Source of the DNA: Patescibacteria group bacterium | Lineage (GTDB): Bacteria; Patescibacteriota; Patescibacteriia; UBA10025; JAHIVO01 | DNA: 64,000 nt | NCBI GenBank assembly: GCA_041660605.1 | Contig: JBAZWB010000001.1 | Location: 686,503 to 750,502 of the forward strand | Reading direction: 5' to 3' | Shown: piece by piece, positions 1-64,000 of the stretch | How positions within the stretch are numbered: position 1 is the stretch's first letter | Layout of the letters: the number at the start of each line of letters is the position of its first letter | Program-made: the position numbers and the translations under genes | Notes under the pieces: generated by a model | What the model saw: only the letters and a program-made list of their open reading frames with translations | The model's database searches: none | Told to the model about the DNA's origin: nothing

Positions 1-352
1 ATTCTTTGGTCTCTTCGGGATCCAAAAATACAGAGTATGGATCCTGCAGACTGGCCACCATGCCTTTTAATGCTCCATAAAATAATATTTTGTCGTCAAC
101 CGGCTTATTAACGTATTTTTGCGATACAGTAGTCCAGACTTTCGAAAACAAGCTAGCGTCGGTATCAGTGCCTTTGAGAAACGTATTAGCCTGATTAAAG
201 AGATTGACAATAGATACATTATTTTGGTTGTTGACGCTTTGCCAAACGCCAAAATAAAATCCGGAAAAAAAGCAGATAATGATTATAAAAATCCCGATAC
301 TGAATATAGCTACTTTTGAGCCAATTTTCAAATTTGATTTCTTGATTTCCAT
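1..352 (-). CDS. C-terminal processing (tail-specific, S41) peptidase, N-terminal part; the CDS starts in the window at 352 and runs off the left edge
   Basis: Manual minus-strand translation gives MEIKKSNLKIGSKVAIFSIGIFIIII... (N-terminal TM anchor) followed by VWTTVSQKYVNKPVDDKILFYGALKGMVASLQDPYSVFLDPEETKEF, which resembles the CtpA/Prc N-terminal region. Not in the ORF track because it is truncated by the window edge. Confidence 0.5.
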   Translation of the reverse strand, partial: MEIKKSNLKIGSKVAIFSIGIFIIIICFFSGFYFGVWQSVNNQNNVSIVNLFNQANTFLKGTDTDASLFSKVWTTVSQKYVNKPVDDKILFYGALKGMVASLQDPYSVFLDPEETKE

Positions 353-354
353 AA

Positions 355-1608
355 TTATATCCTTTTTATGTTTGCTCCTAAGGAAGATAATCTTTGTTCT
401 ATTTTTTCGTAACCACGGTCAATAAGCTCCACTTTATCAATTACGCTTTGACCCTGAGCTATAATCGCTGCGATCAGTAAAGTTGCACCGGCGCGTATAT
501 CGAAAGAAGTAATTTCTTTGCCATATAAAGGCGTTGGCCCTGATATTATGGCATTGTTGTTATCGATAATATCGATGTTCGCTCCCATTTTTTTCAATTC
601 ACGGCAATATCCCAGCCGTCCGTCATACATTGTTTCAAAAATTTTACTGGTGCCGTTTGCCTGCGTTAATAAAACTGAAAAAGGCGCCTGTAAATCCGTG
701 GGGAACCCCGGATGCGGCCGGGTATCAATCTGAATCGGGCTGAATATAGTAGTCGGTTTTATATGCAATACTGATTCGCCCTCTATTTCAAAATTGACAT
801 TCGCTTTGGTTAATTTCTGCAAGACAATATCCAGATGATCGGGAATAACATTTTTTATCCTGACGTCGCCGCGACTGACAGCCGCCGCCACAGCAAACGT
901 ACCTGCCTCAATTCTGTCCGGAATCACCGTATGTTTCGCTCCATTCAATTTGCTGACGCCTGTTACTTTTATGATTGAAGTGCCAGCTCCCACGATTTTC
1001 GCCCCCATCTCATTCAGCAAATCTGCTAAATCGACAATTTCCGGTTCAGAAGCAGCCAGATGGATTTCCGTTTTACCGCTAGCCAAAACTGAGGCCATTA
1101 AAACGTTTTCTGTGGCAGTAACGCTCATTTCATCCAAAATTACTTTACCGCCTGTAAGCTTTTTTGTTCTAAAATAATAATAATCCTTATCCTCGTTAAA
1201 TTCCACATTCAACTGCTTCAAAGCGTTGATATGCGTATTGATTGGCCTGGCACCGATCAAACATCCGCCTGGCTGAGGTATTTTCACTGCTCCGAAGCGT
1301 GCCAACAGAGGGCCGATAATCATTACCGAAGCGCGCATATGCTTGATCAATTGATAATCTGGATCGATATTTTTTACTGTCGCGCAATTTATGCAAAAAT
1401 TGTGGTTATGGAAATCAACTTCGGCGCCTAATTTTTCCAGAATGCTTATCATAGTGCGAACGTCATTAATATCAGGAACGTTAGCTAGGCATACTTCCTT
1501 ATCTGTCATTAAGGACGCGGCAATTAATTTTAAAGCTGAATTTTTAGCTCCGCTTACGGTAATCTCACCTTCTAATGACTTACCACCTTGTATGATAAAT
1601 TTGGACAT
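355..1608 (-). CDS. murA: UDP-N-acetylglucosamine 1-carboxyvinyltransferase
   Basis: 417 aa. Full-length MurA/EPSP-synthase-fold signature: N-terminus MSKFIIQGGKSLEGEITVSGAKNSALKLIAASL, and the active-site cysteine-loop region is present. Confidence 0.9.
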   Translation of the reverse strand: MSKFIIQGGKSLEGEITVSGAKNSALKLIAASLMTDKEVCLANVPDINDVRTMISILEKLGAEVDFHNHNFCINCATVKNIDPDYQLIKHMRASVMIIGPLLARFGAVKIPQPGGCLIGARPINTHINALKQLNVEFNEDKDYYYFRTKKLTGGKVILDEMSVTATENVLMASVLASGKTEIHLAASEPEIVDLADLLNEMGAKIVGAGTSIIKVTGVSKLNGAKHTVIPDRIEAGTFAVAAAVSRGDVRIKNVIPDHLDIVLQKLTKANVNFEIEGESVLHIKPTTIFSPIQIDTRPHPGFPTDLQAPFSVLLTQANGTSKIFETMYDGRLGYCRELKKMGANIDIIDNNNAIISGPTPLYGKEITSFDIRAGATLLIAAIIAQGQSVIDKVELIDRGYEKIEQRLSSLGANIKRI

Positions 1609-1717
1609 TTATTCGATAAATAGGGATTAAATTAAACGATTGAATATTTCAATGACTTAATTATATCAGAACAAGGTCAGTTAGCAACCTTGAAAAAAAA
1701 TTCTTCTAATATATAAT

Positions 1718-3013
1718 ATGCTTATTATGAATATTTGGCAAAGAAGACTTTTTTTTCTGGCAATTATAGCAATTTTTATGATTATTACGCCAATTTTAGC
1801 GTTCTATGTGGCAGGTTGGCGTATTAACCGGCAAGAAAAGAGCATTTACCGTGTCGGAACACTGGAAATAGTTACTAAGCCTGCCGCAGCGCAGATTTAT
1901 ATTGATGATAATCAATACAACAAAACATCACCAGTGGACATTATCAATCTCTCGCCGGGAGATTATACGGTAAAAATAACAAAAGACGGTTACTTTGATT
2001 GGATACGTAAAATAACAATAAGCTCAGCACAGGTGACCGACTTGTCTGATATTTTTTTGGTAAAAAAAATTATTGACCCAAAACCATTGCTTGGTAATTC
2101 ATTTTCGATCATCCAGTACAACTCGGATTATTCTCAAGCCTTGGGTTATGCCGACAAAATATTAAATTTAGTTAACTTTAAAAAAGGAAATGTAGAAAAA
2201 AAGGTCAACTTTGATCATGATCTTAAAAAAATCGTTTGGTCGCCAAATTCTGATCAGGCCATCCTGCAAACTACTGATAACAGTTTTTTTATTTTAAATA
2301 TTTCCGATTTCAAAATTCGAGATTTGTCAGAATTTTTAAATGAGAAAATACTAGAATTATTCTGGAGTAATCCGGAACACGACATCGTATATGCCATTTC
2401 AGATACGGGAAATTATAGGATTAATCTTTTTCAAAATACGAAAAATTTGGAAAATAATCTGGACAATGTAATTTTCTTTAATTCACAGTTTACGATTCAA
2501 AAAAAATACGACAGCCTAATTTTTTCCAAGGCAAATACCGGTGAACAAAATGCCTTTAAAATCCAGGCAGACAGTAAATTTACAATTTTTGAACAGCGTG
2601 ATAATACTTTACCTCTACTGGATACTGCAAATCAAAAGCTTTTTTTCTATGATTTCGCCAAAAACAACTTCAGTGAATTCAGTATTAAAGTAGCTGGCTT
2701 GCAATGGCCTGCAAACAATGATGAGATATTGTTCTACAATAATAACGAAATATGGCAATGGAATCTGAAAACCGATGAACGATCCCTGCTGACTCGTACT
2801 TCTGATCTCATAACTTATGCAACTTTTATTTTGAATACAAAATACGTGCTATATTTCGTTTCGCCCGATAAAATGTACATAACGGAGATTTCCGGTCCTC
2901 AAAAAAATTCCTACGAACTTAATTTATTGGATATCAATCAAATAAATTATTTTGATAATAACAGCCTTCTGTTTATTTTAGCGAATAGTTTACTGTATAA
3001 AATTCAGCTTTAA
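1718..3013 (+). CDS. N-terminally membrane-anchored protein with a PEGA-like domain and a probable beta-propeller (TolB/WD40-like) C-terminal region
   Basis: 431 aa. TM helix at residues ~10-32. PEGA-like segment GTLEIVTKPAAAQIYIDDNQYNKTSPVDIINLSPGDYTVKITKDGYF. Repeated ~40-aa stretches rich in W/Y/N follow. Confidence 0.45.
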   Translation: MLIMNIWQRRLFFLAIIAIFMIITPILAFYVAGWRINRQEKSIYRVGTLEIVTKPAAAQIYIDDNQYNKTSPVDIINLSPGDYTVKITKDGYFDWIRKITISSAQVTDLSDIFLVKKIIDPKPLLGNSFSIIQYNSDYSQALGYADKILNLVNFKKGNVEKKVNFDHDLKKIVWSPNSDQAILQTTDNSFFILNISDFKIRDLSEFLNEKILELFWSNPEHDIVYAISDTGNYRINLFQNTKNLENNLDNVIFFNSQFTIQKKYDSLIFSKANTGEQNAFKIQADSKFTIFEQRDNTLPLLDTANQKLFFYDFAKNNFSEFSIKVAGLQWPANNDEILFYNNNEIWQWNLKTDERSLLTRTSDLITYATFILNTKYVLYFVSPDKMYITEISGPQKNSYELNLLDINQINYFDNNSLLFILANSLLYKIQL

Positions 3014-3134
3014 TAAAACAAACTTGATTCGGCTATAAACCGTATTTTGATAATTTTTTGTATTTTAAAAATAATCAACCCACGCTTTGGCACAGTCTGA
3101 TAATAATTATCCGGCGTTCTCCCTTTTTCAGTAA

Positions 3135-3866
3135 TTATTCTTCCAATGGCTTGCTTAATCTGTCGTGCTTGGATATAAACAGATTTGCTTCCAGTAACGA
3201 ATTAAATGTACCGGCATCAAACCAGGCGCCCTTGATCTGCCTGACGTCCAATTCGCCAATTTCCAGATATCGATTATGCAAATCAGTAATTTCAATCTCA
3301 CCACGCCCGGAAGGTTTGACTTCCTTAGCAAACTGACACACGCGATTATCATACACATACAATCCTGGTATGGCAAAATCGCTAATCCATTCTTTTGGCT
3401 TTTCTACTATTTTAATAGCTTTGTTGTTTTCATCAAATTGCACTACGCCTGACCTTTCGGGATCAGAAACTTTTTTGGCAAAAATTCTCCCGCCTTTTTT
3501 AAAAGTACTTATTTCTTTGGATAAATCATCTTCAAATATATTATCGCCAAGAATCATGGTTACATTATCCTCATCCATGAAATCCTCCCCGATTATAAAC
3601 GCGTCTGCCAGTCCGCGCGGCTCTTCTTGAATTTCGTATGTAAACTTTACCCCCAGCTGCCTGCCAGAGCCGAGTAAATGCAAAAAATGACCAGCATAAT
3701 CCGGCGCTACAATAATTAAAATTTCCTTAATGCCCGCCGTCAGCAAAGTATTCAGAGGATAAAAAATCATCGGCTTATTGTAAATCGGCAGCAGCTGTTT
3801 GCTAGTTATTTTCGTCAAAGGCCTTAATCTGGTTGCCTTTCCCCCGGCTAAAATAATGCCTTTCAT
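3135..3866 (-). CDS. rmlA: glucose-1-phosphate thymidylyltransferase
   Basis: 243 aa, MKGIILAGGKATRLRPLTKITSKQLLPIYNKPMIFYPL. This is the canonical G-x-G-T-R-L nucleotidyltransferase motif of RmlA/RfbA. Confidence 0.85.
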   Translation of the reverse strand: MKGIILAGGKATRLRPLTKITSKQLLPIYNKPMIFYPLNTLLTAGIKEILIIVAPDYAGHFLHLLGSGRQLGVKFTYEIQEEPRGLADAFIIGEDFMDEDNVTMILGDNIFEDDLSKEISTFKKGGRIFAKKVSDPERSGVVQFDENNKAIKIVEKPKEWISDFAIPGLYVYDNRVCQFAKEVKPSGRGEIEITDLHNRYLEIGELDVRQIKGAWFDAGTFNSLLEANLFISKHDRLSKPLEE

Positions 3867-3916
3867 AGTAAAATTTTAATTGTAAATATATATAATATTT
3901 ATAAACTTAATTAAGA

Positions 3917-3946
3917 AAAAGAGGATCTACGAATTCATCCTCTTTT
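3917..3946 (-). terminator. rho-independent terminator hairpin; AAAAGAGGAT/ATCCTCTTTT stem with a 10-nt loop and a U-tract on the minus strand
   Basis: Perfect 10-bp inverted repeat read directly. On the minus strand it is followed by TTTTTCTTAA. It lies 90 nt downstream of the Zn-ribbon gene stop. Confidence 0.5.
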
Positions 3947-4034
3947 CAGCAAAAGTAACATTTTTGATGCCAATGTTCGATTTTGCTAGAAATAATCATT
4001 CTTCCCATTTCACGAAATCTCCTACATTATTCGG

Positions 4035-4247
4035 TTAATGACCGTGATTACAGCAATCAGGACACGCTAAATTTGCCTTGAAAGCAATGCCTTTTGGCCA
4101 GCAATCTGTGCATAAATCTCTGCCACATTCTGGACAGTGCCTTTTCGTAAAACGTGGATACGGCCACCCGCATTTGCCGCAATCAAACGTTTCGCTGTGC
4201 GTAGACGAAGATTTGTCTTCCGCAGTAACCACTTTCTGGCTTCTCAT
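4035..4247 (-). CDS. small cysteine-rich zinc-ribbon protein with four CxxC pairs
   Basis: 70 aa: ...CGKCGWPYPRFTKRHCPECGRDLCTDCWPKGIAFKANLACPDCCNHGH. CxxC x4 is typical of a double zinc ribbon. It is embedded in the rml operon. Confidence 0.5.
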   Translation of the reverse strand: MRSQKVVTAEDKSSSTHSETFDCGKCGWPYPRFTKRHCPECGRDLCTDCWPKGIAFKANLACPDCCNHGH

Positions 4248-4303
4248 ATTGGCTCCTATTTTGTTGCGATGAAATGATCTATATCCATCACAATTTTATG
4301 CAT

Positions 4304-4325
4304 AAAAAAAGGCTCTGTCAAGAGC
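4304..4325 (-). terminator. rho-independent terminator downstream of rmlC
   Basis: GCTCT-GTCA-AGAGC hairpin preceded by A7 on the plus strand, which is a U-tract after the hairpin on the minus strand. Confidence 0.4.
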
Positions 4326-4369
4326 ATTTATGCCCAGCCTGAATAAATGGCTGCGCTTAAATATTTTGT

Positions 4370-4921
4370 TTAAAAAGGCGACTTCAGATCATTAAAAAAA
4401 CCTAATTTCAAATCTTTTTGCGATAAGACAGGTTCTTGTATTGGCCAGGTTATTTTCAAAGTCGGGTCATTCCAGATAATTCCAGAATCATGCTTAGGTG
4501 AATAATAGCTGTCTACTTTATATAGAAATTCCGTACCCGCCTGAAGCGTGCAAAATGCATGAGCGAAGCCTTTTGGGATATAAAGCATTTTAAAATTTTT
4601 ATCAGTTAATTCGAAACTTTGCCAGACTCCGTACGTTTTTGATTTCTTTCTCAGATCTACGATCACGTCATAAACCGCACCGCTGGTTACTCTTACGAGT
4701 TTTGCCTGGGCAAAAGGCGGTTTCTGATAATGCAAACCCCGCAGCACTCCGGCAGATACGGATTTTGAATGATTATCCTGAACGAATTTTGCCTTTATAT
4801 TTTTTTCTTTGAACCATTTATCAATATATGATTCCAGAAAAAATCCACGCTTATCCTGATAAACGTCTGGTTCAATAATCCAGGCACCTTCAAATTTAGT
4901 TTTATTGAATTTCATTTGCAT
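4370..4921 (-). CDS. rmlC: dTDP-4-dehydrorhamnose 3,5-epimerase
   Basis: 183 aa cupin-fold protein. KFNKTKFEGAWIIEPDVYQDKRGFFLESY and YSPKHDSGIIWNDP match RmlC. Confidence 0.85.
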   Translation of the reverse strand: MQMKFNKTKFEGAWIIEPDVYQDKRGFFLESYIDKWFKEKNIKAKFVQDNHSKSVSAGVLRGLHYQKPPFAQAKLVRVTSGAVYDVIVDLRKKSKTYGVWQSFELTDKNFKMLYIPKGFAHAFCTLQAGTEFLYKVDSYYSPKHDSGIIWNDPTLKITWPIQEPVLSQKDLKLGFFNDLKSPF

Positions 4922-5753
4922 TCTTTAAATAATCTGCGAGCGCTTCTTGCCAGCTTCTTAAAGCTGGTAATTTATTATTTAATAAAATGGAGTATTTCGG
5001 CCGTTTTACCGGTCTTGGATAAAAATCAGCAGTAACTGGATTAATTTTAGCGGAAATACTTTTTTGTGCAAATATCTCCCTGGCAAAATCAAACCAGGTG
5101 CAGGCACTGGCGTTGGTTACATGGTAAATACCAAAAGGCTTTTTGCTGTCAAATATAAATTTTGTCTGCGCAGCCAAATCAGGCGCGTAAGTTGGACGGG
5201 ACAATTCCTCGTTAACAACATTAATTTCTTTATTAGCTTTTGCCAGGTCAAGCATCAGCTGAACAAAACTTTTTTTTCCAGTCTGACTACCGGCTGGCTG
5301 GCCGAATAACCGCGATAACCGTATTAAATAAAAATTATGGCAATTATTCTGCAGTTCAATTTCACCCAGAAATTTAGAGCTAGCATAGACTGATTGCGGG
5401 TTTGGCTTGTCTTCTTCGTTGTACCCGTTTTTAACATCGCCTTTGAAGACATAATCAGTGCTGTAATGCACGAGGATGCCCTGTACGGCGGTTATTGCCC
5501 TGGCTAAGTAACCAATGGCGTACCCATTGATATCATTGGCAATTTGACGATTTTTTTCCGCTCCGTCAACGTCATTAAAAGCAGCGGCGTTAATTACTAA
5601 GTCTGGCCTAGTTTCTCCGATCATTTTCTGAACATTTTTTTCATTGGCAATATCAACATTTTCCCTGTCCCACAGGATAGGATTACTGCCAGCGAACGTT
5701 TTTGCTAATTCCTGGCCGAGCATGCCTTTTGCGCCGATAATGACTATTTTCAT
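4902..5753 (-). CDS. rmlD: dTDP-4-dehydrorhamnose reductase
   Basis: 283 aa. MKIVIIGAKGMLGQEL Rossmann N-terminus and YASSKFLGE (the SDR Y-x3-K) match the RmlD family. Overlaps rmlC by 20 nt. Confidence 0.85.
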   Translation of the reverse strand: MKIVIIGAKGMLGQELAKTFAGSNPILWDRENVDIANEKNVQKMIGETRPDLVINAAAFNDVDGAEKNRQIANDINGYAIGYLARAITAVQGILVHYSTDYVFKGDVKNGYNEEDKPNPQSVYASSKFLGEIELQNNCHNFYLIRLSRLFGQPAGSQTGKKSFVQLMLDLAKANKEINVVNEELSRPTYAPDLAAQTKFIFDSKKPFGIYHVTNASACTWFDFAREIFAQKSISAKINPVTADFYPRPVKRPKYSILLNNKLPALRSWQEALADYLKNANEIQ

Positions 5754-6343
5754 GATATTTTATTTGCCGTTATTTTTTTGATAAAATTGTGGATATTATT
5801 CATGCGCTCATCCGCTCCCGAATAAATGCTAAATCGCTTATATGCTTTGCTAAATGGCCCGATCACCGGGCCAACCCCCTTTTTAAAATCCGTCCGGCAG
5901 TCGCTGTAAGCGATTATTTTTTCTTCAATCGTCAGTGGAAAAAAATCTTTGGCGATAAACTTATATTTTTTGTTAGTTTCTTTATCCAGTCCCGAACCGC
6001 CGGCATGGCAAATGCAGATCCTCGCCAGTTCCGGATATCTCCTTTTTTTCATTTCATGATAACCTTCATACAAATGAAAAATTGGATGCTTTAACTCTTT
6101 TGAAGCTTTGCTGCCGGTTTTCATTCTCCCAATATCGTGAACATAACAGCCAGTTTTAAGTAATTCTAAATCAACCGTATAGCCGTTTGCTTTTGCATAC
6201 TTAGCAATTTGATAGGCAAAATCCCATACTATTTTTGAATGCCTCCAAGTATCTTCGACCTGATTGGAAATTTTATTGGCAGCAGCAATTTCAAACATCC
6301 ATTTTTTTATTTTTTTCAGTGGCGGCAGACTATCTTTTTTCAT
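5750..6343 (-). CDS. HD-domain metal-dependent phosphohydrolase
   Basis: 197 aa. H...HD signature (RHSKIV ... CYVHDIGR) and downstream HPIFHLYEGYHEMKK metal-ligand histidines. Confidence 0.6.
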   Translation of the reverse strand: MKKDSLPPLKKIKKWMFEIAAANKISNQVEDTWRHSKIVWDFAYQIAKYAKANGYTVDLELLKTGCYVHDIGRMKTGSKASKELKHPIFHLYEGYHEMKKRRYPELARICICHAGGSGLDKETNKKYKFIAKDFFPLTIEEKIIAYSDCRTDFKKGVGPVIGPFSKAYKRFSIYSGADERMNNIHNFIKKITANKIS

Positions 6344-6351
6344 AATAAAAT

Positions 6352-7464
6352 TTATCTAATTTCATATTGCCGGCGGTAGTATTCCTTGAATTCTCCAGAT
6401 TTTATAGGCTTCCACCACCACTCGTTCGCTATAAACCAATCAATCGTCTTTTTCAGATATTCATCTAGTTCAAATAAAGGTTCATACCCAAGTTCGCGTT
6501 TCGCCTTTGACCAATCTATTGCATAGCGCCGATCATGGCCTGGCCGATCTTTTACGTATTCGAGCGAATCCTCTCCTTTGTCCATAATTTTTAGAACCCG
6601 CCTGATTAGTTCCAAATTATTAACGTCTTCATGCATAGCGCCAATGCAATACGTCTCTCCGATCTTGCCTTTTTTTAAGATCAGATCAATTGCCCGACAA
6701 TGGTCATCCACATACAGCCAATCACGCACGTATTTTCCATCGCCGTAAATTGGTACTTTTTTACCTTCAATCAGATTGGTGATGGCCAGCGGTAGCAGTT
6801 TTTCTGGATAGATATAAGGACCAAAATTATTAGAGGTATTTGAAATTGTAACTGGCAGGCCGTAACTAATGTAATATGCATTAACAAGGTGGTCAGCTGC
6901 TGCTTTAGAGGCGGAATATGGGCTGCGCGGGTTATATTTCGTGTTTTCATTAAATTTATTCGGGTCATCAAGCGCCAGTGCACCAAATACCTCATCCGTT
7001 GAAATTAAATGAAATCTTTTATTTTTATAATTGATCGGCTTCCAGGCTTTTACTGCTGCTTCCAGCATGATATGGGTGCCCCAGGTATTTGTTAATATGA
7101 AATCATAGGCATCTGGCCTGTCTGGTCCGGCAAAAAGCACTGAGCGATCAACGTGCGATTCTGCAGCGAAATGCACGACAATATCCGATTCGCGCATCCA
7201 TTCTTTTAGCTGAATAAATTTTTTACGATCAAAGCGACCGTACTCTTCTTCATGCTTTGCCGATTTATATTCAATCGGGCAGGTGATATCAAATTTTTCA
7301 AAATGATAATTGGGTTTTTTTACTATATCCTTCAAATTCTCAAGGTTTCCGCAATAAGTTAATTTGTCCAAATTTAAAATTTCATCTTGCGGATATTTCT
7401 TCATCCAGTAATGAATGAAATTCGAGCCGATGAAGCCGGCACCGCCAGTGACTAATAGTTTCAT
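6352..7464 (-). CDS. rmlB: dTDP-glucose 4,6-dehydratase
   Basis: 370 aa. MKLLVTGGAGFIGSNFIHYW..., YSASKAAADHLV (catalytic YxxxK) and SNNFGPYIYPEKLLPL are characteristic of RmlB. Confidence 0.88.
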   Translation of the reverse strand: MKLLVTGGAGFIGSNFIHYWMKKYPQDEILNLDKLTYCGNLENLKDIVKKPNYHFEKFDITCPIEYKSAKHEEEYGRFDRKKFIQLKEWMRESDIVVHFAAESHVDRSVLFAGPDRPDAYDFILTNTWGTHIMLEAAVKAWKPINYKNKRFHLISTDEVFGALALDDPNKFNENTKYNPRSPYSASKAAADHLVNAYYISYGLPVTISNTSNNFGPYIYPEKLLPLAITNLIEGKKVPIYGDGKYVRDWLYVDDHCRAIDLILKKGKIGETYCIGAMHEDVNNLELIRRVLKIMDKGEDSLEYVKDRPGHDRRYAIDWSKAKRELGYEPLFELDEYLKKTIDWFIANEWWWKPIKSGEFKEYYRRQYEIR

Positions 7465-8012
7465 AATTGTTTTTTTAAATAATCTTTAGCCCTTAAAATT
7501 GCAGCAATAGATATGGCATCATTGATCCTGCCATCTATGCACCACCTATATGCCTTAATTAAAGGCAATTTCAGCACTTCCTGCAACTCCACTCCTTCCG
7601 GTTGCGGTTTGCCGATTTTTATATCCGTAGCCAGGAAAAGATGAGCGAATTCATTTATGATCCCAGGCGAGGTATTGACGTATCCTAATAATTTCCATTT
7701 TTTTGCAGTTACGCCCGCTTCTTCGCGTAATTCCTTTTTCGCCGTAAAAAGCGGCGTCTCCCCTTTTTCACAGGCACCGCGCGGTATCTCCGTAGTGACC
7801 ATTTCCAGGGGATAACGATATTCTCTGATCAAAAATATTTCCCCTTTCTTTGATAACGCCACCACTCCCACAGAATTTCCTTTTGGCCCCAAACCCACCA
7901 GGCCATAAATTCCTCTCTTTTTATCCGGTGTAATCACTTGATCCTCAACTACGCTAATCCAGGAATTCTTGTATATTCGCTTTGAGGAAATTTTTTTCCA
8001 GGGGTTTTTCAT
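7461..8012 (-). CDS. NUDIX hydrolase (ADP-ribose/nucleotide-sugar pyrophosphatase-like)
   Basis: 183 aa. The Nudix box is present: GACEKGETPLFTAKKELREEAGV (G-x5-E-x7-[RK]E-x2-EE-x-G-U). Confidence 0.8.
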   Translation of the reverse strand: MKNPWKKISSKRIYKNSWISVVEDQVITPDKKRGIYGLVGLGPKGNSVGVVALSKKGEIFLIREYRYPLEMVTTEIPRGACEKGETPLFTAKKELREEAGVTAKKWKLLGYVNTSPGIINEFAHLFLATDIKIGKPQPEGVELQEVLKLPLIKAYRWCIDGRINDAISIAAILRAKDYLKKQL

Positions 8013-8016
8013 TATC

Positions 8017-8454
8017 CTAAATGATAAATTCGTATGTTTTCCCGTAGATATCCTGTTTGTTTGTCAAAACCAGCAATGGCTGAAATTTCTTCGTATTATT
8101 TTTTATGGCATGCGGTACCAATGGAGGAATATAATAGATTTTGTAAAAATCTTTAGGGCCCAGCGACATTTTTACTTTAACTGTTTTTTTACCTTTGACA
8201 TCGCGTAATAAAAGCAATAACTCGCCCATGGGACAAAAAAATTCCTTTTTATCGCGATGATAATGATTCCCGGCCGTATCTCCCGGGCCAATGTGGTTGA
8301 GATAAGCAAAATTCGGTCTAAAGGCTTTTTTGCTTTCAGAAATATTCGGCCAGCAGTGCGACAGCCAGCGGTTGCCTTTGGAAGTCCGCCGTCCCTTGAT
8401 AATTTCCCAGTACAGTTTGTGTTTTATTACCCTAGAATAATTTTCATCAACCAT
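8017..8454 (-). CDS. small cupin-fold protein (possible WbuC-like)
   Basis: 145 aa. GNHYHRDKKEFFCPMGEL resembles the cupin motif-1 G-x5-H-x-H-x3,4-E. Confidence 0.4.
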   Translation of the reverse strand: MVDENYSRVIKHKLYWEIIKGRRTSKGNRWLSHCWPNISESKKAFRPNFAYLNHIGPGDTAGNHYHRDKKEFFCPMGELLLLLRDVKGKKTVKVKMSLGPKDFYKIYYIPPLVPHAIKNNTKKFQPLLVLTNKQDIYGKTYEFII

Positions 8455-8510
8455 GAAAATTTATAATAAATTTAAGAATTATAAATTAAGCATTATACAT
8501 TTTACATTAA

Positions 8511-9788
<1,278 letters not shown>

Positions 9789-10223
9789 TTAATTGTTGTT
9801 TAAATTATTATTTTCGTCGCTTAAATCATTTTTCGACAAAACGATTATTATCAAATAAGTGAATAGACCAGAGGCTATGGAGACGATATAAGACATTTTG
9901 CCAATGTCTTTTGTCAGCCAATACACAATAAGACCGGAGACAATCGCGGGCAGTAAAAAAATTGCATAATTAATTTTTTTGAAACCACTGGTACTTTCAA
10001 GATGATTTTCTTTTTCGAAGAATAGTGTTACAGCTCCGGAAATGAGAGAAATATATATGAAAATATTTATATTTATAAAATTTGAAACGAAACCAGGGGC
10101 CATCAGGTCCATGGCATAAAATATCAAAAAACCTAGGAAGGAAACTTTGAATATTTCTTTGATGCTCCCAGTTATTAAATTTAAAATGTCTTTTCTGTCG
10201 CTTTGTGCCATTATTTTATCCAT
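9789..10223 (-). CDS. small integral membrane protein (3-4 TM)
   Basis: 144 aa with hydrophobic helices. No recognisable motif. Confidence 0.45.
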   Translation of the reverse strand: MDKIMAQSDRKDILNLITGSIKEIFKVSFLGFLIFYAMDLMAPGFVSNFININIFIYISLISGAVTLFFEKENHLESTSGFKKINYAIFLLPAIVSGLIVYWLTKDIGKMSYIVSIASGLFTYLIIIVLSKNDLSDENNNLNNN

Positions 10224-11953
10224 TCTTTTAACCGCGAAAATATATTATTAATGGTAAACGGTTCTCTTTCCAGGCGTATGTTTACTTCGCTTATTTTAAG
10301 AATCCGCTTCTTTTCCGGCAGGTCAGGCAGGCTAATAATAAAATTTATTAGCTTATCTTTGCCTTCATTTATATAAAGATACGGTGCGCTGACTTCCGCC
10401 GACGCCTCCAGCCAGTCTCCATTTACTACAGGTTTTTTATAATGCGCAATGATATAATCATAGTCATTAATGTTTTTTGTTTCGGCTACGTCTTTTATCT
10501 CCCCAACTCCGGAATCAAAATACTGCTCCTGGCTGAATGTGAAATTTCCATCACCTTCCAGGTAAATATCATTTTTTGGAGAAATAATCTTTGATAACGA
10601 CGGTTTATCAGTAATATTCACCTGATAGATAAACGATTTTATATCGACCGGTAATACTTGCTGATTAATCTGCAATAATTGCACGCCTGAGTCATTACTG
10701 GCCCTGGCCTTTATAAAATTGCTGTCTGTAAATAGAATAGTCTGGCTATATTGCTTATTGCCAAGGTATTTCGAGTATTCAGCATTTTCAGCTAGGTGAA
10801 TATGGTTTTTAAACACTATCAAATGCTGCGCTGTAGTAATTTTTTTTATCAAAATATCGTCCTGCACATCAGTTATCGCCAACCTATAAACACCCGCAGG
10901 CAAATTATTATCTGCTAAAATAACATTTATTTCAGGCGATATATCACCCGTGGCTGCTGGCTTTTCGGCATCTGGTGATTTCACTTCTTCAATTTTCCGG
11001 CCAATCGCATCATAAAGCGTAACCGTAAAATCATCAGTGCCTTCAGTTTGATTTATATCCTGAATAGTGAAGTTAAAATTCAACGGTTCTTTTTCGCCTA
11101 TATAAGTAACAATTTCATGACTCCCAATCAGGCTTTTGTCAAAAACCAAGGGCTGAGCTGAAGATTTATAACCTGCTAATGGCTTATTGGATAACATTGG
11201 ATAATTAAACTGCAACATCTTATCTGAATCAGGCGGGTCAGCCTGGAAGCCCCCAATTGTGCTATATTTTACCGCCGTTTTATTTTTTTCCAGCTCTTTG
11301 TAAATACCTGATAATTTGGCTTTATAATCTTGAGATGATACCGCACTCGATATTAAATTACTTTTTTGTTTTTCATCAAGCGCGCTGAAACCGGCGCCGT
11401 ACTTATCGATCAGCTGGATATTCAGCTCTTCGTCCAGCTTATTTTTCAATTTCAGATATTGATCATAGATCGCGATATCCTTCTGCCAAAGGACGGAACT
11501 GTCTTCCGATATTTGCGTCCAATACGCAGGCAATCCATCAAGCGTCGGGCTGGTCATCACCATATCCGCGTAATAATAAACGCCATTGCCTTGCTTAACC
11601 CCCAGCTTCATTTCTGGCTGGTTATTTGGATCCTGGTATTTGATAGTTACTTTTGCTTTGGTGAAGGCTCTGGGTACCGCCAGGTCGAAATACAACGGAG
11701 AAGTAGTTATCAACTCAAAATCATTTTCTGTGAGTGCGGGATTGCTTTTTCCGAATAATTTATTCGGTTCCTTGGAAGCAAAATTTCTTACTAGCGTAGG
11801 TTTATCTGTGACTTTATAATTGATGCTGAGTGCGCCAAAAGGAGCGAAGTTTTTTATTAACACAAAAAAAAGGCAAAAAATAATTCCAGCCCAAGCCAAT
11901 GCTTTTAATACATTGAAAATCACTTTAATTTTGCTGTTTGCGAATTCCGACAT
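10211..11953 (-). CDS. N-terminally anchored large extracytoplasmic protein of unknown function
   Basis: 580 aa. Single N-terminal TM (ALAWAGIIFCLFFVLI), then a long hydrophilic domain. Overlaps the downstream gene by 13 nt. Confidence 0.55.
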   Translation of the reverse strand: MSEFANSKIKVIFNVLKALAWAGIIFCLFFVLIKNFAPFGALSINYKVTDKPTLVRNFASKEPNKLFGKSNPALTENDFELITTSPLYFDLAVPRAFTKAKVTIKYQDPNNQPEMKLGVKQGNGVYYYADMVMTSPTLDGLPAYWTQISEDSSVLWQKDIAIYDQYLKLKNKLDEELNIQLIDKYGAGFSALDEKQKSNLISSAVSSQDYKAKLSGIYKELEKNKTAVKYSTIGGFQADPPDSDKMLQFNYPMLSNKPLAGYKSSAQPLVFDKSLIGSHEIVTYIGEKEPLNFNFTIQDINQTEGTDDFTVTLYDAIGRKIEEVKSPDAEKPAATGDISPEINVILADNNLPAGVYRLAITDVQDDILIKKITTAQHLIVFKNHIHLAENAEYSKYLGNKQYSQTILFTDSNFIKARASNDSGVQLLQINQQVLPVDIKSFIYQVNITDKPSLSKIISPKNDIYLEGDGNFTFSQEQYFDSGVGEIKDVAETKNINDYDYIIAHYKKPVVNGDWLEASAEVSAPYLYINEGKDKLINFIISLPDLPEKKRILKISEVNIRLEREPFTINNIFSRLKEWIK

Positions 11954-12039
11954 CTATCAATAATTAATTTTGCTAAACTTTTTTGTAAAGATATTTTAAC
12001 TAATTTCCGCATATTATACAAGACTCTGATTTTTAGTAA

Positions 12040-13707
12040 TTATAATATTTGATATAATATTTCGCCGTCTTGAAAATTATATTTTTCAATCACCTCATAA
12101 TTATTACTCTTCAAGGTCTTAAGTTCATCTACGCTTTTTTGATCCAGCACATTATAAAATAAATACACTGCAGTTAATTTTGACAAGTCATCGACTATTT
12201 TTTTCTGCTGATTCATGTCTGTAGGCAGATGAACAATGACTGGCCTCTCCGGAAATATTATTTTATCGGCAAAACCAGAAATGATTACCGAATTCGCCGG
12301 AGTCTGTTGTAATATTATTTTTCTATGCGATTCTGCCTCAACCATGCTTTTTTTGATGGCAAATAACCCCTGCAGAGAATCCATTAAAACCAAATTTATG
12401 GAAAATATCACCATTGAGCAGATTATTAATGCGGTAAATGTCTTAACAATAATTTTTTTTCTTATCATTTGCATCAGCCGTTCAATAATCATAATAATCA
12501 ACGGCAAGGCGAATATTAAGATGGGCAGCCAATATCGCAGGTATGAGGAGCCTAAAATTATTTTATTGGCATCAATATATTCGTTGAAGGAAAAAGATCC
12601 ATAATAAAAGAGCAGCCAAACTGATAACCAAACCCAAACATAGAAATAATTTTTAACGGTTGACGGCAGTTTTTTCGTATATTCACTGAGCTCAGGAAAA
12701 TATTTGATGAATTTTGGCAATAATAAATTTTTAATAACCCAAAATACACTTATAAACAGCAAAACAACCAGCCAGGGTAACAATTGAATAAAATAATTGT
12801 TGAAAGTAGTCAGGGATGAACTAAAATTTAATCCAAACGGAAAAACCAGTTTAATAAACGAATAAACCACGGAACTGGAGCCGCCGGCTGAAGAGTTTTC
12901 ATTTAACAGCGTCTCCGCATAACCGAAATTGGAAATACTGCCATACAACTGATGATTGAAATATAAAATCGGCGAAAAGACAATAACGGCGCTGACAAAA
13001 AATAATAGAACTTGCCCCCAATTTATTTTCCTGCGGTTAATAATCAATAAACTGATGATTATTACGCCTACCCAAAAAATTTCTGATGTTCGTGTTATCA
13101 GAGCTAATCCTAAAAAAATTCCCGCTAAAATTGCATTTAAATAATTAACAATTTTTTTATTTTGATTTGAGATGAAATTCAGGAAAAAATAGAAACCTAT
13201 TATCAACAAATCAATAAACAAAACATTGTGAAACATGCCACGGCTGTTGTAATACCAAAAGGGTGGCAGAATAAATAAAAATAATGAAGAAATAAAAGAT
13301 ATTTTATTTGAAAATATTTTTTTCAGCAATAAATAAAAAAATAAGACGCCTAATACAGAAAAAAACGGCGTTAAATAAATTATTATATTAGAACCGAAAA
13401 CTTTCGCGATTGAACCGAAGATTAAAATCAAGCCCAAAAAACTGGCGGGAACAATATTGCCATTTATGGCCATGGCATTTCTCGGCGTTATCGTATTATC
13501 CGCAGCAGTATTTAATGGCTCATAATGTTGCAGCGAACCAGTTTCACTGAATAATTTTGTATAGTAATAATTGACTGCTTCATCCGGAGAGGAAAATAAC
13601 GGATTGACGCTCAGATAAAGCCAGGAATATATGAAAACGAATAAAAACCCCAGGCACAGCAAAATTAAAGGTAATCGATATTTTTTGATCCAACCGAGAA
13701 AATTCAT
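12040..13707 (-). CDS. GT-C-fold (PMT/ArnT-like) polytopic membrane glycosyltransferase candidate
   Basis: 555 aa, ~11 predicted TM helices. An acidic motif follows TM1 directly in the first extracytoplasmic loop (LFSSPDEAVNYYY), as in GT39/GT83 enzymes. Confidence 0.5.
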   Translation of the reverse strand: MNFLGWIKKYRLPLILLCLGFLFVFIYSWLYLSVNPLFSSPDEAVNYYYTKLFSETGSLQHYEPLNTAADNTITPRNAMAINGNIVPASFLGLILIFGSIAKVFGSNIIIYLTPFFSVLGVLFFYLLLKKIFSNKISFISSLFLFILPPFWYYNSRGMFHNVLFIDLLIIGFYFFLNFISNQNKKIVNYLNAILAGIFLGLALITRTSEIFWVGVIIISLLIINRRKINWGQVLLFFVSAVIVFSPILYFNHQLYGSISNFGYAETLLNENSSAGGSSSVVYSFIKLVFPFGLNFSSSLTTFNNYFIQLLPWLVVLLFISVFWVIKNLLLPKFIKYFPELSEYTKKLPSTVKNYFYVWVWLSVWLLFYYGSFSFNEYIDANKIILGSSYLRYWLPILIFALPLIIMIIERLMQMIRKKIIVKTFTALIICSMVIFSINLVLMDSLQGLFAIKKSMVEAESHRKIILQQTPANSVIISGFADKIIFPERPVIVHLPTDMNQQKKIVDDLSKLTAVYLFYNVLDQKSVDELKTLKSNNYEVIEKYNFQDGEILYQIL

Positions 13708-13822
13708 AAATTTGCCTCAATTATAGCATTTCGCAGCCTCTTTTCAAAACAGCCCATTTTTGTTATGATAAAAACTGATAATTTAGAAAATTGCCAGATA
13801 AATTTCGGTAATTTAGTATTTT

Positions 13823-15070
13823 ATGAATATTTGCATTTACGAGGACTCTGACCACGAAAAATTATATCCACTTGCCCTCACTAGACCGGTTTTTGATTTA
13901 AAATTCGGTTTTTTTACTTTATTGCAAAGATTGCTGAAATCAATTAAAACCACCGAAAAATTGCGAACTTCACTACTTTGCCGTGATTATCTGAAAAACA
14001 GAGTCAAAAAAGAAAATCCATCGGCTGCGATAAATAAAATTAATAAGGATCTGACTATTTTTTTAAACGGCCGGATGATATTAAGGGAGTCATTATTACG
14101 AAAATTAATTTCCTTAAAAAAGGATGCGATATTCGTAGATAATCAGATGATAATAGCGGCAAGACTGTCAGATGAAAATTTAAAACAAATTGACGTCAAG
14201 AATCCCGGAGAATCATTGAAAAAAATCAGAGCTCCAAGAATTAAAGTTAAGGCTCAGTTGATTGCCCATCTTTGGGAATTAATAACATTCAATGAGAAAT
14301 TTCTGGCCGATGATCTAAAGAACACCGGACTGCTGGGAAAAATCGAAGGCAATGTTTATCCTGGCGTTGACTATATTGAAAAAAAGAATATTTACATTGC
14401 AAAAAAATCCGTCATCAAATCCGGAACCGTGCTGGACGCTGAAAACGGGCCAATTTATATAGATGAATCAGCAATTATTGAACCGAATTGCACTATTGTC
14501 GGCCCGGCCTATATAGGAAAGAGTACAAAAATAAACGCCGGTGCCAAAATTCTTGCCAACACTTCGATCGGAGACTATTGCAGAATCGGCGGCGAAGTTG
14601 CTGAATCAATTTTTTATGGATATTCTAATAAACAGCACGACGGTTTTATCGGTCATTCGTACGTCGGTGAATGGTGCAATCTGGGCGCCAACACTAACAA
14701 CAGCGATTTAAAGAATAATTACTCCCCTATTGATATTGTTGAAAACGGAAAAAAGGTTAATACCGGCTTAATTCATTTTGGCTTTGTCATGGGCGATCAT
14801 TCAAAAACCGGCATCAGTACTATGATTAACAGCGGAACGGTAATAGGCGCTGGATGCAATCTTTATGGCGCTGGCTACCTCCCAAAATATCTCCCATCAT
14901 TCACTTGGCTGGATAATGGAAAAACTCCGGTTACTTACAATTTTTTAAAATTTTCCAAAACTGCCCACCTTGTTTGTCAAAGGCGTAAAAGTAAATTTTA
15001 TAAAACTGACGAAGCGATATTTTCAAACATTTTCAAACTAACCAAGATGGAAAGGGCTGATTATAAGTAG
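13823..15070 (+). CDS. sugar-phosphate nucleotidyltransferase with a C-terminal left-handed beta-helix (hexapeptide-repeat) domain, GlmU-like
   Basis: 415 aa. The C-terminal half is rich in [LIV]-G-x4 hexapeptide repeats (IGKSTKINAGAKILANTSIGDYCRIGGEVAESIF...). It is the first gene of the glycan locus. Confidence 0.65.
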   Translation: MNICIYEDSDHEKLYPLALTRPVFDLKFGFFTLLQRLLKSIKTTEKLRTSLLCRDYLKNRVKKENPSAAINKINKDLTIFLNGRMILRESLLRKLISLKKDAIFVDNQMIIAARLSDENLKQIDVKNPGESLKKIRAPRIKVKAQLIAHLWELITFNEKFLADDLKNTGLLGKIEGNVYPGVDYIEKKNIYIAKKSVIKSGTVLDAENGPIYIDESAIIEPNCTIVGPAYIGKSTKINAGAKILANTSIGDYCRIGGEVAESIFYGYSNKQHDGFIGHSYVGEWCNLGANTNNSDLKNNYSPIDIVENGKKVNTGLIHFGFVMGDHSKTGISTMINSGTVIGAGCNLYGAGYLPKYLPSFTWLDNGKTPVTYNFLKFSKTAHLVCQRRKSKFYKTDEAIFSNIFKLTKMERADYK

Positions 15071-15082
15071 TTGATAATTTAC

Positions 15083-15174
15083 CACGAATTTAGAATCACG
15101 AATCAACACGAATTCTCACAAACAAACGTTAGTAAAAATTCAAATTAGTGTAGATTAGTGGAAATAGATTAGTG
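15083..15174. promoter_or_regulatory. 92-bp dyad-symmetric element. It has three CACGAAT half-sites (15083, 15097, 15107) mirrored by three ATTAGTG half-sites (15144, 15154, 15168).
   Basis: Read directly. Half-site spacing is 14 and 10 bp on the left arm and 10 and 14 bp on the right arm, symmetric about ~15128. ATTAGTG is the reverse complement of CACTAAT, one mismatch from CACGAAT. The element sits immediately upstream of the epimerase start at 15195. Confidence 0.4.
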
Positions 15175-15194
15175 GTAATTAACACACAAATAAC

Positions 15195-16157
15195 ATGAAA
15201 AATGTATTAGTAACAGGTGGCGCCGGTTTTATAGGTTCGCATGTTGCAAAAAAACTGCTTGAACGCGGTGATCAGGTTATTATAGTTGATAATTTTAATG
15301 ATTATTATGATCCCAGCCTGAAAGAAGACCGTATAAAAATCTTGCTAAAAGACTTAAGTTTCAAGCTATACCGGACCGACATCGTAAATCTGGATGACCT
15401 GAAAAAAATATTTCAGAAAAACAAAATCGATGAAATCTGCCACCTAGCCGCCAGAGCCGGCGTACGTGCCTCTATTGCCAATCCCTTTATCTATCAGCAA
15501 TCCAATGACTTAGGAACTCTCAATCTTTTAGAGCTGGCGAAGGATTTTAAGATAAAGGATTTTGTCTTTGCTTCCAGCTCTTCGGTCTATGGAGGCAATG
15601 CCAAAATCCCATTCTCTGAATCAGATCCGGTTGACCATCCAATCTCCCCCTATGCGGCTACTAAAAAAGCTACGGAGGTTATGGCGCATGTCTATCACCA
15701 CTTATACGGCATTAACTGCACTGCCTTGCGATTTTTCACTGTTTGCGGTCCTTGGGGCAGGCCGGATATGGCTTTGTTCAAATTTACAGAAAAAATATTA
15801 GGCGGTAAACCAATTGATGTTTATAACAATGGAGACCATGAGCGGGACTTCACCTATATTGATGATATTGTTCAGGGTGTTGTGGCCGCGTTAGATAACC
15901 CTTTTCCATATGAAATAATTAATCTTGGTAATTCGCATACTGTAAATCTCAAGTATTTCATTGAATTAATTGAAAAGGAATTAAACAAAAAAGCAAAAAA
16001 GAACATGGTACCTTTGCAAGCTGGTGATGTGCACAAAACACACGCCGATATCAGTAAAGCCAAGAGATTGCTGGGATTTGAGCCCAAAACTAACATCGAA
16101 AAAACCGTTCATAATTTTATTAATTGGTATAAACAATATTATGGAATCAAAAATTAA
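15195..16157 (+). CDS. NAD-dependent epimerase/dehydratase, UDP-glucuronate 4-epimerase-like (extended SDR family)
   Basis: 320 aa. VLVTGGAGFIGSHVAKKLLERGDQVIIVDNF and YAATKKATEVMAHVY (YxxxK). Confidence 0.8.
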   Translation: MKNVLVTGGAGFIGSHVAKKLLERGDQVIIVDNFNDYYDPSLKEDRIKILLKDLSFKLYRTDIVNLDDLKKIFQKNKIDEICHLAARAGVRASIANPFIYQQSNDLGTLNLLELAKDFKIKDFVFASSSSVYGGNAKIPFSESDPVDHPISPYAATKKATEVMAHVYHHLYGINCTALRFFTVCGPWGRPDMALFKFTEKILGGKPIDVYNNGDHERDFTYIDDIVQGVVAALDNPFPYEIINLGNSHTVNLKYFIELIEKELNKKAKKNMVPLQAGDVHKTHADISKAKRLLGFEPKTNIEKTVHNFINWYKQYYGIKN

Positions 16158-17079
16158 GTACTCAATAGTTATCCCGGCATATAACGAGCAGGACGCTGTC
16201 GGTCCCCTACATCAAGAGATTAAAAACGCTATGGAAAAAATCGGTGATCCCTATGAAATCATTTTTATTGATGATGGTTCGTCTGACAAAACTTTTGAAC
16301 GGCTTAATTCTTTGATGCCCGTTAAAATCGTCAAGTTCAGAAAAAATTTCGGCCAGACGGCGGCGCTTGATGCCGGCATAAAAAATTCCCTGGGCGAAGT
16401 AATAATAATGCTGGACGCTGACGGCCAGAATCCTCCCTCGGAAATACCCAAGCTATTGGAAAAAATGAAAGAAGGATATGACGTTGTCTCCGGCTGGCGT
16501 TCAAAAAGAAAGGATACTTCAGCAAAAAAATTTGTTTCACGCGGTGCCAACCTTCTCAGGAAATTACTGGTTAATGACCAAATCCATGATTCCGGCTGTA
16601 CGCTGAAAGCCTATAAAAAAGAATGTTTCGAAGATATAGATCTGCAGGGGGAAATGCACAGATTCATCCCTGCCATTTTGCGCTGGCATGGTTTTAAAGT
16701 TACTGAAGTGCCTGTGGAACACCGCGCCAGGACTACAGGTACCACAAAATATAACTGGAAAAGAATATTGAAAGGCTTCATCGATATGATGTCCGTCTGG
16801 TTCTGGAGAAAATATTCAAATCGACCACTGCATCTTTTTGGCGGTCTGGGAATATTTATTGGTGGCACAGGGTTTGCTCTTGGATTATTCTTAGCGATTG
16901 GCCGTTTATTAGGATTATTTTCTCTGCAAAACAGGATTTGGCCTTTGGTAGCCGTATTTTTGATATTAGCCGGTATGCAGCTCTTTGTTTCAGGATTACT
17001 GGCTGACATTGCCGTAAAATCATATTACAGCGGGAAAAGAAGAGTTTACTACATTGAAAAAGTCATTTCCAGAGAATGA
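16141..17079 (+). CDS. GT2 glycosyltransferase, DPM1/ArnC-like polyprenyl-phosphate sugar synthase with C-terminal TM helices
   Basis: The start was refined to ATG at 16141 (MESKIKYSIVIPAYNEQDAV...), overlapping the epimerase stop. DAD motif (IIMLDADGQNPP) and two C-terminal TM helices, as in dolichol-P-mannose/undecaprenyl-P-sugar synthases. Confidence 0.8.
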   Translation: MESKIKYSIVIPAYNEQDAVGPLHQEIKNAMEKIGDPYEIIFIDDGSSDKTFERLNSLMPVKIVKFRKNFGQTAALDAGIKNSLGEVIIMLDADGQNPPSEIPKLLEKMKEGYDVVSGWRSKRKDTSAKKFVSRGANLLRKLLVNDQIHDSGCTLKAYKKECFEDIDLQGEMHRFIPAILRWHGFKVTEVPVEHRARTTGTTKYNWKRILKGFIDMMSVWFWRKYSNRPLHLFGGLGIFIGGTGFALGLFLAIGRLLGLFSLQNRIWPLVAVFLILAGMQLFVSGLLADIAVKSYYSGKRRVYYIEKVISRE

Positions 17080-18203
17080 AAATTTTGCTGCTAAATTATG
17101 AATTTCCACCACTAGGCGGCGGTGCCAGTCCGGTTAGCTATGATATTGCTCTCCGGCTATCCACGATCGGTAAATTCGATATTGACGTGGTTACTATGCA
17201 CTACCGCGGTCTGCCAAGAAAGGAAATTATTAACGAACATTTCACAATTTACCGGGTACCTTCGTGGCGCGCAAAAAAAGAAATTTGCCACCCCTGGGAG
17301 CAATTAACCTATCTGATCAGTGGTTTTTTCAAATGTCTTTCTCTCATCCACAAAAACAAATATAACCTTTGCTATTGCCATTTCATTATTCCCACCGGCG
17401 TTTTGGCGTATTTGTTAAAAATCTTATTTAAGCTCCCCTATATCATTACCAGCCATGGCAGCGATGTTATTAAATACAATCCCAGATTTAAAAGGATCTA
17501 TCCTCTGATTACCGGAGTTTGGAAAACGATTTTGAAAAATTCATTAATTATAACTACCCCATCAATTTTTTTGGCTAGGCAGATAAAAAATGTTTATCCA
17601 AAACTTGATTCAAACAAAATAAAAATTATTCCAAACGGTATAGAAAAAAATAAATTTTCTCCATTAAAAAAGGAAAAAACTATTTTACTAGTCACCAGAA
17701 TATTATTAAATAAAGGCGTCCAAGTTGTATTGGAAGCGGTAAAAGGAACTAACATAAATGATTGGAACATAATTATTGTAGGCGAAGGACCAGCACGAAA
17801 ACAGCTTGAAATATTAACTAGACATTATAAACTAGATAAAAAAGTTACCTTTTTAGGTTGGGTAAAAAATCCCAGTGAAAAACTACGAAATTTATATGGA
17901 AGCGCATCAATATTTGTCTTGCCTAGCTTTTTTGAAAATATGAATGTCACACTTTTAGAAGCAATGGCTTCTGGTTGTGCAATTCTAGCTACAAATGTAG
18001 GTGGTAATCCAGAAGTAATAGGGAGTGCTGGTATTCTTTTTTCACCAAGAAATCCTGCTGAACTAAGAAAAAAATTGCTAGATTTAATTAATAATGAAAA
18101 AAACCTTTCACTTTTCAAGCAGGCTTCTCGCATAAGATTTGAAAAATATTTTTCTTGGGAAATCATAATTCAAGAATACTTAAATGTTTTTTGTGAAAAA
18201 TAA
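17076..18203 (+). CDS. GT4 glycosyltransferase
   Basis: 375 aa. N-terminal LLLNYEFPPLGGGA and C-terminal E-x7-E region (FENMNVTLLEAMASGCAILATNVGGNPEVI). Confidence 0.8.
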   Translation: MKILLLNYEFPPLGGGASPVSYDIALRLSTIGKFDIDVVTMHYRGLPRKEIINEHFTIYRVPSWRAKKEICHPWEQLTYLISGFFKCLSLIHKNKYNLCYCHFIIPTGVLAYLLKILFKLPYIITSHGSDVIKYNPRFKRIYPLITGVWKTILKNSLIITTPSIFLARQIKNVYPKLDSNKIKIIPNGIEKNKFSPLKKEKTILLVTRILLNKGVQVVLEAVKGTNINDWNIIIVGEGPARKQLEILTRHYKLDKKVTFLGWVKNPSEKLRNLYGSASIFVLPSFFENMNVTLLEAMASGCAILATNVGGNPEVIGSAGILFSPRNPAELRKKLLDLINNEKNLSLFKQASRIRFEKYFSWEIIIQEYLNVFCEK

Positions 18204-19089
18204 TATTACGGACATTTCTATTGAATCTCAAATGAAAAACAAAATCTCTGACTATTTTTCATCAAAAGTTCTTCAATTAAAATTATTAAGGGAAACAGAT
18301 GTCTCGTATCTTTATCTGGCTGAACTAAGTAATATTAAAATTTTAGCAAAACAATATAAAAATATATCTATCAAGCACGAATATGAAAACCAATTATATA
18401 TATATACTATTATAAATGACCATTATCAGAATAAATTATTCAGGGTACCACGACCATTCTTTTTTTCTGAATCCGAAAATTTTTTCACTATGGAATATAT
18501 TCCCGATGCTAAAAACTTTTTAGATTTGCTGTTTATTCTTCCTCTTAATCAGGTACAACAACTGTCTCAAAAGGTAGGGCTTGCCTTATATGAATATCAT
18601 GTGTTACTCACGAAGTACCTAAGCCAGAAAAAAAAATCTATTTATACGGGTGATTCAATGCAGGAACTTTTCAAAACAAAAAAGGGATCTACTATTAAAA
18701 AAATTATAGACAAATTCCCGGAAAATACGACGTCAGTAATTTACAGGGATTTTACGCCAACTAATATAATGTTCCGCAACGATGAAATATATTTTATTGA
18801 TTTTCAAACGATTTGCTATACTGGCCCCTTTTTTTATGACTTAGCGCGTTTTCAAGATGTTACTAGAATATTTAGTTTTTTGAAGCATCCGTTCTCTTAT
18901 CTTTATCATAGAAAAACAATATTAATGATTCTAGACCAAATAGTACAGGGGTATAATGAAAAAAAATATGTTGATAGAAATTTATTAAAAATGGCATCCT
19001 TTATCCATCACAAAGAACATGCAATCATGAAGAATAAAAATAAATTTAATAAGTACATATTAAAGTTTTTATATTTAATTAATATTTAA
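18184..19089 (+). CDS. protein-kinase-like (aminoglycoside/choline-kinase fold) phosphotransferase
   Basis: 301 aa. Catalytic-loop-like YRDFTPTNIMF and DFG-like IYFIDFQ plus FFYDLARF. Weak but consistent with the APH/ChoK family. The true start may be the internal Met at ~18232. Confidence 0.45.
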   Translation: MFFVKNNITDISIESQMKNKISDYFSSKVLQLKLLRETDVSYLYLAELSNIKILAKQYKNISIKHEYENQLYIYTIINDHYQNKLFRVPRPFFFSESENFFTMEYIPDAKNFLDLLFILPLNQVQQLSQKVGLALYEYHVLLTKYLSQKKKSIYTGDSMQELFKTKKGSTIKKIIDKFPENTTSVIYRDFTPTNIMFRNDEIYFIDFQTICYTGPFFYDLARFQDVTRIFSFLKHPFSYLYHRKTILMILDQIVQGYNEKKYVDRNLLKMASFIHHKEHAIMKNKNKFNKYILKFLYLINI

Positions 19090-19091
19090 AT

Positions 19092-19847
19092 ATGGTAAAT
19101 AAAAGCTATCGTGACGGATTTATGACTGGCGCAACTAGCTACGAATCTATTACTGCGCGCAAACACATTTCACTAATATATAAACTGGAGCAGGATATTT
19201 TAAGCGATTTTTTCAAAAAGATTAATTCACATTCAAAAACTGTGCTTGATTTTGCGTGCGGCACTGGTCGGTGGACAATGTTTTTAGAAAAATATTTTCA
19301 TAAGGTTACCGGACTTGATATTTCCCCTAAGATGATTGAATTGGCTCAACAAAAATGTAAACAAACCAATTTTTATGTAGATGACATTACTGGCGATAAA
19401 AATGCTAATCTACACTTTAATGATGCTTTTGATGTTTTAACGGCTTTTAGATTTTATAAAAATGCGGAAAATGAACTACAAATAAACGCCACTAGAAGCT
19501 TACAAAAATTAGTCAAAAAAGGAGGATATTTTATATTTGATTTGCATTTAAATACATTTTCAATTATGGGTTTAATTGCATGTTTCATTAGAATAACCCA
19601 ATTATATAAATTGCTAAAAATAAATCCGCTAGCCGTTCGTACTATCTCACTTAGAAGAATTAGAAAAATATTTAAACATAGTGATTTCGAAATAATCGAT
19701 TATTTTGGGATGGGAATAGTACCCGGAAGACGAAATTTTACTTTATTACCGACTTCAACGTTAATGCCGTTTGAACGGTGGTTAAGCCAGCATAAAATAT
19801 TAAGAAATTTTTGCTATAATTTACTGGTGTTCGCTCAAAAAAAATAA
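19092..19847 (+). CDS. class I SAM-dependent methyltransferase
   Basis: 251 aa. Motif I VLDFACGTGRWTMFL, motif post-I GLDISPKMI, and LTAFRFY. Confidence 0.8.
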   Translation: MVNKSYRDGFMTGATSYESITARKHISLIYKLEQDILSDFFKKINSHSKTVLDFACGTGRWTMFLEKYFHKVTGLDISPKMIELAQQKCKQTNFYVDDITGDKNANLHFNDAFDVLTAFRFYKNAENELQINATRSLQKLVKKGGYFIFDLHLNTFSIMGLIACFIRITQLYKLLKINPLAVRTISLRRIRKIFKHSDFEIIDYFGMGIVPGRRNFTLLPTSTLMPFERWLSQHKILRNFCYNLLVFAQKK

Positions 19848-19852
19848 TTTTT

Positions 19853-20947
19853 ATGAATATTTTACATTTAATTGATCATGTCGGATATGGCGGTACTCAA
19901 ACAATTCTCAAAGAAATATTTGAAAATCAAATTAATGATAAAAGCATCTTCTATTATGCATTACGCAATAATGCAACTGCACATGTTGACATACATCATA
20001 ATAATGTTTTATTTTGTTCAAGTTATTCGAAATTCTCCCTTAAGCCATTGTTCGAAATATGCGGACTCGTAAAGAAATATAATATTCAGATACTTCATTG
20101 CCATCTTTTTAGATCACAGGTATTTGGCTGGTTAATCAAAAAATTCTTTAATCACCGACTATGCCTTGTTTTTCATGAACATGGCGAAATATTTAGAAAA
20201 AAATGGTGGTTTATTTTTTTTCTCAAAATAGCTAAACTCGATATTAATGGCTGGATAGCTGTTTCAGCCGCGACAAAAACAAAACTGATTGAAACTTCAA
20301 ATATACCTGCAAAAAAAATTTTTGTTCTTTATAACTTTGCTAATAGCAATAAATTTAATGAAAAAAATCTGCGTAATCTCAACAGATTTCAAATCAGATC
20401 AAATTATCAAATTCCTCAAACCGATTTTGTCATTGGATTTCTGGGACGCTTAGATGAAATAAAATCGCTACCAACATTAATAAAAGCTCTGCCATTATTA
20501 AAATTCCCATTTGTAACGATAGTGGTAGGACAAGGACCAGAACATCAACCATTAGTTACCTTAGCAGAAAAACTAAACATAAAAGATAAAATCCGATTTA
20601 TAAATTTCCAAAAAGATGTTCTGTTAATATATTCTATAATAGACATCCTTGTACTGCCTTCACGTTCCGAAGCAAGCCCAATGATATTTTATGAAAGTCA
20701 AATGCTAGGCGTCCCCATAATCGCAAGTGATGTACCAGCATTAAATGAACTTATACGTGACGGTGAAAATGGTTCACTTTTTCAGTATCAAAATAGTAAA
20801 ATGTTAGCTCAAAAAATCACTAAATTTTATTTAAATAAATCATTTTTGGTGCATATTAAAAAAAATTCTTTGATAAACGGAAAAAAATTTACTATTTCAA
20901 ATTTTATTAAGAATCTGAACGCAATTTATGAGCAAATCCAATCGTGA
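19853..20947 (+). CDS. GT4 glycosyltransferase
   Basis: 364 aa. C-terminal SRSEASPMIFYESQMLGVPIIASDVPALNELI (E-x7-E-like). Confidence 0.75.
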   Translation: MNILHLIDHVGYGGTQTILKEIFENQINDKSIFYYALRNNATAHVDIHHNNVLFCSSYSKFSLKPLFEICGLVKKYNIQILHCHLFRSQVFGWLIKKFFNHRLCLVFHEHGEIFRKKWWFIFFLKIAKLDINGWIAVSAATKTKLIETSNIPAKKIFVLYNFANSNKFNEKNLRNLNRFQIRSNYQIPQTDFVIGFLGRLDEIKSLPTLIKALPLLKFPFVTIVVGQGPEHQPLVTLAEKLNIKDKIRFINFQKDVLLIYSIIDILVLPSRSEASPMIFYESQMLGVPIIASDVPALNELIRDGENGSLFQYQNSKMLAQKITKFYLNKSFLVHIKKNSLINGKKFTISNFIKNLNAIYEQIQS

Positions 20948-21668
20948 GTATAGAAATTCTCACCTAGATCCAAAAATAGTCAACTATTACGAGCATACCG
21001 TGTATGGTCATGGCTCAAGCTATAGCCTTCTTTGGAATTTAGAAAAAAGTATTCTACTAAAAATATTTAAAAAGTATAATTTGCAAAATAATTCCACTAC
21101 GTATCTTGATTTTGCCTGCGGTACTGGCAGAGTAATTTCTTTTCTTGAAGATAAAGTGAGAAACTCTTTTGGTATAGATGTATCGCAGAACATGATTAAT
21201 CTCGCGCTACCCAAACTTCATCGCTCAAAACTTATGGTGGTCGATTTGGCATCTGACGATAAATTACTTGACGAAAAATACGATCTAATCACTGCTTTTC
21301 GATTTTTTCTGAATTCCCAGCCTGAACTACGTAAAACAGCAATGAATATTTTGGGTCAAAAATTATCCACCAATGGTTTGTTGATTTTTAATATTCATGG
21401 TAATACAATCTGCTATCGCTTCCCTATTGTAATTTTATACCGATTATTTGGTAAACCGCTCCAGCAAATGACATACTTTCAGGTAAAAAATCTTGTCCAT
21501 CAAAACGGCCTTAAAATAGTTGGGTATTATGGCGTGGGATTCATACCAAAATTTTTATACCCTATTTTTCCCAAAACATGGATAATGACATTTGAAAAAA
21601 TTTTGTCAAAGACATTATTAAAGTATTTATGCTTAGACATGATTTTTGTTTGTAAAAAAAATGAATAA
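20928..21668 (+). CDS. class I SAM-dependent methyltransferase; paralog of 19092..19847
   Basis: 246 aa. YLDFACGTGRVISFL, ITAFRFF and NIHGNT mirror LDFACGTGRW / LTAFRFY / DLHLNT of the upstream MT. Confidence 0.8.
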   Translation: MSKSNREYRNSHLDPKIVNYYEHTVYGHGSSYSLLWNLEKSILLKIFKKYNLQNNSTTYLDFACGTGRVISFLEDKVRNSFGIDVSQNMINLALPKLHRSKLMVVDLASDDKLLDEKYDLITAFRFFLNSQPELRKTAMNILGQKLSTNGLLIFNIHGNTICYRFPIVILYRLFGKPLQQMTYFQVKNLVHQNGLKIVGYYGVGFIPKFLYPIFPKTWIMTFEKILSKTLLKYLCLDMIFVCKKNE

Positions 21669-22488
21669 ATATTTATCATTCAGAAAAAATAAATATTTTG
21701 TTAGAAATGACCTTGAATCATTTTTAATATTTTATCGATTTTTTTTATTCCGCCCCTTTTTAATCGGACATTTCTTACGCCTGTCACTTAAGTTTTTTGA
21801 TTCCGTTTTTTGCGCTATAATTAAAATTTTTTTCGTATTACGTTTTAATTTTCTATTGCCAGCAAAAAAACTCAATGCAAATTTTTTAATTTCCCGGCGT
21901 GGAGGTGGCCTGCAAAAAAATTTATGCATTATTGAAAAGAGTAATTCTCATTATAAACTAAATAAAATATTTTCGGATGATAATGCATTTAAACGAGAAC
22001 AAAAATTTTTAAACCTGTACTATGCCAAATCGGATAAAATTCTCCTACCTGAATATCGAATTTATGAAAAAAAAATTGTATATACCTTCCTAAAATCTGA
22101 ATCATTAAAATCATTAATCAGGCGCGGTTGTATTACCAAACCACGGGCATTACAAATTTATAAAAAAATCTTTTCTGCTATGACCCCTCTTTACAAAAAG
22201 AATGATAATTATCAGCATGGTGACTTGGCTACTGAAAATATTTATCCTGTTAATGATTTTATTTATTTAATCGATTTTGCAGATTCAGCTTTTCTTCCGC
22301 CATTTTACGATACGATCTTCCTGCTCTACCGGATTGTATCAGAGTTTGACCGTATAACTTACTCTTACTTCATTAGTAATGCCTTAGCGATTTTTAATTC
22401 ATTACAATTAAAAATAAAATTGTCGCGAGGCGATATTATAAATTTTGATCAAACATATAAACACAATTTAAAATTAAAATATGGATAA
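21646..22488 (+). CDS. protein-kinase-like phosphotransferase; paralog of 18184..19089
   Basis: 280 aa. QHGDLATENIY (HxD catalytic-loop-like), IYLIDFADSAF (DFG-like) and PFYDTIFLLYR, matching IYFIDF / PFFYDLARF of the first copy. Confidence 0.45.
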   Translation: MFVKKMNKYLSFRKNKYFVRNDLESFLIFYRFFLFRPFLIGHFLRLSLKFFDSVFCAIIKIFFVLRFNFLLPAKKLNANFLISRRGGGLQKNLCIIEKSNSHYKLNKIFSDDNAFKREQKFLNLYYAKSDKILLPEYRIYEKKIVYTFLKSESLKSLIRRGCITKPRALQIYKKIFSAMTPLYKKNDNYQHGDLATENIYPVNDFIYLIDFADSAFLPPFYDTIFLLYRIVSEFDRITYSYFISNALAIFNSLQLKIKLSRGDIINFDQTYKHNLKLKYG

Positions 22489-23635
22489 ATCAATTATTGA
22501 CCATAATAAAATTAAGGTATGTTTTGTACAAGCACATGTCTACCCTTTTTTTGATAAAAAAATTAATGCTACTATCGGCGGAGCAGAATTGCAATTATAT
22601 TTAATCGGTACAGAAATTGCTAAAGATAACGGATACGAAGTTTCATATTTAGTTGGCGATTACGGCCAGCCAAAAACAGTTCAGCACGGTAATATAAGCT
22701 TATTCAATGGTATTCCAACTAAAAAAGGACTTTCATTATTGAAAAAAATTAGTTCAGCATTAAAAATATACAGAATCCTAGGAAGAATTAACGCCGATAT
22801 TTACATCTCATCAGGCGCTAACAGCGTTATTGGTCTTGTATCTTATTTTTGCCTCCACAAAGGTAAGATTCATATTTATCGGACATCACATAAAAATGGT
22901 TGCAATAAAGTGTATATCAATCAAAATGGGTTAACCGGAAAAATATTCCAATACGGTTTAGAACATGCCAATTTCGTAATTACTCAGTCAAAAGAACATC
23001 AAATCCTTCTTAAGCAGCATCATAATCGAAATTCAAAGGTATTTAGAAATATTTTTCCGATTCAAACACAAAAAAATGGACTTAAGAAGAAAACCATCCT
23101 TTGGGTAGCCAGGATTGCGCACTGGAAACAACCAGAATTATTTATTGAGTTAGCTAAATTATTTCCTAGTGAAAAATTTGTAATGGTTTGCGCTACTAGC
23201 AAAGAAGATGTTCATTATCAAAATAAAATTCAATCAATGATTAAACAGCAATCAAATATTAAGCTCTATAATCAAGTTCCCTATGACCAAGTCCAAAAAA
23301 TTTTTAACGAAGCTAAAATATTTGTCAATACCTCCATGGCAGAGGGCTTTCCAAATACATTTTTGCAGGCTGGCGTTGGTAAGACGCCTATCGTATCTCT
23401 AAATGTCAATCCAGATGGATTTATCGAACAATATAATTGTGGCTATTTTTGCCAAAATAATTTTAATAATATGGTATTAAAAATTAGAATATTGCTGAAG
23501 CAGAGAGATGATTGGCAGAAAAAAAGTGAGAATCTTTATAATTATGTCAGGAACAATCATGATCTATCAAGAAATGTAGCCTATCTAAAACAATTGATCA
23601 GGTATTTTATCTCCGAGTCAAAAAGTCTAAAATAA
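22481..23635 (+). CDS. GT4 glycosyltransferase
   Basis: 384 aa. C-terminal NTSMAEGFPNTFLQAGVGKTPIVSLNVNPDGFIE (E-x7-E-like region). Confidence 0.7.
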   Translation: MDKSIIDHNKIKVCFVQAHVYPFFDKKINATIGGAELQLYLIGTEIAKDNGYEVSYLVGDYGQPKTVQHGNISLFNGIPTKKGLSLLKKISSALKIYRILGRINADIYISSGANSVIGLVSYFCLHKGKIHIYRTSHKNGCNKVYINQNGLTGKIFQYGLEHANFVITQSKEHQILLKQHHNRNSKVFRNIFPIQTQKNGLKKKTILWVARIAHWKQPELFIELAKLFPSEKFVMVCATSKEDVHYQNKIQSMIKQQSNIKLYNQVPYDQVQKIFNEAKIFVNTSMAEGFPNTFLQAGVGKTPIVSLNVNPDGFIEQYNCGYFCQNNFNNMVLKIRILLKQRDDWQKKSENLYNYVRNNHDLSRNVAYLKQLIRYFISESKSLK

Positions 23636-23640
23636 TCCTC

Positions 23641-24432
23641 ATGGAAAAAATTTTGATTTCAATAATAAATATAATTAATATAATCAGGGATTTCACTAAC
23701 TGGCCTTTAGTAATCCTAAACTATTTACACATACGAAAAGCAGTTACTCTAAAACATCGCAATGGTTTGCATTTTTTTTGCCATAACCGGGCTCACTCAA
23801 AAATAATACAGGAAATGTTCCAAGGAATGATTTACAATAAGCACTTAATTGATCAAATAGGCCAAACATTACATAAAAAAACTATTATTGATATAGGAGC
23901 GCATGTGGGGAGTTTTTCCTTTTGGTTTGATTTTCATTGCCCTGGTAATACTTTCTATTTGTATGAGCCCGACAAAAATACATTTGATATATTACAAAAA
24001 AATGTTTGGCTGAATTATAAAAAAAAATTTCACATTTTTAACATCTGCGTCGCCTATAAATCAGGAATTGTTACATTTTATTCTACGTCAAGCAAAGGTC
24101 AAACTCAATCTTCATCTATACTTCACCGATCTGCTAATGAAGATAAATACTCTATCAATGCGAAAACGTTAATTGACATTATTACAGAAAATAAAATAAC
24201 GCAGGTAGATCTAGTAAAAATGGATTGCGAGGGTGCGGAATTTGATATTATACTTCAAGCACCGACTCGACTTTGGGCAATAGTTAAGGCAATACTTTTT
24301 GAATACCATGATGATATTTCGGGTAAGTCACACGAACAACTTGTTAAATCATTAAAGCCATTTTATAATACTATAGTTGTTCATCCGGCGCGATATAATA
24401 AATTTCGTGGCACAATTTTCGCTAAAAATTAA
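23641..24432 (+). CDS. FkbM-family methyltransferase
   Basis: 263 aa. IIDIGAHVGSFSFWF (FkbM motif I) and C-terminal LFEYHDDISGKSHEQL. Confidence 0.75.
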   Translation: MEKILISIINIINIIRDFTNWPLVILNYLHIRKAVTLKHRNGLHFFCHNRAHSKIIQEMFQGMIYNKHLIDQIGQTLHKKTIIDIGAHVGSFSFWFDFHCPGNTFYLYEPDKNTFDILQKNVWLNYKKKFHIFNICVAYKSGIVTFYSTSSKGQTQSSSILHRSANEDKYSINAKTLIDIITENKITQVDLVKMDCEGAEFDIILQAPTRLWAIVKAILFEYHDDISGKSHEQLVKSLKPFYNTIVVHPARYNKFRGTIFAKN

Positions 24433-24447
24433 AAATTATTAAAAATA

Positions 24448-25233
24448 ATGTGGTTTTTAAAAAAAATTAAAACAATAATGAAATCACTTAAGAGCAAAGT
24501 AATCCCTGATTTTATTAGGTTAAAATTTGATGCTGAAGAATTTAGTATTACTAAATTTGTCGAATTTGCGTCAAAACAAATCGCACCTACCGATAAAATT
24601 TTAGACGCAGGTGCCGGTTCCTGTCCATACAAAAAATATTTTAACCATGCAAGTTACGAATCTACCGATTTTGAAAACATTTTCGATAAATCTTCAAAAA
24701 ATAAGCATACATTCATCTGCAGTTTAGACAACATCCCAAAATCAGATGAATCTTATGATGCTATTCTAAATACCCAAGTGTTGGAGCATGTCGAATATCC
24801 CCAAAAAGTAATTAAAGAATTTTTTCGTATACTCAGACCTGGTGGTAAATTGTTCCTTACTGCACCCCAAGGATGGGGCATTCATGGTGATCCTTACCAT
24901 TTTTTTAATTTCACAAAATATGGCCTAAAATCACTTTTTATTAATGCCGGATTTACAATAAAATTTATTAAACCAAGAGGTGGAATTTTTTGGTATTTGG
25001 GGAAACGTATTAAAATGCTCCCACTTTATATTTTCTTACAGCATATCATATTAAAAAAAGATGGTGCGACAAAGTTCAAACCTACGCTTACTGGTTTTTT
25101 GTTATTACCATTTTATATTTTGTCTATACCAATCTGCAGTTTATTAATTCCTTTGCTATTTTTTTATCTTGACAAGCTTGACAAAAAGCAAGATTTTACA
25201 TTGGGGTATGCTTGTTATTGTGAAAAAAAATAG
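24448..25233 (+). CDS. class I SAM-dependent methyltransferase
   Basis: 261 aa. ILDAGAGSCPYKKYF, ILNTQVLEHVEYPQKVIKEFFRILRPGGKLFLT (MT type-11-like). Confidence 0.75.
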   Translation: MWFLKKIKTIMKSLKSKVIPDFIRLKFDAEEFSITKFVEFASKQIAPTDKILDAGAGSCPYKKYFNHASYESTDFENIFDKSSKNKHTFICSLDNIPKSDESYDAILNTQVLEHVEYPQKVIKEFFRILRPGGKLFLTAPQGWGIHGDPYHFFNFTKYGLKSLFINAGFTIKFIKPRGGIFWYLGKRIKMLPLYIFLQHIILKKDGATKFKPTLTGFLLLPFYILSIPICSLLIPLLFFYLDKLDKKQDFTLGYACYCEKK

Positions 25234-25379
25234 TTTATATAAAAGCGATAAAAACAGACGTATTAAATTATTTATTAAATACAACTGCCCCAGAAACCTG
25301 GCCCAAGATAGGCACTATTATACTTGAATTTCACGATGATATTACAAAGGAACCGCATGGCCAGTTGATCAAACAATAA
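25224..25379 (+). pseudogene. decayed C-terminal fragment of an FkbM-family methyltransferase
   Basis: Manual translation of this short ORF (flanked by stops) gives ...WPKIGTIILEFHDDITKEPHGQLIKQ*. This aligns with the C-terminus of 23641..24432 (WAIVKAILFEYHDDISGKSHEQLVKS). No start codon or N-terminal domain is present. Confidence 0.55.
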
Positions 25380-25465
25380 TATTATTATATAATAATATTA
25401 TAATTATACCGAACAGAATGTATAAACTTCGTGGAACTACTTATGCTTGAAACTAATCAATAAAT

Positions 25466-26116
25466 ATGAATATTAGTAAATATTTTAAATATTTGATTCC
25501 ACCCATGACTTTAATTTTTCATACTAAGAAAACTGGATTATATAGATATAAAAACTACAGTCATTATAAAAAAGTTCAAGTTGAGGGAAATATTAAAAAA
25601 ATTAATCAATCATGGGTTGTTGAAAAAAATATTAAGTATTTATCAAGTTTTTTAAAAAATGAAGTGCCAAATCTTAAATTTGGCATCTGTCATGGTACTA
25701 GACGTGGGAAAGAACAAGAATGGTTCAGTAAATATTTAAGTATAAATGTTATCGGTACTGAAATTTCTCCTACCGCAACACAATTCCCAAATACAATACA
25801 ATGGGATTTTCATGATGTAAAACCCGAGTGGATTAATAATATCGATTTTATTTATAGTAATTCTTTTGATCACTCTTATAAACCAAAGGAATGTTTAGAC
25901 GCATGGATGAGTTGTATAAAAAAAAGTGGGATGCTAATTCTAGAATGGACTACTGGACACATAGGGGTCGACGAACTCGATCCTTTCGGTGCAACTTTAG
26001 ATGCCTACAAAATACTAATAACTGAAAAATATAAAATTAAAAAAATTCTAAAAGCTCCTAGTAATCGTTTATGGAAATTACATAATAGATATTATTTCAT
26101 AATTTCACATAAGTAA
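25466..26116 (+). CDS. putative methyltransferase-like protein (weak)
   Basis: 216 aa. FGICHGTRRGKEQEWFSKYLSINVIGTEISP loosely resembles a Rossmann MT motif I/II. Uncertain. Confidence 0.4.
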   Translation: MNISKYFKYLIPPMTLIFHTKKTGLYRYKNYSHYKKVQVEGNIKKINQSWVVEKNIKYLSSFLKNEVPNLKFGICHGTRRGKEQEWFSKYLSINVIGTEISPTATQFPNTIQWDFHDVKPEWINNIDFIYSNSFDHSYKPKECLDAWMSCIKKSGMLILEWTTGHIGVDELDPFGATLDAYKILITEKYKIKKILKAPSNRLWKLHNRYYFIISHK

Positions 26117-26184
26117 TTATTTACTAATATTTTTTTAAAATAGACTTAATTATCAGATAAAAAAATTATAATAAGTTTAAACTA

Positions 26185-26219
26185 AAAAATTCAGAGTTTC
26201 ACTTAAACTCTGAATTTTT
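26185..26219. terminator. bidirectional rho-independent terminator between convergent genes
   Basis: Perfect 15-bp inverted repeat AAAAATTCAGAGTTT / AAACTCTGAATTTTT with a 5-nt loop. A/T runs on both sides give a U-tract on either strand. Confidence 0.55.
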
Positions 26220-26265
26220 ACTGAAAACAATATACAAAATTTAATTTCCTTAATATAAAATCGAA

Positions 26266-27573
26266 TTAATTTATCTGTTTACTCTTAAGCTGAAAAAAAT
26301 ATTTTAATGAGTATTGAGGATAATGTCGAAAAAAGTATATTTCGTATAATATCATTTTAAATCCATATCCAATTACCGTAGCAACTGCACCACCCATTAT
26401 ACCCATCCGGGGAATCAATACGATATCAAATATTATATTTATCGCAAATTGACCAATGTTAACTATTTGAGAAAAACGAAATTTTTTTAAGGAAATAATA
26501 ATAGGGATGTAAAAAGTATTATATGCAGCCAGTAATGCTCCAAAAATTAGCATCTTTAATATAGGGACGGATTGAGAATACTCACTTTTATAGACTAAAC
26601 GAATTAACACTGAAATGTTAAAATATAATAAAAATAAACCAAAGATAATAATTAATAAAAGTTTCCATCGTTTACTAAAAAGGTAATTGGATATTTTTTT
26701 TGAATTCTTAATATTCGTCGCGATGAATGGGGTAAAATAACTACCAAGAATAAATGTACTCATTACTAAACCCTTAAAAACTTCGTAACTCAAATTATAA
26801 ACTCCAATTTCATGAAAAGACACATAATGTCGTAACACTAAATTATCGCCCCAATTAACTAAATAAACTCCAACTGAACCAAACATTATCCAGCTGATAT
26901 ACCCTATAGTTTCTTTAAATAATTTTTTATCAATAACAAACGGGAATAACATGCTGTAATCTGTACGACGCAGGAATATGGGAAAAAATATCAATAAAAG
27001 TATGGCCGAGACAAGATACGAGTAAAATATATTGTTTAAACTTAATTGATGAAAAATGAACAGAAGCAAAACGGATAGAACATTAAATAAACCGAAGAAA
27101 AAATCGATCCAGGAATGCTTTAACCTCATATTCAAAGCTAAGAAAAGATTTCCGATAAACCGATATAACGTTAGCCCGGTATAGGCCAAAAAAAGTGAAA
27201 ATAATTCTAAACGCGTTATGCCCGCAAAATTCTGCAGATACTTGCCTAATACCAAATTTACTAAAATATATATGCTAATCGAAATAATCAAAAAAATGAT
27301 CTGCACTGAAAAAGACTTATTAATTTTTCCTGATAAGTTTCTTTCCTGATTCGCGTTCACAATAAAAGGTGTTTGCGCAGACGCTATTAGCAGACTTGAA
27401 AAGAAAAAAATTATAGTTTTTGACAACGAATAACCGCCAAATAAGCTAGGAGATAAAAATTTCGCTATCAGAAGCGGGGCCAATAGTGAAAATCCCTGTC
27501 CCACTAGTTTAATAAGCGAAAAACTTAACATCATCTTCCCCAGCTTAAATTCTTTTATTACTCGACGAATCAT
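26266..27573 (-). CDS. Wzx-like oligosaccharide flippase (MOP/polysaccharide-biosynthesis family)
   Basis: 435 aa, ~12 TM. N-terminal LIKLVGQGFSLLAPLLIAKFLSPSLFGGYSL is typical of Wzx/RfbX-type proteins. Confidence 0.7.
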   Translation of the reverse strand: MIRRVIKEFKLGKMMLSFSLIKLVGQGFSLLAPLLIAKFLSPSLFGGYSLSKTIIFFFSSLLIASAQTPFIVNANQERNLSGKINKSFSVQIIFLIISISIYILVNLVLGKYLQNFAGITRLELFSLFLAYTGLTLYRFIGNLFLALNMRLKHSWIDFFFGLFNVLSVLLLFIFHQLSLNNIFYSYLVSAILLLIFFPIFLRRTDYSMLFPFVIDKKLFKETIGYISWIMFGSVGVYLVNWGDNLVLRHYVSFHEIGVYNLSYEVFKGLVMSTFILGSYFTPFIATNIKNSKKISNYLFSKRWKLLLIIIFGLFLLYFNISVLIRLVYKSEYSQSVPILKMLIFGALLAAYNTFYIPIIISLKKFRFSQIVNIGQFAINIIFDIVLIPRMGIMGGAVATVIGYGFKMILYEIYFFRHYPQYSLKYFFQLKSKQIN

Positions 27574-27586
27574 AATTCTTTAATTA

Positions 27587-29827
27587 TCATTGGAATAAAA
27601 AAACCTTGCTTAAACCATCCGGAGATAAATAAACAATTTTTTCTTTGTTCGTATTCAGAAAGTTGATAAAATCATTGCGGACATGAACAGTATATAGTAC
27701 ATTTATGCTCCCTCCGTTAATAACCAGCCAAACTTTTCTTGTATCCTTAGTATCTATAATTTTTTGCACATCCTGGACGCTGGTAAGAATCTTGCTCCCC
27801 TCTCTATTAATAAAATTATAATTATTATCGATAATAGATTTACTAATTGAGCTTCCGCTTTGATTAAAAATATAATCGGGTTTTCTATCCATAATAAAAT
27901 CATAGGAACTCACTACGTTAATCCAAATGTCGCCCGGGCCAATTTGCTCGTTCAAATAAGTATACTGTGTTTTAAAATCAGCCCGATAAGCGGCAACTGA
28001 CGTATTTCTGAAGGGATCTTTGGAAACATCATCTCCATATTGGATAGTTATTCTGTCGTAAAAATTCGGCTGTATCAAGACAGTTAATAATATTAAAACT
28101 ACTAGAGTGCAAAATATCTGCAATTTTTTATTGTTTATGAATATTTTAATGATAAAGTAAATAGCAAAACTAGAAATGATAACATAAATGCCTTCTGCAA
28201 AAAGAAAAATTCTGGGTCCTACAACATTTCGACTACCTATTTCATAAATAATCACTGATAAAAATAAAACAGCATATAAATAAACTAAAAAACTAAGTTG
28301 TTTTCCAATTTTAACTTGTGATTTTAATTTTTTAAAAAATAAGTAAATAAATAAAAGTCCAATAAATATAAAAAAGATTAAAGGTATGTAATTTTTATTA
28401 AAAAAATCAAATAAATACCATTGGGGAAATTGGAATAGCGGATATGTTGGCGTGTCAACTCCCAGTAAAACATTTTTTGCATATGTCACGTCAAGCTGTA
28501 AGAATTTTTGAAAAGGATTATCCATATAATAAATGCAGACAATAATTGGCAAGAAAATTAAATTAGAAATATTGTTTTTTATTGTTGCAAATATATGCCG
28601 ATGTTTTGATATAAGTTGATAAATAAAAAATATGCACCAAACTCCAATTATAGCCATGAATATTGCTCCCAGCTGAACTGTCATCAACATTAATAAAAAA
28701 ATAACAACCGATAATATTTTATATTTAAATTTATTCTGAAAAAAACCAAGATAAATCGTATAAACCGCGGCCAAAAATAAAAATGCATTCATAATATAAA
28801 AACGCGCAAATCTTGAGTATTCTATATTGTATGTTGAAAAGACCAGGAAAAATAAAGTTAAAAGCCCGATCCATTTATTAATTTTTTTAGCGTACCAAAA
28901 AGATAAAAAAACAATCCCCATTCCAAAAAGAAAGCTGGGAAACCGCAGCCAGAATTCTGTTAAGCCAAAGGATGCCGTAAAAACTGAAACCAGATAGTAA
29001 TATGCTACCCCACGCCAATAAAAAATTTCACCCATAAAAGGCACGCCTTTCTGAAGTATAGCTTTGGAAACTAAACCCGCGGTGCCTTCGTCCCACCATA
29101 AACTTAAAGTTCCCAAATGATACAATCTTAGTACGGCCGCCATCACCAGTAAAATCAGTACAACAGTACTATAAATTTTTCCATTCTGATAATACCACTT
29201 ACAAATCAAACCTATTAATGGTACACGTGCGATTTCTGGGTAATTTTCTTTAAATTTCGTCGCTCTATTGAACTGAACGTTTTCTAAGAATTCGGATTCT
29301 TTAACGGTTTCTATAAATGATTTTTTAAAAATTATTTCTAGAATTTGATAAATTTTATTTCGTATAGATCTGAGGAAAAATAAACCTGCTAAAATAATTA
29401 AATAATTATAGATTATATGAAAATGATAAATATTTTGAGATGAATAATTATTTAGACTAATCGCCCATAAAGAATTAAATATTAATGAACATAATAAAAT
29501 GGTGATCCAAAATTTTTCATTTTTAAGCCCATTTTTACTAGTTAATACAAAAATTAAAATACTATCTATAAATATGAAAATCAAAATAAACGGGTCAAAC
29601 GTTTGCAGCCAAAAAAAATTCCCAATTGCATTAAGATTTACCCCTTGATAATTACTAAATATCAACACTCTTCCTGTAAATAGAAATAAAAATATAATAA
29701 TAAAGAAAAATAGTAAAACATGCACTATTCTCCTTATTATCCACCATTTCCTTTGGGGGAAATAAATATCTTTTAACTTACTTATTTTATTACTATTGAT
29801 TGCTTTTTTTGCAAAATCAATTTTCAT
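27587..29827 (-). CDS. GT-C-fold PMT/ArnT-like membrane glycosyltransferase (GT39/GT83-like) with a large C-terminal extracytoplasmic domain
   Basis: 746 aa. Hallmark region LRLYHLGTLSLWWDEGTAGLVSKAILQKGVPFMG...FWLRFPSFLFGMGIVFLSFWYAKKI (the DE motif plus amphipathic loop of Pmt/ArnT), plus many TM helices. Confidence 0.7.
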   Translation of the reverse strand: MKIDFAKKAINSNKISKLKDIYFPQRKWWIIRRIVHVLLFFFIIIFLFLFTGRVLIFSNYQGVNLNAIGNFFWLQTFDPFILIFIFIDSILIFVLTSKNGLKNEKFWITILLCSLIFNSLWAISLNNYSSQNIYHFHIIYNYLIILAGLFFLRSIRNKIYQILEIIFKKSFIETVKESEFLENVQFNRATKFKENYPEIARVPLIGLICKWYYQNGKIYSTVVLILLVMAAVLRLYHLGTLSLWWDEGTAGLVSKAILQKGVPFMGEIFYWRGVAYYYLVSVFTASFGLTEFWLRFPSFLFGMGIVFLSFWYAKKINKWIGLLTLFFLVFSTYNIEYSRFARFYIMNAFLFLAAVYTIYLGFFQNKFKYKILSVVIFLLMLMTVQLGAIFMAIIGVWCIFFIYQLISKHRHIFATIKNNISNLIFLPIIVCIYYMDNPFQKFLQLDVTYAKNVLLGVDTPTYPLFQFPQWYLFDFFNKNYIPLIFFIFIGLLFIYLFFKKLKSQVKIGKQLSFLVYLYAVLFLSVIIYEIGSRNVVGPRIFLFAEGIYVIISSFAIYFIIKIFINNKKLQIFCTLVVLILLTVLIQPNFYDRITIQYGDDVSKDPFRNTSVAAYRADFKTQYTYLNEQIGPGDIWINVVSSYDFIMDRKPDYIFNQSGSSISKSIIDNNYNFINREGSKILTSVQDVQKIIDTKDTRKVWLVINGGSINVLYTVHVRNDFINFLNTNKEKIVYLSPDGLSKVFLFQ

Positions 29828-29921
29828 TAATTTTTGTTATAATAAGAATTTCCAAAATTGTAATTTTAAATTGCTCAAAAATTCAACGTTTTGTTAACAT
29901 AAAAATATCATAATTTCGAGT

Positions 29922-32900
29922 TTGAGGCAAGCTTGTAAAATGTTAAAATTATTGGTATTATTTCTTTATATATTCAAATCAAAATATCAAATCATGAGGG
30001 AGATTAGCCAGAATTACAAAAAAGCCTACCTAAATATTATAGTAATAGTTGCCTATATATTTTTGACGCTAATTTTTACCGCGCCAGTTATATTTCAAAT
30101 AAATAGCCATATCGCCGGCTCGGATGACGCTTTCCAGGTGCTGAAAAATGTCAGGCTAAACTCTGAACAATACAGTATAACCAATATTAATGATATTGGT
30201 CATTTTATTAATCCCCTAAAAATAGGAAATATTTATTCTCATTTATTTATACTTGATAAAATATTCAGCGAGCCATTAGCCTATAACCTGTACTGGCTTC
30301 TATCATTTATTCTTTCAGCACTTGGCGCGTACTATCTGATTTATTATTTGATTAAAAACAGGACAGCGGCTTTCATTGCTGGATTTTTATATAGTTTTTC
30401 CGCAATACATTTTACCTTTTCTTTGGGATTTGGCCCGGCCACACACATAGAGTGGATACCGCTTTTTATACTATTCTTGTTAAAATACATAGAAAAACCT
30501 TCTCTAAAAAATATTCTATTAATAGTCTTTTTTTCGCTTTTTATAATTGAAAACGACCCTCATTTTGCCCTATATACCCTATTATTCAGTTTTATTTTAA
30601 TCGTATATTATCTCCTTAAAAAACCGGAAGTACTTAAAAATAAACGATTCCAATATTACTCGCTCGGATCTATTGTTTTAATCGTTTTTGCTTTTATTGT
30701 TTTTTTCGGCCCAATGATTAAAACTACACTTTCAGAAGATAATTACCTAAATCCGGGAATTGCGCAAACTGAATGGAATTCTGCGGATCTGGCAGGATTT
30801 TTTACTCCAAGCTCGTTGCAAGTATTTTGGGGAAAATTATCGGATTTCATAAATTACCAATTTACCGGTAATGCAGCTGAAAGAACCGTTTACATAGGTT
30901 TTATTGTTTTATTTTTAACAACAGTGGCTTTTATTTATAGAAAAGGCGAATATGGTTCGAAATTTATTTCCTTTTGGTTATTTAATGCGATTTTATTTTC
31001 AGTTCTTTCACTCGGTCCTTTTCTTCATTTACTTGGCGAAATAAATCCAAAGATACCCATGCCCTATCTTTTTCTATATCGTTACATTCCATTTTTTCAA
31101 AACATACGTGGCACTGGCAGAATTTTCATCATTGCCAGCCTAAGCTTCTCTATACTTGGTGCATATGGGATTAAGATACTTATTGAAAAATACGCCGATA
31201 AAATAAATTTGCGGGCGCTGATAATTGGCACTGTCTTTGTATTGGTGGCAATTGAGGCTTTTCTCATCATACCTACTTCAGCCGTGGCGCCTCCTGAATT
31301 TTATAAAAAATTAGCAACTGAGCAGGGGGATTTTAAAATAATCCAGCCCTTAATAACTACCACTTATCCGTATGCCACTATGGCCTTCTATTACAATTCA
31401 TACCATGATAAAAAATTTATTGGCAGTGATTTTTCTCACTTTGTCCGATCGCAGGCTGGAGACCTAAAATTCGAAAATGAAACGCCAATAATAACTGATC
31501 TTCTTAATTATCTGCCCTGGGGGGAAACTAAAATGAATTCCCGATTTATTAAACAAAATTTCAAAAGCATTGGCAATTATGTTTTAAGCAACGTAAATAA
31601 TATTAAATATTTGATATTGGATAAAAATACTATAAAAAATGGAGGTGGTTATTTCACTGATCAAAATTTCGCCTACTATAAAAAATATCTTGAAACAAAT
31701 CTCGATTGCTCAATTGCCTGGGACGACAAGGATCTGCTAGTTTATAAAATTAATCCAACCAACGCACAGCCCTTGACTCTGCAACGCGGAAAAAATTGGA
31801 GTCAGATAAATTATGACGTTTCTGACAATCAAGAAGGAAGCTGGATTACTAACGAAACGACATTACTACTGAATAATCATTCAAATTCAATTATCAATGC
31901 GGAAATAACGTTAACTATGTCTTCACCACTTCCGGATGTCGAAAAAATGTTCGAAAAAATAAACGTAAACTTAAATGATAAACTAAAAGGCAGCTATCTA
32001 ATTGGCCCCACGCAGAAAGAATACATGCTTTATTTCGACAATGTTTTACCCGGAGAAAATACAATAAAATTCACAGTTTTAAATGGTGACAACAACATTA
32101 CCGCCTCTAATGATCTTGAAAATGGTGAAACAATATACGAAAATACAGTATTAGTAAAAAATATATCCTACAGCCAAATCAATTCTATTGAAAAACCCAG
32201 CATTTATAATGCAATTGAGCAAGAACCTGGCGATTTCGGAATAATACAGATCCCAAAGCACTCAAATTACAGTTTTGATACAGAATTTTTTACAGATAAA
32301 AAAATAGGTTCCAAACAAATTGCCGAAAATGACTATTATGCTAATAAAATTTCAGGTGCTCCCACTCTCTTCAATTTCATTGATTACTCAAGATTGTATG
32401 GCCTATTTCCTTTGATGGCTAATCACATTAATTGGGATGAAATAAACACTAATTTTAATATTTATAATCAGAATTATTTTTACTCTCTCAGCTTAAACAT
32501 GCAGAAAAAATATAATGTCAGATACGTCGTGCTTGATAAAAATAAGCTTGGTAACGACGCAATCGAAAATTTCAGAACTTATTTTAAAAATATCGTTTGG
32601 GATTCTCGTGTCTCCTTTGAAAATAATGACTATTTGGTCTATCGCCTTGAACCATTTGATTTTAATCCAAACCTATTGGAAGTTAACTTAGGCGAAAACT
32701 GGGGACCTTTGCTTTGGGGGCAGAATAATCAACCGCCAGAATGTCGAACGCAGTGCCGGAATATCTATAATGATTCCGCTCTAAACATATTTAATTATAG
32801 TTCCCAAATTAGACCGGGTAAATTAAAATTTAATATTACGGGAAATGAAGACACGCCAATCTACTTGCATCCGATTTTAAATGAAAAAGCAGCTGATAAA

Positions 32901-33050
32901 ATACTTATTAATGAGCAAGATCAGTCTATTATTATAAATTTAGACGAGATCAAACCCGGATATAATAACTTGAAATTTTATTTTGAGGATTTTAACGGCG
33001 CACTAATCGAGGACGTCTTATCCATAAAAATCTACAATCTATCAATCTGA
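29922..33050 (+). CDS. very large polytopic membrane protein, GT-C/YfhO-like candidate, with a ~600-aa extracytoplasmic C-terminal domain
   Basis: 1042 aa. An acidic DD motif follows TM1 in the first loop (FQINSHIAGSDDAFQVL), then ~12 TM helices in the first 450 aa, then a hydrophilic N/Y-rich domain. The start could be a downstream Met (MLKLL... or MREIS...). Confidence 0.5.
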   Translation: MRQACKMLKLLVLFLYIFKSKYQIMREISQNYKKAYLNIIVIVAYIFLTLIFTAPVIFQINSHIAGSDDAFQVLKNVRLNSEQYSITNINDIGHFINPLKIGNIYSHLFILDKIFSEPLAYNLYWLLSFILSALGAYYLIYYLIKNRTAAFIAGFLYSFSAIHFTFSLGFGPATHIEWIPLFILFLLKYIEKPSLKNILLIVFFSLFIIENDPHFALYTLLFSFILIVYYLLKKPEVLKNKRFQYYSLGSIVLIVFAFIVFFGPMIKTTLSEDNYLNPGIAQTEWNSADLAGFFTPSSLQVFWGKLSDFINYQFTGNAAERTVYIGFIVLFLTTVAFIYRKGEYGSKFISFWLFNAILFSVLSLGPFLHLLGEINPKIPMPYLFLYRYIPFFQNIRGTGRIFIIASLSFSILGAYGIKILIEKYADKINLRALIIGTVFVLVAIEAFLIIPTSAVAPPEFYKKLATEQGDFKIIQPLITTTYPYATMAFYYNSYHDKKFIGSDFSHFVRSQAGDLKFENETPIITDLLNYLPWGETKMNSRFIKQNFKSIGNYVLSNVNNIKYLILDKNTIKNGGGYFTDQNFAYYKKYLETNLDCSIAWDDKDLLVYKINPTNAQPLTLQRGKNWSQINYDVSDNQEGSWITNETTLLLNNHSNSIINAEITLTMSSPLPDVEKMFEKINVNLNDKLKGSYLIGPTQKEYMLYFDNVLPGENTIKFTVLNGDNNITASNDLENGETIYENTVLVKNISYSQINSIEKPSIYNAIEQEPGDFGIIQIPKHSNYSFDTEFFTDKKIGSKQIAENDYYANKISGAPTLFNFIDYSRLYGLFPLMANHINWDEINTNFNIYNQNYFYSLSLNMQKKYNVRYVVLDKNKLGNDAIENFRTYFKNIVWDSRVSFENNDYLVYRLEPFDFNPNLLEVNLGENWGPLLWGQNNQPPECRTQCRNIYNDSALNIFNYSSQIRPGKLKFNITGNEDTPIYLHPILNEKAADKILINEQDQSIIINLDEIKPGYNNLKFYFEDFNGALIEDVLSIKIYNLSI

Positions 33051-33160
33051 TAAACAAGAAAAATTAACTAAAAACAACTCATAAGGCTGGACAAAATCGG
33101 GCTTTTTTAATATAATTTAGATACTTTTTAAGCCATTAGCCTAGAATTAAACGAATTTAA

Positions 33161-34087
33161 ATGAAAATTATCGTATTTCTGCCTTGCTATAACGAAGAAA
33201 AAACAATTTCCAAAGTGATTGACGATTTCAAGAAAGAACTGCCGGAAGCGGAAATTGTAGTCTTTGATAATAATTCCTCGGATCAATCCGTAAATATCGC
33301 CAGAAGTAAAGGCGCGACTATTTATGTTGAAAAAAAACGGGGAAAGGGCAATGTCGTTAAATCCGCGTTTAATAAATTACAGGCGGATATTTACATTATG
33401 GCAGACGCTGATGATACCTATCCGGCCGATGAAGTGCATAAATTATTAAAACCGATATTAGACGGTCAGGCTGATATGACAGTTGGCACGCGCCTAGAAA
33501 ACGCCAATGCCAAAGAATTGCGCAAGCTCCATAAATTTGGTAATAAATTTATTTTATTCATTTTAAATACCGTTTTTCGTTCAAAATTCAAAGATATACT
33601 TTCCGGCTATCGAGTTATGAATAAGGATTTCGTCAAAGGTATTCCTCTTTTATCAGAAGGCTTTGAAATAGAAACAGAAATAACATTACAAGCATTGGAA
33701 CGAGGCTATAGAGTTTTAGAAATCCCAACAAAATACCGTGAGCGTCCGATCGGTAGCTTTTCAAAAATTGAAACCTTCAAAGATGGTTTTAAAATTGTTT
33801 TCACGATTATTTCAATACTCAGGGATTACCGGCCGATTGTTTTTTTTATGTCTATTTCAGTCATACTCCTGGTATTAGGGCTTTTATCAGGAGGGACTGT
33901 ACTTATTGAATACATTCAAACGAAATTTGTCACCCGCATCCCGCTGGCGATATTGTCAACTTTGCTGATAATCTTAAGTTTTATTTCATTCATGACCGGA
34001 TTTATTGTTTCGGCTATCAACAGGAGATTTGAAGAGATGAATATCCAGATAAAAAAATCCCTATATAAAGAAGAGGAGCAAAAATGA
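33161..34087 (+). CDS. GT2 glycosyltransferase, DPM1-like polyprenyl-phosphate sugar synthase with C-terminal TM helices
   Basis: 308 aa. MKIIVFLPCYNEEKTIS, IYIMADADDTYP (DxD) and two C-terminal TM helices. Confidence 0.8.
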   Translation: MKIIVFLPCYNEEKTISKVIDDFKKELPEAEIVVFDNNSSDQSVNIARSKGATIYVEKKRGKGNVVKSAFNKLQADIYIMADADDTYPADEVHKLLKPILDGQADMTVGTRLENANAKELRKLHKFGNKFILFILNTVFRSKFKDILSGYRVMNKDFVKGIPLLSEGFEIETEITLQALERGYRVLEIPTKYRERPIGSFSKIETFKDGFKIVFTIISILRDYRPIVFFMSISVILLVLGLLSGGTVLIEYIQTKFVTRIPLAILSTLLIILSFISFMTGFIVSAINRRFEEMNIQIKKSLYKEEEQK

Positions 34088-35244
34088 TAATTGCTTTTGT
34101 TTCAGACGCAATTTATCCTTATAACAAAGGGGGTAAGGAAAAAAGACTATATGAAATTTCCAGACGATTGGCCGTATATGGGCATAAAGTCGTAATTTTT
34201 ACCATGAAATGGTGGTCTGGACCCGATGAAATTACTGAAAATGGCGTGACTCTCAAAAGCGTCGGTAAATCAGTTAACCTTTATACCAACGAACGCCGCA
34301 GGTCTTTATCAGAAGCGTTTCTTTTTGGCATTAAAGTTTTTTTGCCCGTGTTAAGATTTAAATACGATTTATTAATCGTTGATCATATCCCCTATTTTCA
34401 ATTATTCAGCCTGAAAATCGTTTCATTGTTAAAAAGAAAAAAGCTACTGGCAGACTGGCATGAAGTCTGGGGTAAAAAAAATTGGCAGGAATATCTTGGC
34501 AAGCTGAAAGGATTGTTTGCCTATTATATTGAATATTGGTCAACAAAAATGCCAAATGTAATATTTTCCATCTCTGATTTCACTACCCGTAGATTGAAAA
34601 ACGAATTCGGCGTTTCACCAAATAAAATCAATACCGTCAGTTGCGGAATTGATTTGGCTCAAATAAGCCTGGCGAATAAAAAAACGGAATATACCAGTGA
34701 TTGCATTTTTGCCGGACGGCTATTAAATCACAAAAAAGTTGATGTTTTAATTAAATCTATTGATATAATTAAAAATAAATACAAATCGGATATTAAATGC
34801 ATTATAATTGGCGATGGCCCGGAAAAAAAATATTTGGTACAACAGGCTGACGAATCCGGCCTAAAAGAAAATATCCTCTTCAAGGGATTCCTCGCGGACC
34901 ACAACGAAGTATATTCATATTTCAAATCTTCAAAGCTTTTTGTTTTTCCGTCCATCAGAGAAGGTTTTGGCCTAGTGGTTCCGGAAGCCAACGCCTGCGG
35001 ACTGCCGGTGATTGCCGTAAGAAGCGATTTTAGCGCTTCAATCGACCTGATCCATGACAATCAAAACGGCTTTTTACTTAATCTTTCAGAAAACGAAATT
35101 GCGGATAAAATCATTGAAATATTCAAAGACCAGAAAAAATTAACCGCCTTTTCGGAAAATTCCATTAAATTTTCCCAAAATTTTTCCTGGGACCTCATTG
35201 TAAAAAAAATGGAAAACATTTATAAACAAATATATTCCAGCTAA
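34084..35244 (+). CDS. GT4 glycosyltransferase
   Basis: 386 aa. PSIREGFGLVVPEANACGLPVIAVRSDFSASIDLI (E-x7-E). Confidence 0.8.
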   Translation: MIIAFVSDAIYPYNKGGKEKRLYEISRRLAVYGHKVVIFTMKWWSGPDEITENGVTLKSVGKSVNLYTNERRRSLSEAFLFGIKVFLPVLRFKYDLLIVDHIPYFQLFSLKIVSLLKRKKLLADWHEVWGKKNWQEYLGKLKGLFAYYIEYWSTKMPNVIFSISDFTTRRLKNEFGVSPNKINTVSCGIDLAQISLANKKTEYTSDCIFAGRLLNHKKVDVLIKSIDIIKNKYKSDIKCIIIGDGPEKKYLVQQADESGLKENILFKGFLADHNEVYSYFKSSKLFVFPSIREGFGLVVPEANACGLPVIAVRSDFSASIDLIHDNQNGFLLNLSENEIADKIIEIFKDQKKLTAFSENSIKFSQNFSWDLIVKKMENIYKQIYSS

Positions 35245-35251
35245 ATATAAT

Positions 35252-36367
35252 ATGAAAAATATTTTGATTGTCGCCCCATATTACTATCTGGAAGGCGGAG
35301 GCCTGGAAAATTACGCGCATCAGGTGGCCAAAGGACTCCAGAAGCTTGGCCATAAAGTCATTGTCTTATGTTTGACAAAAGACATAAGCAAAACTGAAAT
35401 TATTGATGCAGTGGAAATTATCCGGAAAAAGCCTGATTTTATAATTTCCAACACACCGATAAAATTGAATTTCATTTTCGATATTTTTAAAATAATAAAT
35501 AAATATAAAATTGAATTGGTGCATGCGCATACGCCCGTGCCTTACGCCGCGGATATGGCTGCCTTGGCTGCTAATCTGAAAAAAATTCCATTTATACTCA
35601 CCTACCATTCCAACACGTTATTTAAAGGAAAATCTTTGACAGATATAATCGCCGCTTTTTACCTCCCAATCCAATACTTAACCCTGAAAAGCGCAAAACA
35701 AATCGTTTTCGTGTATCGGAATATCGGGCCAAAATTTAATAAGTGGAAAAACAAAAATCTGGCCATCCCACCAGGCGTTGATACTGAACAATTCAGATTT
35801 TCAGAATACCCAAAAAGCCAGCAAAATATCCTGTTTATTTCACCCTTGAGCAAGGCCTATCCCTCAAAGGGTGTCAAAGTACTATTTCATGCGCTAGACC
35901 TCTTAAAACCGCAATTAAGTAGCTTTAAAGTGCATATAGCGGGTTCAGGAGACATGGAAGATTATTACAAACAATACGCAAAATCTCTTGATTTAGCCAG
36001 CAACGTGGAATTCCTCGGAAAACGCCAATATTCTGATATGCCGGCGCAATACCAGCGTTCTAATATACTAGTTGTCCCCTCGCTTAAAGCAGAAGGCAGC
36101 CCGACAGTTATTATTGAAGCAATGGCTTCCGGCCGTCCGGTTATCGGTACAAATATCGGCGGCATTCCTGAAATGATCAAGGACAATATTACCGGTCTTA
36201 TTATTAAACCAAATGATCCGCAAAATCTGGCACAAGCCATACTTCGTCTGTTAAAAAATTCCAATCTGGCCGCTGAAATGGGTCGAGCCGGCAGAAAAAT
36301 TGCCGAAGACCGGTATTCCTGGGAAAAAATAGTCAAACAATATGACCAGCTTATACAAAGTATTTAA
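35252..36367 (+). CDS. GT4 glycosyltransferase
   Basis: 371 aa. PSLKAEGSPTVIIEAMASGRPVIGTNIGGIPEMI (E-x7-E). Confidence 0.8.
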   Translation: MKNILIVAPYYYLEGGGLENYAHQVAKGLQKLGHKVIVLCLTKDISKTEIIDAVEIIRKKPDFIISNTPIKLNFIFDIFKIINKYKIELVHAHTPVPYAADMAALAANLKKIPFILTYHSNTLFKGKSLTDIIAAFYLPIQYLTLKSAKQIVFVYRNIGPKFNKWKNKNLAIPPGVDTEQFRFSEYPKSQQNILFISPLSKAYPSKGVKVLFHALDLLKPQLSSFKVHIAGSGDMEDYYKQYAKSLDLASNVEFLGKRQYSDMPAQYQRSNILVVPSLKAEGSPTVIIEAMASGRPVIGTNIGGIPEMIKDNITGLIIKPNDPQNLAQAILRLLKNSNLAAEMGRAGRKIAEDRYSWEKIVKQYDQLIQSI

Positions 36368-37952
36368 TAATAAATCCCTTTACTCAATAATTCTAATTAT
36401 TTTAGTGATTTTTCTTTTTATCTTTTATTTTTACGGATTTTTTAAATATAACTATACCGTGGCTCCGGGCGATGATAATATCCGCCATATGACAGAGGCA
36501 AATTATATAATTAATAACGGAACGTTTATTGCGCATGCCGGCAGTTTTGATCCGCCGCTTTTTCATATTTTGCTTGCTTCCTTGTCTTTGATTTCCGGAT
36601 TAAGCATTGATCTAACCACAAAAATATTTGCTCCTCTGCTGGCCATTTTATCTACTCTCTCTATTTACTTTGTATCCAGAAGGCTGTTTGGTTCCCGCTA
36701 CTTATCATTAATCATACTGGCGCTATTAATTTTCTTGTCTCCACAGCCGTACCAGATTTATAATGACGGCACATATTTAAATCTATTTGGGGCTGGTTTT
36801 CTTCTGATTTTTTCTCTGTCGTTCCTGCCTCCGTTGCTGGAAAATGATAAAATTAATTTAAAAACCATCCTTCCGTTTTTTATTTTTTCTGCCGCGCTTT
36901 TGCTTTCCCATTCACTTTCCGCGACGTATTTTATTTTGATACTGGCCGTTTATACTATCATACTTCTGTTTAAATACCGTAAACTTTTATTTAAGAAACC
37001 GAACTATCTGACTGCCCTGTTTTTCCTGGGAGTACTTATCCTGCCATTTACCTGGAAATTTTACCTGAATGATTCTTTCCAGAAAATCCTTTCTACTTTC
37101 GGCCTTAGGCAGATAAGCAGTACCAATATTTTAAGCCTGGATTTTTCTACCATAAATTCCATACCAAATTTTGACACATATAAATGGCTGCTTAATTATC
37201 TGCCAATAATTTTAGCGACATTCGGCTTGTTATTTCTCTTTAAAATATTCAAAGGAAAAACACATGAAAATTGGCTCATCATTTCCTGGTTTACCGCCCT
37301 GTTTATCGGCTCCCGCGTGAATTTTTTCCAGCTGCCAGAGCGTTTTGCCAGGGATATGGCGGTGGTCGTCACCATTCTTTCAGGAGTGTTTATTTATAAA
37401 TTATTCAGAGAAAACAACAGAATTTATAAATTCGTGATAATAGTTATTTTTTCCATGCTGGTAATTCTTTACGTACCAGCAAAAACCAACACTGCCACGC
37501 AATACGACAGCATGGTCAGAGTGCAATCTTCCGATGAAAAAGCCATGCGGTGGATCAAAGAAAATACTCAGCCAGACGCCATAATAATGGGCATGCCGCG
37601 AACAATCGTGGCTGGCGATTGGGGGAGCTATATTAATATTATCACCGGCAGAACGACAATAGACGGCACCCTATGCCCCGAAGAAGACAGGGCCTGCGAT
37701 CACCTATATAATCCCCTTTCCACGAATTCAATAAAATATTACTTGGTGAATAAAATTGATTATATCTATGACGGAAAACCCATGGTTGGCAGTTTTATTT
37801 CCAAGAATACCATTGATTGGAGCTATAAAGATGGATTTAAAAAAACTCCCTTTTTGCAAAAGGTATCTGAATTTCCCGAAAGTAAATTATTGGGCAGCGT
37901 GGTGATCTATAAAATTGACCGCGATAAGTTAACGGCGCTAATAGAAGAATAA
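36342..37952 (+). CDS. polytopic membrane protein, GT-C-like candidate
   Basis: 536 aa, ~11 TM. An acidic DD motif follows TM1 (YNYTVAPGDDNIRHMTE). C-terminal soluble domain. Confidence 0.45.
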   Translation: MTSLYKVFNNKSLYSIILIILVIFLFIFYFYGFFKYNYTVAPGDDNIRHMTEANYIINNGTFIAHAGSFDPPLFHILLASLSLISGLSIDLTTKIFAPLLAILSTLSIYFVSRRLFGSRYLSLIILALLIFLSPQPYQIYNDGTYLNLFGAGFLLIFSLSFLPPLLENDKINLKTILPFFIFSAALLLSHSLSATYFILILAVYTIILLFKYRKLLFKKPNYLTALFFLGVLILPFTWKFYLNDSFQKILSTFGLRQISSTNILSLDFSTINSIPNFDTYKWLLNYLPIILATFGLLFLFKIFKGKTHENWLIISWFTALFIGSRVNFFQLPERFARDMAVVVTILSGVFIYKLFRENNRIYKFVIIVIFSMLVILYVPAKTNTATQYDSMVRVQSSDEKAMRWIKENTQPDAIIMGMPRTIVAGDWGSYINIITGRTTIDGTLCPEEDRACDHLYNPLSTNSIKYYLVNKIDYIYDGKPMVGSFISKNTIDWSYKDGFKKTPFLQKVSEFPESKLLGSVVIYKIDRDKLTALIEE

Positions 37953-37963
37953 AATTTTAATGC

Positions 37964-39007
37964 TCACAACAACCCGTTGATTATCACTGAAATTTTTTTG
38001 TAATTGACCTTAACGGAGTAATTATTCAGTACGGCTTCCCGGGCTCTGACGCCCAGGTCGGCTCTTTTTTCTTTATCCTGAATTAATTGCGATAATGCTT
38101 TCAGCCATTCATCATCGGTTCTGGCTAAAATTCCTGCCCCCGGCTGAATAACGTCTATATTTGCTCCTACAGGAGAAGCGACAACTGCCAGGCCGCAAGA
38201 CATATATTGGATGGCTTTAAAAGCGCACTTACCCCGGGCCCATTCAGTGTCATCCAGAGGCATAATGCCGATATCAAACTTCTGTATATCCGTGGCTTCA
38301 TTTTCCGCGCTCCAGGGGATGAAATTATAGGCTATGCCTAATTCAAAATCCGGCCGTTGATCGCAGACTATCGCCAGTCTGACTTTATTTCCGTAAATAC
38401 TTTTTAATTTTAAAAAAACCGGCTGTAATCTTTTCAAGTATTTAAGATTGGAATAAGTCCCTATCCAGCCGATAGTCAGGAAACCGTCTTCTGCTGATTT
38501 AATAACCGGCTGATAAATATCCGTATCAATAGGCGTTGGAACAATAGTAACGTTCTGGCAGAATTTACCGGAATAGCTGGAAATATAATCATTACCGGCA
38601 ATTATTTGACGTGAAATCCTCAACACTGCATCAACCGGATTTGCCTTTTTATCCGCATAATTCAACCAGATGGCGTCATCCAGGTCAAAAATAATTTTTT
38701 TGCCCAAGTTCCTGATTATTTTTTCCGGCCAAGGGGAAATATGCCTGACTATCGAGCGCTGAATGAAAATCAGATCATAAAAAGGCGCCAGCAATATTGA
38801 AAAAAACTTCAAAAAAACTATTTGCCCGTATAAAAAATATTTTAGCACTCCATAATTCTCTGGGTGTTTATTGCTCCATAAAAGCGGATAAAAATGGACC
38901 TTGAGCCCGTCATTCTGCAAATACGGCAAATACTGCTGCACCCGGAATCGCGAGGCACCTTCGTTTTTGCCCATGGTAATGAATAAAATTGATGGCTGTT
39001 TTTTCAT
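37964..39007 (-). CDS. GT4-like glycosyltransferase
   Basis: 347 aa. C-terminal GKCAFKAIQYMSCGLAVVASPVGANIDVIQPGAGILAR (GT-B C-terminal donor-binding region). Confidence 0.6.
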   Translation of the reverse strand: MKKQPSILFITMGKNEGASRFRVQQYLPYLQNDGLKVHFYPLLWSNKHPENYGVLKYFLYGQIVFLKFFSILLAPFYDLIFIQRSIVRHISPWPEKIIRNLGKKIIFDLDDAIWLNYADKKANPVDAVLRISRQIIAGNDYISSYSGKFCQNVTIVPTPIDTDIYQPVIKSAEDGFLTIGWIGTYSNLKYLKRLQPVFLKLKSIYGNKVRLAIVCDQRPDFELGIAYNFIPWSAENEATDIQKFDIGIMPLDDTEWARGKCAFKAIQYMSCGLAVVASPVGANIDVIQPGAGILARTDDEWLKALSQLIQDKEKRADLGVRAREAVLNNYSVKVNYKKISVIINGLL

Positions 39008-39010
39008 GCT

Positions 39011-40465
39011 TTATATTTTTTGTAATTCATCTGCCTTTTCCTGCTTTTTCATCAAGCTACGGTAAAACGATATTTCCTGCCTAGTAATTCCGCCAGTAAT
39101 TAGCAGTAAAACGAAATAAATAACAATGCCGCCAAACAGAATCAGCAGTATATTCATGTTTCTAAAAACGTACAAAAAAATACCCATGCCAATCGCGGCT
39201 AAGACAGGCTTGAGCAAGTATGGAGTAAACTTCACACTGACTATTTTTCGGAATTTAAAATACATATAGAACAAAAGCACCAATGCCGTTACCAGCGTAG
39301 CCGCGGCTGAACCGTTTAAACTATAAAACGGTATTAAGATCAGATTCAGGATCAAATTAACGGCCGCACCCAGACCGACCCCTTTGGCATATGTTTTTTG
39401 CCGGTCGCAGGCCTGCAAGGAATTGCCATAAACGGTATTCAGGTAAGTTACCGCCGCGCCCCACATTAGGATCTGGAAAGCCAGTCCTCCACCGGAAAAA
39501 TCCTCGCCAAATATAAATACCAAAAGCTTAGGCCCGATGATCGTTACGCCGAACCCCAAAGGCACGGCAATGATAATCATCAGCTTGCTGAAATTTCCCA
39601 GCAACAGCTTCAGCCTGGCAACAGACTCTTTATACAACTTTGAAATTACCGGAAAAAATACTCCCACAAATACATTGGCAAAAAGCAAAACAAAAAAAAC
39701 AATTTTATATCCGGCATTGTACCAGCCGACTTCCTTGTCCCCGCTTAACAAGCCAAGCAGAAATGAATCCATAAAATAGTAAATATTCACGAAAACCAGG
39801 CTCAGGGTGAAAGGCCAGGATTGCTTAATTAAATACTGCCAAAACTTATAATCAAAGCTGAAAGATATTTTGACGAAATATTTATGCAAAACTATCAGCG
39901 AATATATAAGGGCTGCGAATGATGCAAATACGTAAACCCAGCCGAAATAAACCAGATCAAGCGTTTTCCAGGTTACCAGCAATCCGCCGCCGAACAAAAT
40001 GATTGAATATAACACCTTGCTGATCGCCTCGAAATTCATTTTTTCCTGCGATCGGTAAATTGCTACGCAAGCTTGGGTTAAATTATAAATTACCATATAA
40101 ATAGCAGTCAGCATTACCAGATAAACGACTACGGCTCCCTTATGGCTGATGGCGGCTATTAAAAACATCAAGCCAATGTAAAATACGCTCAAGACCAGCC
40201 TGAGGCTGAAGATGGCGCTGAAATACTTTTTTGACAGTTCTATGTGCCTGGAAACCTCGCGAATGGTGAAAACTCCCAGGCCGAAATCTATCAGTACGGC
40301 GAACAGGGTGGAAGCGCTCAGAGCGAAAGAAATCTGGCCGTATTTTTCCGCACCCAGGTATTTTGCCACCAAAACCGTGAATAGATAAAGCAGGACCGAG
40401 TTGATCACCTCGGAAACGCTCAGCCAGACGACATTTTTGAAAATAACCTTATGAACAACGGGCAT
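39011..40465 (-). CDS. Wzx-like flippase (MOP superfamily polysaccharide biosynthesis protein)
   Basis: 484 aa, ~14 TM. N-terminal VWLSVSEVINSVLLYLFTVLVAKYLGAEKYGQISFA is typical of the family. Confidence 0.7.
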   Translation of the reverse strand: MPVVHKVIFKNVVWLSVSEVINSVLLYLFTVLVAKYLGAEKYGQISFALSASTLFAVLIDFGLGVFTIREVSRHIELSKKYFSAIFSLRLVLSVFYIGLMFLIAAISHKGAVVVYLVMLTAIYMVIYNLTQACVAIYRSQEKMNFEAISKVLYSIILFGGGLLVTWKTLDLVYFGWVYVFASFAALIYSLIVLHKYFVKISFSFDYKFWQYLIKQSWPFTLSLVFVNIYYFMDSFLLGLLSGDKEVGWYNAGYKIVFFVLLFANVFVGVFFPVISKLYKESVARLKLLLGNFSKLMIIIAVPLGFGVTIIGPKLLVFIFGEDFSGGGLAFQILMWGAAVTYLNTVYGNSLQACDRQKTYAKGVGLGAAVNLILNLILIPFYSLNGSAAATLVTALVLLFYMYFKFRKIVSVKFTPYLLKPVLAAIGMGIFLYVFRNMNILLILFGGIVIYFVLLLITGGITRQEISFYRSLMKKQEKADELQKI

Positions 40466-40466
40466 T

Positions 40467-40805
40467 TTATTCCTTCTGATTTTGCTTAGTCCTTATTTTT
40501 CTGAAAATCAAAAAAACAATTTCCAAAATAATTAAAATACCCAGAACTATAGCAATGTTTATCTGCGTTATTTTAATACCGATTTTATTCAAAAAAAATA
40601 AAATCAGCGGCACTACAGACACCGAAAAAGCAAATGACAGCAAAACTCGCTCCAGCCAGTTCAGACTAGCACCCGTTTTTCCAATAATTTCGGCAGTACT
40701 GTCTTTTTTATTCATCGGAAAAAAAACGTAGGTCATCAACAAGCCCGGCACAAATAGTACTCCAAGAAATCCTAAAATAACTTGTAATACCGAAAAATCA
40801 TTCAT
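40467..40805 (-). CDS. small membrane protein (3 TM)
   Basis: 112 aa, hydrophobic. Abuts the flippase, with a 1-nt gap. Confidence 0.45.
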   Translation of the reverse strand: MNDFSVLQVILGFLGVLFVPGLLMTYVFFPMNKKDSTAEIIGKTGASLNWLERVLLSFAFSVSVVPLILFFLNKIGIKITQINIAIVLGILIILEIVFLIFRKIRTKQNQKE

Positions 40806-40811
40806 AGTATT

Positions 40812-42140
40812 CTATCTCCCCATCCCCAGGTACTTAAAGCCCAGCTTCTTTATCTGCTCCGGCTCGTAAATATTCCTGCCGTCAACAAAAACATGCTTCT
40901 TCATTAATTTTTTCGCCTTGTTAAAATCCAGCTTCTTATATTGATCCCATTCCGTGACCAAAACAACTGCGTCAGCCCCTTTCAGCGCCTGGTAAACTTC
41001 AAAACAATATTCAATCTTATTATGGAAAATGGTTTTAATGTTATGGAGGCTCATGGGATCGCAAACCCGGATTTTTGCTCCAAGCCGCAGTAATTTTTCA
41101 ATAATGGTAATTGAAGGGGCATCACGGATATCATCAGTATCTGGTTTAAACGAAGCACCTAAAATTACAATCGTATTGCCTTTTATTTTACCTAATAAAA
41201 TATGCAGCTTTTTAATAATTTCTTTACGCTGACCCATGTTAACTTTTTCCACCATTTTCAAAAAAGTCGGATCATACCCGTTGCGCTCATATATTCTGAT
41301 AAAACCTTTCATGTCTTTGGGAAAGCATAATCCCCCGTAACCAGCGCCGGCATTAAGGAAAGCCTTCTGCCCGATGCGATGATCGGCCTTCATTATCTCA
41401 GAAATCACCTTAACGTCCGCGCCAATTGCGTCGCATAGATTGGCGATATTGTTTATAAAAGATATTTCCGTGGCTAAAAAGACATTGGCAGCATATTTAG
41501 ACAGCTCGGCCGTACGGTTATTTGTTTCAAAAATTGGCGCTTTAATGGGCTTATAAACCGCTCGCATTATCTTTTTTATTACCGGACGGCAGTCATCCGC
41601 GTAGCCAAGCACTACCCGATGCGCCTTTAAAAATGAATCAATCGCCCGGCCTTCCTGCAGGAATTCCGGATTTGATACAATCTCAATTTTGCCTTTGTAA
41701 AATCTTTTAATGATTTTTTTCACCACTTCCGCCGTGCCTGCCGGGACTGTACTTTTTACTACGAAAATTTTATTGGTTTTTACCAAACGCGCGACGTCTT
41801 CAATGGCCTTCTGCAGATATCGCAAATCAACGCTGCCTGTTTTTCTGGATGGCGTACCAACGCAGAAAAAAACCAAATCGCTGTTATCCACCACATGCTG
41901 TAAATTCAGATAAAATCCCAGCCGTTTGGCTTTTAAATTTTTATTTACCAACTCATTCATATTCGGCTCATAAAACGGCATCATACCGCCATGCTGGAGA
42001 TTATTAATTCTTTCCGTATCAATGTCATAACACCTGACTTTATTCCCTATCTCCGCGAAACTGGCTGCTGTAACCAGTCCGACATAGCCGACACCAATAA
42101 TACCGATATTAAATTTTTTCTTTTTTAACAAATCGTTCAT
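40812..42140 (-). CDS. ugd: UDP-glucose 6-dehydrogenase (nucleotide-sugar dehydrogenase)
   Basis: 442 aa. IGIIGVGYVGLVTAASFAEIGNKV (NAD Rossmann) and the catalytic-Cys region GGLCFPKD. Confidence 0.85.
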   Translation of the reverse strand: MNDLLKKKKFNIGIIGVGYVGLVTAASFAEIGNKVRCYDIDTERINNLQHGGMMPFYEPNMNELVNKNLKAKRLGFYLNLQHVVDNSDLVFFCVGTPSRKTGSVDLRYLQKAIEDVARLVKTNKIFVVKSTVPAGTAEVVKKIIKRFYKGKIEIVSNPEFLQEGRAIDSFLKAHRVVLGYADDCRPVIKKIMRAVYKPIKAPIFETNNRTAELSKYAANVFLATEISFINNIANLCDAIGADVKVISEIMKADHRIGQKAFLNAGAGYGGLCFPKDMKGFIRIYERNGYDPTFLKMVEKVNMGQRKEIIKKLHILLGKIKGNTIVILGASFKPDTDDIRDAPSITIIEKLLRLGAKIRVCDPMSLHNIKTIFHNKIEYCFEVYQALKGADAVVLVTEWDQYKKLDFNKAKKLMKKHVFVDGRNIYEPEQIKKLGFKYLGMGR

Positions 42141-43477
42141 CTGCCTATTCCTTTATAAATTATTTTATTTTTAATTACTTCTTCTTTTGACAGGCAATTC
42201 TTGCCGTCAACTACGACTTTAATGCCGTTTCTTTTCAGTTGATTAACCGGAATTTTTTTAAAGTCTTCATGATCGGTAGCAATTATGATGGCCTCAGATT
42301 TTTTTAATAACTCATCAAGGCTTTTCACGGTTGACTCTTTATTAAAAAACGGATCAAAAATATTCAATTCTGCCCCTTCTTCCCGTAAAATTTCGATAAT
42401 TTTTAACGCCGGACTTTCTCTTTTATCGCCGACATTGGCTTTGTAAGATATCCCCAATATTCCTACCTTCGTGCCTTTTAACGACTTTTTTATCTGGTTT
42501 AAGCCTTTATTCAGTAAATCCACGGTGTATTTAGGCATGCTGTTGTTAATCTGCCTGGCAAGTTTTAAAAATCGATGATCAAAACCTGCCAATCGCGCCC
42601 GTTCTATCAGATAGTATGGATCCACAGGTATGCAATGTCCGCCCACACCGCAAGAAGGATAATGCGCCATAAAGGCAAACGGCTTAGTTTTGGCACCCTC
42701 TATAACATCGACTAGATCAATGCCCAAAGCCTCAAATGATCTGGCTAATTCATTTACAAAGGCGATGTTAATATCACGGAATGAATTCTCAATTATTTTC
42801 GTTGCTTCAGCCTCCTTGATTGACTTCATCGGGCGAATGGGTGCGGATAAAATTTTTCTGTAAAAATTTACTGCCAGGCTGAGCCCTTTTTTGTTGGTGG
42901 CACCCACGCAGCGGGGTATGTTTGTGACATTCCACTTAGGATCGCCGGGATTGATCCTTTCAGGACTATGCGCCAGATAAAAATCTTTTCCGGCTATCAA
43001 CTTTGATCCTTTCTCTAAAATCGGCTTGATGACTTCCTCGCAGACTCCCGGATTAACCGTTGACTCCATGACTACCAGCTGTCCGTGATGCAGTAGCGGC
43101 GCTATTTTATTGCAGGCCGAGCGCACTGGAGTCAGATCAGGGTTATACATTTTATCGACCGGCGTTGGCACGCAGATGACGATAATATCAGATTTTTTTA
43201 CTGAATCAAACTTAGTAGTAGCTACAAAATTCTTTTTAGCCACCCAGGCTGCTAATTCCGGATCTCCTTTAATCGGAGAAGTGCCTTTGTTAATCATTTT
43301 AACATTGGCTGAATCCCTGGAAATTCCAAAAGTCGTAAAACCTTTGTCACCGCACAGGCAAGCTAAAGGCAGGCCGACATATCCGACGCCAACAATAGTG
43401 ACAACCCGTTTTTTTTGCTTTTTCCCCTGGCTTTTTAATTTTTCAGCTTTTTTAATCTTTTTTACCATACTCTTCAT
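42137..43477 (-). CDS. nucleotide-sugar dehydrogenase, UDP-N-acetyl-D-mannosamine/UDP-GlcNAc 6-dehydrogenase-like (WecC/Cap5O family)
   Basis: 446 aa. VVTIVGVGYVGLPLACLCGDKGF and GGHCIPVDPYYL (the catalytic Cys of the UDPG/GDP-Man DH family). Confidence 0.8.
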   Translation of the reverse strand: MKSMVKKIKKAEKLKSQGKKQKKRVVTIVGVGYVGLPLACLCGDKGFTTFGISRDSANVKMINKGTSPIKGDPELAAWVAKKNFVATTKFDSVKKSDIIVICVPTPVDKMYNPDLTPVRSACNKIAPLLHHGQLVVMESTVNPGVCEEVIKPILEKGSKLIAGKDFYLAHSPERINPGDPKWNVTNIPRCVGATNKKGLSLAVNFYRKILSAPIRPMKSIKEAEATKIIENSFRDINIAFVNELARSFEALGIDLVDVIEGAKTKPFAFMAHYPSCGVGGHCIPVDPYYLIERARLAGFDHRFLKLARQINNSMPKYTVDLLNKGLNQIKKSLKGTKVGILGISYKANVGDKRESPALKIIEILREEGAELNIFDPFFNKESTVKSLDELLKKSEAIIIATDHEDFKKIPVNQLKRNGIKVVVDGKNCLSKEEVIKNKIIYKGIGR

Positions 43478-44369
43478 TGAACCAATTAAATGTCTTAATT
43501 AAACCACCGGATAAATTTTCTTTTGGCCGCCAGTGCAATACCGACATTGCCTGATTATTGGCCAAACGACTGTGCTCTTGCTCGTTAAGGCTATAACCCC
43601 GTTTAGGTTTAATCTTCATTTTAGCCAAAGAATAAATACTATTATACAACTCGTTTACTGTCGTTTCTTTATTGGTGCTGACATTAATTATTTTTTTATT
43701 TCCATAAATCAGGCTTTTTTGTACAGCTTTGACGACATCTGCAACATAAGTGAAATCTCTTGTTTGTCGGCCGGTATTGTTTATTTTTGACTGCTGGCCG
43801 CGGGCGCTGTTCTGGCAAAATACTGCCACCACACCGCCCTCCCCTTCAGCCCGTTGGCGCGGACCATAAACATTAGCCGGTCTGATGATCGTATAATTTA
43901 ATGCCGATTGCAGAAGATAAAGTTCGACAGTCCTTTTCGCAATGCCATACGGCGTGGCTGGTAAAGGGCAATCTTTTTCATTATTTGGCGCTTTATCAAA
44001 AATATTATAAACCGCTGCGCTGGAAAAAAAGATAAGTTTCTTGACTTTAAACTCAGAAGCAAGCCTGATGACATTCAAACTTCCCAAAATATTCGTTTCT
44101 GCGTCTTCAATCGGATGATTTTTTGAATATTGAAGGTTTATCTGCGCTGCTAAATGAAAGACAAAATCAAATTTATATGCTTTAAAACACCGACGAAGGC
44201 TAGGACTCTGTATTTGCTGATGAATGAAGCGCGCCTGTTTATTAATATTTTGGCGAAGACCACGACTTAAATCATCAACCACAGTAACCTGAAAGCCATC
44301 AGCCAGCAGACCATCAACCAGATGGCTGCCAATGAACCCAGCGCCTCCCGTAACTAAAACTCTAGCCAT
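43452..44369 (-). CDS. NAD-dependent epimerase/dehydratase (GalE-like SDR)
   Basis: 305 aa. MARVLVTGGAGFIGSHLVDGLLADGFQVTVVDDLS and YGIAKRTVELY (YxxxK). Confidence 0.8.
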   Translation of the reverse strand: MARVLVTGGAGFIGSHLVDGLLADGFQVTVVDDLSRGLRQNINKQARFIHQQIQSPSLRRCFKAYKFDFVFHLAAQINLQYSKNHPIEDAETNILGSLNVIRLASEFKVKKLIFFSSAAVYNIFDKAPNNEKDCPLPATPYGIAKRTVELYLLQSALNYTIIRPANVYGPRQRAEGEGGVVAVFCQNSARGQQSKINNTGRQTRDFTYVADVVKAVQKSLIYGNKKIINVSTNKETTVNELYNSIYSLAKMKIKPKRGYSLNEQEHSRLANNQAMSVLHWRPKENLSGGLIKTFNWFNEEYGKKD

Positions 44370-44372
44370 AGA

Positions 44373-45416
44373 CTATTCGTCCTCCTCTTTATCGTATTTC
44401 CAAAGCATTGGCTGCAGGATATTCTGGTGAGCCCTGACGTACTCAATCGTTTTCTCCAGACCCGCTTTCAGCGAGACTAAAGGATACCACCCGATTTTTT
44501 CCTTGACCGAAGAAATATCCGGCAAGGGCAGCGGGGTCATAAAAATCAATGACCGTTTGAATTTTATTGCTGATTTTGAATTGGTCATTTCTTTTATCTT
44601 CCTGGCGATATCGACCATGTTAAGCTCTTCGTAATGTCCGAAATTATAGATACCATTTTCATTTGATTTCATAAATTTCATCAAGCCTTCCACAATATCA
44701 GAAACATAGCAAAGCGAGGTAGTGAAATTCTCATCTCCGTAAATTACCAGCGGTTTATTGTTTAATGCCTGCAGTACAAAATCTGGTACCATATGGCCTT
44801 CAAAAAGAGGCAAACGCGGACCGTAAGTCCTGAAAATGCGGGCAATCTTTGTCTGAATATTAAACATATCCCTGTAAGTGATGGCCGCCGTTTCGGCAAA
44901 TCTTTTACCTTCATCATAACAGCTCCTGGGGCCGGTGAAATTAACATAGCCCTGGTAGCCTTCAGCATAAGGCGGTGCATCTACAAATCTCGGCCCATAC
45001 ACGACTACGGATGAAGTCAGTAAAAATTTTGCCTCATACTTTTTCGCTAATTCTAAAGCATTGGTAACTCCCAGGCTATTTGTATGCAGCGTCTTGATTC
45101 TCAGCGCATTGAAATTCTTCGGCGAAGTTGGGCAGGCCAAATGGTAAATTTCCTGGATTCCCTGAAAACGAACTTTGAATTTTTCCAATTCATGCATTGA
45201 TTCCAGATTTATTTCTTTGCAGATATCGTGTTTGATAAATTCAAAATTTGGGTTTTGCAGAAGATTACTGATATTTTCCACATTTCCGGAAGCAAAATTG
45301 TCCAAACAAATGACATTACTGTCCTTAACCAGGGCTTCGCAAAGATGCGAACCTATAAATCCTGCTCCTCCTGTGACTAAGACGTTTTTTCGCGGAAAAA
45401 TTTTTTCGTTTCTCAT
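44373..45416 (-). CDS. UDP-glucuronate decarboxylase (UDP-xylose synthase-like)
   Basis: 347 aa. VLVTGGAGFIGSHLCEALVKDSNVICLDNFASG, YDEGKRFAE (YxxxK) and overall UXS/ArnA-decarboxylase-like pattern. Lies next to UDP-glucose dehydrogenase. Confidence 0.75.
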   Translation of the reverse strand: MRNEKIFPRKNVLVTGGAGFIGSHLCEALVKDSNVICLDNFASGNVENISNLLQNPNFEFIKHDICKEINLESMHELEKFKVRFQGIQEIYHLACPTSPKNFNALRIKTLHTNSLGVTNALELAKKYEAKFLLTSSVVVYGPRFVDAPPYAEGYQGYVNFTGPRSCYDEGKRFAETAAITYRDMFNIQTKIARIFRTYGPRLPLFEGHMVPDFVLQALNNKPLVIYGDENFTTSLCYVSDIVEGLMKFMKSNENGIYNFGHYEELNMVDIARKIKEMTNSKSAIKFKRSLIFMTPLPLPDISSVKEKIGWYPLVSLKAGLEKTIEYVRAHQNILQPMLWKYDKEEDE

Positions 45417-45420
45417 AAAT

Positions 45421-46128
45421 TTATTTTTTTAACCTGATGCTCATTAATGAAAAAAACATTTTAAAAGCCATCTGGATCACTCTGCCAAACGAGCCTAGCA
45501 TGGCTGAGCTGCTTTTATCAACCCAGCGGGTTGGTACTTCTACTATTTTAAATCCCCGTTTCAAGGATAAATATAGCAGCTCGACATCAAAAGCCATATT
45601 GGTAATCTTCAATGATGGTAAAAGATTTTTTATGGCTTGCTTCTTGAAAATCTTCGCTCCACACTGTGTATCGGTAAAAGGCATCCAGAAAAATACTTTC
45701 ACGAATATTAAAAAACTGAAACTGATTAATTTTCTTGGAAAAGAACGGTTTATGACTTGCGAGCCTTTTTTCCAGCGCGAAGCTATTACTCCGTCTGCTT
45801 CACCGAGCTGATCAACAACTTTCTGGAATTCTGCCGGTTCAGTGGAACCGTCGGCATCAACAAAGCCGATTAGTTCACCTTCTGCCCGCGAAAATCCTAA
45901 ATGCACCGCACCGCCTTTGCCAATAGCTTTTTTTTCCTCAATATATTCAATTAATCCGGGGTATTCTTTTTTAAAATCTGAAACTATGCCGATGGTATTG
46001 TCCCGACAACCATTTAAAACGATGATGATTTCTGTATCTTTTCCGGAAAAATAATTTGTATAATCAGTTAATGTCTTGCTGATTCTCTGCTCTTCATTGA
46101 AGGCGGGAATGATTATTGACAGGTGCAT
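45421..46128 (-). CDS. GT2 glycosyltransferase (dolichyl/undecaprenyl-phosphate beta-glucosyltransferase-like)
   Basis: 235 aa. MHLSIIIPAFNEEQRISKTL and FVDADGSTEP (DxD). Confidence 0.8.
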   Translation of the reverse strand: MHLSIIIPAFNEEQRISKTLTDYTNYFSGKDTEIIIVLNGCRDNTIGIVSDFKKEYPGLIEYIEEKKAIGKGGAVHLGFSRAEGELIGFVDADGSTEPAEFQKVVDQLGEADGVIASRWKKGSQVINRSFPRKLISFSFLIFVKVFFWMPFTDTQCGAKIFKKQAIKNLLPSLKITNMAFDVELLYLSLKRGFKIVEVPTRWVDKSSSAMLGSFGRVIQMAFKMFFSLMSIRLKK

Positions 46129-46186
46129 ATATGTTTAAAATTATACCGAAAAATAAGCTTTTTAGCAACTGATATAAGACGCACGT

Positions 46187-46648
46187 TCAATTACGAAAAG
46201 TCCAATATTTATTGCCAAAATAATTGCTGAAAAGCACAATGCCAATTGCCACGGCTTTGGCAAAAAAATCAACGTTATCGCCGAAATATTTTACTGCACC
46301 ACTGTGTTCAACCACGATATAAACAATGCCTAAATTTAAAAAATAGTTGACCAGACTGACGATAAAAAATTTTACAGATTCGGACTTGGCCTTGCCGCTG
46401 TCACCTTTTTTAAAAGTCCAGAATTTATTCAGAAAAAAATTATTGACAATCGCCAAAAAAACGCTGGTAGCGGTGGCGTAAATATAATATACACCGAAAA
46501 CCCGCGTTAATAGCGCGTAAGAACTGAAATCAACCAAAGTACCGGCCACACCGACTATTCCGAATTTTAAAAATTCAACAACGCTTGGATGTTCTCGTAA
46601 ATAACTTATTTTTTCCAGCCGGTTTTTTAGTGTCATATTGCTGATCAT
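46187..46648 (-). CDS. GtrA-family membrane protein (polyprenyl-phosphate-sugar translocation-associated)
   Basis: 153 aa, 4 TM. FLKFGIVGVAGTLVDFSSYALLTRVFGVYY matches the GtrA N-terminal signature. Its start ATG overlaps the subtilase stop (ATGA). Confidence 0.75.
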   Translation of the reverse strand: MISNMTLKNRLEKISYLREHPSVVEFLKFGIVGVAGTLVDFSSYALLTRVFGVYYIYATATSVFLAIVNNFFLNKFWTFKKGDSGKAKSESVKFFIVSLVNYFLNLGIVYIVVEHSGAVKYFGDNVDFFAKAVAIGIVLFSNYFGNKYWTFRN

Positions 46649-48831
46649 CTGATAGCTGCCACGTTAACGCCTCCGCGGAATGATTCGGCATAGGCGAAGA
46701 ACTGGGAAAGCAAATTGCCGCTTTCACCGAATATTCTGACGTGAGGTCCGCCGGTATAGCCGGCACCGGCGATTATTTCATCAGTGCCGTCTCCGTTGAC
46801 ATCCCCCGCTGCCACGTTAACGCCTCCGCGGAATGATTCGGCATAGGCGAAGAACTGGGAAAGCAAATTGCCGCTGGCTCCGAATATTCTGACGTGAGGT
46901 CCGCCGGTATAGCCGGCACCGGCGATTATTTCATCAGTGCCGTCTCCGTTGACATCCCCCGCTGCCACGTTAACGCCTCCGCGGAATGATTCGGCATAGG
47001 CGAAGAACTGGGATTGACGCACTCCGCTATAATTAAATACCCTGACATGGGGACCACCGGTATTTCCTGCCCCGGTTACAATTTCATCTACTCCATTGTT
47101 ATCAAAATCGCCAACAGCCACGTTAACGCCTCCGCGGAATGATTCGGCATAGGCGAAGAACTGGGAAAGCAAATTGCCATGCTGATCGAATATCCGGACA
47201 TGCGGACCGCCGCCGTTACCAGCACCGGCGATGATTTCATCAGTGCCGTCTCCGTTGACATCTCCTGACGCAACATTAACGCCTCCGCGGAATGATTCGG
47301 CATAGGCGAAGAACTGGGAAAGCAAATTGCCATGCTGGTCGAATATCCGGACATGCGGACCGCCGCCATTGCCGGCACCGGCGATGATTTCATCAGTACC
47401 GTCTCCGTTGACATCCCCCGCTGCCACGTTAACGCCCCCGCGGAATGATTCGGCATAGGCGAAAAATTGTGATTGCACTGATCCTTGCGTATTTATAATC
47501 CGCACATGCGGTCCGCCATTTTGGCCGGCTCCGGTGATTATATTCATGGTATCAGCCAACACCACCGGCTGGGCAAAAACATTTCCAATATTTAAACGAC
47601 CACTGCCTAGTTGGGTGGCTAAAGGTTCGTCAGCACTGAATGGATCGGAATTATGCAATAACAAATTTTTAATTTCAGAAATAGAAAGCGTAGGATTACT
47701 GGCCTTAATAAGCGCCGCCGCACCGGCCACCATTGGAGTGGCCATAGAAGTGCCAGACCAGCCGCTCAAATATGGATTATCAAGTCCGTTTACGGGATCG
47801 TAAAAAGAAGTACTGATAAAATTTTCACCCGGTGCGGAAATATCAATGCAATCCGATCCGTAATTTGAAGCCACACTTATTTGCCCGCCGGATTCAACCA
47901 GTAATCGGGTATCTTCCTGATCGGTGCCACCGACGCCAATAACGTTTTCATCGCAAACTGGATAACGCGGGCTGCTATTGAGATTAATATTATTATTGCC
48001 CGCAGCGGCAAAAACCAAAATTCCAGCCTGTGTGGCCTCATTAATAGCGTTACTTAACAAAACATCCTGATTATTCCCAACAAAGCTTAAATTAATAAAA
48101 TCAGCGCCATTGGCGATGGCATAATCAATACCCTGATAAATATCCCCGGTATCTCCCACGCCGGCGCCGTCCAGAACCCTGATTGGCATAAGTTTAACCG
48201 ACCAATTCATGCCGGCTATCCCGGCGTTATTATTTCCAACAGCGCCAATCACGCCGGCTATCGCCGTGCCGTGATTAATGCCAGAGGTATTCCACCCTGT
48301 ATCGTATTTCGGAAGCGGATCCGGCACTGAACCGATAAAATCCCAGCCATGATAATCATCAATAAAACCATTGTTATCGTCATCAATATTATTATCAGGT
48401 AGCTCTCCGGCGTTAGTCCAAATATTAGCGCTCAAATCCGGATGGTTAATATCAATTCCGGTATCTAAAACCGCCACCACTACTTCATTGCTTCCGGTTG
48501 TTGTATCCCAGGCACCTGGGGCATTCACTTTGCTCAAATACCATTGGGAACCAAACAATGGGTCATTTGGCTCAGCCGCTGCTTGATAGTCATAATTCGG
48601 CTCAACAAAATCAACATTCGGCTGGTTTTTCCAGTCTTTAATTACTTGGGCAACATTTTCACCTGGCAATAAATTGATCTGATGAATTTTATCGTCTTTT
48701 TTTAATTTAATAATTACACTATGGGCATGGCTGGCATTCTCCCCAACGGCTGACGCCGAAAAAGGTGCCGTCAACCACAGACAAAAAAACACCATCGCCA
48801 GATACTTAATATATTTAGTAATCTTATTCAT
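46645..48831 (-). CDS. secreted subtilisin-like serine protease (S8) fused to a C-terminal 7-blade FG-GAP repeat beta-propeller
   Basis: 728 aa. Signal peptide. Catalytic triad motifs VAVLDTGID (Asp), HGTAIAGVIG (His) and GTSMATPMVAGAAALI (Ser). The C-terminal ~330 aa are 6.5 copies of a 51-aa unit FFAYAESFRGGVNVAAGDVNGDGTDEIIAGAGNGGGPHVRIFDQHGNLLSQ (FG-x-GDxNGDGxxD = FG-GAP). Confidence 0.85.
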   Translation of the reverse strand: MNKITKYIKYLAMVFFCLWLTAPFSASAVGENASHAHSVIIKLKKDDKIHQINLLPGENVAQVIKDWKNQPNVDFVEPNYDYQAAAEPNDPLFGSQWYLSKVNAPGAWDTTTGSNEVVVAVLDTGIDINHPDLSANIWTNAGELPDNNIDDDNNGFIDDYHGWDFIGSVPDPLPKYDTGWNTSGINHGTAIAGVIGAVGNNNAGIAGMNWSVKLMPIRVLDGAGVGDTGDIYQGIDYAIANGADFINLSFVGNNQDVLLSNAINEATQAGILVFAAAGNNNINLNSSPRYPVCDENVIGVGGTDQEDTRLLVESGGQISVASNYGSDCIDISAPGENFISTSFYDPVNGLDNPYLSGWSGTSMATPMVAGAAALIKASNPTLSISEIKNLLLHNSDPFSADEPLATQLGSGRLNIGNVFAQPVVLADTMNIITGAGQNGGPHVRIINTQGSVQSQFFAYAESFRGGVNVAAGDVNGDGTDEIIAGAGNGGGPHVRIFDQHGNLLSQFFAYAESFRGGVNVASGDVNGDGTDEIIAGAGNGGGPHVRIFDQHGNLLSQFFAYAESFRGGVNVAVGDFDNNGVDEIVTGAGNTGGPHVRVFNYSGVRQSQFFAYAESFRGGVNVAAGDVNGDGTDEIIAGAGYTGGPHVRIFGASGNLLSQFFAYAESFRGGVNVAAGDVNGDGTDEIIAGAGYTGGPHVRIFGESGNLLSQFFAYAESFRGGVNVAAIR
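46650..47530. repeat. tandem array of ~6 near-identical 153-bp repeats encoding the FG-GAP blades
   Basis: The strings gctgccacgttaacgcctccgcggaatgattcggcataggcgaagaactgggaaagcaaattgcc and ccggtatagccggcaccggcgat...tcatcagtgccgtctccgttgacatc recur with ~153-bp period. Confidence 0.8.
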
Positions 48832-50089
48832 TGTTTAATTTTTCAAGTGTAATTTTAATTTCCTCGCTTTTACCTCCACGCATAATCCGCATTGTCAGCA
48901 GATCCCCCGGGCTTTGCCGGCTGATAAAGTCATTTAAACTCATGTTCTGAGACAGCTCAGTGTTGTTAATCATTTGAATAATATCTCCGGTCTGCAAGCC
49001 GCCTTTTTGAGCCGGACTGTTTTTCTCCACACTGGGCCTGGCTTCTTCATCATCGCTGTAAATCACGGCGCCTTTGCTCAGATTGCTGCTTATTTCCACC
49101 GGTAAATTTACCACCTCAGCCAAATCAACATAATGTACACCCAGGTATGCTTGATTTATTTTTCCTTGAGCTAAAATTGATTCTATCTCTCCGGTAATCT
49201 GGCTGAAGGGAATGATATAATTTTGACTGCCGCCCGTCTGCACGATGCCTACCGCTTTGCTGTCGCCGGTAAAAGCCAGGGCATAATTAAAACTTGCCGG
49301 GATTTCATTCCCGATCAATATTTTTCTGTCCATTAATTCAGAAGATTTCACGATGTCCTCAATTTTATCCTGCGCATAGTAAATCGGTGCGACTATTTGT
49401 GCATTAAGAATTGAAGGGGTTTGGCTGAAAAAATGCGGCTGAAACAAAAACAAATCAGTCAAGCTCAGCAATTCGTCATTTTTTGAAAAAGCCACAGTAT
49501 CCAGCCCCTTAGCGTCAATTTTGATAAAAACAAAATTTGTCGCCGGGTCGGGAATAATTTCCTTAACCTCATATTTTACATTGCCCTGGACAAAAACTAC
49601 GTAATTTTCCGCCTGCGAATCACCAACAACCTGTTTGGTCGTTACCAAATATCCGTCGTTGGTTATAATAAAACCGTCACCCAGGCTGGCTGAATCAAGA
49701 TAAGCGCTTTGCAGTCCTTCTTCCTCACTTTTTATTTTAAATATCCTGGCGATAGTGGCGGAAATCTTCTGAGATTGCTGATTTACCTGAGCCACGTTAG
49801 CAGACTGGTTCTTACCGCTCCCGACAATAATAGAAGTTTGCGTTGTATTATTGAATATATTTAATTTATCAATTATTGGTATTGAAGAGCCGTAAGTAAA
49901 CAAAATAATTTGACTCAGGACACCCGCTAATAACCCGAAAAATATGGCCAGCAAGATGATGGCAATGGTACTGGTACGTTTTTTTTGGGGTTTTTCAATT
50001 TTATTTAACTCATCGGAGTATAAATTTTTCAGACTGTCCTCTTTTTTTATGCTGGATTTCGGGGAAGTTGGACTGATTTTTGATTTCAT
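48824..50089 (-). CDS. membrane-anchored trypsin-fold (HtrA-like) protein with a C-terminal PDZ domain; the catalytic triad is not clearly conserved
   Basis: 421 aa. N-terminal TM. C-terminal PDZ-like GAVIYSDDEEARPSVEKNSPAQKGGLQTGDIIQMINNTEL. GDS-containing segments (FTGDSKAVGIV) sit where HtrA has GNSGGPL, but no clear TNxHV His motif. Confidence 0.5.
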   Translation of the reverse strand: MKSKISPTSPKSSIKKEDSLKNLYSDELNKIEKPQKKRTSTIAIILLAIFFGLLAGVLSQIILFTYGSSIPIIDKLNIFNNTTQTSIIVGSGKNQSANVAQVNQQSQKISATIARIFKIKSEEEGLQSAYLDSASLGDGFIITNDGYLVTTKQVVGDSQAENYVVFVQGNVKYEVKEIIPDPATNFVFIKIDAKGLDTVAFSKNDELLSLTDLFLFQPHFFSQTPSILNAQIVAPIYYAQDKIEDIVKSSELMDRKILIGNEIPASFNYALAFTGDSKAVGIVQTGGSQNYIIPFSQITGEIESILAQGKINQAYLGVHYVDLAEVVNLPVEISSNLSKGAVIYSDDEEARPSVEKNSPAQKGGLQTGDIIQMINNTELSQNMSLNDFISRQSPGDLLTMRIMRGGKSEEIKITLEKLNNE

Positions 50090-50105
50090 ATTTATTTATT
50101 ATTTA

Positions 50106-50867
50106 TTAATACCATTTAGCGGTGGCCAGTAAAAAGACACCTAAAGTAGCGCTGATTATAATATAAGTTCTTATATTTTGCTTATTTAAATTATTCCTTA
50201 AAAAATCCCTGGATAAATTCATCACCAAATAATAAATTATTGCCAGGAATAGCCCATTAAATAGAAAACTTGTCGGTAAAAAACTAAAGACAAAATAAGA
50301 TTCAGACATCAGGACGCCAACTAATAAAATAAAAAATTTGCTTTTTCGCCACTCAATTTTATATGACCACAACGTACGCATGTACAAAAAACCGGAAATT
50401 ACAAATACTACGATACTAAATAACCACGATGGCCAGTTCATGAATAATGACAACCCAAAAAAGCTGGCATAAAATAAAAATAAAATGACCATGTTAATGT
50501 AGCCATATAGATTTTCCAGTGCATATGGCTGATAGCTTTTATCCTGATTTAAAAATTTAAATAAATTTTTCAATACCAAAAAAAATAATATGCCAATCAG
50601 AAAAATAAAAACCTGCTGAATAACTATCGAGTCAATCAGAGTAAAAAATACCTGACTGCCGGCAACTAAAAAAAGTGGCGTTGAAAGAAAATTCCAGAAT
50701 AATTTACTTTTGAATTTTCTGCCAGTCAGCGACCAAATTGTCAAAACTATTATACAAACGTTAATTGAAACGATATAATAAAACAACCCGTGGCTGACTG
50801 ACCAGATTTCAAAAAATATTACTACCAGCAAACTGCTTAAATATGGGAGGAATCGGTTAAAAAACAT
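50106..50867 (-). CDS. polytopic membrane protein of unknown function
   Basis: 253 aa, ~7 TM. No motif recognised. Confidence 0.45.
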   Translation of the reverse strand: MFFNRFLPYLSSLLVVIFFEIWSVSHGLFYYIVSINVCIIVLTIWSLTGRKFKSKLFWNFLSTPLFLVAGSQVFFTLIDSIVIQQVFIFLIGILFFLVLKNLFKFLNQDKSYQPYALENLYGYINMVILFLFYASFFGLSLFMNWPSWLFSIVVFVISGFLYMRTLWSYKIEWRKSKFFILLVGVLMSESYFVFSFLPTSFLFNGLFLAIIYYLVMNLSRDFLRNNLNKQNIRTYIIISATLGVFLLATAKWY

Positions 50868-50870
50868 AAT

Positions 50871-51452
50871 TTATTTTTTTTCAGTGGTCTCTTTAGCGCC
50901 GCCATCGTTCACCCGGCGTAAAATATTTATAATTTCTTCGGCCGTAATATTCTTATCATCCCTATTCTCCTTCTGCAACTCGATGATAGTCTGCTGGATC
51001 CTTTCCGGATCCTTGATCCCGCTCAGCTCAATATTTGCTTGCGCGCCGGCCGTCTGCACAATAATGCTGCCGTAATGGTATAATGTCTGCATTACCCCTT
51101 TAATTCTGAAACTGACGTCCTGAATCTTATTGTAAGTGGTCTCAGAAACCGTCCGGTCAAAAAAACCGCGCTGGTCTATGTCTATTATCCTTTGGTTGGT
51201 TATGATAAAAACGTTGAATGAATAAACAATAAAAGTTCTCAAGGCAATCATAATTCCAAACACTGATATTGCCGCAAATACGAGCAAACCCCAATTTGAC
51301 CATTTCAAGAGTGGATACAAAAAGAAAAAAGGTGCTATAATAAATATCATTGACAGTAATATCCTGCCGAGAAAAACCAGCCAGAATTTTCTGATAACCG
51401 CCACTGGCTCCTCATTTTCCTTAAGATTTTTAATTAGTTTATCTTCAAACAT
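50871..51452 (-). CDS. bacterial PH-domain (bPH_2/YdbS-like) membrane protein
   Basis: 193 aa. Two N-terminal TM helices, then ITNQRIIDIDQRGFFDRTVSETTYNKIQDVSF...GSIIVQTAG, typical of DUF304/bPH_2. Confidence 0.6.
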   Translation of the reverse strand: MFEDKLIKNLKENEEPVAVIRKFWLVFLGRILLSMIFIIAPFFFLYPLLKWSNWGLLVFAAISVFGIMIALRTFIVYSFNVFIITNQRIIDIDQRGFFDRTVSETTYNKIQDVSFRIKGVMQTLYHYGSIIVQTAGAQANIELSGIKDPERIQQTIIELQKENRDDKNITAEEIINILRRVNDGGAKETTEKK

Positions 51453-51550
51453 ATATATTTATGAAACGAAAGAAGGTTATAAGGGTAATCTGGATTGTCA
51501 TAGTAATCATCGGCGTTTTAAGCATGGTGTTCTTCACGGTCCTGCCTGCT

Positions 51551-53368
51551 TTATCTTTTTAATATCGCCAAAAAAGCTTCCTGGGGTATCTCTACTTTTC
51601 CCATCTGCTTCATCCTTTTTTTCCCTTTTTTCTGTTTTTCCAATAATTTTCTCTTCCGGGAAACGTCGCCGCCATATAATTTTGCGGTGACGTCTTTTCT
51701 TAGCGGAGGGATCCGGCTGGAAGCGATAATCTTGCTGCCGATGGCCGCCTGAATTTTGACTTCAAAGAGCTGGCGGGGTAAAACGTCCTTTAATTTTTCC
51801 ACGATTTTTCGTCCGACCTGGAAGGCCTCATCAGTGTAAACAATGGTTGCCAGCGATTCAGCCGGTTCTTGCGCAACCAATACATCGAGCCTGATGACAT
51901 CGCAAGTGCGATATTCTAAAAATTGATAATTCATTGAGGCGTAGCCGGCACTGACACTCTTCAGTTTATCATAAAAATCCACTAAAATACTAGCTAACGG
52001 AAGATTGTAGTGCATGACCGCTTTTTGTTCATCCAGATACTCGGTATTAATGAATTCTGCCCGTTTCTCCTGGGCTAAGGTCATAACATTCCCTAAATAA
52101 GCCGTTGGCGTCACAATATCCAGGGTCACCCAGGGCTCAGTGATTTTTTCTGTGTGCATTTTTTCCGGCAGTTGCAGAGGGCTAGTGATGGTAATTTCCC
52201 TATTTATGAACGACTTATCCTTGCGGCGATACGACTGAAAACCGGCTTCGCTTAAAATCACTTTATAGGCGACTGAAGGCGCTGTTACAATCAAATGCAT
52301 GTTGTACTCGCGCGTCAATCTCTCCTGAAATATATCCAGATGCAAAATCCCTAAAAAACCGCAGCGAAAACCAAAACCCAGAGCTTCTGAATGGTCTGGC
52401 TCATAGATAATTGAAGAATCATTAAGCGTGATTTTTTCCAGTGCGTCCCGCAAGTGTGAAAAATCATCACCCTCTTTGCAGTAAATTCCCGCAAAAACCA
52501 TGGGCTTCAAAATTTTGTAGCCTGGCAGGGGTTGGCTTGCCGGCCGCTTCAATAAGGTAATAGTATCGCCTACTCTGGAATGCAAAACCTCCTTCAACCC
52601 TGTCAACAAATAGCCAATTTCCCCAGCTGAAAGTTTATCAGTTTCCTCCAGCATGGGCTTAAAAATTCCCACACCCAGACACTCGGTGTCTTTCTTGCTG
52701 CCCATAATAAGCAGCTTATCGCCTTTTTTTACTTCGCCATTCATTACCCTGCCGAAAGCCACAACTCCCTTAAATTCGTCAAAAAATGAATCAAAAATCA
52801 AAATCTGTAAAGGATTTTCCAGTTCGCCTGTCGGCGGGGGTACTTTTTTAATTACTGCCTGTAAAATTACTTTGACATTTTCCCCGGTTTTAGCGGAAAC
52901 AGTCAGGATATCGCTTTTTGAAACACCCAATAATTTTACTAAATCCTGCGTAACTTCCTCGACTTTCGCATTTGGCAGATCAATTTTATTTATTACCGGA
53001 ATAATTACTAAATCCTGCTCCATGGCCAGATAAAGATTGGCTAGAGTCTGGGCTTCAATTCCCTGGGTAGCATCTACCAGCAAAATAGCTCCCTCAACTG
53101 CGGCCAATGAGCGGGAAACTTCATAAGAAAAATCAACATGCCCAGGAGTGTCAATCAGATTCAGAATATATCCCTGGTATAGCATGCGGACGGGCTGCAA
53201 TTTTATAGTAATCCCCCGCTCCCTTTCCAGCTCCATCTGATCCAGCAGCTGATCTCGCATATCGCGCTTATTGACGGTTTCCGTAACTTCTAAAAACCGA
53301 TCAGCCAATGTGGACTTGCCATGGTCAATATGCGCGATGATGCAAAAATTTCGAATTTTATTAAACAT
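51551..53368 (-). CDS. lepA: translation elongation factor 4
   Basis: 605 aa. NFCIIAHIDHGKSTLADR (G1), DTPGHVDF (G3) and the LepA-specific C-terminal domain. Confidence 0.95.
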   Translation of the reverse strand: MFNKIRNFCIIAHIDHGKSTLADRFLEVTETVNKRDMRDQLLDQMELERERGITIKLQPVRMLYQGYILNLIDTPGHVDFSYEVSRSLAAVEGAILLVDATQGIEAQTLANLYLAMEQDLVIIPVINKIDLPNAKVEEVTQDLVKLLGVSKSDILTVSAKTGENVKVILQAVIKKVPPPTGELENPLQILIFDSFFDEFKGVVAFGRVMNGEVKKGDKLLIMGSKKDTECLGVGIFKPMLEETDKLSAGEIGYLLTGLKEVLHSRVGDTITLLKRPASQPLPGYKILKPMVFAGIYCKEGDDFSHLRDALEKITLNDSSIIYEPDHSEALGFGFRCGFLGILHLDIFQERLTREYNMHLIVTAPSVAYKVILSEAGFQSYRRKDKSFINREITITSPLQLPEKMHTEKITEPWVTLDIVTPTAYLGNVMTLAQEKRAEFINTEYLDEQKAVMHYNLPLASILVDFYDKLKSVSAGYASMNYQFLEYRTCDVIRLDVLVAQEPAESLATIVYTDEAFQVGRKIVEKLKDVLPRQLFEVKIQAAIGSKIIASSRIPPLRKDVTAKLYGGDVSRKRKLLEKQKKGKKRMKQMGKVEIPQEAFLAILKR

Positions 53369-53490
53369 AGAAAATAACGATGAATTCTGCGAAACGGATT
53401 ATATCAGCGACGACTTGCCCCGCATACTGCGACACTGAGCGAAGTCGAAGAGGAGCTGTTGTGCGGGGTGCAAAAATTTCGAATTTTATT
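53341..53490. repeat. perfect 22-bp direct repeat (tgcaaaaatttcgaattttatt) at 53341-53362 and 53469-53490, flanking a 106-bp segment
   Basis: Copy 1 encodes lepA codons 3-9 (minus strand). Copy 2, followed by cat, encodes a second start-like MNKIRNFC and overlaps the murJ stop. The intervening segment contains the CCCCGCA...TGCGGGG inverted repeat. Confidence 0.7.
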
Positions 53491-55201
53491 CATTATTTTT
53501 TTCCGGTTGGATATTTTTTGATTTTTTGTTGTTAAATAATTGATGCCTGGCTTTTAACAGCCAATTTACTATTATTTTTACTTCTTCACATTTGAATAAT
53601 AAGGCTAAGACTAAATAGCTGCAGATGCCGAAAATGCCTGCTCCCAAGCCCTGGATAAAAATACCAACGAAAGTCTGCATATTTACTCCCAACGCCAAAA
53701 AATATTTCGCGGCAATAACCAGCGCACCCATCATGGCAGAGATTACTACTATTTTCAGGGTAGAGATGATTATCCTCTTATCGTCCAAATTGCCTACTTT
53801 TGAGCGCAGGAATACAAGCAGCAATATCATATTTATAAAACTGGAGATCGTAAAAGATAAAGCCAGGCCCATGACGCCCAAAAATCTGGTAAATATCAAA
53901 GCGCCGATGATATTCATCGCCACGCTGACCAGAGCGACTTTTACCGGAGTTTTTGTATCCTGCCAGGCATAAAAAGAACGCGCTAATAAGGGAATGACGC
54001 TCTGGGCAAATAATGATAAAGAAAATATGCCCAGCGTTTGTGCGGTCAGATAAGTATCATTCCAGTCAAAAGCGCCAGTGCCCAGGATTACCCTGACCAG
54101 CTGGGCGCGCAGTAAAAGTATCAGTACGGAAATGGGAATTACCACGAATAAAATACGGCGAAAACTTTCTGAAAAGTGCTCAATAAAAACTTGGTTCTTT
54201 TTCTGCACAAAGGCTTCACTTAAAAAAGGAAAAGAGGCCACGGCCACGGACACTCCGAATACATTGATCGGAAAGCTTTGCAGATTATTGGCAAATGTAA
54301 AAATTGCCACCGAACCGGCGGCCAACGTGGAACCAATGATAACGCTGATCAGCTGATCAACCTGCCCGACTGCCAGACCAAAAGTCCTCGGCAGCATCAG
54401 CTTGCCGATATTTCTGACACCGGCGTGCTTGGTATCAAAAACAAATTTGTAACGAAAGCCCAATTTAATTGCGCCTGGCAGCTGGATTAGCAAATGAAGC
54501 AGCGAGCCAAGAACTACGCCATAGGCTAAACCATAAATTCCGTAATATTTTACAAAAACACTGATGCCCAGGATTAATCCAATATTATACATGACCGGCG
54601 CAAAGGCAAAATTGATGTACCTTTTGAATGAATTCAATACTCCGGTTAAAATATTGCTGATGCCGAAAAATACGATGGAGACAAGCATGATTCTGGTCAT
54701 TTTTACGGTAACAATCTGCTTCTGCATATCAAAACCTGGGGCAATCAGCGGGATGATTTGCGGAGCGAAAATAAAAAACAGGATTCCGAAAAAAACGAGT
54801 CCTATGAGTAAAATATTCAGTAATGAATTTACCAGATACCAAACTTCATTTTTTGCTTCCGGATTTTCCTTGGCTTTTTGTATGTACTGAATGAATATCG
54901 GGATGAATGCGGCGGAAAGCGCACCCAATACCAGCACATTAAAAACTAAATCCGGTATTCGAAAGGCGGCATAATAAATATCCAGCTCATTGCCCGCCCC
55001 GAATTTTGCTGCCAGCAACCTGTCCCGTATCAATCCTAGGAATCTGCTGCCAACAGATGAAGCGGCTATAATAATTGCACCGCCAGTTAAGGTGGTGGTT
55101 AATTTAAACCATATTTTTGACCACATAATGTGAAAATTATACCAACTTTTTGCGAAAAAAACAAGCCCACTATATATAAAAAAGTGTGTCGTAAAATGCA
55201 T
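53486..55201 (-). CDS. murJ: lipid II flippase MurJ (MviN)
   Basis: 571 aa. SRFLGLIRDRLLAAKFGAGNELDIYYAAFRIPDLVFN is the canonical MurJ N-terminus, plus 14 TM. The true start may be the internal Met at ~55126 (MWSKIW...). Confidence 0.85.
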   Translation of the reverse strand: MHFTTHFFIYSGLVFFAKSWYNFHIMWSKIWFKLTTTLTGGAIIIAASSVGSRFLGLIRDRLLAAKFGAGNELDIYYAAFRIPDLVFNVLVLGALSAAFIPIFIQYIQKAKENPEAKNEVWYLVNSLLNILLIGLVFFGILFFIFAPQIIPLIAPGFDMQKQIVTVKMTRIMLVSIVFFGISNILTGVLNSFKRYINFAFAPVMYNIGLILGISVFVKYYGIYGLAYGVVLGSLLHLLIQLPGAIKLGFRYKFVFDTKHAGVRNIGKLMLPRTFGLAVGQVDQLISVIIGSTLAAGSVAIFTFANNLQSFPINVFGVSVAVASFPFLSEAFVQKKNQVFIEHFSESFRRILFVVIPISVLILLLRAQLVRVILGTGAFDWNDTYLTAQTLGIFSLSLFAQSVIPLLARSFYAWQDTKTPVKVALVSVAMNIIGALIFTRFLGVMGLALSFTISSFINMILLLVFLRSKVGNLDDKRIIISTLKIVVISAMMGALVIAAKYFLALGVNMQTFVGIFIQGLGAGIFGICSYLVLALLFKCEEVKIIVNWLLKARHQLFNNKKSKNIQPEKNNE

Positions 55202-55299
55202 TAATAATTATTTTCAAATATTAAATCATCGCGAACCTTTTAATGCTTAAAAGTAAGCTTCAACTAAAAAAAATAAATCAGCATATCATTTCAACTCAC

Positions 55300-55580
55300 A
55301 CTTGTCATGGCAGCTTATGCCTGTCACCTCGACCGAAACCCCCGCCAAAGGCGGGGGCGAGTGGAGAGGTCTCTGTTATACACTATTAACGTTGTTAATT
55401 CTAAACCGAGACTTCTCCGTTCCCCCGTCAGATGACGGGGTCAGTCGAAGTGACGGACGTTATTGGATCGCAAACCACACCTAATTAACCACTTACGATT
55501 GTCATGTCGACCGAGTCATCCCGCCTGTGGCGGGAGGACGAGTGGAGACATCTCGGTTATATACCCACTCACGCTTGCCA
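55300..55580 (+). other. GC-rich structured non-coding region. It carries two copies of a ~60-nt motif, (TGTCAyyTCGACCGA-hairpin-CGAGTGGAGAnnTCTCnGTTATA) at 55322-55380 and 55501-55563, plus a third GC hairpin at 55423-55440. This is a candidate ncRNA or repeat element.
   Basis: In copy 1 versus copy 2 the stems are conserved and the loops differ: CCCCCGCC-aaa-GGCGGGGG versus CCCGCC-tgt-GGCGGG, and GAGA-gg-TCTC versus GAGA-ca-TCTC. The strand is undetermined. The track ORFs here (55302..55484 and 55463..55669) look non-coding. Confidence 0.35.
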
Positions 55581-56075
55581 TTAGGTGTCCTTTTATAAAT
55601 AAAAATGCCGAGGCTACAGGTTATAAGGTCCCGGGCCGAGGTAAACATTATATTTTACGGAAAGGATAGGAAACCACTTTTTAAAAAACGGGTTTCCTAC
55701 AATAAAAAAGCTGCCGGCTAAATATATATGGTCATGCAAATTTGTAAGTAGAAATCCTGAATAAATCCAGGATTGAGGAGAGAGATTTTACCCTGCTGAA
55801 AAGCAGAGCCCTGCTTACCAACCTGATTTCCTTAAATATTATAACCAACAGCTTTTTTATGCCAACCTATAAACACATGGTTAAATAGGTTAGCACCGCT
55901 AGGATATTCCTTGTTTTTTAGTTTGTCAAGTCTATTACCCAATCATTTCCCTTTTTCACTGCACAAGATGGTCTTATGCCGCGGAAAAGGGAGGCAGGCG
56001 ACAAATTGCTTATAAGCGACTGTCTTATACCTGCCTTTTGAACAATACTATTGCTCGACAATGCCGAGATAGATA

Positions 56076-56582
56076 CTACGTTTGAGGTGAGAAAGTTTGA
56101 GGTAAGCACGTTTCACGTTTTAACGTTTCCGGAGAAATACGAACAATAAATACTTGAAAGTTTTCATCGTCAAATAATAGATTAACATTTTCAAGCATAT
56201 CACTCGAAATTCCGGCTAAAAGCCAACTATCAAGCCAATACTCGCGAAACTTGAATTCCACAGTCGGAACAATCTTCGTGCTGTCCCGAACCATCCGAAT
56301 CTTTTTTTCGGGAATTAGCGTAACCACATAAACATCTGGTTTCGGTGACCACGTGAAGCGAATGCTCTTTTCGGTAGATACCTTCCCAGAGGCACTCCCA
56401 CATCCGAAAAAGAATCCTCCTTCAAATGAACCGTTGATAGAACTTTCACTGGGAAAAACGCGCAAATAATGTTCACCGAAAACTCCAGTAGGTTCAAGCA
56501 ATTCTCGATGAGTTGCACAACCAGTGATATTGATAGCCGCCATAATCACTATCAGCAATGCACACGCGTACCATTTCTTCAT
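56076..56582 (-). CDS. lipoprotein of unknown function
   Basis: 168 aa. Signal peptide plus lipobox (LIVIMAAINITGC). GGAGAA RBS 6 nt upstream. G+C-richer than the surrounding genome. Confidence 0.55.
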   Translation of the reverse strand: MKKWYACALLIVIMAAINITGCATHRELLEPTGVFGEHYLRVFPSESSINGSFEGGFFFGCGSASGKVSTEKSIRFTWSPKPDVYVVTLIPEKKIRMVRDSTKIVPTVEFKFREYWLDSWLLAGISSDMLENVNLLFDDENFQVFIVRISPETLKRETCLPQTFSPQT

Positions 56583-56636
56583 GATATTCTCCTGAAATAG
56601 GGTTAATGTTATGAACTATTTTTCTTTTATCTCAAT
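56583..56636 (-). promoter_or_regulatory. sigma70-like promoter (copy 1 of a duplicated element): TTGAGA-17-ATAACA
   Basis: Minus-strand read: GATTGAGATAAAAGAAAAATAGTTCATAACAT..AGGAGAATATC-ATG. 20 of these nt are identical to copy 2 at 56885-56952. Confidence 0.35.
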
Positions 56637-56795
56637 CCGCCGTAGGTGTACTGGGATAAAAGAAAAGTTTCTCTTTTTCAACCCACGATAATTGATTTTC
56701 ATGGTCTGAAAAAGTGATGGGAGCCGAGAGAATAAAATGTTCATGAAGAACAAATGTTCTTTTGGCTCCCGAATCATCACTTTCGTCGACTGGTG

Positions 56796-56879
56796 TCAGC
56801 CGTTAATTAAGGCACAGATCATGGCGATGTTGCACGCCACTGATACTGTCCACAGCGCTGCCAGAGCCCGCTTACTCAT
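56796..56879 (-). CDS. 27-aa hydrophobic small ORF (MSKRALAALWTVSVACNIAMICALING)
   Basis: Found manually; below the track cut-off. Preceded by GGAGGGACAAGGAG RBS and by promoter copy 2, with the same spacing as the lipoprotein gene. Confidence 0.3.
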   Translation of the reverse strand: MSKRALAALWTVSVACNIAMICALING

Positions 56880-56884
56880 GTTGA

Positions 56885-56952
56885 CTCCTTGTCCCTCCTG
56901 GGACGGTTAAGTGATGATTGATTATTTATGTACCATTTTTCTTTTATCTCAA
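56885..56952 (-). promoter_or_regulatory. sigma70-like promoter (copy 2): TTGAGA-17-ATAAAT, upstream of the 27-aa sORF
   Basis: Minus-strand read: GATTGAGATAAAAGAAAAATGGTACATAAAT. The shared 20-mer atttttcttttatctcaatc is on the plus strand at 56618 and 56932. Confidence 0.35.
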
Positions 56953-57042
56953 TCGAGTATAACTCCATACCCGGCTGGCATAAAGGCAGGAAATAAATTT
57001 CCCTTTTTCAGTTCTGAAAAAAATTTTCAATCCTGGAAAAGA

Positions 57043-57077
57043 GTGAGAAGAATATTACTGTTGTAATATCTTCTCAC
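57043..57077 (-). terminator. rho-independent terminator downstream of the FHA gene
   Basis: 15-bp stem GTGAGAAGA(A)TATTAC / GTAATATCTTCTCAC with one bulge and a TGTT loop. Followed on the minus strand by TCTTTTCC. Confidence 0.4.
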
Positions 57078-57258
57078 ATAGCTGTTCAGTTCCACGGAGC
57101 CACCGTGATCGGCATTTCGATCCATGATAAGGGCTACCGTATTTGACCCTTGCGATTACTTAGAGCATCCTGCCTCCACCACAGGTTCATTATATGTCCA
57201 GGTCACTACGTGTCCTGGGGTTAATTCGACTTCTTTTTATCAGTCGACGGCCGCCCAA

Positions 57259-57552
57259 TTAAGCTGCAACCGCTATCTGATAATTGGCGATCTCAATCAC
57301 GTTGCCAACAGCCAGAACGTGATCAATGATCTGCTTATCATTCACAAAAGTACCATTTTTTGAATTCTGATCACGTATCATGTAATCAGTACCATTCCAG
57401 ACGATGACCGCATGCAGTCGGCTGACACCGCGCTGACTGAGCACCAGCCCGCACGTATCTAATCGGCCTACCGAGAACTCCTCATTAGGCCCTAGCGTAG
57501 GCAGCACAACCTTATCTAAGGTTATGCCACCGAGGTTTACAACAAGTCGCAT
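57259..57552 (-). CDS. FHA-domain protein (stand-alone forkhead-associated domain)
   Basis: The start was refined to the Met preceded by GGAGG (MRLVVNLGG...). FHA signature: SVGRLDTCGLVLSQRGVSRLHAVIVWNGTDYMIRDQNSKNGTFVND. Confidence 0.65.
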   Translation of the reverse strand: MRLVVNLGGITLDKVVLPTLGPNEEFSVGRLDTCGLVLSQRGVSRLHAVIVWNGTDYMIRDQNSKNGTFVNDKQIIDHVLAVGNVIEIANYQIAVAA

Positions 57553-57633
57553 GTTGCCTCCAAATATTCTTGGTTTAAATCTTGATTTAATCTCCTGAAT
57601 GTTCAAACTGCAGCAGATTGTGATTGGGGAATA

Positions 57634-57882
57634 TTAAGCCAATTCCATCTCCGTTCTAATACATCCCAGTATCAGGTAAAAGTACATGACACCGAAGATG
57701 ACATAGAGAGATGGCACAGCTATTAACCATACCAGTGTTAATGATCCGGCCGCGACATAGTAAATCCCATCTTGATAAAGGGAATATTTAAACGCATACC
57801 AGATTCCCTCACCATACTTATGGTATCCTACTGCCAGCCCAATAACGGCAAATAGCAGGATGTGCGGTAGAATGAAGTTCAT
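57634..57882 (-). CDS. small 2-TM membrane protein upstream of the FHA gene
   Basis: The start was refined to MNFILPHILLF..., which has GGAGG 6 nt upstream. Two hydrophobic helices. 82 aa. Confidence 0.45.
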   Translation of the reverse strand: MNFILPHILLFAVIGLAVGYHKYGEGIWYAFKYSLYQDGIYYVAAGSLTLVWLIAVPSLYVIFGVMYFYLILGCIRTEMELA

Positions 57883-59131
57883 TTGAAACCTCCGTAAACA
57901 AGTCAATGATCTAGCAATTTTCTCTTTTTTCAGCAGCCAATGGTACTTGACCATTACCCGCTGGAAAAAAGAGGCGGAAAATTATTAATATATTTACTCC
58001 TAAAAACAATTAACTCATTTTTTCAAAGAAAGAGGAAGAGGCTAAGTGGCACGGTTTTGACTACATGGAAGCAGTCACCGGACCGGGTATCAATGGCAGT
58101 TAACTCTTAGTTCGCACCAAGCGCTATTGCCATTATATGATATCCTTTTGAATAGCCCTCCTTTTCTCTCTTTGAAAATTTTTAATTTACATTACTTTCT
58201 TTTAATCATCACGAACCTTGGGTTATACCGCGCCCGCTTCGAATGCGAAGCAGTCGGGCGGGATGTCCTAAACTAAATGATGTTTACTGACAATTTAAAA
58301 TAATTTATGCCGAGTCATCGACTTCACGTCGGGACGAGGTATTCCTTTACGGAAGGATGAGTGATGAGAAGGAAACCCTTGGTTGCCTTCTCATAAACTT
58401 CCCTTATTCAGCAGACAATAACACGGGGCTATTGCCCGCTGGAGAAGGGAGGACAGCTACTGAGTTGCAACTGTCCCTTGGTGTGCGGCTAAAAGCAAGT
58501 AACGAGTAAGATGAGGTGATAAAGATCCATTTTTGGCGCGGGAAGAAGGATTTGCACCCGCCTCTGAGCTCTAAACGAGTTCAGTCCGTATTGTTAATCA
58601 GTAGTGTATACTGATCACGCAACGGCTTTACAGCCATTCTCTCCTCCGGTATGAATAACCGCGGTGTAAGTAGCTTCCCGCATTTTTCTAAGAAAGGAGA
58701 AGGAGGTTAGTAGGTTCGCCTTTGGCCATATAAATATGGCCGACGGACCAGATATCAGAATTAGTAATATTCTAGTCGAAACCAGAAACATGCTAATCCT
58801 ATTGATATCTCTTAACTAATCCCCCCTTTTCCTTTCTCCAAAATTTTCAAGGTAGAAACTGGATAAACAAAAAACGGACTTTTCCTTGAGAAGAGCTCGT
58901 TTTTTGCTTGAGTTATTGGTTGTTGTAATAATAAACCTTATCAAAACCACCACCCCTGCCACATGATCTTTCTTAAGATTTATTATTTGTTACTCTCTCC
59001 TCAAAGAGTATTTTTGCTGATTTAAAATGAACAAGAAATATTGAATTTAACTGATAATAATATACCCCCAGACATTTTCTGTCAAGGGGAGATATCCACA
59101 TTATATTAATTTTTGGCTAAAGTTAGACTAA

Positions 59132-61483
59132 TTACTTCTTTATTAACACACCAAAATATTTATCTGTAACTAAATCCGTGATAAACGACAGATTCTGACC
59201 GTCAGCGCTGACGGTATCAGGACACCAGGCGATCTTATATTTTTCAGGCAAAATTACTGTCCCGGCGTAAAAATCATTCAATACACCAGGCTGTTTCTGA
59301 ATCAGCAGGCTGTAATCATCGGTATTATTAAATAAACCTCCTGGCAAAACGGTAAAAGGCAGCGTATAGGTAATGCTGGCTTCAGCCGCCTGCCCAGGAT
59401 CAACCGTCATCCAGTTGCCAAAAACCGTCTTGCCAAATTCCGTAGTCAATCGGGTATTATTTGCTTCATCCATGATAGCGTCTTTTTCAATTGATTCCAG
59501 GTCCGAATCAGGCGTGGCGTCTGTATCCGGCAGCTTAAAGCGAAAAGAAGGGATATCGGTAAAACCCTTGGCTTCAATTAATTTACTGCCATAGGGGACA
59601 TAAAACCTGACGTATGAAACATTGGCCTGGCCTTCCCAGCGATCACGCGGATTTCCATTATGCACTCTCTTCAATGTAACAGTATCGGTGACCGTGCCAT
59701 CGTCTCCGATCCTAATGTCATGTTTAATGAATTGATCGACTACCTGATCAGTTTTCCCTCCACCGATATTAGTGCTGACAACGTTCAGATAATCCTTGGC
59801 AGTGCTTTTTACTCCCCCGTCCCAGTTTAAATCAGTGATTTTTTTCTGCAGTTCTTCATCATTGAAATAGAGCAGAAAATCCTTGGAATTTATGGAATCG
59901 CCAAAAGCTGATACTACCTTTATTATATTATCCTTATCCGTCTGGAATATCTTGTCTAGTAGTATTGGCAATAAATCACCGATGAACTTTTTCGGCTTAT
60001 TTTCTTCCCTGTCATACTGAACTTCCGCCCAGTATTGGGCTTCACGCACGAAATTGTCCGAGGTGACCGTCACTCCGTAATCTTTCATTTCTATCGGACC
60101 AGTTATGTCCAGCAATTTTTCAACGACTGTCGGCGTCAGTGAAATCACGCCGTCAACAGTCGCCCTGCCCGCTCTTTCGTAGAACCATTCAATCTTCCTG
60201 GCTGACGTAGGAAAATCAACGAACCAATTGGCATCCTGAATATTCCAGTGCGGATTTACCAGCCACAATGGCTTCGGAGCGACAATCTTCTCCTGGAGCT
60301 GCCCGGCAATATCATACACTCCCCCTCCGGGGACTTCCAGATTGGTAATTTTACCCTGATTGATGTCCACTAACGCAATCGAGCCGATAAATCCGCCGGT
60401 CGGCCTCAACTCCCGGTTATTCTGAAAAATCAGCAGATAACGCATTGATTTATTATGGCCCAGCACTTCCAGCATCATATCTGCCAGAGATACATAGCTG
60501 TCTGAGCTTTTTTGAATGGCTGGCAGCAACGTCTGAATCTTGCTAATTTCCGGCTGATACTCCTCGGGGATATCTTTTATCCTGACGTTCTTGATACTTT
60601 CAGCAGCCGCGCTGATTTCCTGCTGCAGAGGGGCTATTTTTTCTCGCACTAATAGTAAATATTGTATTAATGATGATTCATTATCTCCGCCCAGAACGTT
60701 GAGGTCGATATTGGAGATATTGCCTAATAGCTCGGTTATTACCGAACCGGCCTGCGATAATTGGCTGCCGGCAGCCAACAGGTATTGCGCGCTCTTTGCT
60801 TTGTTAGGGACGATCTTTGTCAGCTGTATAACGAACGAACCGACTTCATCCAGCTGCTGCTGCGCTGAAACAAAATAATTCGTTGCCTGACTGAACTGCG
60901 CCTGCGCTGTTTCGTAATCAGATGAGGTTATTGAATTGCCGGCTGCCATCAGGCTCTTATAGGCTTCCGTCGAAATGCCAAGCACCTTGCCTTTAGCGGC
61001 ACTGGCGCTCTTGTAAAATCCAAATAAAAAAATCGGCAGGACAATGATAACGCAAGCCATGATGAAATAAGCCAGCTTCCTGTTCCAGCCCGGCGCCAGT
61101 TGGAATTTCAATAATTCCAGTTTTTCTTCCGTCACTTTATTCTCTCTTTTTGGTTTTTTTTGCACCGGCGGGGGTATGGGTGCGGGTTTTTCTTCCGGTC
61201 TGGGCAGCTGGCTGGCTGGCGGCTGAAAACTCCTGGAAACAATCACTTTTTCCGCTGCTTCACGCCTGCCGGTATCTTGCTTTTCAGTTTTTTTAGGCAG
61301 TTTGAAATTCCCGAAAAATTTCTGAAAAGATAATCCTTTTTTTTCTTTTATTTCCTCGGGTTTTTCAGTTTCAGCAAATTTGCGCAAATCAATGATATTG
61401 GCTTTCGGGACATGCAGATTTTTTGGGTTTGAATTATTTCCCAGAATATTGAATTTATTCGTGTTTATATTATGCCGTTTCAT
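59132..61483 (-). CDS. DUF4012-domain protein. It has an N-terminal cytoplasmic region, a Pro-rich linker and one TM helix, followed by a large extracytoplasmic domain.
   Basis: 783 aa. RYLLIFQNNRELRPTGGFIGSIALVD and the surrounding region match the DUF4012 signature common in CPR/Gram-positive genomes. Linker PPASQLPRPEEKPAPIPPPVQKKPKRE. TM helix AYFIMACVIIVLPIFLFGFY. Confidence 0.7.
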   Translation of the reverse strand: MKRHNINTNKFNILGNNSNPKNLHVPKANIIDLRKFAETEKPEEIKEKKGLSFQKFFGNFKLPKKTEKQDTGRREAAEKVIVSRSFQPPASQLPRPEEKPAPIPPPVQKKPKRENKVTEEKLELLKFQLAPGWNRKLAYFIMACVIIVLPIFLFGFYKSASAAKGKVLGISTEAYKSLMAAGNSITSSDYETAQAQFSQATNYFVSAQQQLDEVGSFVIQLTKIVPNKAKSAQYLLAAGSQLSQAGSVITELLGNISNIDLNVLGGDNESSLIQYLLLVREKIAPLQQEISAAAESIKNVRIKDIPEEYQPEISKIQTLLPAIQKSSDSYVSLADMMLEVLGHNKSMRYLLIFQNNRELRPTGGFIGSIALVDINQGKITNLEVPGGGVYDIAGQLQEKIVAPKPLWLVNPHWNIQDANWFVDFPTSARKIEWFYERAGRATVDGVISLTPTVVEKLLDITGPIEMKDYGVTVTSDNFVREAQYWAEVQYDREENKPKKFIGDLLPILLDKIFQTDKDNIIKVVSAFGDSINSKDFLLYFNDEELQKKITDLNWDGGVKSTAKDYLNVVSTNIGGGKTDQVVDQFIKHDIRIGDDGTVTDTVTLKRVHNGNPRDRWEGQANVSYVRFYVPYGSKLIEAKGFTDIPSFRFKLPDTDATPDSDLESIEKDAIMDEANNTRLTTEFGKTVFGNWMTVDPGQAAEASITYTLPFTVLPGGLFNNTDDYSLLIQKQPGVLNDFYAGTVILPEKYKIAWCPDTVSADGQNLSFITDLVTDKYFGVLIKK

Positions 61484-61524
61484 CCCTTTTTGTTAATAAA
61501 ACTTAATAACTGCGATTTAACGTA

Positions 61525-62643
61525 TTATATTGAATTATACAATTCCAGGGTAGATTTGGCCAGCCTGTCCCAGCTGTACTCTTTTGATTTTTTAATGCCC
61601 AATTTACGCAATTTTTCTATTAAGCTTTCGCTATTTAATAACTTACTGATCACTTCCGCCATGTTATCAACGTTATACGGGTCAAAATATACCGCTGCCT
61701 TGCCCAAAATTTCCGGCAGGCATGAATTATTGCTGGCCGCCACTGGCAGTCCATAAGAACACGCTTCCAGGGCCGGCAGGCCGAATCCTTCGCAAAATGA
61801 AGGAAAAGCGTAAATTTTAGCGTTTTTATATAAGCCCGGCAGGTCTTCATCGGTGACAAACCCGGTAAAAATTACTTTTTGCTCCAAGTCATTAAAAGCC
61901 ACTTCTCTTTTAATTTTTTTATAAAAATAATCGTCCTTGCCTACTAGTACCAGATAATATTCCTGATTTTTCTCCAATATTTTTTTAAAAGCCCGCAGCA
62001 GCCCCTCAATATTTTTATGGGGGTAAACATTGCCGACAAATAAAATAAATGGTTTTTTAATCCTGTATTTGCTCAGAACAAACTCTTCGCTCCTGAAATT
62101 CTCTGACGGCGGTTCAACGGCTTCATGAGTAATCAATATTTTATCTGCGGTAATATTAAAATATTTCATCAGCTCCGATTTTGTATATTGGGAAACAGTG
62201 ATTATTTTTCTGGCTTTCTTGACCGCGCTTCTGATGATAACTTTATAGCCGAACTGCTTAATTTTATATAATATTGGTCCGAGAGTAGTCGCTCTTTGCG
62301 TAGGATATTTGGTGATAATCAGATCATGAATAGTCACCACGAAACGGCCAAAATACAATAAGGGCACGTTAAAATGAGGGAAGTGCATGACATCCAGATG
62401 GTACGACCAGATCTTCAATGGTAAAAAAATCTGCTCTGACAGACTATACCAGCGGTAGTCAGCCAGTACCTTCCTGAAATTGCTTTTAGCCGACTGAAAA
62501 GATGCCCAATTTTCTTTGCGCAAAAAAATATAATACTCATTTTTCTCATCCAGGTTTTCCAGATGAGTTATCAGTTTTTCGGTGTACCGCCCGAGTCCTT
62601 TGCCGAATGATCCGTAAAAACGGGCGTCGATGCCAATCCTCAT
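61525..62643 (-). CDS. GT4 glycosyltransferase
   Basis: 372 aa. MRIGIDARFYGSFGKGLGRYT... and PSFCEGFGLPALEACSYGLPVAASNNSCLPEILG (E-x7-E). Confidence 0.8.
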   Translation of the reverse strand: MRIGIDARFYGSFGKGLGRYTEKLITHLENLDEKNEYYIFLRKENWASFQSAKSNFRKVLADYRWYSLSEQIFLPLKIWSYHLDVMHFPHFNVPLLYFGRFVVTIHDLIITKYPTQRATTLGPILYKIKQFGYKVIIRSAVKKARKIITVSQYTKSELMKYFNITADKILITHEAVEPPSENFRSEEFVLSKYRIKKPFILFVGNVYPHKNIEGLLRAFKKILEKNQEYYLVLVGKDDYFYKKIKREVAFNDLEQKVIFTGFVTDEDLPGLYKNAKIYAFPSFCEGFGLPALEACSYGLPVAASNNSCLPEILGKAAVYFDPYNVDNMAEVISKLLNSESLIEKLRKLGIKKSKEYSWDRLAKSTLELYNSI

Positions 62644-62645
62644 AA

Positions 62646-63749
62646 TTATTTAGAAGTTAAAATTTCCAATGTTTTTTCTGCGGTATTTTCCCAGGTAAAC
62701 TGCCTGACCCATTCTTTCGCTCTTTTAGCGATTTTTTCGCGAAAAATATCATTGGTCATAACCTGCTTGATCGCGGCAACGATTTCCTGGGGATTATAGG
62801 GATCTATCAATATGGCCGTACCGCCGCTGATAGCCGGCAATGAAGTGCCGTGGCTGGTAATAACTGCAGTACCGGCGGCCATGGCTTCCAGCACCGGCAA
62901 TCCGAATCCCTCATAATATGAAGGGTAAATGAATGCCTTAGCCGTTTTATACAGCGCCTTTTTTTCCTGATCGCTGACGTAGCCGATAATTTTTTCGGTG
63001 CCTCGGCAAATTTTAACGGTTTTTTTGTCCACTTTACCGGCAATAACCAAATCATATTCCGTCTGGCCCGCAATTTTCCAGGCCTGCAGAAGTCCTTCAA
63101 TATTTTTCCTTTTTTCAACGGTGGCCAGATATAGAATGAACGGTTTATTTAAATTAAATTTATTCTTTAATTCTTCGCATTTTATTTGATCGACTTCATC
63201 GCTGAAATCCATATCAACACCGAGGGGTATGACGGAAATTTTTTTTGGAGATATTTGATAACGCGTTTCCAGATCTGATTTCGTACTTGATGATACGGCG
63301 ATAATTTTATCAGCCCGGCGCAAGGCTTCCTCAGGTCCGATAAATTTATGCCAATAATAAGCTTTTCGAGTATAAAATGAGCTTTGGAAAAATGAAAGGT
63401 CATGGACTGTCAGCACCAGACGGCATTTGGCTGAAAAATGCCAAAAATTAAGATTAGGCATAAAAAACAAATCCACTCCTCCTAACAGAGAATCCAGTTC
63501 AGGTTTCTTTAGAAAAAACAATGAGGAGTTGAATGCTTTACTCGGCCAGTGGAATTCCTTCAAAACCGCATTTTTTTCATTGAACAATGACTTGTATCTG
63601 TCATCAATTTTCTTCAGCGAATTATAAAAAAACAGATAAGTATTGGCCTTATCTCGCATCAGTAAATGACGAATGATTTGATAGGTATATTCAGTAACCC
63701 CTGACGGGAAGGGTTCAACGAAAGTTCTTATATCAATGCCAATTCGCAT
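62646..63749 (-). CDS. GT4 glycosyltransferase; paralog of 61525..62643
   Basis: 367 aa. MRIGIDIRTF... and PSYYEGFGLPVLEAMAAGTAVITSHGTSLPAISGG (E-x7-E). Confidence 0.8.
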   Translation of the reverse strand: MRIGIDIRTFVEPFPSGVTEYTYQIIRHLLMRDKANTYLFFYNSLKKIDDRYKSLFNEKNAVLKEFHWPSKAFNSSLFFLKKPELDSLLGGVDLFFMPNLNFWHFSAKCRLVLTVHDLSFFQSSFYTRKAYYWHKFIGPEEALRRADKIIAVSSSTKSDLETRYQISPKKISVIPLGVDMDFSDEVDQIKCEELKNKFNLNKPFILYLATVEKRKNIEGLLQAWKIAGQTEYDLVIAGKVDKKTVKICRGTEKIIGYVSDQEKKALYKTAKAFIYPSYYEGFGLPVLEAMAAGTAVITSHGTSLPAISGGTAILIDPYNPQEIVAAIKQVMTNDIFREKIAKRAKEWVRQFTWENTAEKTLEILTSK

Positions 63750-63750
63750 G

Positions 63751-64000
63751 TTATACTTGTCGGCTCTCTATGCCTTCTTCTTTATGCCAATATTCCGCTA
63801 AATATGCAATGGCCAGGCTGATAATCAAGCCGGCGATAAAGCCCAGGACAACATTCAGCCAGATATTCGGCTTGTCTTCGACAATTACCGGTTTTGATCC
63901 GACTACCTCGAATACTGATTTATTGTCTGAGGTTTGATTTGAAGCTGCAGCTTTTGTTTCTACGATACTGATTATTGCCTGACCGATTTTTTCAGCTGTA
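63751..64000 (-). CDS. C-terminal part of a Wzz/CapA-like polysaccharide chain-length-determinant-type membrane protein; partial, running off the right edge
   Basis: Manual translation ends ...NVVLGFIAGLIISLAIAYLAEYWHKEEGIESRQV*. This is the typical C-terminal TM helix plus short basic/acidic tail of Wzz/YveK-type proteins. The stop is 1 nt from the downstream GT4 start. Confidence 0.45.
   Translation of the reverse strand, partial: TAEKIGQAIISIVETKAAASNQTSDNKSVFEVVGSKPVIVEDKPNIWLNVVLGFIAGLIISLAIAYLAEYWHKEEGIESRQV

Follow-up and report, generated by a model that had tools for sequence, protein, structure and literature searches.

What an ultra-small, uncultured Patescibacteria (CPR) bacterium does with four GT-C and three GT2 genes packed into about 35 kb is the question raised by the surface-glycan island analysed here. 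The island lies in a 64,000-nucleotide stretch of DNA (the window) from a Patescibacteria MAG; the sequence of its protein A matches that of an NCBI MAG protein at 100% identity. [quoted passage not shown] The evidence comes from the genes present, the families and folds to which their products belong, and the conservation of residues and gene neighbourhoods. Every open reading frame given in a preliminary description of this DNA was present at its coordinates. The core of that description stood; its GT4 count, the membrane helices of one GT2 and a wall-less cell did not, and a UXS could not be confirmed. Likewise, family, fold and synteny evidence supports its proposal of lipid-phosphate-sugar synthases, flippases and GT-C enzymes that work on the membrane's outer face, but not its more specific readings. 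The island was fairly called denser than an ordinary cluster, although similar modules recur in related genomes and several such glycosylation systems in one genome are known in Firmicutes (PMC8035078).

The three GT2 genes all encode Glycos_transf_2 proteins (Pfam) whose best solved relatives are polyprenyl-phosphate glycosyltransferases. Each contains a DAD motif (residue 92 in GT2a, 82 in GT2b, and 91 in GT2c), and all of their scores fall below the NCBIfam equivalog cut-offs. GT2a (16141-17079, plus strand), an ArnC/GtrB-class enzyme with two C-terminal transmembrane (TM) helices, matched ArnC (9e-47), GtrB (1e-32), and PfDPMS (7e-28), and aligned over its full length with the NCBIfam ArnC model (179 bits). 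GT2b (33161-34087, plus strand), an AglJ/DPMS-class polyprenyl-phosphate hexosyltransferase, also has two C-terminal TM helices; it aligned over its full length with NCBIfam AglJ (4e-74; 250 bits, below the cut-off of 325) and matched PfDPMS at 3.8e-14. GT2c (45421-46128, minus strand; 235 aa) is a soluble DPMS-like catalytic domain (PfDPMS, 2.8e-14, residues 1-201), and TM prediction gave no C-terminal helices. The DPM1/ArnC-type class assigned earlier to all three therefore holds, but the C-terminal helices ascribed to them are confined to GT2a and GT2b. The proposed GtrA translocation partner was borne out (46187-46648, minus strand; PF04138, GtrA_DPMS_TM, 100 bits). Its gene lies 58 bp upstream of the GT2c gene and is overlapped by 4 nt by an S8 protease gene. 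PfDPMS has a GtrA-like TM domain (PMC12992685), and the GT2c and GtrA pair looks like a type-III DPMS split over two genes.

The GT-C identity of the four polytopic proteins holds for all of them and is weakest for protein B. Protein A (12040-13707, minus strand), labelled "glycosyltransferase family 39" by NCBI, is a PMT_2-like GT-C from a family widespread in Patescibacteria; PMT_2 matched 30 of its 38 homologues and STT3 10 of the 38, and P41 and D42 are invariant. Profile comparison with hhalign showed the A family to be homologous to that of protein D (98.7%, E 2.9e-16), and the D family aligned with that of protein C (98.9%, E 1e-17) with the GDD motif in register. Protein D (36342-37952, plus strand) belongs to the DUF6541 family (E 4e-11), in which G43, D45, H190, and R334 are invariant. 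In Foldseek, its AF2 model (pLDDT 93.6) matched STT3 (E 1.8e-10, TM-score 0.63), then DPY19, AglB, PglB, ALG12, ArnT, AftA, and AftD; its nearest solved structures are oligosaccharyltransferase catalytic subunits, and the D-family profile also matched STT3 in the PDB (E 7e-4). Protein C (29922-33050, plus strand) is DUF6311-related. Its N-terminal GT-C module (approximately residues 25-450) is followed by an ectodomain modelled as a duplicated unit of one α/β domain and one β-sandwich, resembling BcsB and CBM35. D69 occurs in at least 90% of the C family and is invariant among close relatives. Of 38 loci with C homologues, about 14 have a gene for a Dpm1-like GT2 no more than 10 kb away; in four it lies directly upstream.

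Protein B (27587-29827, minus strand) is PMT_2-like with distant similarity to Agl23. It has no Pfam match itself, and its family profile gave no significant alignment to the A family, the C family, or any PDB sequence; PMT_2 matched 19 of its 36 homologues, which are named GT39 and in some cases come from an uncultured archaeon and Methanosarcina. Its match to TIGR03663 (E 6e-8) scored 32 bits where the cut-off is 126, placing B outside that subfamily. The acidic motifs reported for the four proteins are all present, and the Asp is invariant or nearly so in each family, in the first outward loop of the GT-C core. The motif had been placed directly after TM1, but WWDEG in B follows the fifth predicted TM helix. 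B carries an N-terminal extension of about 220 aa with four predicted TM helices, and this fifth is the first helix in the portion to which TIGR03663 and the homologues align. WWDE (residues 244-247) is at least 90% conserved in the B family, D246 and E247 included. The positive-inside rule, a crude estimate, put the motif outside clearly in B (K/R 39 versus 11) and moderately in C, and was ambiguous for A and D, so the outward orientation proposed earlier is backed in part. PMT_2 was found in most A and about half of B homologues. With E-value limits of 10 for Pfam and 1 for NCBIfam, ArnT and YfhO family models matched none of the four membrane proteins in the window. Structural comparison agreed with the assignment, the models of C and D matching STT3, Pmt, AftD, PglB, and ArnT.

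GT2b opens a tight GT2b-GT4-GT4-D run, in which the GT4 genes (34084-35244 and 35252-36367, plus strand; Pfam Glycos_transf_1/Glyco_transf_4) overlap or abut GT2b and D (overlaps of 4 and 26 nt). The order GT2b-GT4-(GT4)-D recurs in two related loci. Convergent with D is a GT4-like gene (37964-39007, minus strand; Glyco_trans_1_4, weak at E 6e-10), which holds the equivalent position in two loci. The region holds six GT4 genes, including one weak match, and the whole window eight; the description of multiple GT4s was right, but not its figure of about ten. Both flippases described earlier were recovered. One is a strong Wzx-type match (39011-40465, minus strand; Polysacc_synt, 146 bits), and Wzx homologues are convergent with D homologues in three related loci. 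The other is a MOP/Wzx-type candidate (26266-27573, minus strand) just over the cut-off (Polysacc_synt, 33 bits against 28), with no NCBIfam match. Beside the first, a short 3-TM protein (40467-40805, minus strand) corresponds to the N-terminal part of DUF1616 (63 bits), and DUF1616 also adjoins the Wzx homologue in one of those three loci.

Nucleotide-sugar genes occupy both ends of the island. A GlmU-type UDP-GlcNAc diphosphorylase/acetyltransferase (13823-15070; TIGR03991, 383 bits against a cut-off of 225) and an SDR nucleotide-sugar epimerase/dehydratase (15195-16157; Pfam Epimerase and GDP_Man_Dehyd) lie on the plus strand. On the minus strand are a UDP-glucose 6-dehydrogenase-like protein (40812-42140; Pfam and TIGR03026), a second NDP-sugar dehydrogenase closest to UDP-ManNAc/UDP-GlcNAc dehydrogenases (42137-43477), and two further SDR epimerases/dehydratases (43452-44369 and 44373-45416; Pfam). 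The dehydrogenases scored 412 and 407 bits with TIGR03026, above its cut-off. For the ugd and the UDP-ManNAc-type dehydrogenase described previously, the TuaD-like (460 bits) and UDP-ManNAc dehydrogenase-like (297 bits) scores both fall short of the equivalog cut-offs. The UXS of the supposed UDP-Xyl branch was not identified, all three SDRs scoring below every NCBIfam equivalog cut-off. A cytoplasmic tailoring block (17076-26116, plus strand) of low G+C (0.29-0.31) contains, by Pfam, GT4 genes (17076-18203, 19853-20947, and 22481-23635), kinase-like genes (18184-19089 and 21646-22488), methyltransferases (19092-19847, 20928-21668, 23641-24432 [FkbM], and 24448-25233), and a weak methyltransferase-like gene (25466-26116). 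The four or five methyltransferases and two kinase-like genes (18184-26116) had not been mentioned in the preliminary description.

One side of the island abuts a conserved block. Protein E (10211-11953, minus strand) has an N-terminal TM anchor and extends for about 545 aa beyond the membrane; neither Pfam nor NCBIfam gave a match. Its homologues adjoin A homologues in three loci and C homologues in five others, and E may be an accessory or acceptor-binding partner of A/C-type GT-Cs. Downstream of the A-E pair is a small membrane protein with four predicted TM helices (9789-10223, minus strand) and no similarity to GtrA, conserved in the same place in two of these loci. Beyond it, all on the minus strand, are RmlB (6352-7464; GDP_Man_Dehyd), RmlD (4902-5753; RmlD_sub_bind), RmlC (4370-4921; dTDP_sugar_isom), and RmlA (3135-3866; NTP_transferase), identified by Pfam, with an HD protein (5750-6343) inside this dTDP-rhamnose group. 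The block A-E-small TM protein-AdoHcyase-NUDIX-RmlBDCA is kept in all three other CPR genomes examined, and its other side, where the island lies here, differs among them. A wall-less cell, as suggested earlier, is at odds with two proteins encoded in the window, MurA (355-1608; 523 bits, cut-off 393) and MurJ (53486-55201; E 2.5e-93).

By analogy with characterised systems, we infer the donor lipids, the sugars, the acceptor, and which GT2 pairs with which flippase and GT-C. Nucleotide sugars would be made locally by the GlmU-type enzyme, the two NDP-sugar dehydrogenases, and several SDRs, with the dTDP-rhamnose genes adjoining. Working at the membrane's inner face, the three ArnC/GtrB/DPMS/AglJ-class GT2s would charge polyprenyl monophosphate with sugar, and the two GT4s co-translated in the GT2b-GT4-GT4-D operon may extend it to a short lipid-monophosphate-linked oligosaccharide. 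GtrA and the two Wzx-type proteins would flip the lipid-linked sugars outward, where A to D would transfer them to an acceptor by means of the invariant Asp in the first outward loop. The precedent is L. lactis, in which C55-P-GlcNAc is primed by WpsA/B, lengthened by glycosyltransferases in the cytoplasm, and flipped by WpsG, a Wzx-type protein; two GT-Cs, WpsJ and WpsI, then attach the unit to rhamnan or polymerise it there (PMC9574508, PMC8035078). The carbohydrate-binding-type domains of C and the location beside the dTDP-rhamnose genes point to a glycan acceptor. A wall-associated polysaccharide is the most likely, possibly containing rhamnose as in the Rha-CWPS of lactococci and streptococci; protein is less likely. 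The window yielded neither a recognisable rhamnosyltransferase nor an ABC exporter, an LCP ligase, or an initiating phosphoglycosyltransferase, and the backbone polymer is hypothetical for that reason.

The Rha-CWPS systems (L. lactis WpsA/B, WpsC-F, WpsG, and WpsJ/WpsI; Streptococcus pyogenes GacI/J/K/L) share with the island a Dpm1-like GT-A that primes polyprenyl monophosphate, cytoplasmic glycosyltransferases in the same locus, a Wzx-type flippase, one or more GT-Cs with little sequence conservation, adjacent rml genes, and a gene-bearing side that varies between genomes (PMC9574508). The island differs in its phylum, in combining so many GT-C and GT2 genes (four and three in about 35 kb), and in having no recognisable RgpA-F in the window besides the missing exporter and ligase. 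Its GT-Cs belong to other subfamilies (DUF6541, DUF6311-related, and PMT_2-like), and the likeness is one of component types, not a direct homology comparison. Among the three-component systems (GtrA/GtrB/GtrC, ArnC/ArnE-F/ArnT, and CsbB/GtcA/YfhO), GT2a is closest to ArnC and GtrB, TM hairpin included; a GtrA-family protein and GT-C partners with Asp in the first outward loop are also shared, but scores are below equivalog cut-offs and the ArnT and YfhO families were not matched. The literature gives CPR cells a single membrane, in which case the acceptor cannot be lipid A or O-antigen. The mycobacterial arabinofuranosyltransferase AftD is only about 10% identical to C, whose duplicated ectodomain, as modelled, has an architecture nearer to that of BcsB.

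The archaeal Agl pathway (AglJ, AglM, AglP, AglR, Agl23, and AglB) bears on an alternative in which secreted or S-layer proteins are the acceptors. The GT-Cs, D especially, would then take from polyprenyl phosphate either a single sugar, as in O-mannosylation, or an oligosaccharide preassembled in Agl-like fashion (AglJ-type priming, GT4 extension, flipping by Wzx) and transferred en bloc. Likenesses are the AglJ-like GT2b (250 bits), a Ugd/AglM-like dehydrogenase (328 bits with the AglM model), the methyltransferases, the Wzx-like flippases, the distantly Agl23-like B, and the DUF1616 fragment. B and C have homologues in Methanosarcinales, with close relatives in Methanosarcina and Methanoperedens that share neighbouring genes. 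Structurally, C and D are matched best by STT3, AglB, and PglB, the D profile reaches STT3, the GT2b-D operon is tightly packed and conserved near a Wzx gene, and the S8 protease gene overlaps that of GtrA. GT-C folds are nevertheless alike whatever the acceptor, and the polymer-modifying GT-Cs of Firmicutes have the same solved structures as top matches (PMC8035078). The island differs from the Agl pathway in its sub-cut-off scores and in belonging to a bacterium with MurA and MurJ, and it encodes no AglB/STT3 with WWDYG. WWDYG is the motif of oligosaccharyltransferases; it was found in no C-terminal domain of any protein, and the "DWG" of D (residues 426-428) is not conserved. Domain searches found no PMT or MIR domain in any protein of the region, and no neighbour is Ser/Thr-rich. 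The protein O-mannosylation suggested earlier thus gained nothing in support, and neither did its choice of the adjacent secreted proteins as acceptors, in which Ser/Thr content is an ordinary 11-12% with no Ser/Thr/Pro-rich stretch. With the CBM/BcsB-like domains on C also against it, we regard protein glycosylation as unlikely.

Far less probable still is an ordinary Wzx/Wzy O-antigen or capsule cluster. On that reading the role of Wzy polymerase or ligase would fall to the polytopic proteins, and ordinary cytoplasmic chain building to the GT2s. Two Wzx-type genes, many GT4s, nucleotide-sugar genes, a G+C down to 0.27-0.31 between 18 and 30 kb in the window, and variability among related genomes like that of O-antigen loci fit such a cluster. 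Wzy_C/O-antigen-polymerase models gave no significant match, however (best E 0.87, for D), and C and D, as modelled, resemble GT-C enzymes and not Wzy or WaaL. The GT2s match lipid-phosphate transferases best, two of them with a C-terminal TM hairpin, and an initiating phosphoglycosyltransferase was not found in the window. For B only, and compatibly with the transmembrane glycosylation reading for the rest, an Agl23-like flippase of lipid-linked sugars is improbable. TIGR03663 ("flippase activity-associated protein Agl23") is its sole curated-family match, its gene is directly beside the weak Wzx gene, and purified Haloarcula Agl23, described as a flippase, moved a lipid-linked oligosaccharide in liposomes (PMC11182771). 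Against this, half of the B homologues match PMT_2, and the conservation of WWDE and of several Arg and Tyr residues is what a catalytic loop would show.

The predicted products of the island are the parts for loading sugars onto lipid, flipping them outward, and attaching them at the cell surface. Such machinery has so far not been studied in CPR/Patescibacteria and is already known from Gram-positive bacteria. The locus is likely to be a cell-surface glycan island, variable between genomes, in a CPR bacterium that contains peptidoglycan.

All open reading frames named in the preliminary description are present, and its central proposal, that four polytopic proteins belong to the GT-C glycosyltransferases, was examined by profile and fold comparison. 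These proteins are designated A (12040–13707), B (27587–29827), C (29922–33050), and D (36342–37952). Hydropathy scans of A–D gave 9 to 10 TM segments at a strict threshold and 12 to 15 at a loose one (the loose counts take in four N-terminal helices of B), in keeping with the 8 to 13 helices of GT-C enzymes. The single sequences of A–D had no match among PDB sequences, and the family profiles of C and B found no GT-C enzyme there, so fold comparison was needed. The TM core was found to resemble that of solved GT-C enzymes. D is the only one of the four with a Pfam domain (DUF6541, E = 4e-11), and its AF2 model (pLDDT 93.6) was matched by Foldseek to STT3 (E = 1.8e-10, TM 0.63), followed by DPY19, AglB, PglB, ALG12, ArnT, AftA, and AftD. 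In hhalign, the D family aligned with the C family (98.9%, E = 1e-17, over 477 columns with the GDD motifs aligned) and with the A family (98.7%, E = 2.9e-16), and PMT_2 was matched by 30 of 38 A homologues. DUF6541 and a DUF6311-related, BcsB-like family can be placed in the GT-C fold, and a reading of the membrane proteins as Wzy polymerases was rejected on the fold evidence. The proposal is thus upheld for A, C, and D by profile and/or fold, whereas B, for which the sequence links are slighter, is the weakest GT-C case of the four. B itself has no Pfam match and its family did not align significantly with the A and C families (only 2.5% and 27%, respectively, in hhalign); PMT_2 was matched by 19 of 36 B homologues, and B matched the NCBIfam model TIGR03663/Agl23 (E = 6e-8). 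By this similarity B could be Agl23-like, and Agl23 shows flippase activity in vitro (PMC11182771).

A conserved acidic residue in the first extracytoplasmic loop (the modified DxD of GT-C enzymes) was found in all four families. D42 is invariant in the A family and D45 in the D family; D69 is present in at least 90% of C-family sequences (and is invariant among close relatives), as is D246/E247 in at least 90% of those of the B family. In each family, the Asp directly follows the TM helix with which the GT-C core begins. The motif had been placed directly after the first TM helix of each protein, which is correct with respect to the core, but B has an N-terminal extension, so that its first core helix is helix five of the whole protein. 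The motif had also been expected to face outward; the positive-inside rule, a crude estimate of topology, agreed clearly for B (K/R 39 vs. 11) and moderately for C (K/R 8 vs. 20), and was ambiguous for A and D.

Three GT2 enzymes, GT2a (16141–17079), GT2b (33161–34087), and GT2c (45421–46128), had been assigned to the polyprenyl-phosphate class, and the comparisons bear this out. Each contains a GT-A domain with its DXD motif in the form DAD and is most similar to the DPMS/GtrB/ArnC/AglJ class. GT2a matched ArnC (9e-47), GtrB (1e-32), and Pyrococcus furiosus DPMS (7e-28) in the PDB and aligned end to end with the NCBIfam ArnC model at 179 bits (cut-off 529). The best PDB match of both GT2b and GT2c was DPMS (for GT2c, 2.8e-14 over residues 1–201); GT2b scored 250 bits against the AglJ model (cut-off 325), and a match to the PgfS model in the GT2 tests reached 50 bits (cut-off 500). 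No GT2 scored at an equivalog cut-off, the level of identity that would give sugar specificity. C-terminal TM helices, described previously for all three, number two each in GT2a and GT2b and are absent from GT2c, which is encoded 58 bp from the GtrA gene (46187–46648); each enzyme thus has the TM helices or the separate membrane partner characteristic of the class. The identity of GtrA was confirmed by PF04138 (100 bits, cut-off 26.1; 153 aa with three predicted TM helices). A GtrA-like TM domain forms part of type-III DPMS (PMC12992685), so GT2c and GtrA look like a split version of that enzyme. Two flippase candidates matched Polysacc_synt (PF01943, cut-off 28.2), a Wzx-type protein at 39011–40465 with 146 bits and a weaker one at 26266–27573 with 33 bits. 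Three SDRs scored below the cut-offs of GalE, RmlB, and LegB-type models and none was diagnostic for the UDP-glucuronate decarboxylase (UXS) proposed earlier; the count of GT4 genes in the region was six, rather than about ten.

The island is best fit, by analogy, by multi-component transmembrane glycosylation. Such systems start with the loading of a sugar onto C55-P by a GT-A enzyme; the product is flipped by a protein of the GtrA or Wzx type, and the sugar is attached outside the membrane by a GT-C enzyme of low conservation (PMC8035078). The GT2s here would load C55-P, GtrA or Wzx would carry out flipping, and the GT-C proteins would perform the outward attachment. Use of polyprenyl-phosphate-sugar donors by A–D is putative, based on co-location with Dpm1-like GT2 genes, and particular GT2s, flippases, and GT-Cs are presumed to be paired. 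The mechanistic core of the lipid-linked, outward glycosylation proposed in the preliminary description holds. The conserved GT2b-GT4-GT4-D-Wzx module is similar to the variant called "complex" in lactococci. In these, cytoplasmic glycosyltransferases extend C55-P-GlcNAc, a Wzx-type protein flips the product, and GT-C enzymes attach it to rhamnan or polymerize it on rhamnan; the locus includes rml genes as well and has one variable half (PMC9574508). Genes for a backbone polymer, an ABC exporter, an LCP ligase, and an initiating phosphoglycosyltransferase were sought and not found in the window.

Protein O-mannosylation, suggested previously, was not sustained. PF02366 and MIR gave no match to A–D even at E-values up to 10, and the secreted proteins adjoining the island have ordinary Ser/Thr content. 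PMT_2, which is broader than PF02366, was matched by homologues and not by A–D, and "family 39", as A is labeled at NCBI, is a name at the family level; strict PMT/GT39 membership was therefore abandoned for want of the PF02366 and MIR features. Oligosaccharyltransferases lead the structural matches of D, and membership in that class (STT3/AglB/PglB) was also considered. A regular-expression search found no WWDYG in the C-terminal domain of A–D; the WWDEG of B sits in the first outward-facing loop of the GT-C core, outside any C-terminal domain, and a DWG in D (426–428) is not conserved. Pfam STT3 did not match A–D, D scored 14 bits against TIGR04154 (cut-off 450), and the D-family profile reached STT3 in the PDB at only E = 7e-4. 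Oligosaccharyltransferase membership was rejected because both a C-terminal WWDYG and an above-threshold STT3 match are missing, and nothing supports either protein O-mannosylation or oligosaccharyltransferase activity. It is improbable that GT2b-GT4-GT4-D and Wzx form a bacterial Agl counterpart, with D a new, WWDYG-less oligosaccharyltransferase that would transfer a polyprenyl-monophosphate oligosaccharide en bloc to surface proteins; if true, D would represent a DUF6541-family, STT3-like kind common to CPR bacteria and Methanosarcinales. In multi-component transmembrane glycosylation, the GT-C enzymes are recognized through similarity to ArnT and AglB (PMC8035078), so top matches to oligosaccharyltransferases are not by themselves a sign of a protein acceptor. 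In overall architecture C is like AftD, in which carbohydrate-binding modules accompany the GT-C enzyme, and this points to a glycan acceptor. The wall-less cell envisaged previously was discarded, since the window encodes MurA (523 bits, cut-off 393) and MurJ (E = 2.5e-93), as well as LepA; MurA and MurJ indicate that the organism makes peptidoglycan.

Pfam and NCBIfam scans covered essentially every window ORF of at least 100 aa, and gene neighborhoods were compared with loci in other genomes that contain homologues of A, C, or D (L-numbers). A block at 3135–13707 (minus strand) comprises A, the TM-anchored protein E (10211–11953), a small 4-TM protein (9789–10223), AdoHcy hydrolase, NUDIX, and RmlB-RmlD-RmlC-RmlA, and was kept in all three of the other Patescibacteria genomes examined (L040, L041, and L042). 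The far side of A differs in every genome examined (Wzm/Wzt ABC exporter with GT4s, UbiA with DUF1616, or a CDP-alcohol transferase in those three), which identifies the region as a variable island on a conserved core. G+C falls to 0.27–0.31 at 18–30 kb, compared to ~0.40 in the flanks; the dip spans the block of GT4, methyltransferase, and kinase genes together with the weak Wzx gene and B, and suggests separate acquisition of this stretch. Divergent B and C genes are paired again in 5 of 38 C-homologue loci, an E-like gene lies behind C in 5 of the 38, and in ~14 a Dpm1-like GT2 is encoded no more than 10 kb from the C homologue (directly upstream in 4). B and C homologues occur in methanogenic archaea at ~30–45% identity, and four Methanosarcina/Methanoperedens loci (L010, L013, L014, and L015) also have neighbors like GT2b, the GT4 at 34084, and GT2a, which suggests that CPR bacteria and Methanosarcinales share a module (27587–36367 in the window) or have exchanged it. 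Among seven D-homologue neighborhoods, all short contigs, the order GT2b-GT4-(GT4)-D was kept in L044 and L046, and a convergent Wzx gene lies nearby in L045, L047, and L048 (with DUF1616 adjoining in L047). The GT2b/GT4/GT4/D junctions in the window are, in order, a 4-nt overlap, a 7-nt gap, and a 26-nt overlap.

The Patescibacteria genomes examined share the A-E pair, a GT-C protein with a protein of no known domain. E, with a single TM anchor and ~545 aa outside the membrane, adjoins GT-C genes in differing arrangements: A in the window and C homologues in L002, L003, L004, L007, and L016. E may be a dedicated partner of GT-C enzymes. No similarity was detected between E and the C ectodomain, or between the small TM protein and GtrA. 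The match of a short 3-TM ORF at 40467–40805 (minus strand) to DUF1616 is limited to the N-terminal third of that family, and a short DUF1616 ORF occurs again beside Wzx in L047 (3550–4050) and beside the A homologue in L041 (7546–7926); the protein might act as a small membrane activator, like GacJ/WpsB.

Other features of the window were noted. About 12 genes at 37964–50089 (minus strand) run head to tail with short overlaps, in the order HtrA-like protease, S8/FG-GAP protease, GtrA, GT2c, nucleotide-sugar genes, DUF1616, Wzx, and a GT4-like gene; the S8 and GtrA genes overlap by 4 nt. Two pairs of a kinase-like protein (weak APH/RIO) and a SAM methyltransferase are encoded at 18184–19847 and 20928–22488. 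WbdD is the kinase and methyltransferase chain terminator of ABC-transporter-dependent O-antigens, and we presume the pairs (18184/19092 and 20928/21646) to resemble it, perhaps as split chain terminators; their presence contrasts with the absence of an ABC exporter from the window. The ~4 kb at 55201–59132 contain few ORFs, the largest of 168 aa without a domain, and a 115-aa FHA protein; no tRNA genes or Rfam matches were found there or elsewhere in the window. Beyond LepA and MurJ, 59132–63749 (minus strand) encodes a DUF4012 protein and two more GT4s, so the glycan genes run past the locus as originally delimited.

To our knowledge, there has been almost no experimental study of CPR/Patescibacteria cell envelopes, and CPR episymbionts rely on surface contact with their hosts. 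A paper on Saccharibacteria terms the glycosylation processes of CPR bacteria "unexplored" (PMC11623550), and a literature search for GT-C or PMT_2 proteins in CPR bacteria found nothing relevant. The four GT-C proteins, with their named putative catalytic Asp residues, the conserved GT2-GT4-GT4-GT-C-Wzx module, and the A-E pair are targets for study. The island adds Gram-positive-type glycosylation, already known as a kind, in a little-studied phylum, and a CPR genome of ~1 Mb (contig 960 kb) gives ~35 kb to such outward glycosylation.

Follow-up and report, generated by a model that had tools for sequence, protein, structure and literature searches.

The gene order GT4 glycosyltransferase (GT4-0), kinase (KinA) and SAM-dependent methyltransferase (MT-A), usually followed by one further GT4, is a rare but evolutionarily conserved unit, which is present in the window analyzed here (the whole stretch of 64,000 nucleotides) and recurs in other genomes. 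In the explanation that we favour, with moderate confidence in its parts taken together, the region forms the central part of a surface-glycan assembly locus of the flippase (Wzx) type in an uncultivated Patescibacteria genome, the cassette is a translationally coupled functional unit, its kinase and methyltransferase act as a coupled pair on the sugar that the partner GT4 attaches, decorating it, and a second methyltransferase (MT-B) is an old or fast-evolving paralog of MT-A. The cassette probably both phosphorylates and methylates a sugar; methyl phosphate as the specific product, proposed by analogy with known enzymes, is tentative.

Gene organization of the locus

The locus contains a GT2, several GT4s, GT-C/PMT_2-like membrane proteins, a Wzx, rml genes and an AdoHcy hydrolase, which gives it a glycan-assembly context (Table 1). 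The six open reading frames from KinA to GT4-B, originally predicted as nearly contiguous or overlapping genes of the forward strand, were confirmed in this arrangement.

Table 1. Genes of the glycan locus discussed in the text.
Gene product	Position	Strand	Basis
GlmU-like nucleotidyltransferase	13823-15070		
GT2, polyprenyl-phosphate glycosyltransferase-like (ArnC/PgfS/AglJ type)	16141..17079	+	NCBIfam
GT4-0, GT4 glycosyltransferase	17076..18203	+	Pfam Glycos_transf_1, E 7e-34
KinA, soluble kinase of predicted APH/choline-kinase fold	18184..19089	+	Pfam APH, 28.5 bits
MT-A, class I SAM-dependent methyltransferase	19092..19847	+	Pfam Methyltransf_25, E 1e-16
GT4-A	19853..20947	+	Pfam Glycos_transf_1, E 3e-34
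MT-B, diverged paralog of the MT-A subfamily	20928..21668	+	Similarity to MT-A
KinB, orphan kinase-like protein	21646..22488	+	Sub-threshold matches and motifs
GT4-B	22481..23635	+	Pfam Glycos_transf_1, E 1.4e-15
FkbM-type methyltransferase	23641-24432	+	Pfam
Methyltransf_11 methyltransferase	24448-25233	+	Pfam
Wzx-type (Polysacc_synt) flippase	26266..27573	-	Pfam PF01943, E 4.9e-8

The GT2, whose start follows the public gene call for L001, matches the NCBIfam models for ArnC-type enzymes (E 2.7e-51) and for PgfS (E 1.2e-46) without reaching the equivalog cut-off of either, and its homologs (39-50% identity) are located upstream of the cassette in 10 other loci. Methyltransferase genes also lie downstream of the cassette elsewhere: Methyltransf_11 and FkbM genes in L007 and Methyltransf_11 genes in L003. 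The Wzx-type flippase is the likely export route for a lipid-linked glycan. In both archaeal loci, L005 and L024, a homolog with 38% identity to it sits at the equivalent place, and a scan of window ORFs revealed no ABC-2/Wzm-Wzt genes.

The conserved cassette

The order of the cassette is kept, with overlapping or near-abutting genes, in all 24 other loci long enough to tell, which originate from Planctomycetota, a Methanosarcinales archaeon and sediment metagenomes and represent 19 KinA lineages at 90% identity or 13 at 60%. In the informative loci among these the three genes follow one another directly on the same strand; the spacing ranges from -83 to +6 nt between GT4-0 and KinA (in the window the 3' end of GT4-0 overlaps the KinA start by 20 nt) and from -4 to +6 nt between the kinase and methyltransferase genes. 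An ortholog of MT-A directly follows the kinase gene in 19/19 loci where both are complete, and in nine of them the kinase stop and the methyltransferase start overlap. One further locus encodes a natural GT4::kinase fusion (P0004), with the methyltransferase gene beginning 3 nt after it; the GT4 half of this fusion is 55% identical to GT4-0 (E 3e-146). The pairing of kinase, methyltransferase and glycosyltransferase is recurrent and conserved, as originally predicted, and far more strongly than one sequence could reveal, in 24 loci plus the fusion. A point against the coupling is a divergent member of the KinA family, P0017, which stands alone, without GT or MT neighbours.

The limits first drawn around the unit, which joined KinA to GT4-A, were misplaced: synteny and the natural fusion identify GT4-0 as the conserved partner of KinA, and wherever a locus includes sequence upstream of the KinA homolog, the gene directly before it is a GT4-0 homolog (35-53% identity). 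The closest solved relative of GT4-0 is BshA, a generic match. GT4-A and GT4-B are two alternative GT4 types found downstream of MT-A in other genomes: homologs of GT4-A (29-35% identity) follow MT-A in L002, L003, L016 and L023, and those of GT4-B (31-36%) in L004, L005, L010, L011, L015, L017, L018, L019, L022, L024 and L026.

KinA

The product of the kinase gene scores above the Pfam APH cut-off (28.5 versus 23.2 bits) and belongs to a rare family: an exhaustive search among 1.84 billion representative proteins retrieved 33 relatives at E<=1e-3, with about 17 at E≤1e-10. Its confident AlphaFold2 model (pLDDT 91.6) predicts an APH/choline-kinase fold, and the original description of a small kinase of this type holds for KinA. 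The top PDB matches of the model in Foldseek are PsiK, methylthioribose (MTR) kinase, LicA, corramycin phosphotransferase and AmiN (E 1.7e-9 to 1e-7, TM 0.5-0.67, sequence identity 11-19% for the APH/ChoK kinases). The catalytic Asp/Lys pair, the loss of which had been considered, is retained: K56, D189, N194 and D206 do not vary across 15 members of the family.

The nearest structural neighbours of KinA phosphorylate free small molecules, and all of the best matches (PsiK, 5-methylthioribose kinase, LicA, APHs) are small-molecule kinases. This would fit a precursor pathway, in which KinA would act as an anomeric sugar-1-kinase (MTR kinase, AmgK) or an alcohol kinase (LicA), MT-A would methylate the precursor or its nucleotide-activated form (phosphoethanolamine to phosphocholine, or O/N-methylation of an NDP-sugar), and the adjacent GT4 or another transferase would use the product. 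The weak NCBIfam match of KinA to AmgK (E 2.6e-4), the match of the methyltransferase family profile to phosphoethanolamine N-methyltransferases (E 1.5e-8, within the generic range) and the GlmU-like nucleotidyltransferase encoded in the window are in line with it. However, no nucleotidyl- or cytidylyltransferase, LicD or TagF-type transferase is conserved beside the cassette in other loci, the GT4::kinase fusion is hard to square with an intervening activation step, and a shared APH-superfamily fold is no guide to the substrate; overall, a precursor pathway appears unlikely. The phosphocholine-type route suggested at the outset is unsupported: the loci examined have no LicC or LicD-type genes alongside the cassette.

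The methyltransferases MT-A and MT-B

The original prediction described the genes from KinA to GT4-B as a tandemly duplicated three-gene module. As judged from their sequences, which are 31% identical across 255 aa (E 2e-34), MT-A and MT-B are true paralogs. Both carry the motifs LDFACGTGR and [LI]TAFRF[YF], and of the predicted N-x-H-x-NT motif they share H-x-N-T, its first position being occupied by D in MT-A but by N in MT-B. MT-B retains 38 of the 71 positions that are at least 95% conserved in MT-A orthologs. In a neighbor-joining tree it is the outgroup to all of these orthologs, to which it is 28-34% identical, and no gene of its type was found in other cassette loci, so that it is known only from this genome.

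The duplication does not extend to the other genes. The similarity between GT4-A and GT4-B (22% over 130 aa, E 2e-3) is that of generic GT4 enzymes, at the superfamily level only, and KinA and KinB share IY[FL]IDF and PF(F)YD, as predicted, with a resemblance limited to the catalytic loop, the metal-binding Asp and the "PFYD" segment. They align over 92 aa (28%, E 1e-3), and KinB matches 35 columns of the KinA family profile with an hhalign probability of 33%, which suggests co-membership of the kinase-like superfamily rather than demonstrable duplication. At the DNA level the two triplets have no repeat other than 23 nt encoding the SAM-binding motif; this and the outgroup position of MT-B indicate that no recent tandem duplication of a three-gene block took place. 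The two triplets as diverged copies of one module were rejected, only the methyltransferases being clear paralogs and KinB being related at the level of motifs.

Proposed pathway

In the pathway that we favour, the partner GT4 would put a sugar onto the lipid-linked glycan at the cytoplasmic face of the membrane, and KinA, beside or fused to this GT4, would phosphorylate one of the hydroxyls of that sugar with the gamma-phosphate from ATP. MT-A would then methylate the product with SAM, preferably forming a methyl phosphate ester, as WbdD and O7 ORF6 do, or alternatively modifying a neighbouring hydroxyl. The following GT4 and the flippase would carry on assembly and export. The sequence of MT-A points to a generic enzyme of class I and does not tell which acceptor atom it methylates. 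To our knowledge, the only well-understood biological role of methyl phosphate is chain termination coupled to export. Since a coiled-coil ruler is lacking and the window ORFs scanned include no ABC transporter that has a cap-binding module, this role is not applicable here.

The kinase and the methyltransferase might instead make two independent decorations, a free phosphomonoester on one sugar and an O-methylated sugar hydroxyl, and be inherited together only because both tailor the same repeat unit. O-methyl sugars are far commoner than methyl phosphates, hydroxyl methylation is clearly a theme of a locus carrying at least three further methyltransferases, and the methyltransferase has no specific similarity to WbdD. 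We nevertheless consider independent decorations improbable, given the invariable adjacency and frequent start/stop overlap of the two genes, the rank of the methyltransferase as the best conserved cassette gene (orthologs 40-54% identical), and the formation of methyl phosphate by both known glycan-locus pairs of kinase and methyltransferase (PMC3482155, PMC11231755).

The putative second pair

Along with the coupled decoration by KinA and MT-A, MT-B and KinB may form a second, lineage-specific pair set between the two alternative downstream GT4 types, plausibly installing a second decoration of the same type; there may be two distinct modified residues, as originally proposed. The KinB reading frame starts at TTG 21646, public gene calls starting at ATG 21661, and overlaps both neighbouring genes. 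KinB, probably a membrane-anchored kinase-like protein, has a hydrophobic N-terminal segment (KD19 hydrophobicity up to 2.05, residues 53-71). Its tentative assignment as a kinase draws on sub-threshold matches and on the motifs H191-G-D193..N198, ID210F and PPFYD222.

Module B may also lack a functional pair, KinB being a decayed or non-catalytic remnant or a membrane protein with chance motifs. KinB is below every Pfam and NCBIfam cut-off, was the only member of its kind found in the indexed database, has no homolog in 26 related loci, scores only 1 bit above the maximum of 1000 shuffles (9.9 versus 8.9 bits), and its single-sequence structure model is unusable. Set against this are an intact 280-codon frame in DNA of 30% GC, packed between and overlapping its neighbours, three colinear catalytic motifs spaced as in KinA, a plausible G-rich loop, beta3 Lys and alphaC Glu, and matches to RIO1, APH, Bud32 and PknE that all fall on one catalytic segment, leaving little probability for a non-catalytic KinB. 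It is least probable that KinA and/or KinB are regulatory or glycoprotein/peptide-modifying protein kinases rather than sugar kinases: although the KinA-family catalytic loop (consensus KDFKPSN) matches that of Ser/Thr protein kinases, the family's sequence matches in the PDB are PKA, PknB and MAP2Ks, the sole PDB match of KinB is PknE (E 0.014), and Foldseek matches include lanthipeptide kinases and PRPK/Bud32, the loop Lys is not conserved, 6 of 15 members, KinA of the window among them, having Thr or Ser instead, the C-lobe is of APH type with an invariant D219-x-x-R-F motif, and the strict coupling to GT4 and MT has no parallel in regulatory kinases.

Comparison with known systems

WbdD and ORF6 of Klebsiella pneumoniae O7 provide direct experimental precedents for a sugar that is both phosphorylated and methylated (PMC3482155, PMC11231755). 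In WbdD of Escherichia coli O9a and K. pneumoniae O3, a kinase phosphorylates a glycan sugar and a methyltransferase methylates the phosphate (PMC3482155). Like the cassette, WbdD pairs a protein-kinase-like kinase with a SAM methyltransferase of class I and has a GT4 (WbdA) as its working partner, and its domain order, methyltransferase then kinase, is the gene order of module B. WbdD is, however, a bifunctional O-antigen chain terminator, a single polypeptide with a C-terminal coiled-coil ruler, whereas here the genes are separate and lack a coiled coil; it belongs to an ABC-transporter pathway with a transporter recognising the cap, in contrast to the Wzx-type flippases here. Sequence similarity to WbdD was not detected for either the kinases or the methyltransferases, WbdD is absent from the Foldseek top 50 of the KinA model, and the KinA fold matches APH/ChoK rather than Src-like kinases.

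The APH/choline-kinase small-molecule kinases (LicA, 5-methylthioribose kinase, PsiK, AmiN, APH(9)) match KinA in overall fold and catalytic motifs, but the KinA family is a separate rare clade locked to GT4 and MT in glycan loci, and partner genes of the APH/ChoK pathways (LicC/LicD, methionine salvage, antibiotic clusters) were not found in the cassette loci examined. In Clostridioides difficile Type A and Pseudomonas aeruginosa b-type flagellin, a GT, a phosphoryl transfer and a SAM methyltransferase (FtaA-D) produce a sugar-phosphate-methylated moiety, the GT and phosphotransferase being fused in the P. aeruginosa pathway (bioRxiv 10.64898/2026.02.12.704994). FtaA-D rely on a CDP-activated amino acid and a TagF-like CDP-alcohol phosphotransferase, unlike the ATP-dependent APH-fold kinase predicted here, and no cytidylyltransferase or TagF-like gene accompanies the cassette in this locus.

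ORF6 of K. pneumoniae O7 is a terminator whose N-terminal methyltransferase-kinase makes methyl phosphate (PMC11231755). This giant protein of an ABC-transporter pathway comprises several domains, namely MT, kinase, CBM and coiled coil, together with two GT2 modules, whereas the cassette consists of stand-alone genes in the order kinase then methyltransferase and has GT4 partners instead of GT2. The nearest structure to the ORF6 kinase domain is the APH-fold amicoumacin kinase AmiN (PMC11231755), which is also among the top matches of KinA (rank 10, TM 0.64), and the ORF6 kinase is covalently joined to glycosyltransferase modules, as is the kinase in the GT4::kinase fusion.

Gene Organization of the Region

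The window, derived from a MAG of an uncultivated Patescibacteria (CPR) bacterium, is a large glycan-biosynthesis region. Six ORFs in it encode two kinase-like proteins (KinA and KinB), two methyltransferases (MT-A and MT-B) and two GT4 glycosyltransferases (GT4-A and GT4-B), with the coordinates and the tight packing on the forward strand that had been predicted; the motifs quoted in the original prediction were also found in the proteins. Pfam searches recognized the GT4 domain Glycos_transf_1 in the upstream GT4-0, in GT4-A and in GT4-B (117.2, 118.5, and 57.7 bits, respectively; cut-off 26.4) and classified MT-A (61.7 bits) and MT-B (36.3 bits) as class I SAM-dependent methyltransferases (Methyltransf_25/11/23, cut-off 27). 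Both methyltransferases carry DFACGTG, a GxGxG-type SAM motif.

Genes of the cassette region and large hydrophobic proteins of the window
Feature	Coordinates	Strand	Remarks
GT4-0	17076-18203	+	upstream GT4, partner of KinA
KinA	18184-19089	+	ORF
MT-A	19092-19847	+	ORF
GT4-A	19853-20947	+	ORF
MT-B	20928-21668	+	ORF
KinB	21646-22488	+	ORF, TTG start; ATG at 21661 in public gene calls
GT4-B	22481-23635	+	ORF
Large very hydrophobic protein	10211-11953	-	
Large very hydrophobic protein	12040-13707	-	
Large very hydrophobic protein	27587-29827	-	
Large very hydrophobic protein	29922-33050	+	
Large very hydrophobic protein	36342-37952	+	

The six genes had been interpreted as two tandem copies of a kinase-methyltransferase-GT4 module. 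Pairwise alignment identified the methyltransferases as clear paralogs (31% identity over 255 residues, E 2e-34), whereas the other two pairs are not demonstrable copies: KinA and KinB share 28% identity (E 1e-3) only in a 92-residue stretch that includes the catalytic segment, and GT4-A and GT4-B share 22% over 130 residues (E 2e-3), a generic GT4 likeness. The sole notable DNA repeat found is a 23-nt match encoding the LDFACGTG SAM-binding motif. Given the uneven similarity of the pairs and the restriction of the DNA repeat to these 23 nt, the three-gene block did not arise by recent tandem duplication. The boundaries of the modules also had to be redrawn, as the conserved unit differs from the predicted triplets and the GT4 partner of KinA is GT4-0.

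The Conserved GT4-Kinase-Methyltransferase Cassette

The KinA-family profile, scanned against GTDB genomes and JGI metagenomes, identified 24 further loci, to which the contig of the family member P0017 adds one (L008); synteny was read by tblastn of the window proteins against these loci. The predicted association of kinase, methyltransferase and glycosyltransferase proved recurrent, but with the upstream GT4. A GT4-0-type gene lies directly 5' of the kinase gene in every locus with upstream sequence, and an MT-A ortholog lies directly 3' of it in every locus with downstream sequence, the single exception being P0017, the most divergent member, which stands alone. The MT-A orthologs, 40-54% identical, are the best conserved genes of the cassette. 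They are usually followed by a further GT4, of the GT4-A type in 4 loci and of the GT4-B type in 11. The distances between genes are short or negative (-83 to +6 nt between GT4 and kinase, -4 to +6 nt between kinase and methyltransferase), a spacing indicative of co-transcription and, in the case of overlapping genes, of translational coupling.

When clustered at 90% identity the KinA homologs fall into 19 groups, and at 60% they still fall into 13; the sample is therefore not dominated by near-identical contigs. Besides Patescibacteria, the hosts are members of Pirellulales, Phycisphaerales and Sedimentisphaerales, another Planctomycetota MAG and one Methanosarcinales archaeon. The region thus contains a rare conserved cassette of a GT4, an APH-fold kinase, a methyltransferase and a further GT4 that is common to two domains. 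Its companions elsewhere include the same GT2 as in the window, PMT_2-type GT-C proteins, Methyltransf_11 and FkbM methyltransferases, and LPG_synthase_TM proteins.

In one member of the KinA family, P0004 (663 aa), the GT4 and the kinase are naturally fused. The GT4 half of this protein is 55% identical to GT4-0 (E 3e-146) and a mere 24% identical, over 120 residues, to GT4-A. At the locus of the fusion (L027) an epimerase gene precedes P0004, and a methyltransferase gene, located 3 nt further on, is followed by two GT4 genes. Farther 3', at positions 6326-11253 of this locus, are genes for an asparagine-synthase-type amidotransferase, a 566-aa double methyltransferase, a TylF-type O-methyltransferase and a sulfotransferase-like protein, a gene content that points to heavy glycan tailoring in this organism.

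The archaeal locus L005 is flanked by genes for a methanogenesis-marker-16-like protein and a CcmF/NrfE-type heme lyase, which supports an archaeal origin and speaks against mis-binning. The archaeal loci L005 (Methanosarcinales archaeon UBA261) and L024 share with window positions 16141-29827 an extended collinear cluster (GT2, GT4, kinase, methyltransferase, GT4-B-type glycosyltransferase, Wzx flippase) with protein identities of 29-51%, and L005 additionally encodes a protein homologous to the window's membrane protein of 746 aa. This collinearity suggests that the whole glycan module may have moved between domains.

KinA and Its Family

In public databases KinA is labelled as "phosphotransferase" (NCBI) or "Bud32" (JGI), the full JGI/IMG label being "tRNA A-37 threonylcarbamoyl transferase component Bud32", and KinB is a "hypothetical protein." The kinase-like nature predicted for both proteins was borne out by HMM search for KinA, which scores 28.5 bits with Pfam APH (PF01636, cut-off 23.2), and not for KinB, which remains under every curated threshold. 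The APH threshold is also passed by the family members P0003, P0008, and P0017.

The family is real yet rare. An exhaustive HMMER search of 1.84 billion cluster representatives yielded 33 relatives of KinA at E≤1e-3, 17 at E≤1e-10 and 14 at E≤1e-30. It was exposed by this search alone and not by indexed ones: in the word-indexed database KinA, KinB and the KinA-family profile retrieved no more than the query genome and a single divergent member.

The catalytic Asp/Lys pair, K56 (ATP-binding) and D189, is invariant in the alignment of 15 KinA-family members, as are the second catalytic residue N194, the metal-binding D206 (the DFG equivalent) and the APH-type motif D219-x-x-R222-F223-x-D. A missing Asp/Lys pair, which would have spoken against the prediction, is thus not what the family shows. 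The confident AlphaFold2 model built from the family alignment (pLDDT 91.6, pTM 0.88) is a compact bilobal kinase with an APH-type helical C-lobe and without an extended coiled coil. Its best matches among solved structures in Foldseek are PsiK, 5-methylthioribose kinase, LicA, corramycin phosphotransferase, AmiN and APH(9), with a probability of 1.00 for PsiK, 5-methylthioribose kinase, LicA, AmiN and APH(9); AmiN (6sui) is within the top ten, with TM 0.64 and E 3e-8. The closest structural neighbors of the modelled KinA are thus small-molecule kinases of the APH/choline-kinase type. PDB matches of the family profile by sequence are confined to Ser/Thr protein kinases and, within these, to the catalytic loops. 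Given the fold, the family and the glycan-locus context, the Bud32 label is almost certainly a misannotation.

P0017 (L008, 10001-10873), with 27% identity the most divergent full-length member, is located outside any glycan cassette, between a BNR/aBig_2 protein gene and small unknown ORFs, with glycoside hydrolase 3 and sugar-binding protein genes nearby. Some family members may therefore act on different substrates.

The MT-B/KinB Pair

Comparison of the window proteins with the related loci revealed an MT-B-type or KinB-type gene in no other locus, and the best match of KinB in the 26 related loci had an E value of 0.04. Of the 71 positions conserved to at least 95% among MT-A orthologs, MT-B retains 38, yet it branches outside all of these orthologs (28-34% identity, vs. 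40-54% for MT-A); it is an old or a fast-evolving paralog and not a recent in situ copy. The MT-B and KinB genes sit exactly between GT4-A and GT4-B, representatives of the two GT4 types that are alternatives after MT-A elsewhere, and the pair therefore looks like an insertion into, or an expansion of, the standard cassette. MT-B and KinB constitute a lineage-specific second methyltransferase/kinase-like pair.

KinB aligns with the KinA-family profile over 35 columns (hhalign probability 33%), and its HMM score (9.9 bits) is only slightly above the maximum reached by 1000 shuffled sequences (8.9). With the curated models it scores 17.3 for RIO1 (22 needed) and 14.8 for APH (23.2 needed), and far below the thresholds of the Bud32 models. 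All its weak matches (RIO1, APH, Bud32, and PknE) fall on one segment, PknE aligning over the part with the catalytic motifs. Three kinase motifs (H-x-D-x4-N, metal-binding D and APH "D") are present there in canonical order and with KinA-like spacing: the catalytic loop H191-G-D193..N198 (Y187-R-D189..N194 in KinA), the metal-binding Asp in I-D210-F (I-D206-F) and the APH-type motif PPFY-D222 (PFFY-D219). Inspection by eye also showed a G-rich loop N-terminal to these motifs, together with candidates for the beta3 Lys and the alphaC Glu. The indexed database and the 26 related loci provided no homologs to align, and the single-sequence AlphaFold2 model has a pLDDT of 47.5.

Residues 1-85 of KinB (21646-21900) contain a strongly hydrophobic segment, some 70 residues long, that is rich in Phe, Leu and Arg (KD19 up to 2.05). 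It is predicted as a single long helix even in the poor model (with a pLDDT of about 70 there) and has no counterpart in KinA and its family. This segment may be a membrane anchor, and KinB is probably a membrane-anchored, orphan kinase-like protein.

Locus Context and Export Route

Two stretches on the reverse strand of the window (3135-8012 and 40812-45416) contain dTDP-rhamnose genes (RmlA, RmlD, and RmlB types) and epimerases, together with two genes of the UDP-glucose/GDP-mannose dehydrogenase family; the glycan or glycans produced by this region may thus contain rhamnose and uronic acids. The window also encodes a MurA-like protein, a GlmU-like enzyme, an ArnC/PgfS-type GT2 and, in all, at least nine GT4 and GT2 glycosyltransferases. 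Three further methyltransferase genes are located directly 3' of the six ORFs. SAM-dependent methyltransferase genes near the cassette start at 19092, 20928, 23641, 24448, and possibly 25466, and beside this locus of at least five such genes lies a gene for S-adenosyl-L-homocysteine hydrolase (8511-9767, reverse strand), which may recycle the methylation by-product locally.

In addition to MurJ, the window encodes two separate Wzx-type flippases (26266 and 39011); the presence of two such flippases suggests that two glycan pathways lie next to each other. ABC-2, ABC_tran and Wzm-Wzt genes were absent from the window ORFs scanned, as were ABC exporters from the cassette neighbors scanned in L003, L005, L007, L015, and L023. 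Pfam searches gave no match for four of the five large hydrophobic proteins (536-1042 aa) and DUF6541 only for the fifth; the 746-aa protein weakly resembles the flippase-activity-associated Agl23. All five are probably GT-C-type glycosyltransferases or polymerases, and PMT_2 proteins are encoded at the equivalent position in Planctomycetota loci. The GC content is 0.27-0.31 in positions 18000-30000, comprising the cassette, the extra methyltransferases, Wzx and large membrane proteins, vs. 0.38-0.46 in the flanks; this marked drop would fit a glycan island that was acquired horizontally or evolves fast.

Proposed Function of the Cassette

The proposed function builds on the established gene order, family membership, catalytic residues, modelled fold, synteny and fusion; we infer a glycan substrate, phosphorylation before methylation and the phosphate as methyl acceptor. 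The partner GT4 would place a sugar on the lipid-linked glycan, and KinA and MT-A would act on this sugar as a coupled pair. KinA would phosphorylate it first, and MT-A would then put a methyl group onto the phosphate to give methyl phosphate, after which the next GT4 and the flippase would take over. We give an even chance to phosphorylation plus methylation at the glycan level by this pair. Methyl phosphate as the specific product, suggested by analogy with known modifiers, is a more tentative assignment. Similarly tentative is the wider proposal that GT4-0, KinA and MT-A constitute an unrecognised mobile glycan-capping unit, which would add methyl phosphate or another phospho-methyl group to flippase-exported glycans in Patescibacteria, Planctomycetota and Methanosarcinales, with KinB and the duplicated methyltransferase providing a second mark.

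KinA could instead be a free-sugar or amino-alcohol kinase of a precursor-level pathway, with the methyltransferase acting on the precursor. Small-molecule kinases lead the KinA fold search, and weak similarities to AmgK and PEAMT point in the same direction; the GT4::kinase fusion, however, and the lack of a conserved nucleotidyltransferase or LicD/TagF-type transferase by the cassette argue against this pathway, which we consider unlikely. Two independent decorations, a free phosphate and an O-methyl sugar, are unlikely to the same degree, and a non-functional KinB is less probable still. A protein-kinase role of KinA, suggested by its Ser/Thr-kinase-like catalytic loop, is highly improbable in view of the APH-type C-lobe and of the loop Lys, which is variable in the family.

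If the cassette is such a mobile glycan-capping unit, methyl phosphate would be used outside ABC-transporter chain termination and outside Proteobacteria, a new glycan-kinase family would be physically coupled to its own glycosyltransferase and, in this genome, the unrelated-looking KinB would have been recruited to a duplicated methyltransferase for a second mark. With a split, GT4-coupled version in flippase loci of ultra-small Patescibacteria, of Planctomycetes and of a methanogen-related archaeon, both the chemistry expected on poorly known cell surfaces and the contexts of such caps would become broader. The cassette and the fusion also provide an annotation rule for genes labelled "phosphotransferase," "Bud32," or "hypothetical," and the cassette is a small testable three-enzyme system.

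Comparison with Known Systems

To our knowledge, glycan capping with methyl phosphate by a kinase/methyltransferase pair has been described solely for a few enterobacterial O-antigens. The enterobacterial caps are made by fused enzymes with a coiled-coil ruler and gate export by the ABC transporter. Two examples have been established by experiment. The kinase/SAM-methyltransferase WbdD of Escherichia coli O9a and Klebsiella pneumoniae O3 adds methyl phosphate to a glycan sugar (PMC3482155), as does the N-terminal methyltransferase-kinase part of K. pneumoniae O7 ORF6, the kinase domain of which is nearest to AmiN and is covalently joined to GT modules (PMC11231755).

WbdD chains were absent from the PDB sequence matches listed for the two kinases, the two methyltransferases and the family profiles, each listing comprising the best 60 if there were more, and from the Foldseek top 50 for the KinA model. 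WbdD-family membership was consequently rejected: these matches, obtained for the kinases and methyltransferases as individual sequences and as profiles, revealed no sequence homology. WbdD is one polypeptide with a C-terminal coiled-coil ruler, whereas the proteins here are encoded by separate genes (251 to 301 aa) and the KinA model lacks a coiled coil; WbdD acts with an ABC transporter carrying a cap-binding module, in contrast to the flippase route found here. The cassette acts like a modifier of the WbdD/O7 type yet, because of these differences and the lack of detected homology, is no member of the WbdD family. The missing ruler and the presence of a flippase in place of such a transporter also make a chain-terminator role unlikely, and decoration of the repeat unit or of the terminus is more plausible. 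The likeness to O7 ORF6, comprising the AmiN-like fold of KinA, the adjoining class I methyltransferase and the coupling to a GT in the fusion, is an architectural resemblance only.

Two other models lack their required partner genes and were rejected. For the phosphocholine (Lic) pathway, the resemblance of KinA to LicA is at the fold level only, and LicC/LicD-type genes were absent from the window ORFs and cassette neighbors scanned. The Fta pathway of Clostridioides difficile, with a CDP-activated donor (CDP-amino acid) and a TagF-like transferase, is a loose analogy only; TagF-type genes were absent from the cassette neighbors scanned in L003, L005, L007, L015, and L023.

Overall, the cassette belongs to a known kind, the glycan kinase/methyltransferase modifiers, and its components are individually ordinary. 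It differs from the enterobacterial modifiers in the split into separate genes, the coupling to GT4, the location in flippase-type loci and the sharing across domains.

Follow-up and report, generated by a model that had tools for sequence, protein, structure and literature searches.

A Patescibacteria S8A subtilase with a C-terminal six-bladed FG-GAP propeller whose blades are homogenised at the DNA level in one sub-lineage

On the minus strand of the window (the whole stretch of 64,000 nt analysed here; all features described below lie on this strand), positions 46645..48831 hold an open reading frame of 728 aa, which matches the Pfam S8 and FG-GAP families and encodes a pre-pro-subtilase with a C-terminal six-bladed FG-GAP propeller. 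Taken together, the evidence favours a Sec-exported S8A protease of the envelope with a closed propeller, whose blades have probably been homogenised recently while their number was held at six. The exact 728-aa protein is present at NCBI (MFA6098561.1, [quoted passage not shown]), and its full-length AlphaFold model has a pLDDT of 92.7. It belongs to a large six-unit family of Patescibacteria that is already annotated yet unstudied, with named relatives in Falkowbacteria, Uhrbacteria and Kerfeldbacteria; a literature search on FG-GAP proteins (Patescibacteria, Candidate Phyla Radiation, subtilisin, six-bladed) found nothing on this subtilase-propeller family. In a scan of a genome collection, the full-length relatives among the matches listed were L002-L010, while most others were unrelated S8 genes.

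The N-terminal part of the protein has the layout of a secreted precursor. Residues ~1-28 (48748..48831) form a signal peptide, predicted from the sequence, which reads MNKITKYIKYLAMVFFCLWLTAPFSASA followed by VG and displays a Lys-rich n-region, a hydrophobic core and a SASA motif; in the AlphaFold model this region is a helix (residues 2-20) followed by a low-confidence linker (22-34). Residues ~29-85 (48577..48747) are a probable propeptide of beta-beta-alpha-beta topology, as judged from the AlphaFold model and from the alignment to solved subtilases, with strands at 38-43, 49-53 and 73-78, a helix at 60-68 and a dip of pLDDT at 82-84. The phmmer alignments with the mature chains of solved subtilases begin at query residues 86-88, and the propeptide is probably cleaved near this position.

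The catalytic domain (47560..48576) was identified by PF00082, phmmer and Foldseek, the Pfam Peptidase_S8 profile covering residues 115-396 (E 8.7e-55, 186.5 bits vs a cut-off of 21.8). The motifs VLDTG (D123, codon 48463-48465), NHGT (H187, 48271-48273) and GTSMATP (S362, 47746-47748), together with AAGN containing the oxyanion N279 (47995-47997), align with those of deseasin MCP-01 (3vv3). In a family alignment of 108 sequences the three triad residues are invariant and N279 is at least 90% conserved, so that the intact D/H/S triad ascribed to the S8 domain in a preliminary description of this DNA is borne out. As to the subfamily, the D-H-S order of the triad, the oxyanion Asn, the profile match and the subtilisin fold (Foldseek TMt 0.88-0.95 to 3vv3 and thermitase) assign the enzyme to S8A. 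No kexin-type P domain was reported in the Pfam profile search. Mycosin identity (TIGR03921) was rejected at 140.6 bits against an equivalog cut-off of 278.75, as was dentilisin membership, whose score fell far short of the cut-off.

Comparison with S8A subtilases with C-terminal accessory domains, namely deseasin MCP-01 (3vv3), AprV2/BprV of Dichelobacter nodosus (3lpd and 3ti7) and thermitase (1thm), shows that the catalytic fold and the triad are held in common. The similarity to deseasin is considerable (phmmer E 3.4e-48; Foldseek TMt 0.88 with 37% identity), and the protein shares with the solved S8A subtilases the DDDxNG[FY][IV]DD insertion, the pre-pro organisation and a mature N-terminus at xPNDP..QW. 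It is the accessory domain that differs: a six-bladed FG-GAP propeller is found here, whereas none of the solved subtilases among the matches carries one.

The propeller comprises residues 425-728 (304 aa; 46648..47559), delimited by the domain model, Foldseek and the Dx[DN]xDG loops. Two Pfam families match it, FG-GAP (PF01839; five stretches, E 1e-22, 80 bits vs a cut-off of 22.1) and FG-GAP_3 (PF13517; 58 bits vs a cut-off of 26.9). The motifs GGPHVR and FFAYAESFRGGVNVA occur six times each, and GDxNGDGxDE five times. When the domain was modelled by itself, AlphaFold returned a propeller of high confidence (pLDDT 97.1, pTM 0.94) with 24 strands, i.e., six blades of four strands each. The preliminary description had counted ~6.5 copies of a 51-aa FG-GAP unit and proposed a seven-bladed propeller. 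The 51-aa unit is correct, and the count is amended to five full units plus an N-terminal piece of three strands and a C-terminal piece of one strand, which makes six blades' worth of sequence. The seven-bladed reading has to be abandoned in favour of a six-bladed one, given the 24 strands modelled, the six units present in 108 of the 120 homologues and the six-bladed NHL domains that are the best whole-domain structural matches (7qrw, TMq 0.60 / TMt 0.65 by Foldseek). The velcro-type arrangement suggested at the same time agrees with the pattern of partial units: strands 2-4 are found at the N-terminus of the domain, and a single strand (VNVAAIR) stands directly before the stop codon. The model fits a 3+1 velcro closure in which the three opening strands of the domain and the final strand of the protein would together make up blade 1; both this contact and the closing of the ring are read from the strand count, the pTM of 0.94 and the sequence pattern. 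A closed propeller, if formed, constrains the number of blades.

Calcium loops are predicted from the sequence in five of the six blades (DVNGDG in four, DFDNNG in one). A Dx[DN]xDG loop between strands 1 and 2 of a four-stranded blade is the calcium-blade motif (PMC3123361). The four-stranded blades with this loop are likewise found in integrin alpha, PVL (2bwr), AAL2 (4tqm), Bap1 (6mlt) and YesW (2z8r). These propellers, which we take to be seven- or eight-bladed, differ from the one described here in their dimensions, the integrin-type and lectin propellers having longer loops and 400-600 aa, as against six minimal blades of 51 residues in 304 aa. With TM-scores of only 0.4-0.6 to the known calcium-blade propellers, the subtilase propeller stands apart as a size variant that no solved structure represents, a compact form of the integrin-type calcium propeller. 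A Foldseek search with the whole protein returned subtilases only and no propeller match; with the propeller domain as query every match was a beta-propeller, those of lectin or integrin type having E-values of 1e-6 to 1e-8. Several of the fold matches are carbohydrate-binding proteins, namely the GlcNAc lectin AAL2, the PVL lectin, V. cholerae Bap1 and the rhamnogalacturonan lyase YesW. The type of ligand is not transferable to the subtilase propeller because the closest solved structure has a TM-score of only ~0.6.

The propeller is encoded by an in-frame tandem array at 46655..47463 (TRF: 5.3 copies, score 1043), the sole tandem repeat in the window. Its period of 153 bp corresponds to 51 codons, so the reading frame is kept from unit to unit, as the preliminary description had noted. 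The same description called the repeats almost identical in DNA, which is accurate for the 3' end and not for the array overall. In the youngest part (46655..47013, ~2.35 copies), which is marked by exact repeats of 134 nt and 68 nt at an offset of 153 and by low synonymous divergence, the identity is ~98.5%, with three mismatches (GAS vs GES codons). Between units compared in a fixed register the DNA identity is 66-88%, and the synonymous difference pS is 0.12 for units 5/6 vs 0.27-0.61 for the other pairs. At 0.83, the identity between units within the protein exceeds that of all others in a set of 121 proteins (family median 0.45). Codons 18-31 of the unit are nearly alike in all six copies (four synonymous differences), and relatives use other codons for this segment; in the sister genome L082 the last two units carry a separate exact duplication of 185 nt. 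These data show that the blades have been homogenised at the DNA level in a lineage-specific manner, the effect being limited to one sub-lineage, while the other family members have position-specific, diverged blades. The near-identical 3' units have probably arisen by recent unequal crossing-over or gene conversion between neighbouring blades. Selection on the nucleotide sequence of the repeat core (e.g., as an RNA element) was discarded, since the peptide is the same in relatives but the codons are not. Similarly, a horizontal origin of the GC-rich repeat region was rejected, as GC1 and GC2 increase along with the share of Gly/Ala/Pro residues, and an excess of GC3 in this region is confined to genomes with homogenised repeats.

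The top Foldseek match of the propeller is 2ymu, a "highly repetitive propeller structure" (presumably a WD40 propeller and not an FG-GAP one). As in recently amplified propellers such as 2ymu, the blades are more alike within the protein than between orthologues, and adjacent units share exact DNA blocks. Unlike in the 2ymu type, homogenisation is partial and mosaic, and is seen in one sub-lineage only.

Across the family the number of units is remarkably stable, with six in 108 of 120 homologues and a spacing of 51 aa in 418 of 540 intervals; other repeat numbers do occur in related genomes, some close relatives having 3, 4 or 5 units. Three assemblies of the gene give a protein of 728 aa, a protein of 677 aa and a contig break within the repeat, respectively. 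The second of these, L001 (ENA k141_729649), matches the window exactly over flanks of 11,952 nt and 10,216 nt (22 kb, 100%), and its overall length falls short by 153 nt. The missing 153 bp can be placed at 46727..46879 or, equally well, in any frame up to 46861-47013, and the protein of L001 (P0001, 677 aa) is without the "GAS" unit. The third assembly stops inside the 134-nt exact block. Such a one-unit shortfall could reflect either real copy-number variation or repeat collapse, short-read collapse giving the same pattern, and the five-unit version in L001, whose contig bears a MEGAHIT-style k141 name, is most likely a collapsed repeat. As public assemblies of one genome differ by one in-frame unit, repeat counts and claims of variation need read-level support.

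Alternatively, the difference between the assemblies could be a genuine, non-adaptive deletion polymorphism of the population, generated by unequal recombination in the 134-nt block, with a five-unit allele that is defective or oligomerising. This is a possibility that we hold to be doubtful, although the deletion junction falls squarely inside the 134-nt exact block, between flanks of 100% identity. Moreover, 134 nt is shorter than the k of 141 implied by the L001 contig name, and a strict de Bruijn graph would not have to collapse the block; a pure k-141 graph should in fact tell the copies apart, so that a real deletion variant is still conceivable. However, an assembler skipping a repeat loop would produce the same junction, and further copies of the gene were absent from the JGI metagenome collection in two exact-DNA scans (0 matches each for a unique 30-mer upstream of the array and for a 38-nt repeat core). 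A more far-reaching proposal, akin to the one made in the preliminary description, is that of a surface protease or adhesin with a purposely varied number of blades, in which slipped-strand or recombinational gain and loss of units would create functional diversity, as at a contingency locus. The in-frame units with their 134-nt exact repeat, the otherwise identical 22-kb locus with exactly one unit less and the 3, 4 or 5 units of close relatives would all be in line with it. So would a four-unit orthologue located in a 1.15-Mb contig; because its longest exact repeat is at most 80 nt, some of the short versions may be genuine. We nonetheless regard this proposal as unlikely. The variants are known from separate assemblies and not from reads, and a third assembly is broken inside the repeat. 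Nearly all the proteins with the most homogeneous repeats fall short of six units, as would be expected from repeat collapse. Furthermore, pS values of 0.3-0.6 in most unit pairs speak against a fast turnover of the whole array. Finally, six units are maintained over deep divergence, a closed propeller would restrict their number, and the family-wide conservation, as read from the sequences, argues against blade number as a selected variable. The number of blades is probably kept at six by selection.

The gene neighbourhood connects the subtilase with genes for glycan synthesis. The start codon of a GtrA-family membrane protein (46187..46648; PF04138, E 1.3e-28) overlaps the stop codon of the subtilase (ATGA, 46645-46648), as already pointed out in the preliminary description; the same 4-nt overlap recurs in L082 and L083, and gaps of 4-5 nt are found in L087 and L088. 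By this overlap and its recurrence, the subtilase and GtrA genes are a candidate pair for translational coupling. Further downstream are a GT2 glycosyltransferase (45421-46128; from a profile search in which no NCBIfam equivalog cut-off was reached) and an extended-SDR sugar-nucleotide epimerase/dehydratase of 347 aa (44373-45416; profile search). On the coding strand the order is thus PDZ gene, subtilase and then GtrA/GT2/epimerase, with tight co-directional packing, so that the subtilase heads the glycan genes and does not close the glycosylation locus as was previously stated. The order MurJ-LepA-bPH-DUF5656-PDZ-S8-GtrA-GT2-epimerase is conserved in L082, L083, L087 and L088. In more distant relatives GtrA and GT2 are absent and the epimerase directly follows the subtilase; of the genes downstream, it is the one best conserved in the family, lying within 1-3 genes in 16 of the 17 loci examined. 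GtrA/GtrB-type polyprenol-phosphate sugar modules are part of Gtr O-antigen modification systems. As in these modules, a GtrA-family protein is followed by a GT2 enzyme directly downstream of the subtilase; unlike in them, no GtrC-like GT-C transferase was identified beside the GtrA/GT2 pair. The conserved neighbourhood could also be just a stable block of core envelope genes.

On these grounds we infer that the subtilase acts outside the cell, at the envelope. Its propeller would serve as a lectin-like module for binding to, or retention at, a surface glycan, possibly the product of the downstream genes. Such glycan binding is suggested by analogy, because other extracellular enzymes carry this module too and because carbohydrates are the ligands of those microbial calcium-blade propellers whose function is known. 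At E<=1e-30 the propeller module has 5447 representatives (50% clustering) in proteins of 294-4928 aa, with fusion partners that include L,D-transpeptidase, DUF11, carbonic anhydrase and CarboxypepD_reg. If the proposed role is right, the enzyme would be a widely conserved extracellular protease of Patescibacteria linked to surface-glycan synthesis, and a candidate for a part in the maturation of the envelope or in the host contact of these largely uncultured, mostly symbiotic bacteria.

A different role, which we can entertain only tentatively, is that of a freely secreted nutritional protease, with the propeller as an integrin-like protein-protein module that takes hold of protein substrates, and with an incidental adjacency to glycan genes. 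The dependence of Patescibacteria on external amino acids, the closeness of the catalytic domain to the broad-specificity secreted proteases deseasin MCP-01, thermitase and AprV2, and the lack of a recognisable cell-wall anchor in the subtilase sequence past the last propeller strand are all compatible with such a role. On the other hand, the adjacency to the epimerase in 16 of 17 loci, kept in relatives down to 36-58% identity, is hard to call incidental, and a cell-wall enzyme, L,D-transpeptidase, is among the other fusion partners of the propeller. At the opposite end, an envelope location could be taken further, the propeller being a previously unrecognised surface-retention module of Patescibacteria, a lectin-like anchor to the envelope glycan of the adjacent locus, with genuinely 3-6 copies in the homogenised lineage and short forms that oligomerise into a ring. 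We consider this extended version improbable; if true, the propeller would tie the subtilase, L,D-transpeptidases, carbonic anhydrases and other proteins to the envelope, in a role like that of SLH or choline-binding domains.

The PDZ gene, which had been placed after the subtilase, lies upstream of it on the minus strand (48824..50089), its stop codon overlapping the subtilase start by 8 nt (ATGAATAA). It encodes a membrane-anchored HtrA-like pseudoprotease with a PDZ domain (PDZ_2, E 1.1e-12; Trypsin_2 below the Pfam cut-off). An active HtrA/DegP serine protease was rejected, as the His-Asp-Ser triad and the GNSGG motif are missing: aligned to a DegP-like protein, the sequence has Gln in place of His, Asn in place of Asp and GNEIP in place of GNSGG. 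The HtrA triad is equally absent from the four syntenic orthologues, and no triad position is kept among the five orthologues compared.

The subtilase gene occupies positions 46645..48831 on the minus strand and encodes 728 aa, in agreement with the coordinates of the preliminary description. The architecture proposed there, a subtilase followed by an FG-GAP propeller, is borne out by Pfam, which places Peptidase_S8 at residues 115-396 (E 8.7e-55) and FG-GAP and FG-GAP_3 repeats in the C-terminal third, and by the propeller model described below. No other FG-GAP coding sequence was found in the 64-kb window. NCBI holds the identical protein (MFA6098561.1, 'MAG: S8 family serine peptidase [Patescibacteria group bacterium]'); therefore, the gene is already annotated at the family level. 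Though well formed, it is an ordinary representative of a family that is large and annotated but uncharacterised, and on which our literature search found no paper. Two ORFs in other frames of the gene, one of 122 aa (47088-47456, minus strand) lying within the repeat array and itself repetitive, the other of 89 aa (47534-47803, plus strand), are read as shadow ORFs and not as genes.

In the 108-sequence family alignment, D123, H187 and S362 are invariant and N279 is at least 90% conserved; in the alignment with deseasin MCP-01 (3vv3; E 3.4e-48) they fall on its catalytic motifs. The full-length AlphaFold model (pLDDT 92.7) superposes on 3vv3 with a TMt of 0.88 and on thermitase with a TMt of 0.95. 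The N-terminus, MNKITKYIKY-LAMVFFCLWLTAPF-SASA, reads as a putative Sec signal peptide, after which comes a short beta-beta-alpha-beta segment. Because the mature chains of solved homologues start aligning only at residues 86-88, the protein is probably a pre-pro-enzyme. As for the subfamily, the enzyme is filed as an S8A subtilase; membership of the mycosin, dentilisin and PatA groups was rejected, the NCBIfam models scoring far under their cut-offs.

A model of the C-terminal domain alone (residues 425-728), with the 108-sequence alignment as input, is a propeller as expected (pLDDT 97.1, pTM 0.94), but not the seven-bladed one initially proposed: it contains exactly 24 strands, i.e., six four-stranded blades. 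By an HMM of the unit, 108 of 120 homologues likewise have six units, spaced 51 residues apart in 418/540 intervals. Read in the GGPHVR register, the sequence contains the GGPHVR motif and the FFAYAESFRGGVNVA motif six times each, and the GDxNGDGxDE calcium loop only five times. At the start of the domain stand the equivalents of strands 2-4 (NIITGAG / PHVRII / VQSQFFAY), and its last element, immediately 5′ of the stop codon, is a single strand 1, VNVAAIR; a 3+1 velcro closure would fit both this pattern and the compact model. Foldseek searches of the PDB matched only propellers and no close solved structure. Over the whole domain, six-bladed NHL domains agree best (7qrw, TMq 0.60 / TMt 0.65); matches to integrin alpha, the PVL and AAL2 lectins, Bap1 and YesW are significant but partial.

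Tandem Repeats Finder detects the array at 46655-47463 (minus strand; period 153, 5.3 copies, 82% matches, score 1043), the sole tandem repeat in the 64-kb window. Unit pairs in fixed register share 66-88% DNA and 69-89% protein identity, and proportional synonymous differences are 0.27-0.61 in all pairs but units 5/6 (0.12), so that the units cannot be called almost identical over the whole array. That description does suit the last ~2.35 units (46655-47013), which are about 98.5% identical and comprise exact blocks of 134 nt and 68 nt at offset 153, parted by just three substitutions (GAS -> GES). The similarity between units is a mosaic. Unit codons 18-31 (FFAYAESFRGGVNV) are nearly the same in 6/6 copies, with four synonymous differences; since related genomes use other codons for the same peptide, this indicates lineage-specific concerted evolution and not selection on the DNA or RNA of the repeat core. 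The within-protein unit identity of 0.83 is the highest of 121 proteins (family median 0.45), and distant members have position-specific blades, e.g., a diverged blade 1 or an insertion in blade 4. The sister genome (locus L082, 8001-10145) carries its own independent 185-nt exact duplicate of its last two units. Adjacent blades have been homogenised independently in several genomes, and not at the same position in each. GC at third codon positions reaches 0.53 in the propeller part (46648-47559) against 0.40 in the S8 part (47560-48831). A smaller excess is seen in L082, L083 and L087, relatives with above-median similarity among their blades, and none in L084-L086, whose blades are the most diverged. 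GC-biased gene conversion may explain this rise, as may the mere amplification of one founder unit.

Gain and loss of blades had been suggested as a variation mechanism, an idea that is confounded by assembly. The 90% cluster of the protein consists of three sequences, of 728 aa, 677 aa and a 647-aa partial. The 677-aa form comes from a 960-kb ENA contig (k141_729649, locus L001), which matches the window without a difference over flanks of 11,952 nt and 10,216 nt. Exactly 153 nt are missing from this locus, corresponding to window 46727-46879 or to any other frame inside the 134-nt block, and its protein lacks the GAS unit. The end of the partial protein, …GAGYTGGPHV, also falls within that block. 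A missing unit together with a broken-off protein is the pattern expected of repeat collapse and contig breakage, and also of unequal crossing-over. We lean towards collapse in assembly as the origin of the five-unit version: the most homogeneous repeats occur nearly all in proteins with fewer than six units, and exact repeats left in L001 are at most 62 nt long, so the short version leaves no trace of a lost unit. A real copy-number polymorphism, for which speak the 134-nt block being shorter than k=141 and a four-unit orthologue in a 1.15-Mb contig, is less likely. Least likely is a selected variation mechanism, because six units are so strictly kept across the family. The proposed comparison with related genomes did reveal other repeat numbers, with 3-5 units in close relatives including L082 (8001-10145), L088 (6001-7893) and the proteins P0004, P0005, P0020 and P0077, some with identical adjacent blades. 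No further copies of the gene were found, including in two exact-DNA scans of the JGI metagenome collection.

From LepA to beyond the epimerases all genes lie tightly packed on the minus strand, in the order LepA, bPH, DUF5656, PDZ protein, subtilase, GtrA, GT2, two extended-SDR epimerase/dehydratases, two UDP-glucose/GDP-mannose dehydrogenases, flippase and GT4. Therefore, the subtilase stands at the head of the glycan genes, downstream of the PDZ gene, the reverse of the preliminary description, in which the subtilase closed the glycosylation locus with the PDZ gene after it. The 4-nt overlap of its stop codon with the GtrA start (ATGA) is present as described, and is also kept in L082 and L083. 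The same block occurs in four syntenic relatives (L082, L083, L087, L088), whose subtilases are 56-58% identical. More distant relatives lack GtrA and GT2 but retain a ~340-aa epimerase/dehydratase downstream of the subtilase, as the next gene in L085, L086, L002-L005 and L007-L009 and one gene further on in L084 and L006; with L010 as the only exception, this amounts to 16/17 loci in total. Five of these loci (L003, L004, L006, L008, L009) belong to MAG records titled 'uncultured Gammaproteobacteria' yet carry full-length relatives of the Patescibacteria-type gene; the labels look unreliable.

The propeller is a promiscuous extracellular module: searched alone, it retrieves 5447 representatives (50% clustering, E<=1e-30) in proteins of 294-4928 aa, and sampled fusion partners include L,D-transpeptidase, DUF11, carbonic anhydrase and CarboxypepD_reg domains. 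In the metagenomic proteins P0124 and P0137 it is fused to L,D-transpeptidase (YkuD) and eukaryotic-type carbonic anhydrase, fusions that hint at a general surface-targeting role. Export of the subtilase via Sec and its processing would yield a mature S8A protease, with the calcium-stabilised six-bladed propeller as its presumed binding part. By analogy and synteny we favour an envelope glycan as ligand, which would provide surface retention or substrate targeting, because, among the fold hits, the microbial calcium-blade propellers with a known function are carbohydrate binders, the module is also found on a cell-wall enzyme, and the gene persistently adjoins sugar-nucleotide genes. A freely secreted nutritional protease is a serious rival to glycan binding.

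The HtrA-like PDZ protein encoded upstream (48824-50089, minus strand) has its catalytic residues substituted: aligned with a DegP-like structure, the catalytic His is replaced by Gln, Asp by Asn, and GNSGG by GNEIP. None of the three catalytic positions is conserved in the four syntenic orthologues, which share the PDZ domain, a membrane helix and the N-terminal tail MKxKxSPTSPK; the protein is a conserved pseudoprotease. Since its gene overlaps the subtilase start by 8 nt (ATGAATAA), it may partner the active protease or regulate it. Between LepA and this gene lie those of a bPH-domain protein and a DUF5656 membrane protein (50106-51452, minus strand), found at the same position in 4/4 syntenic relatives.
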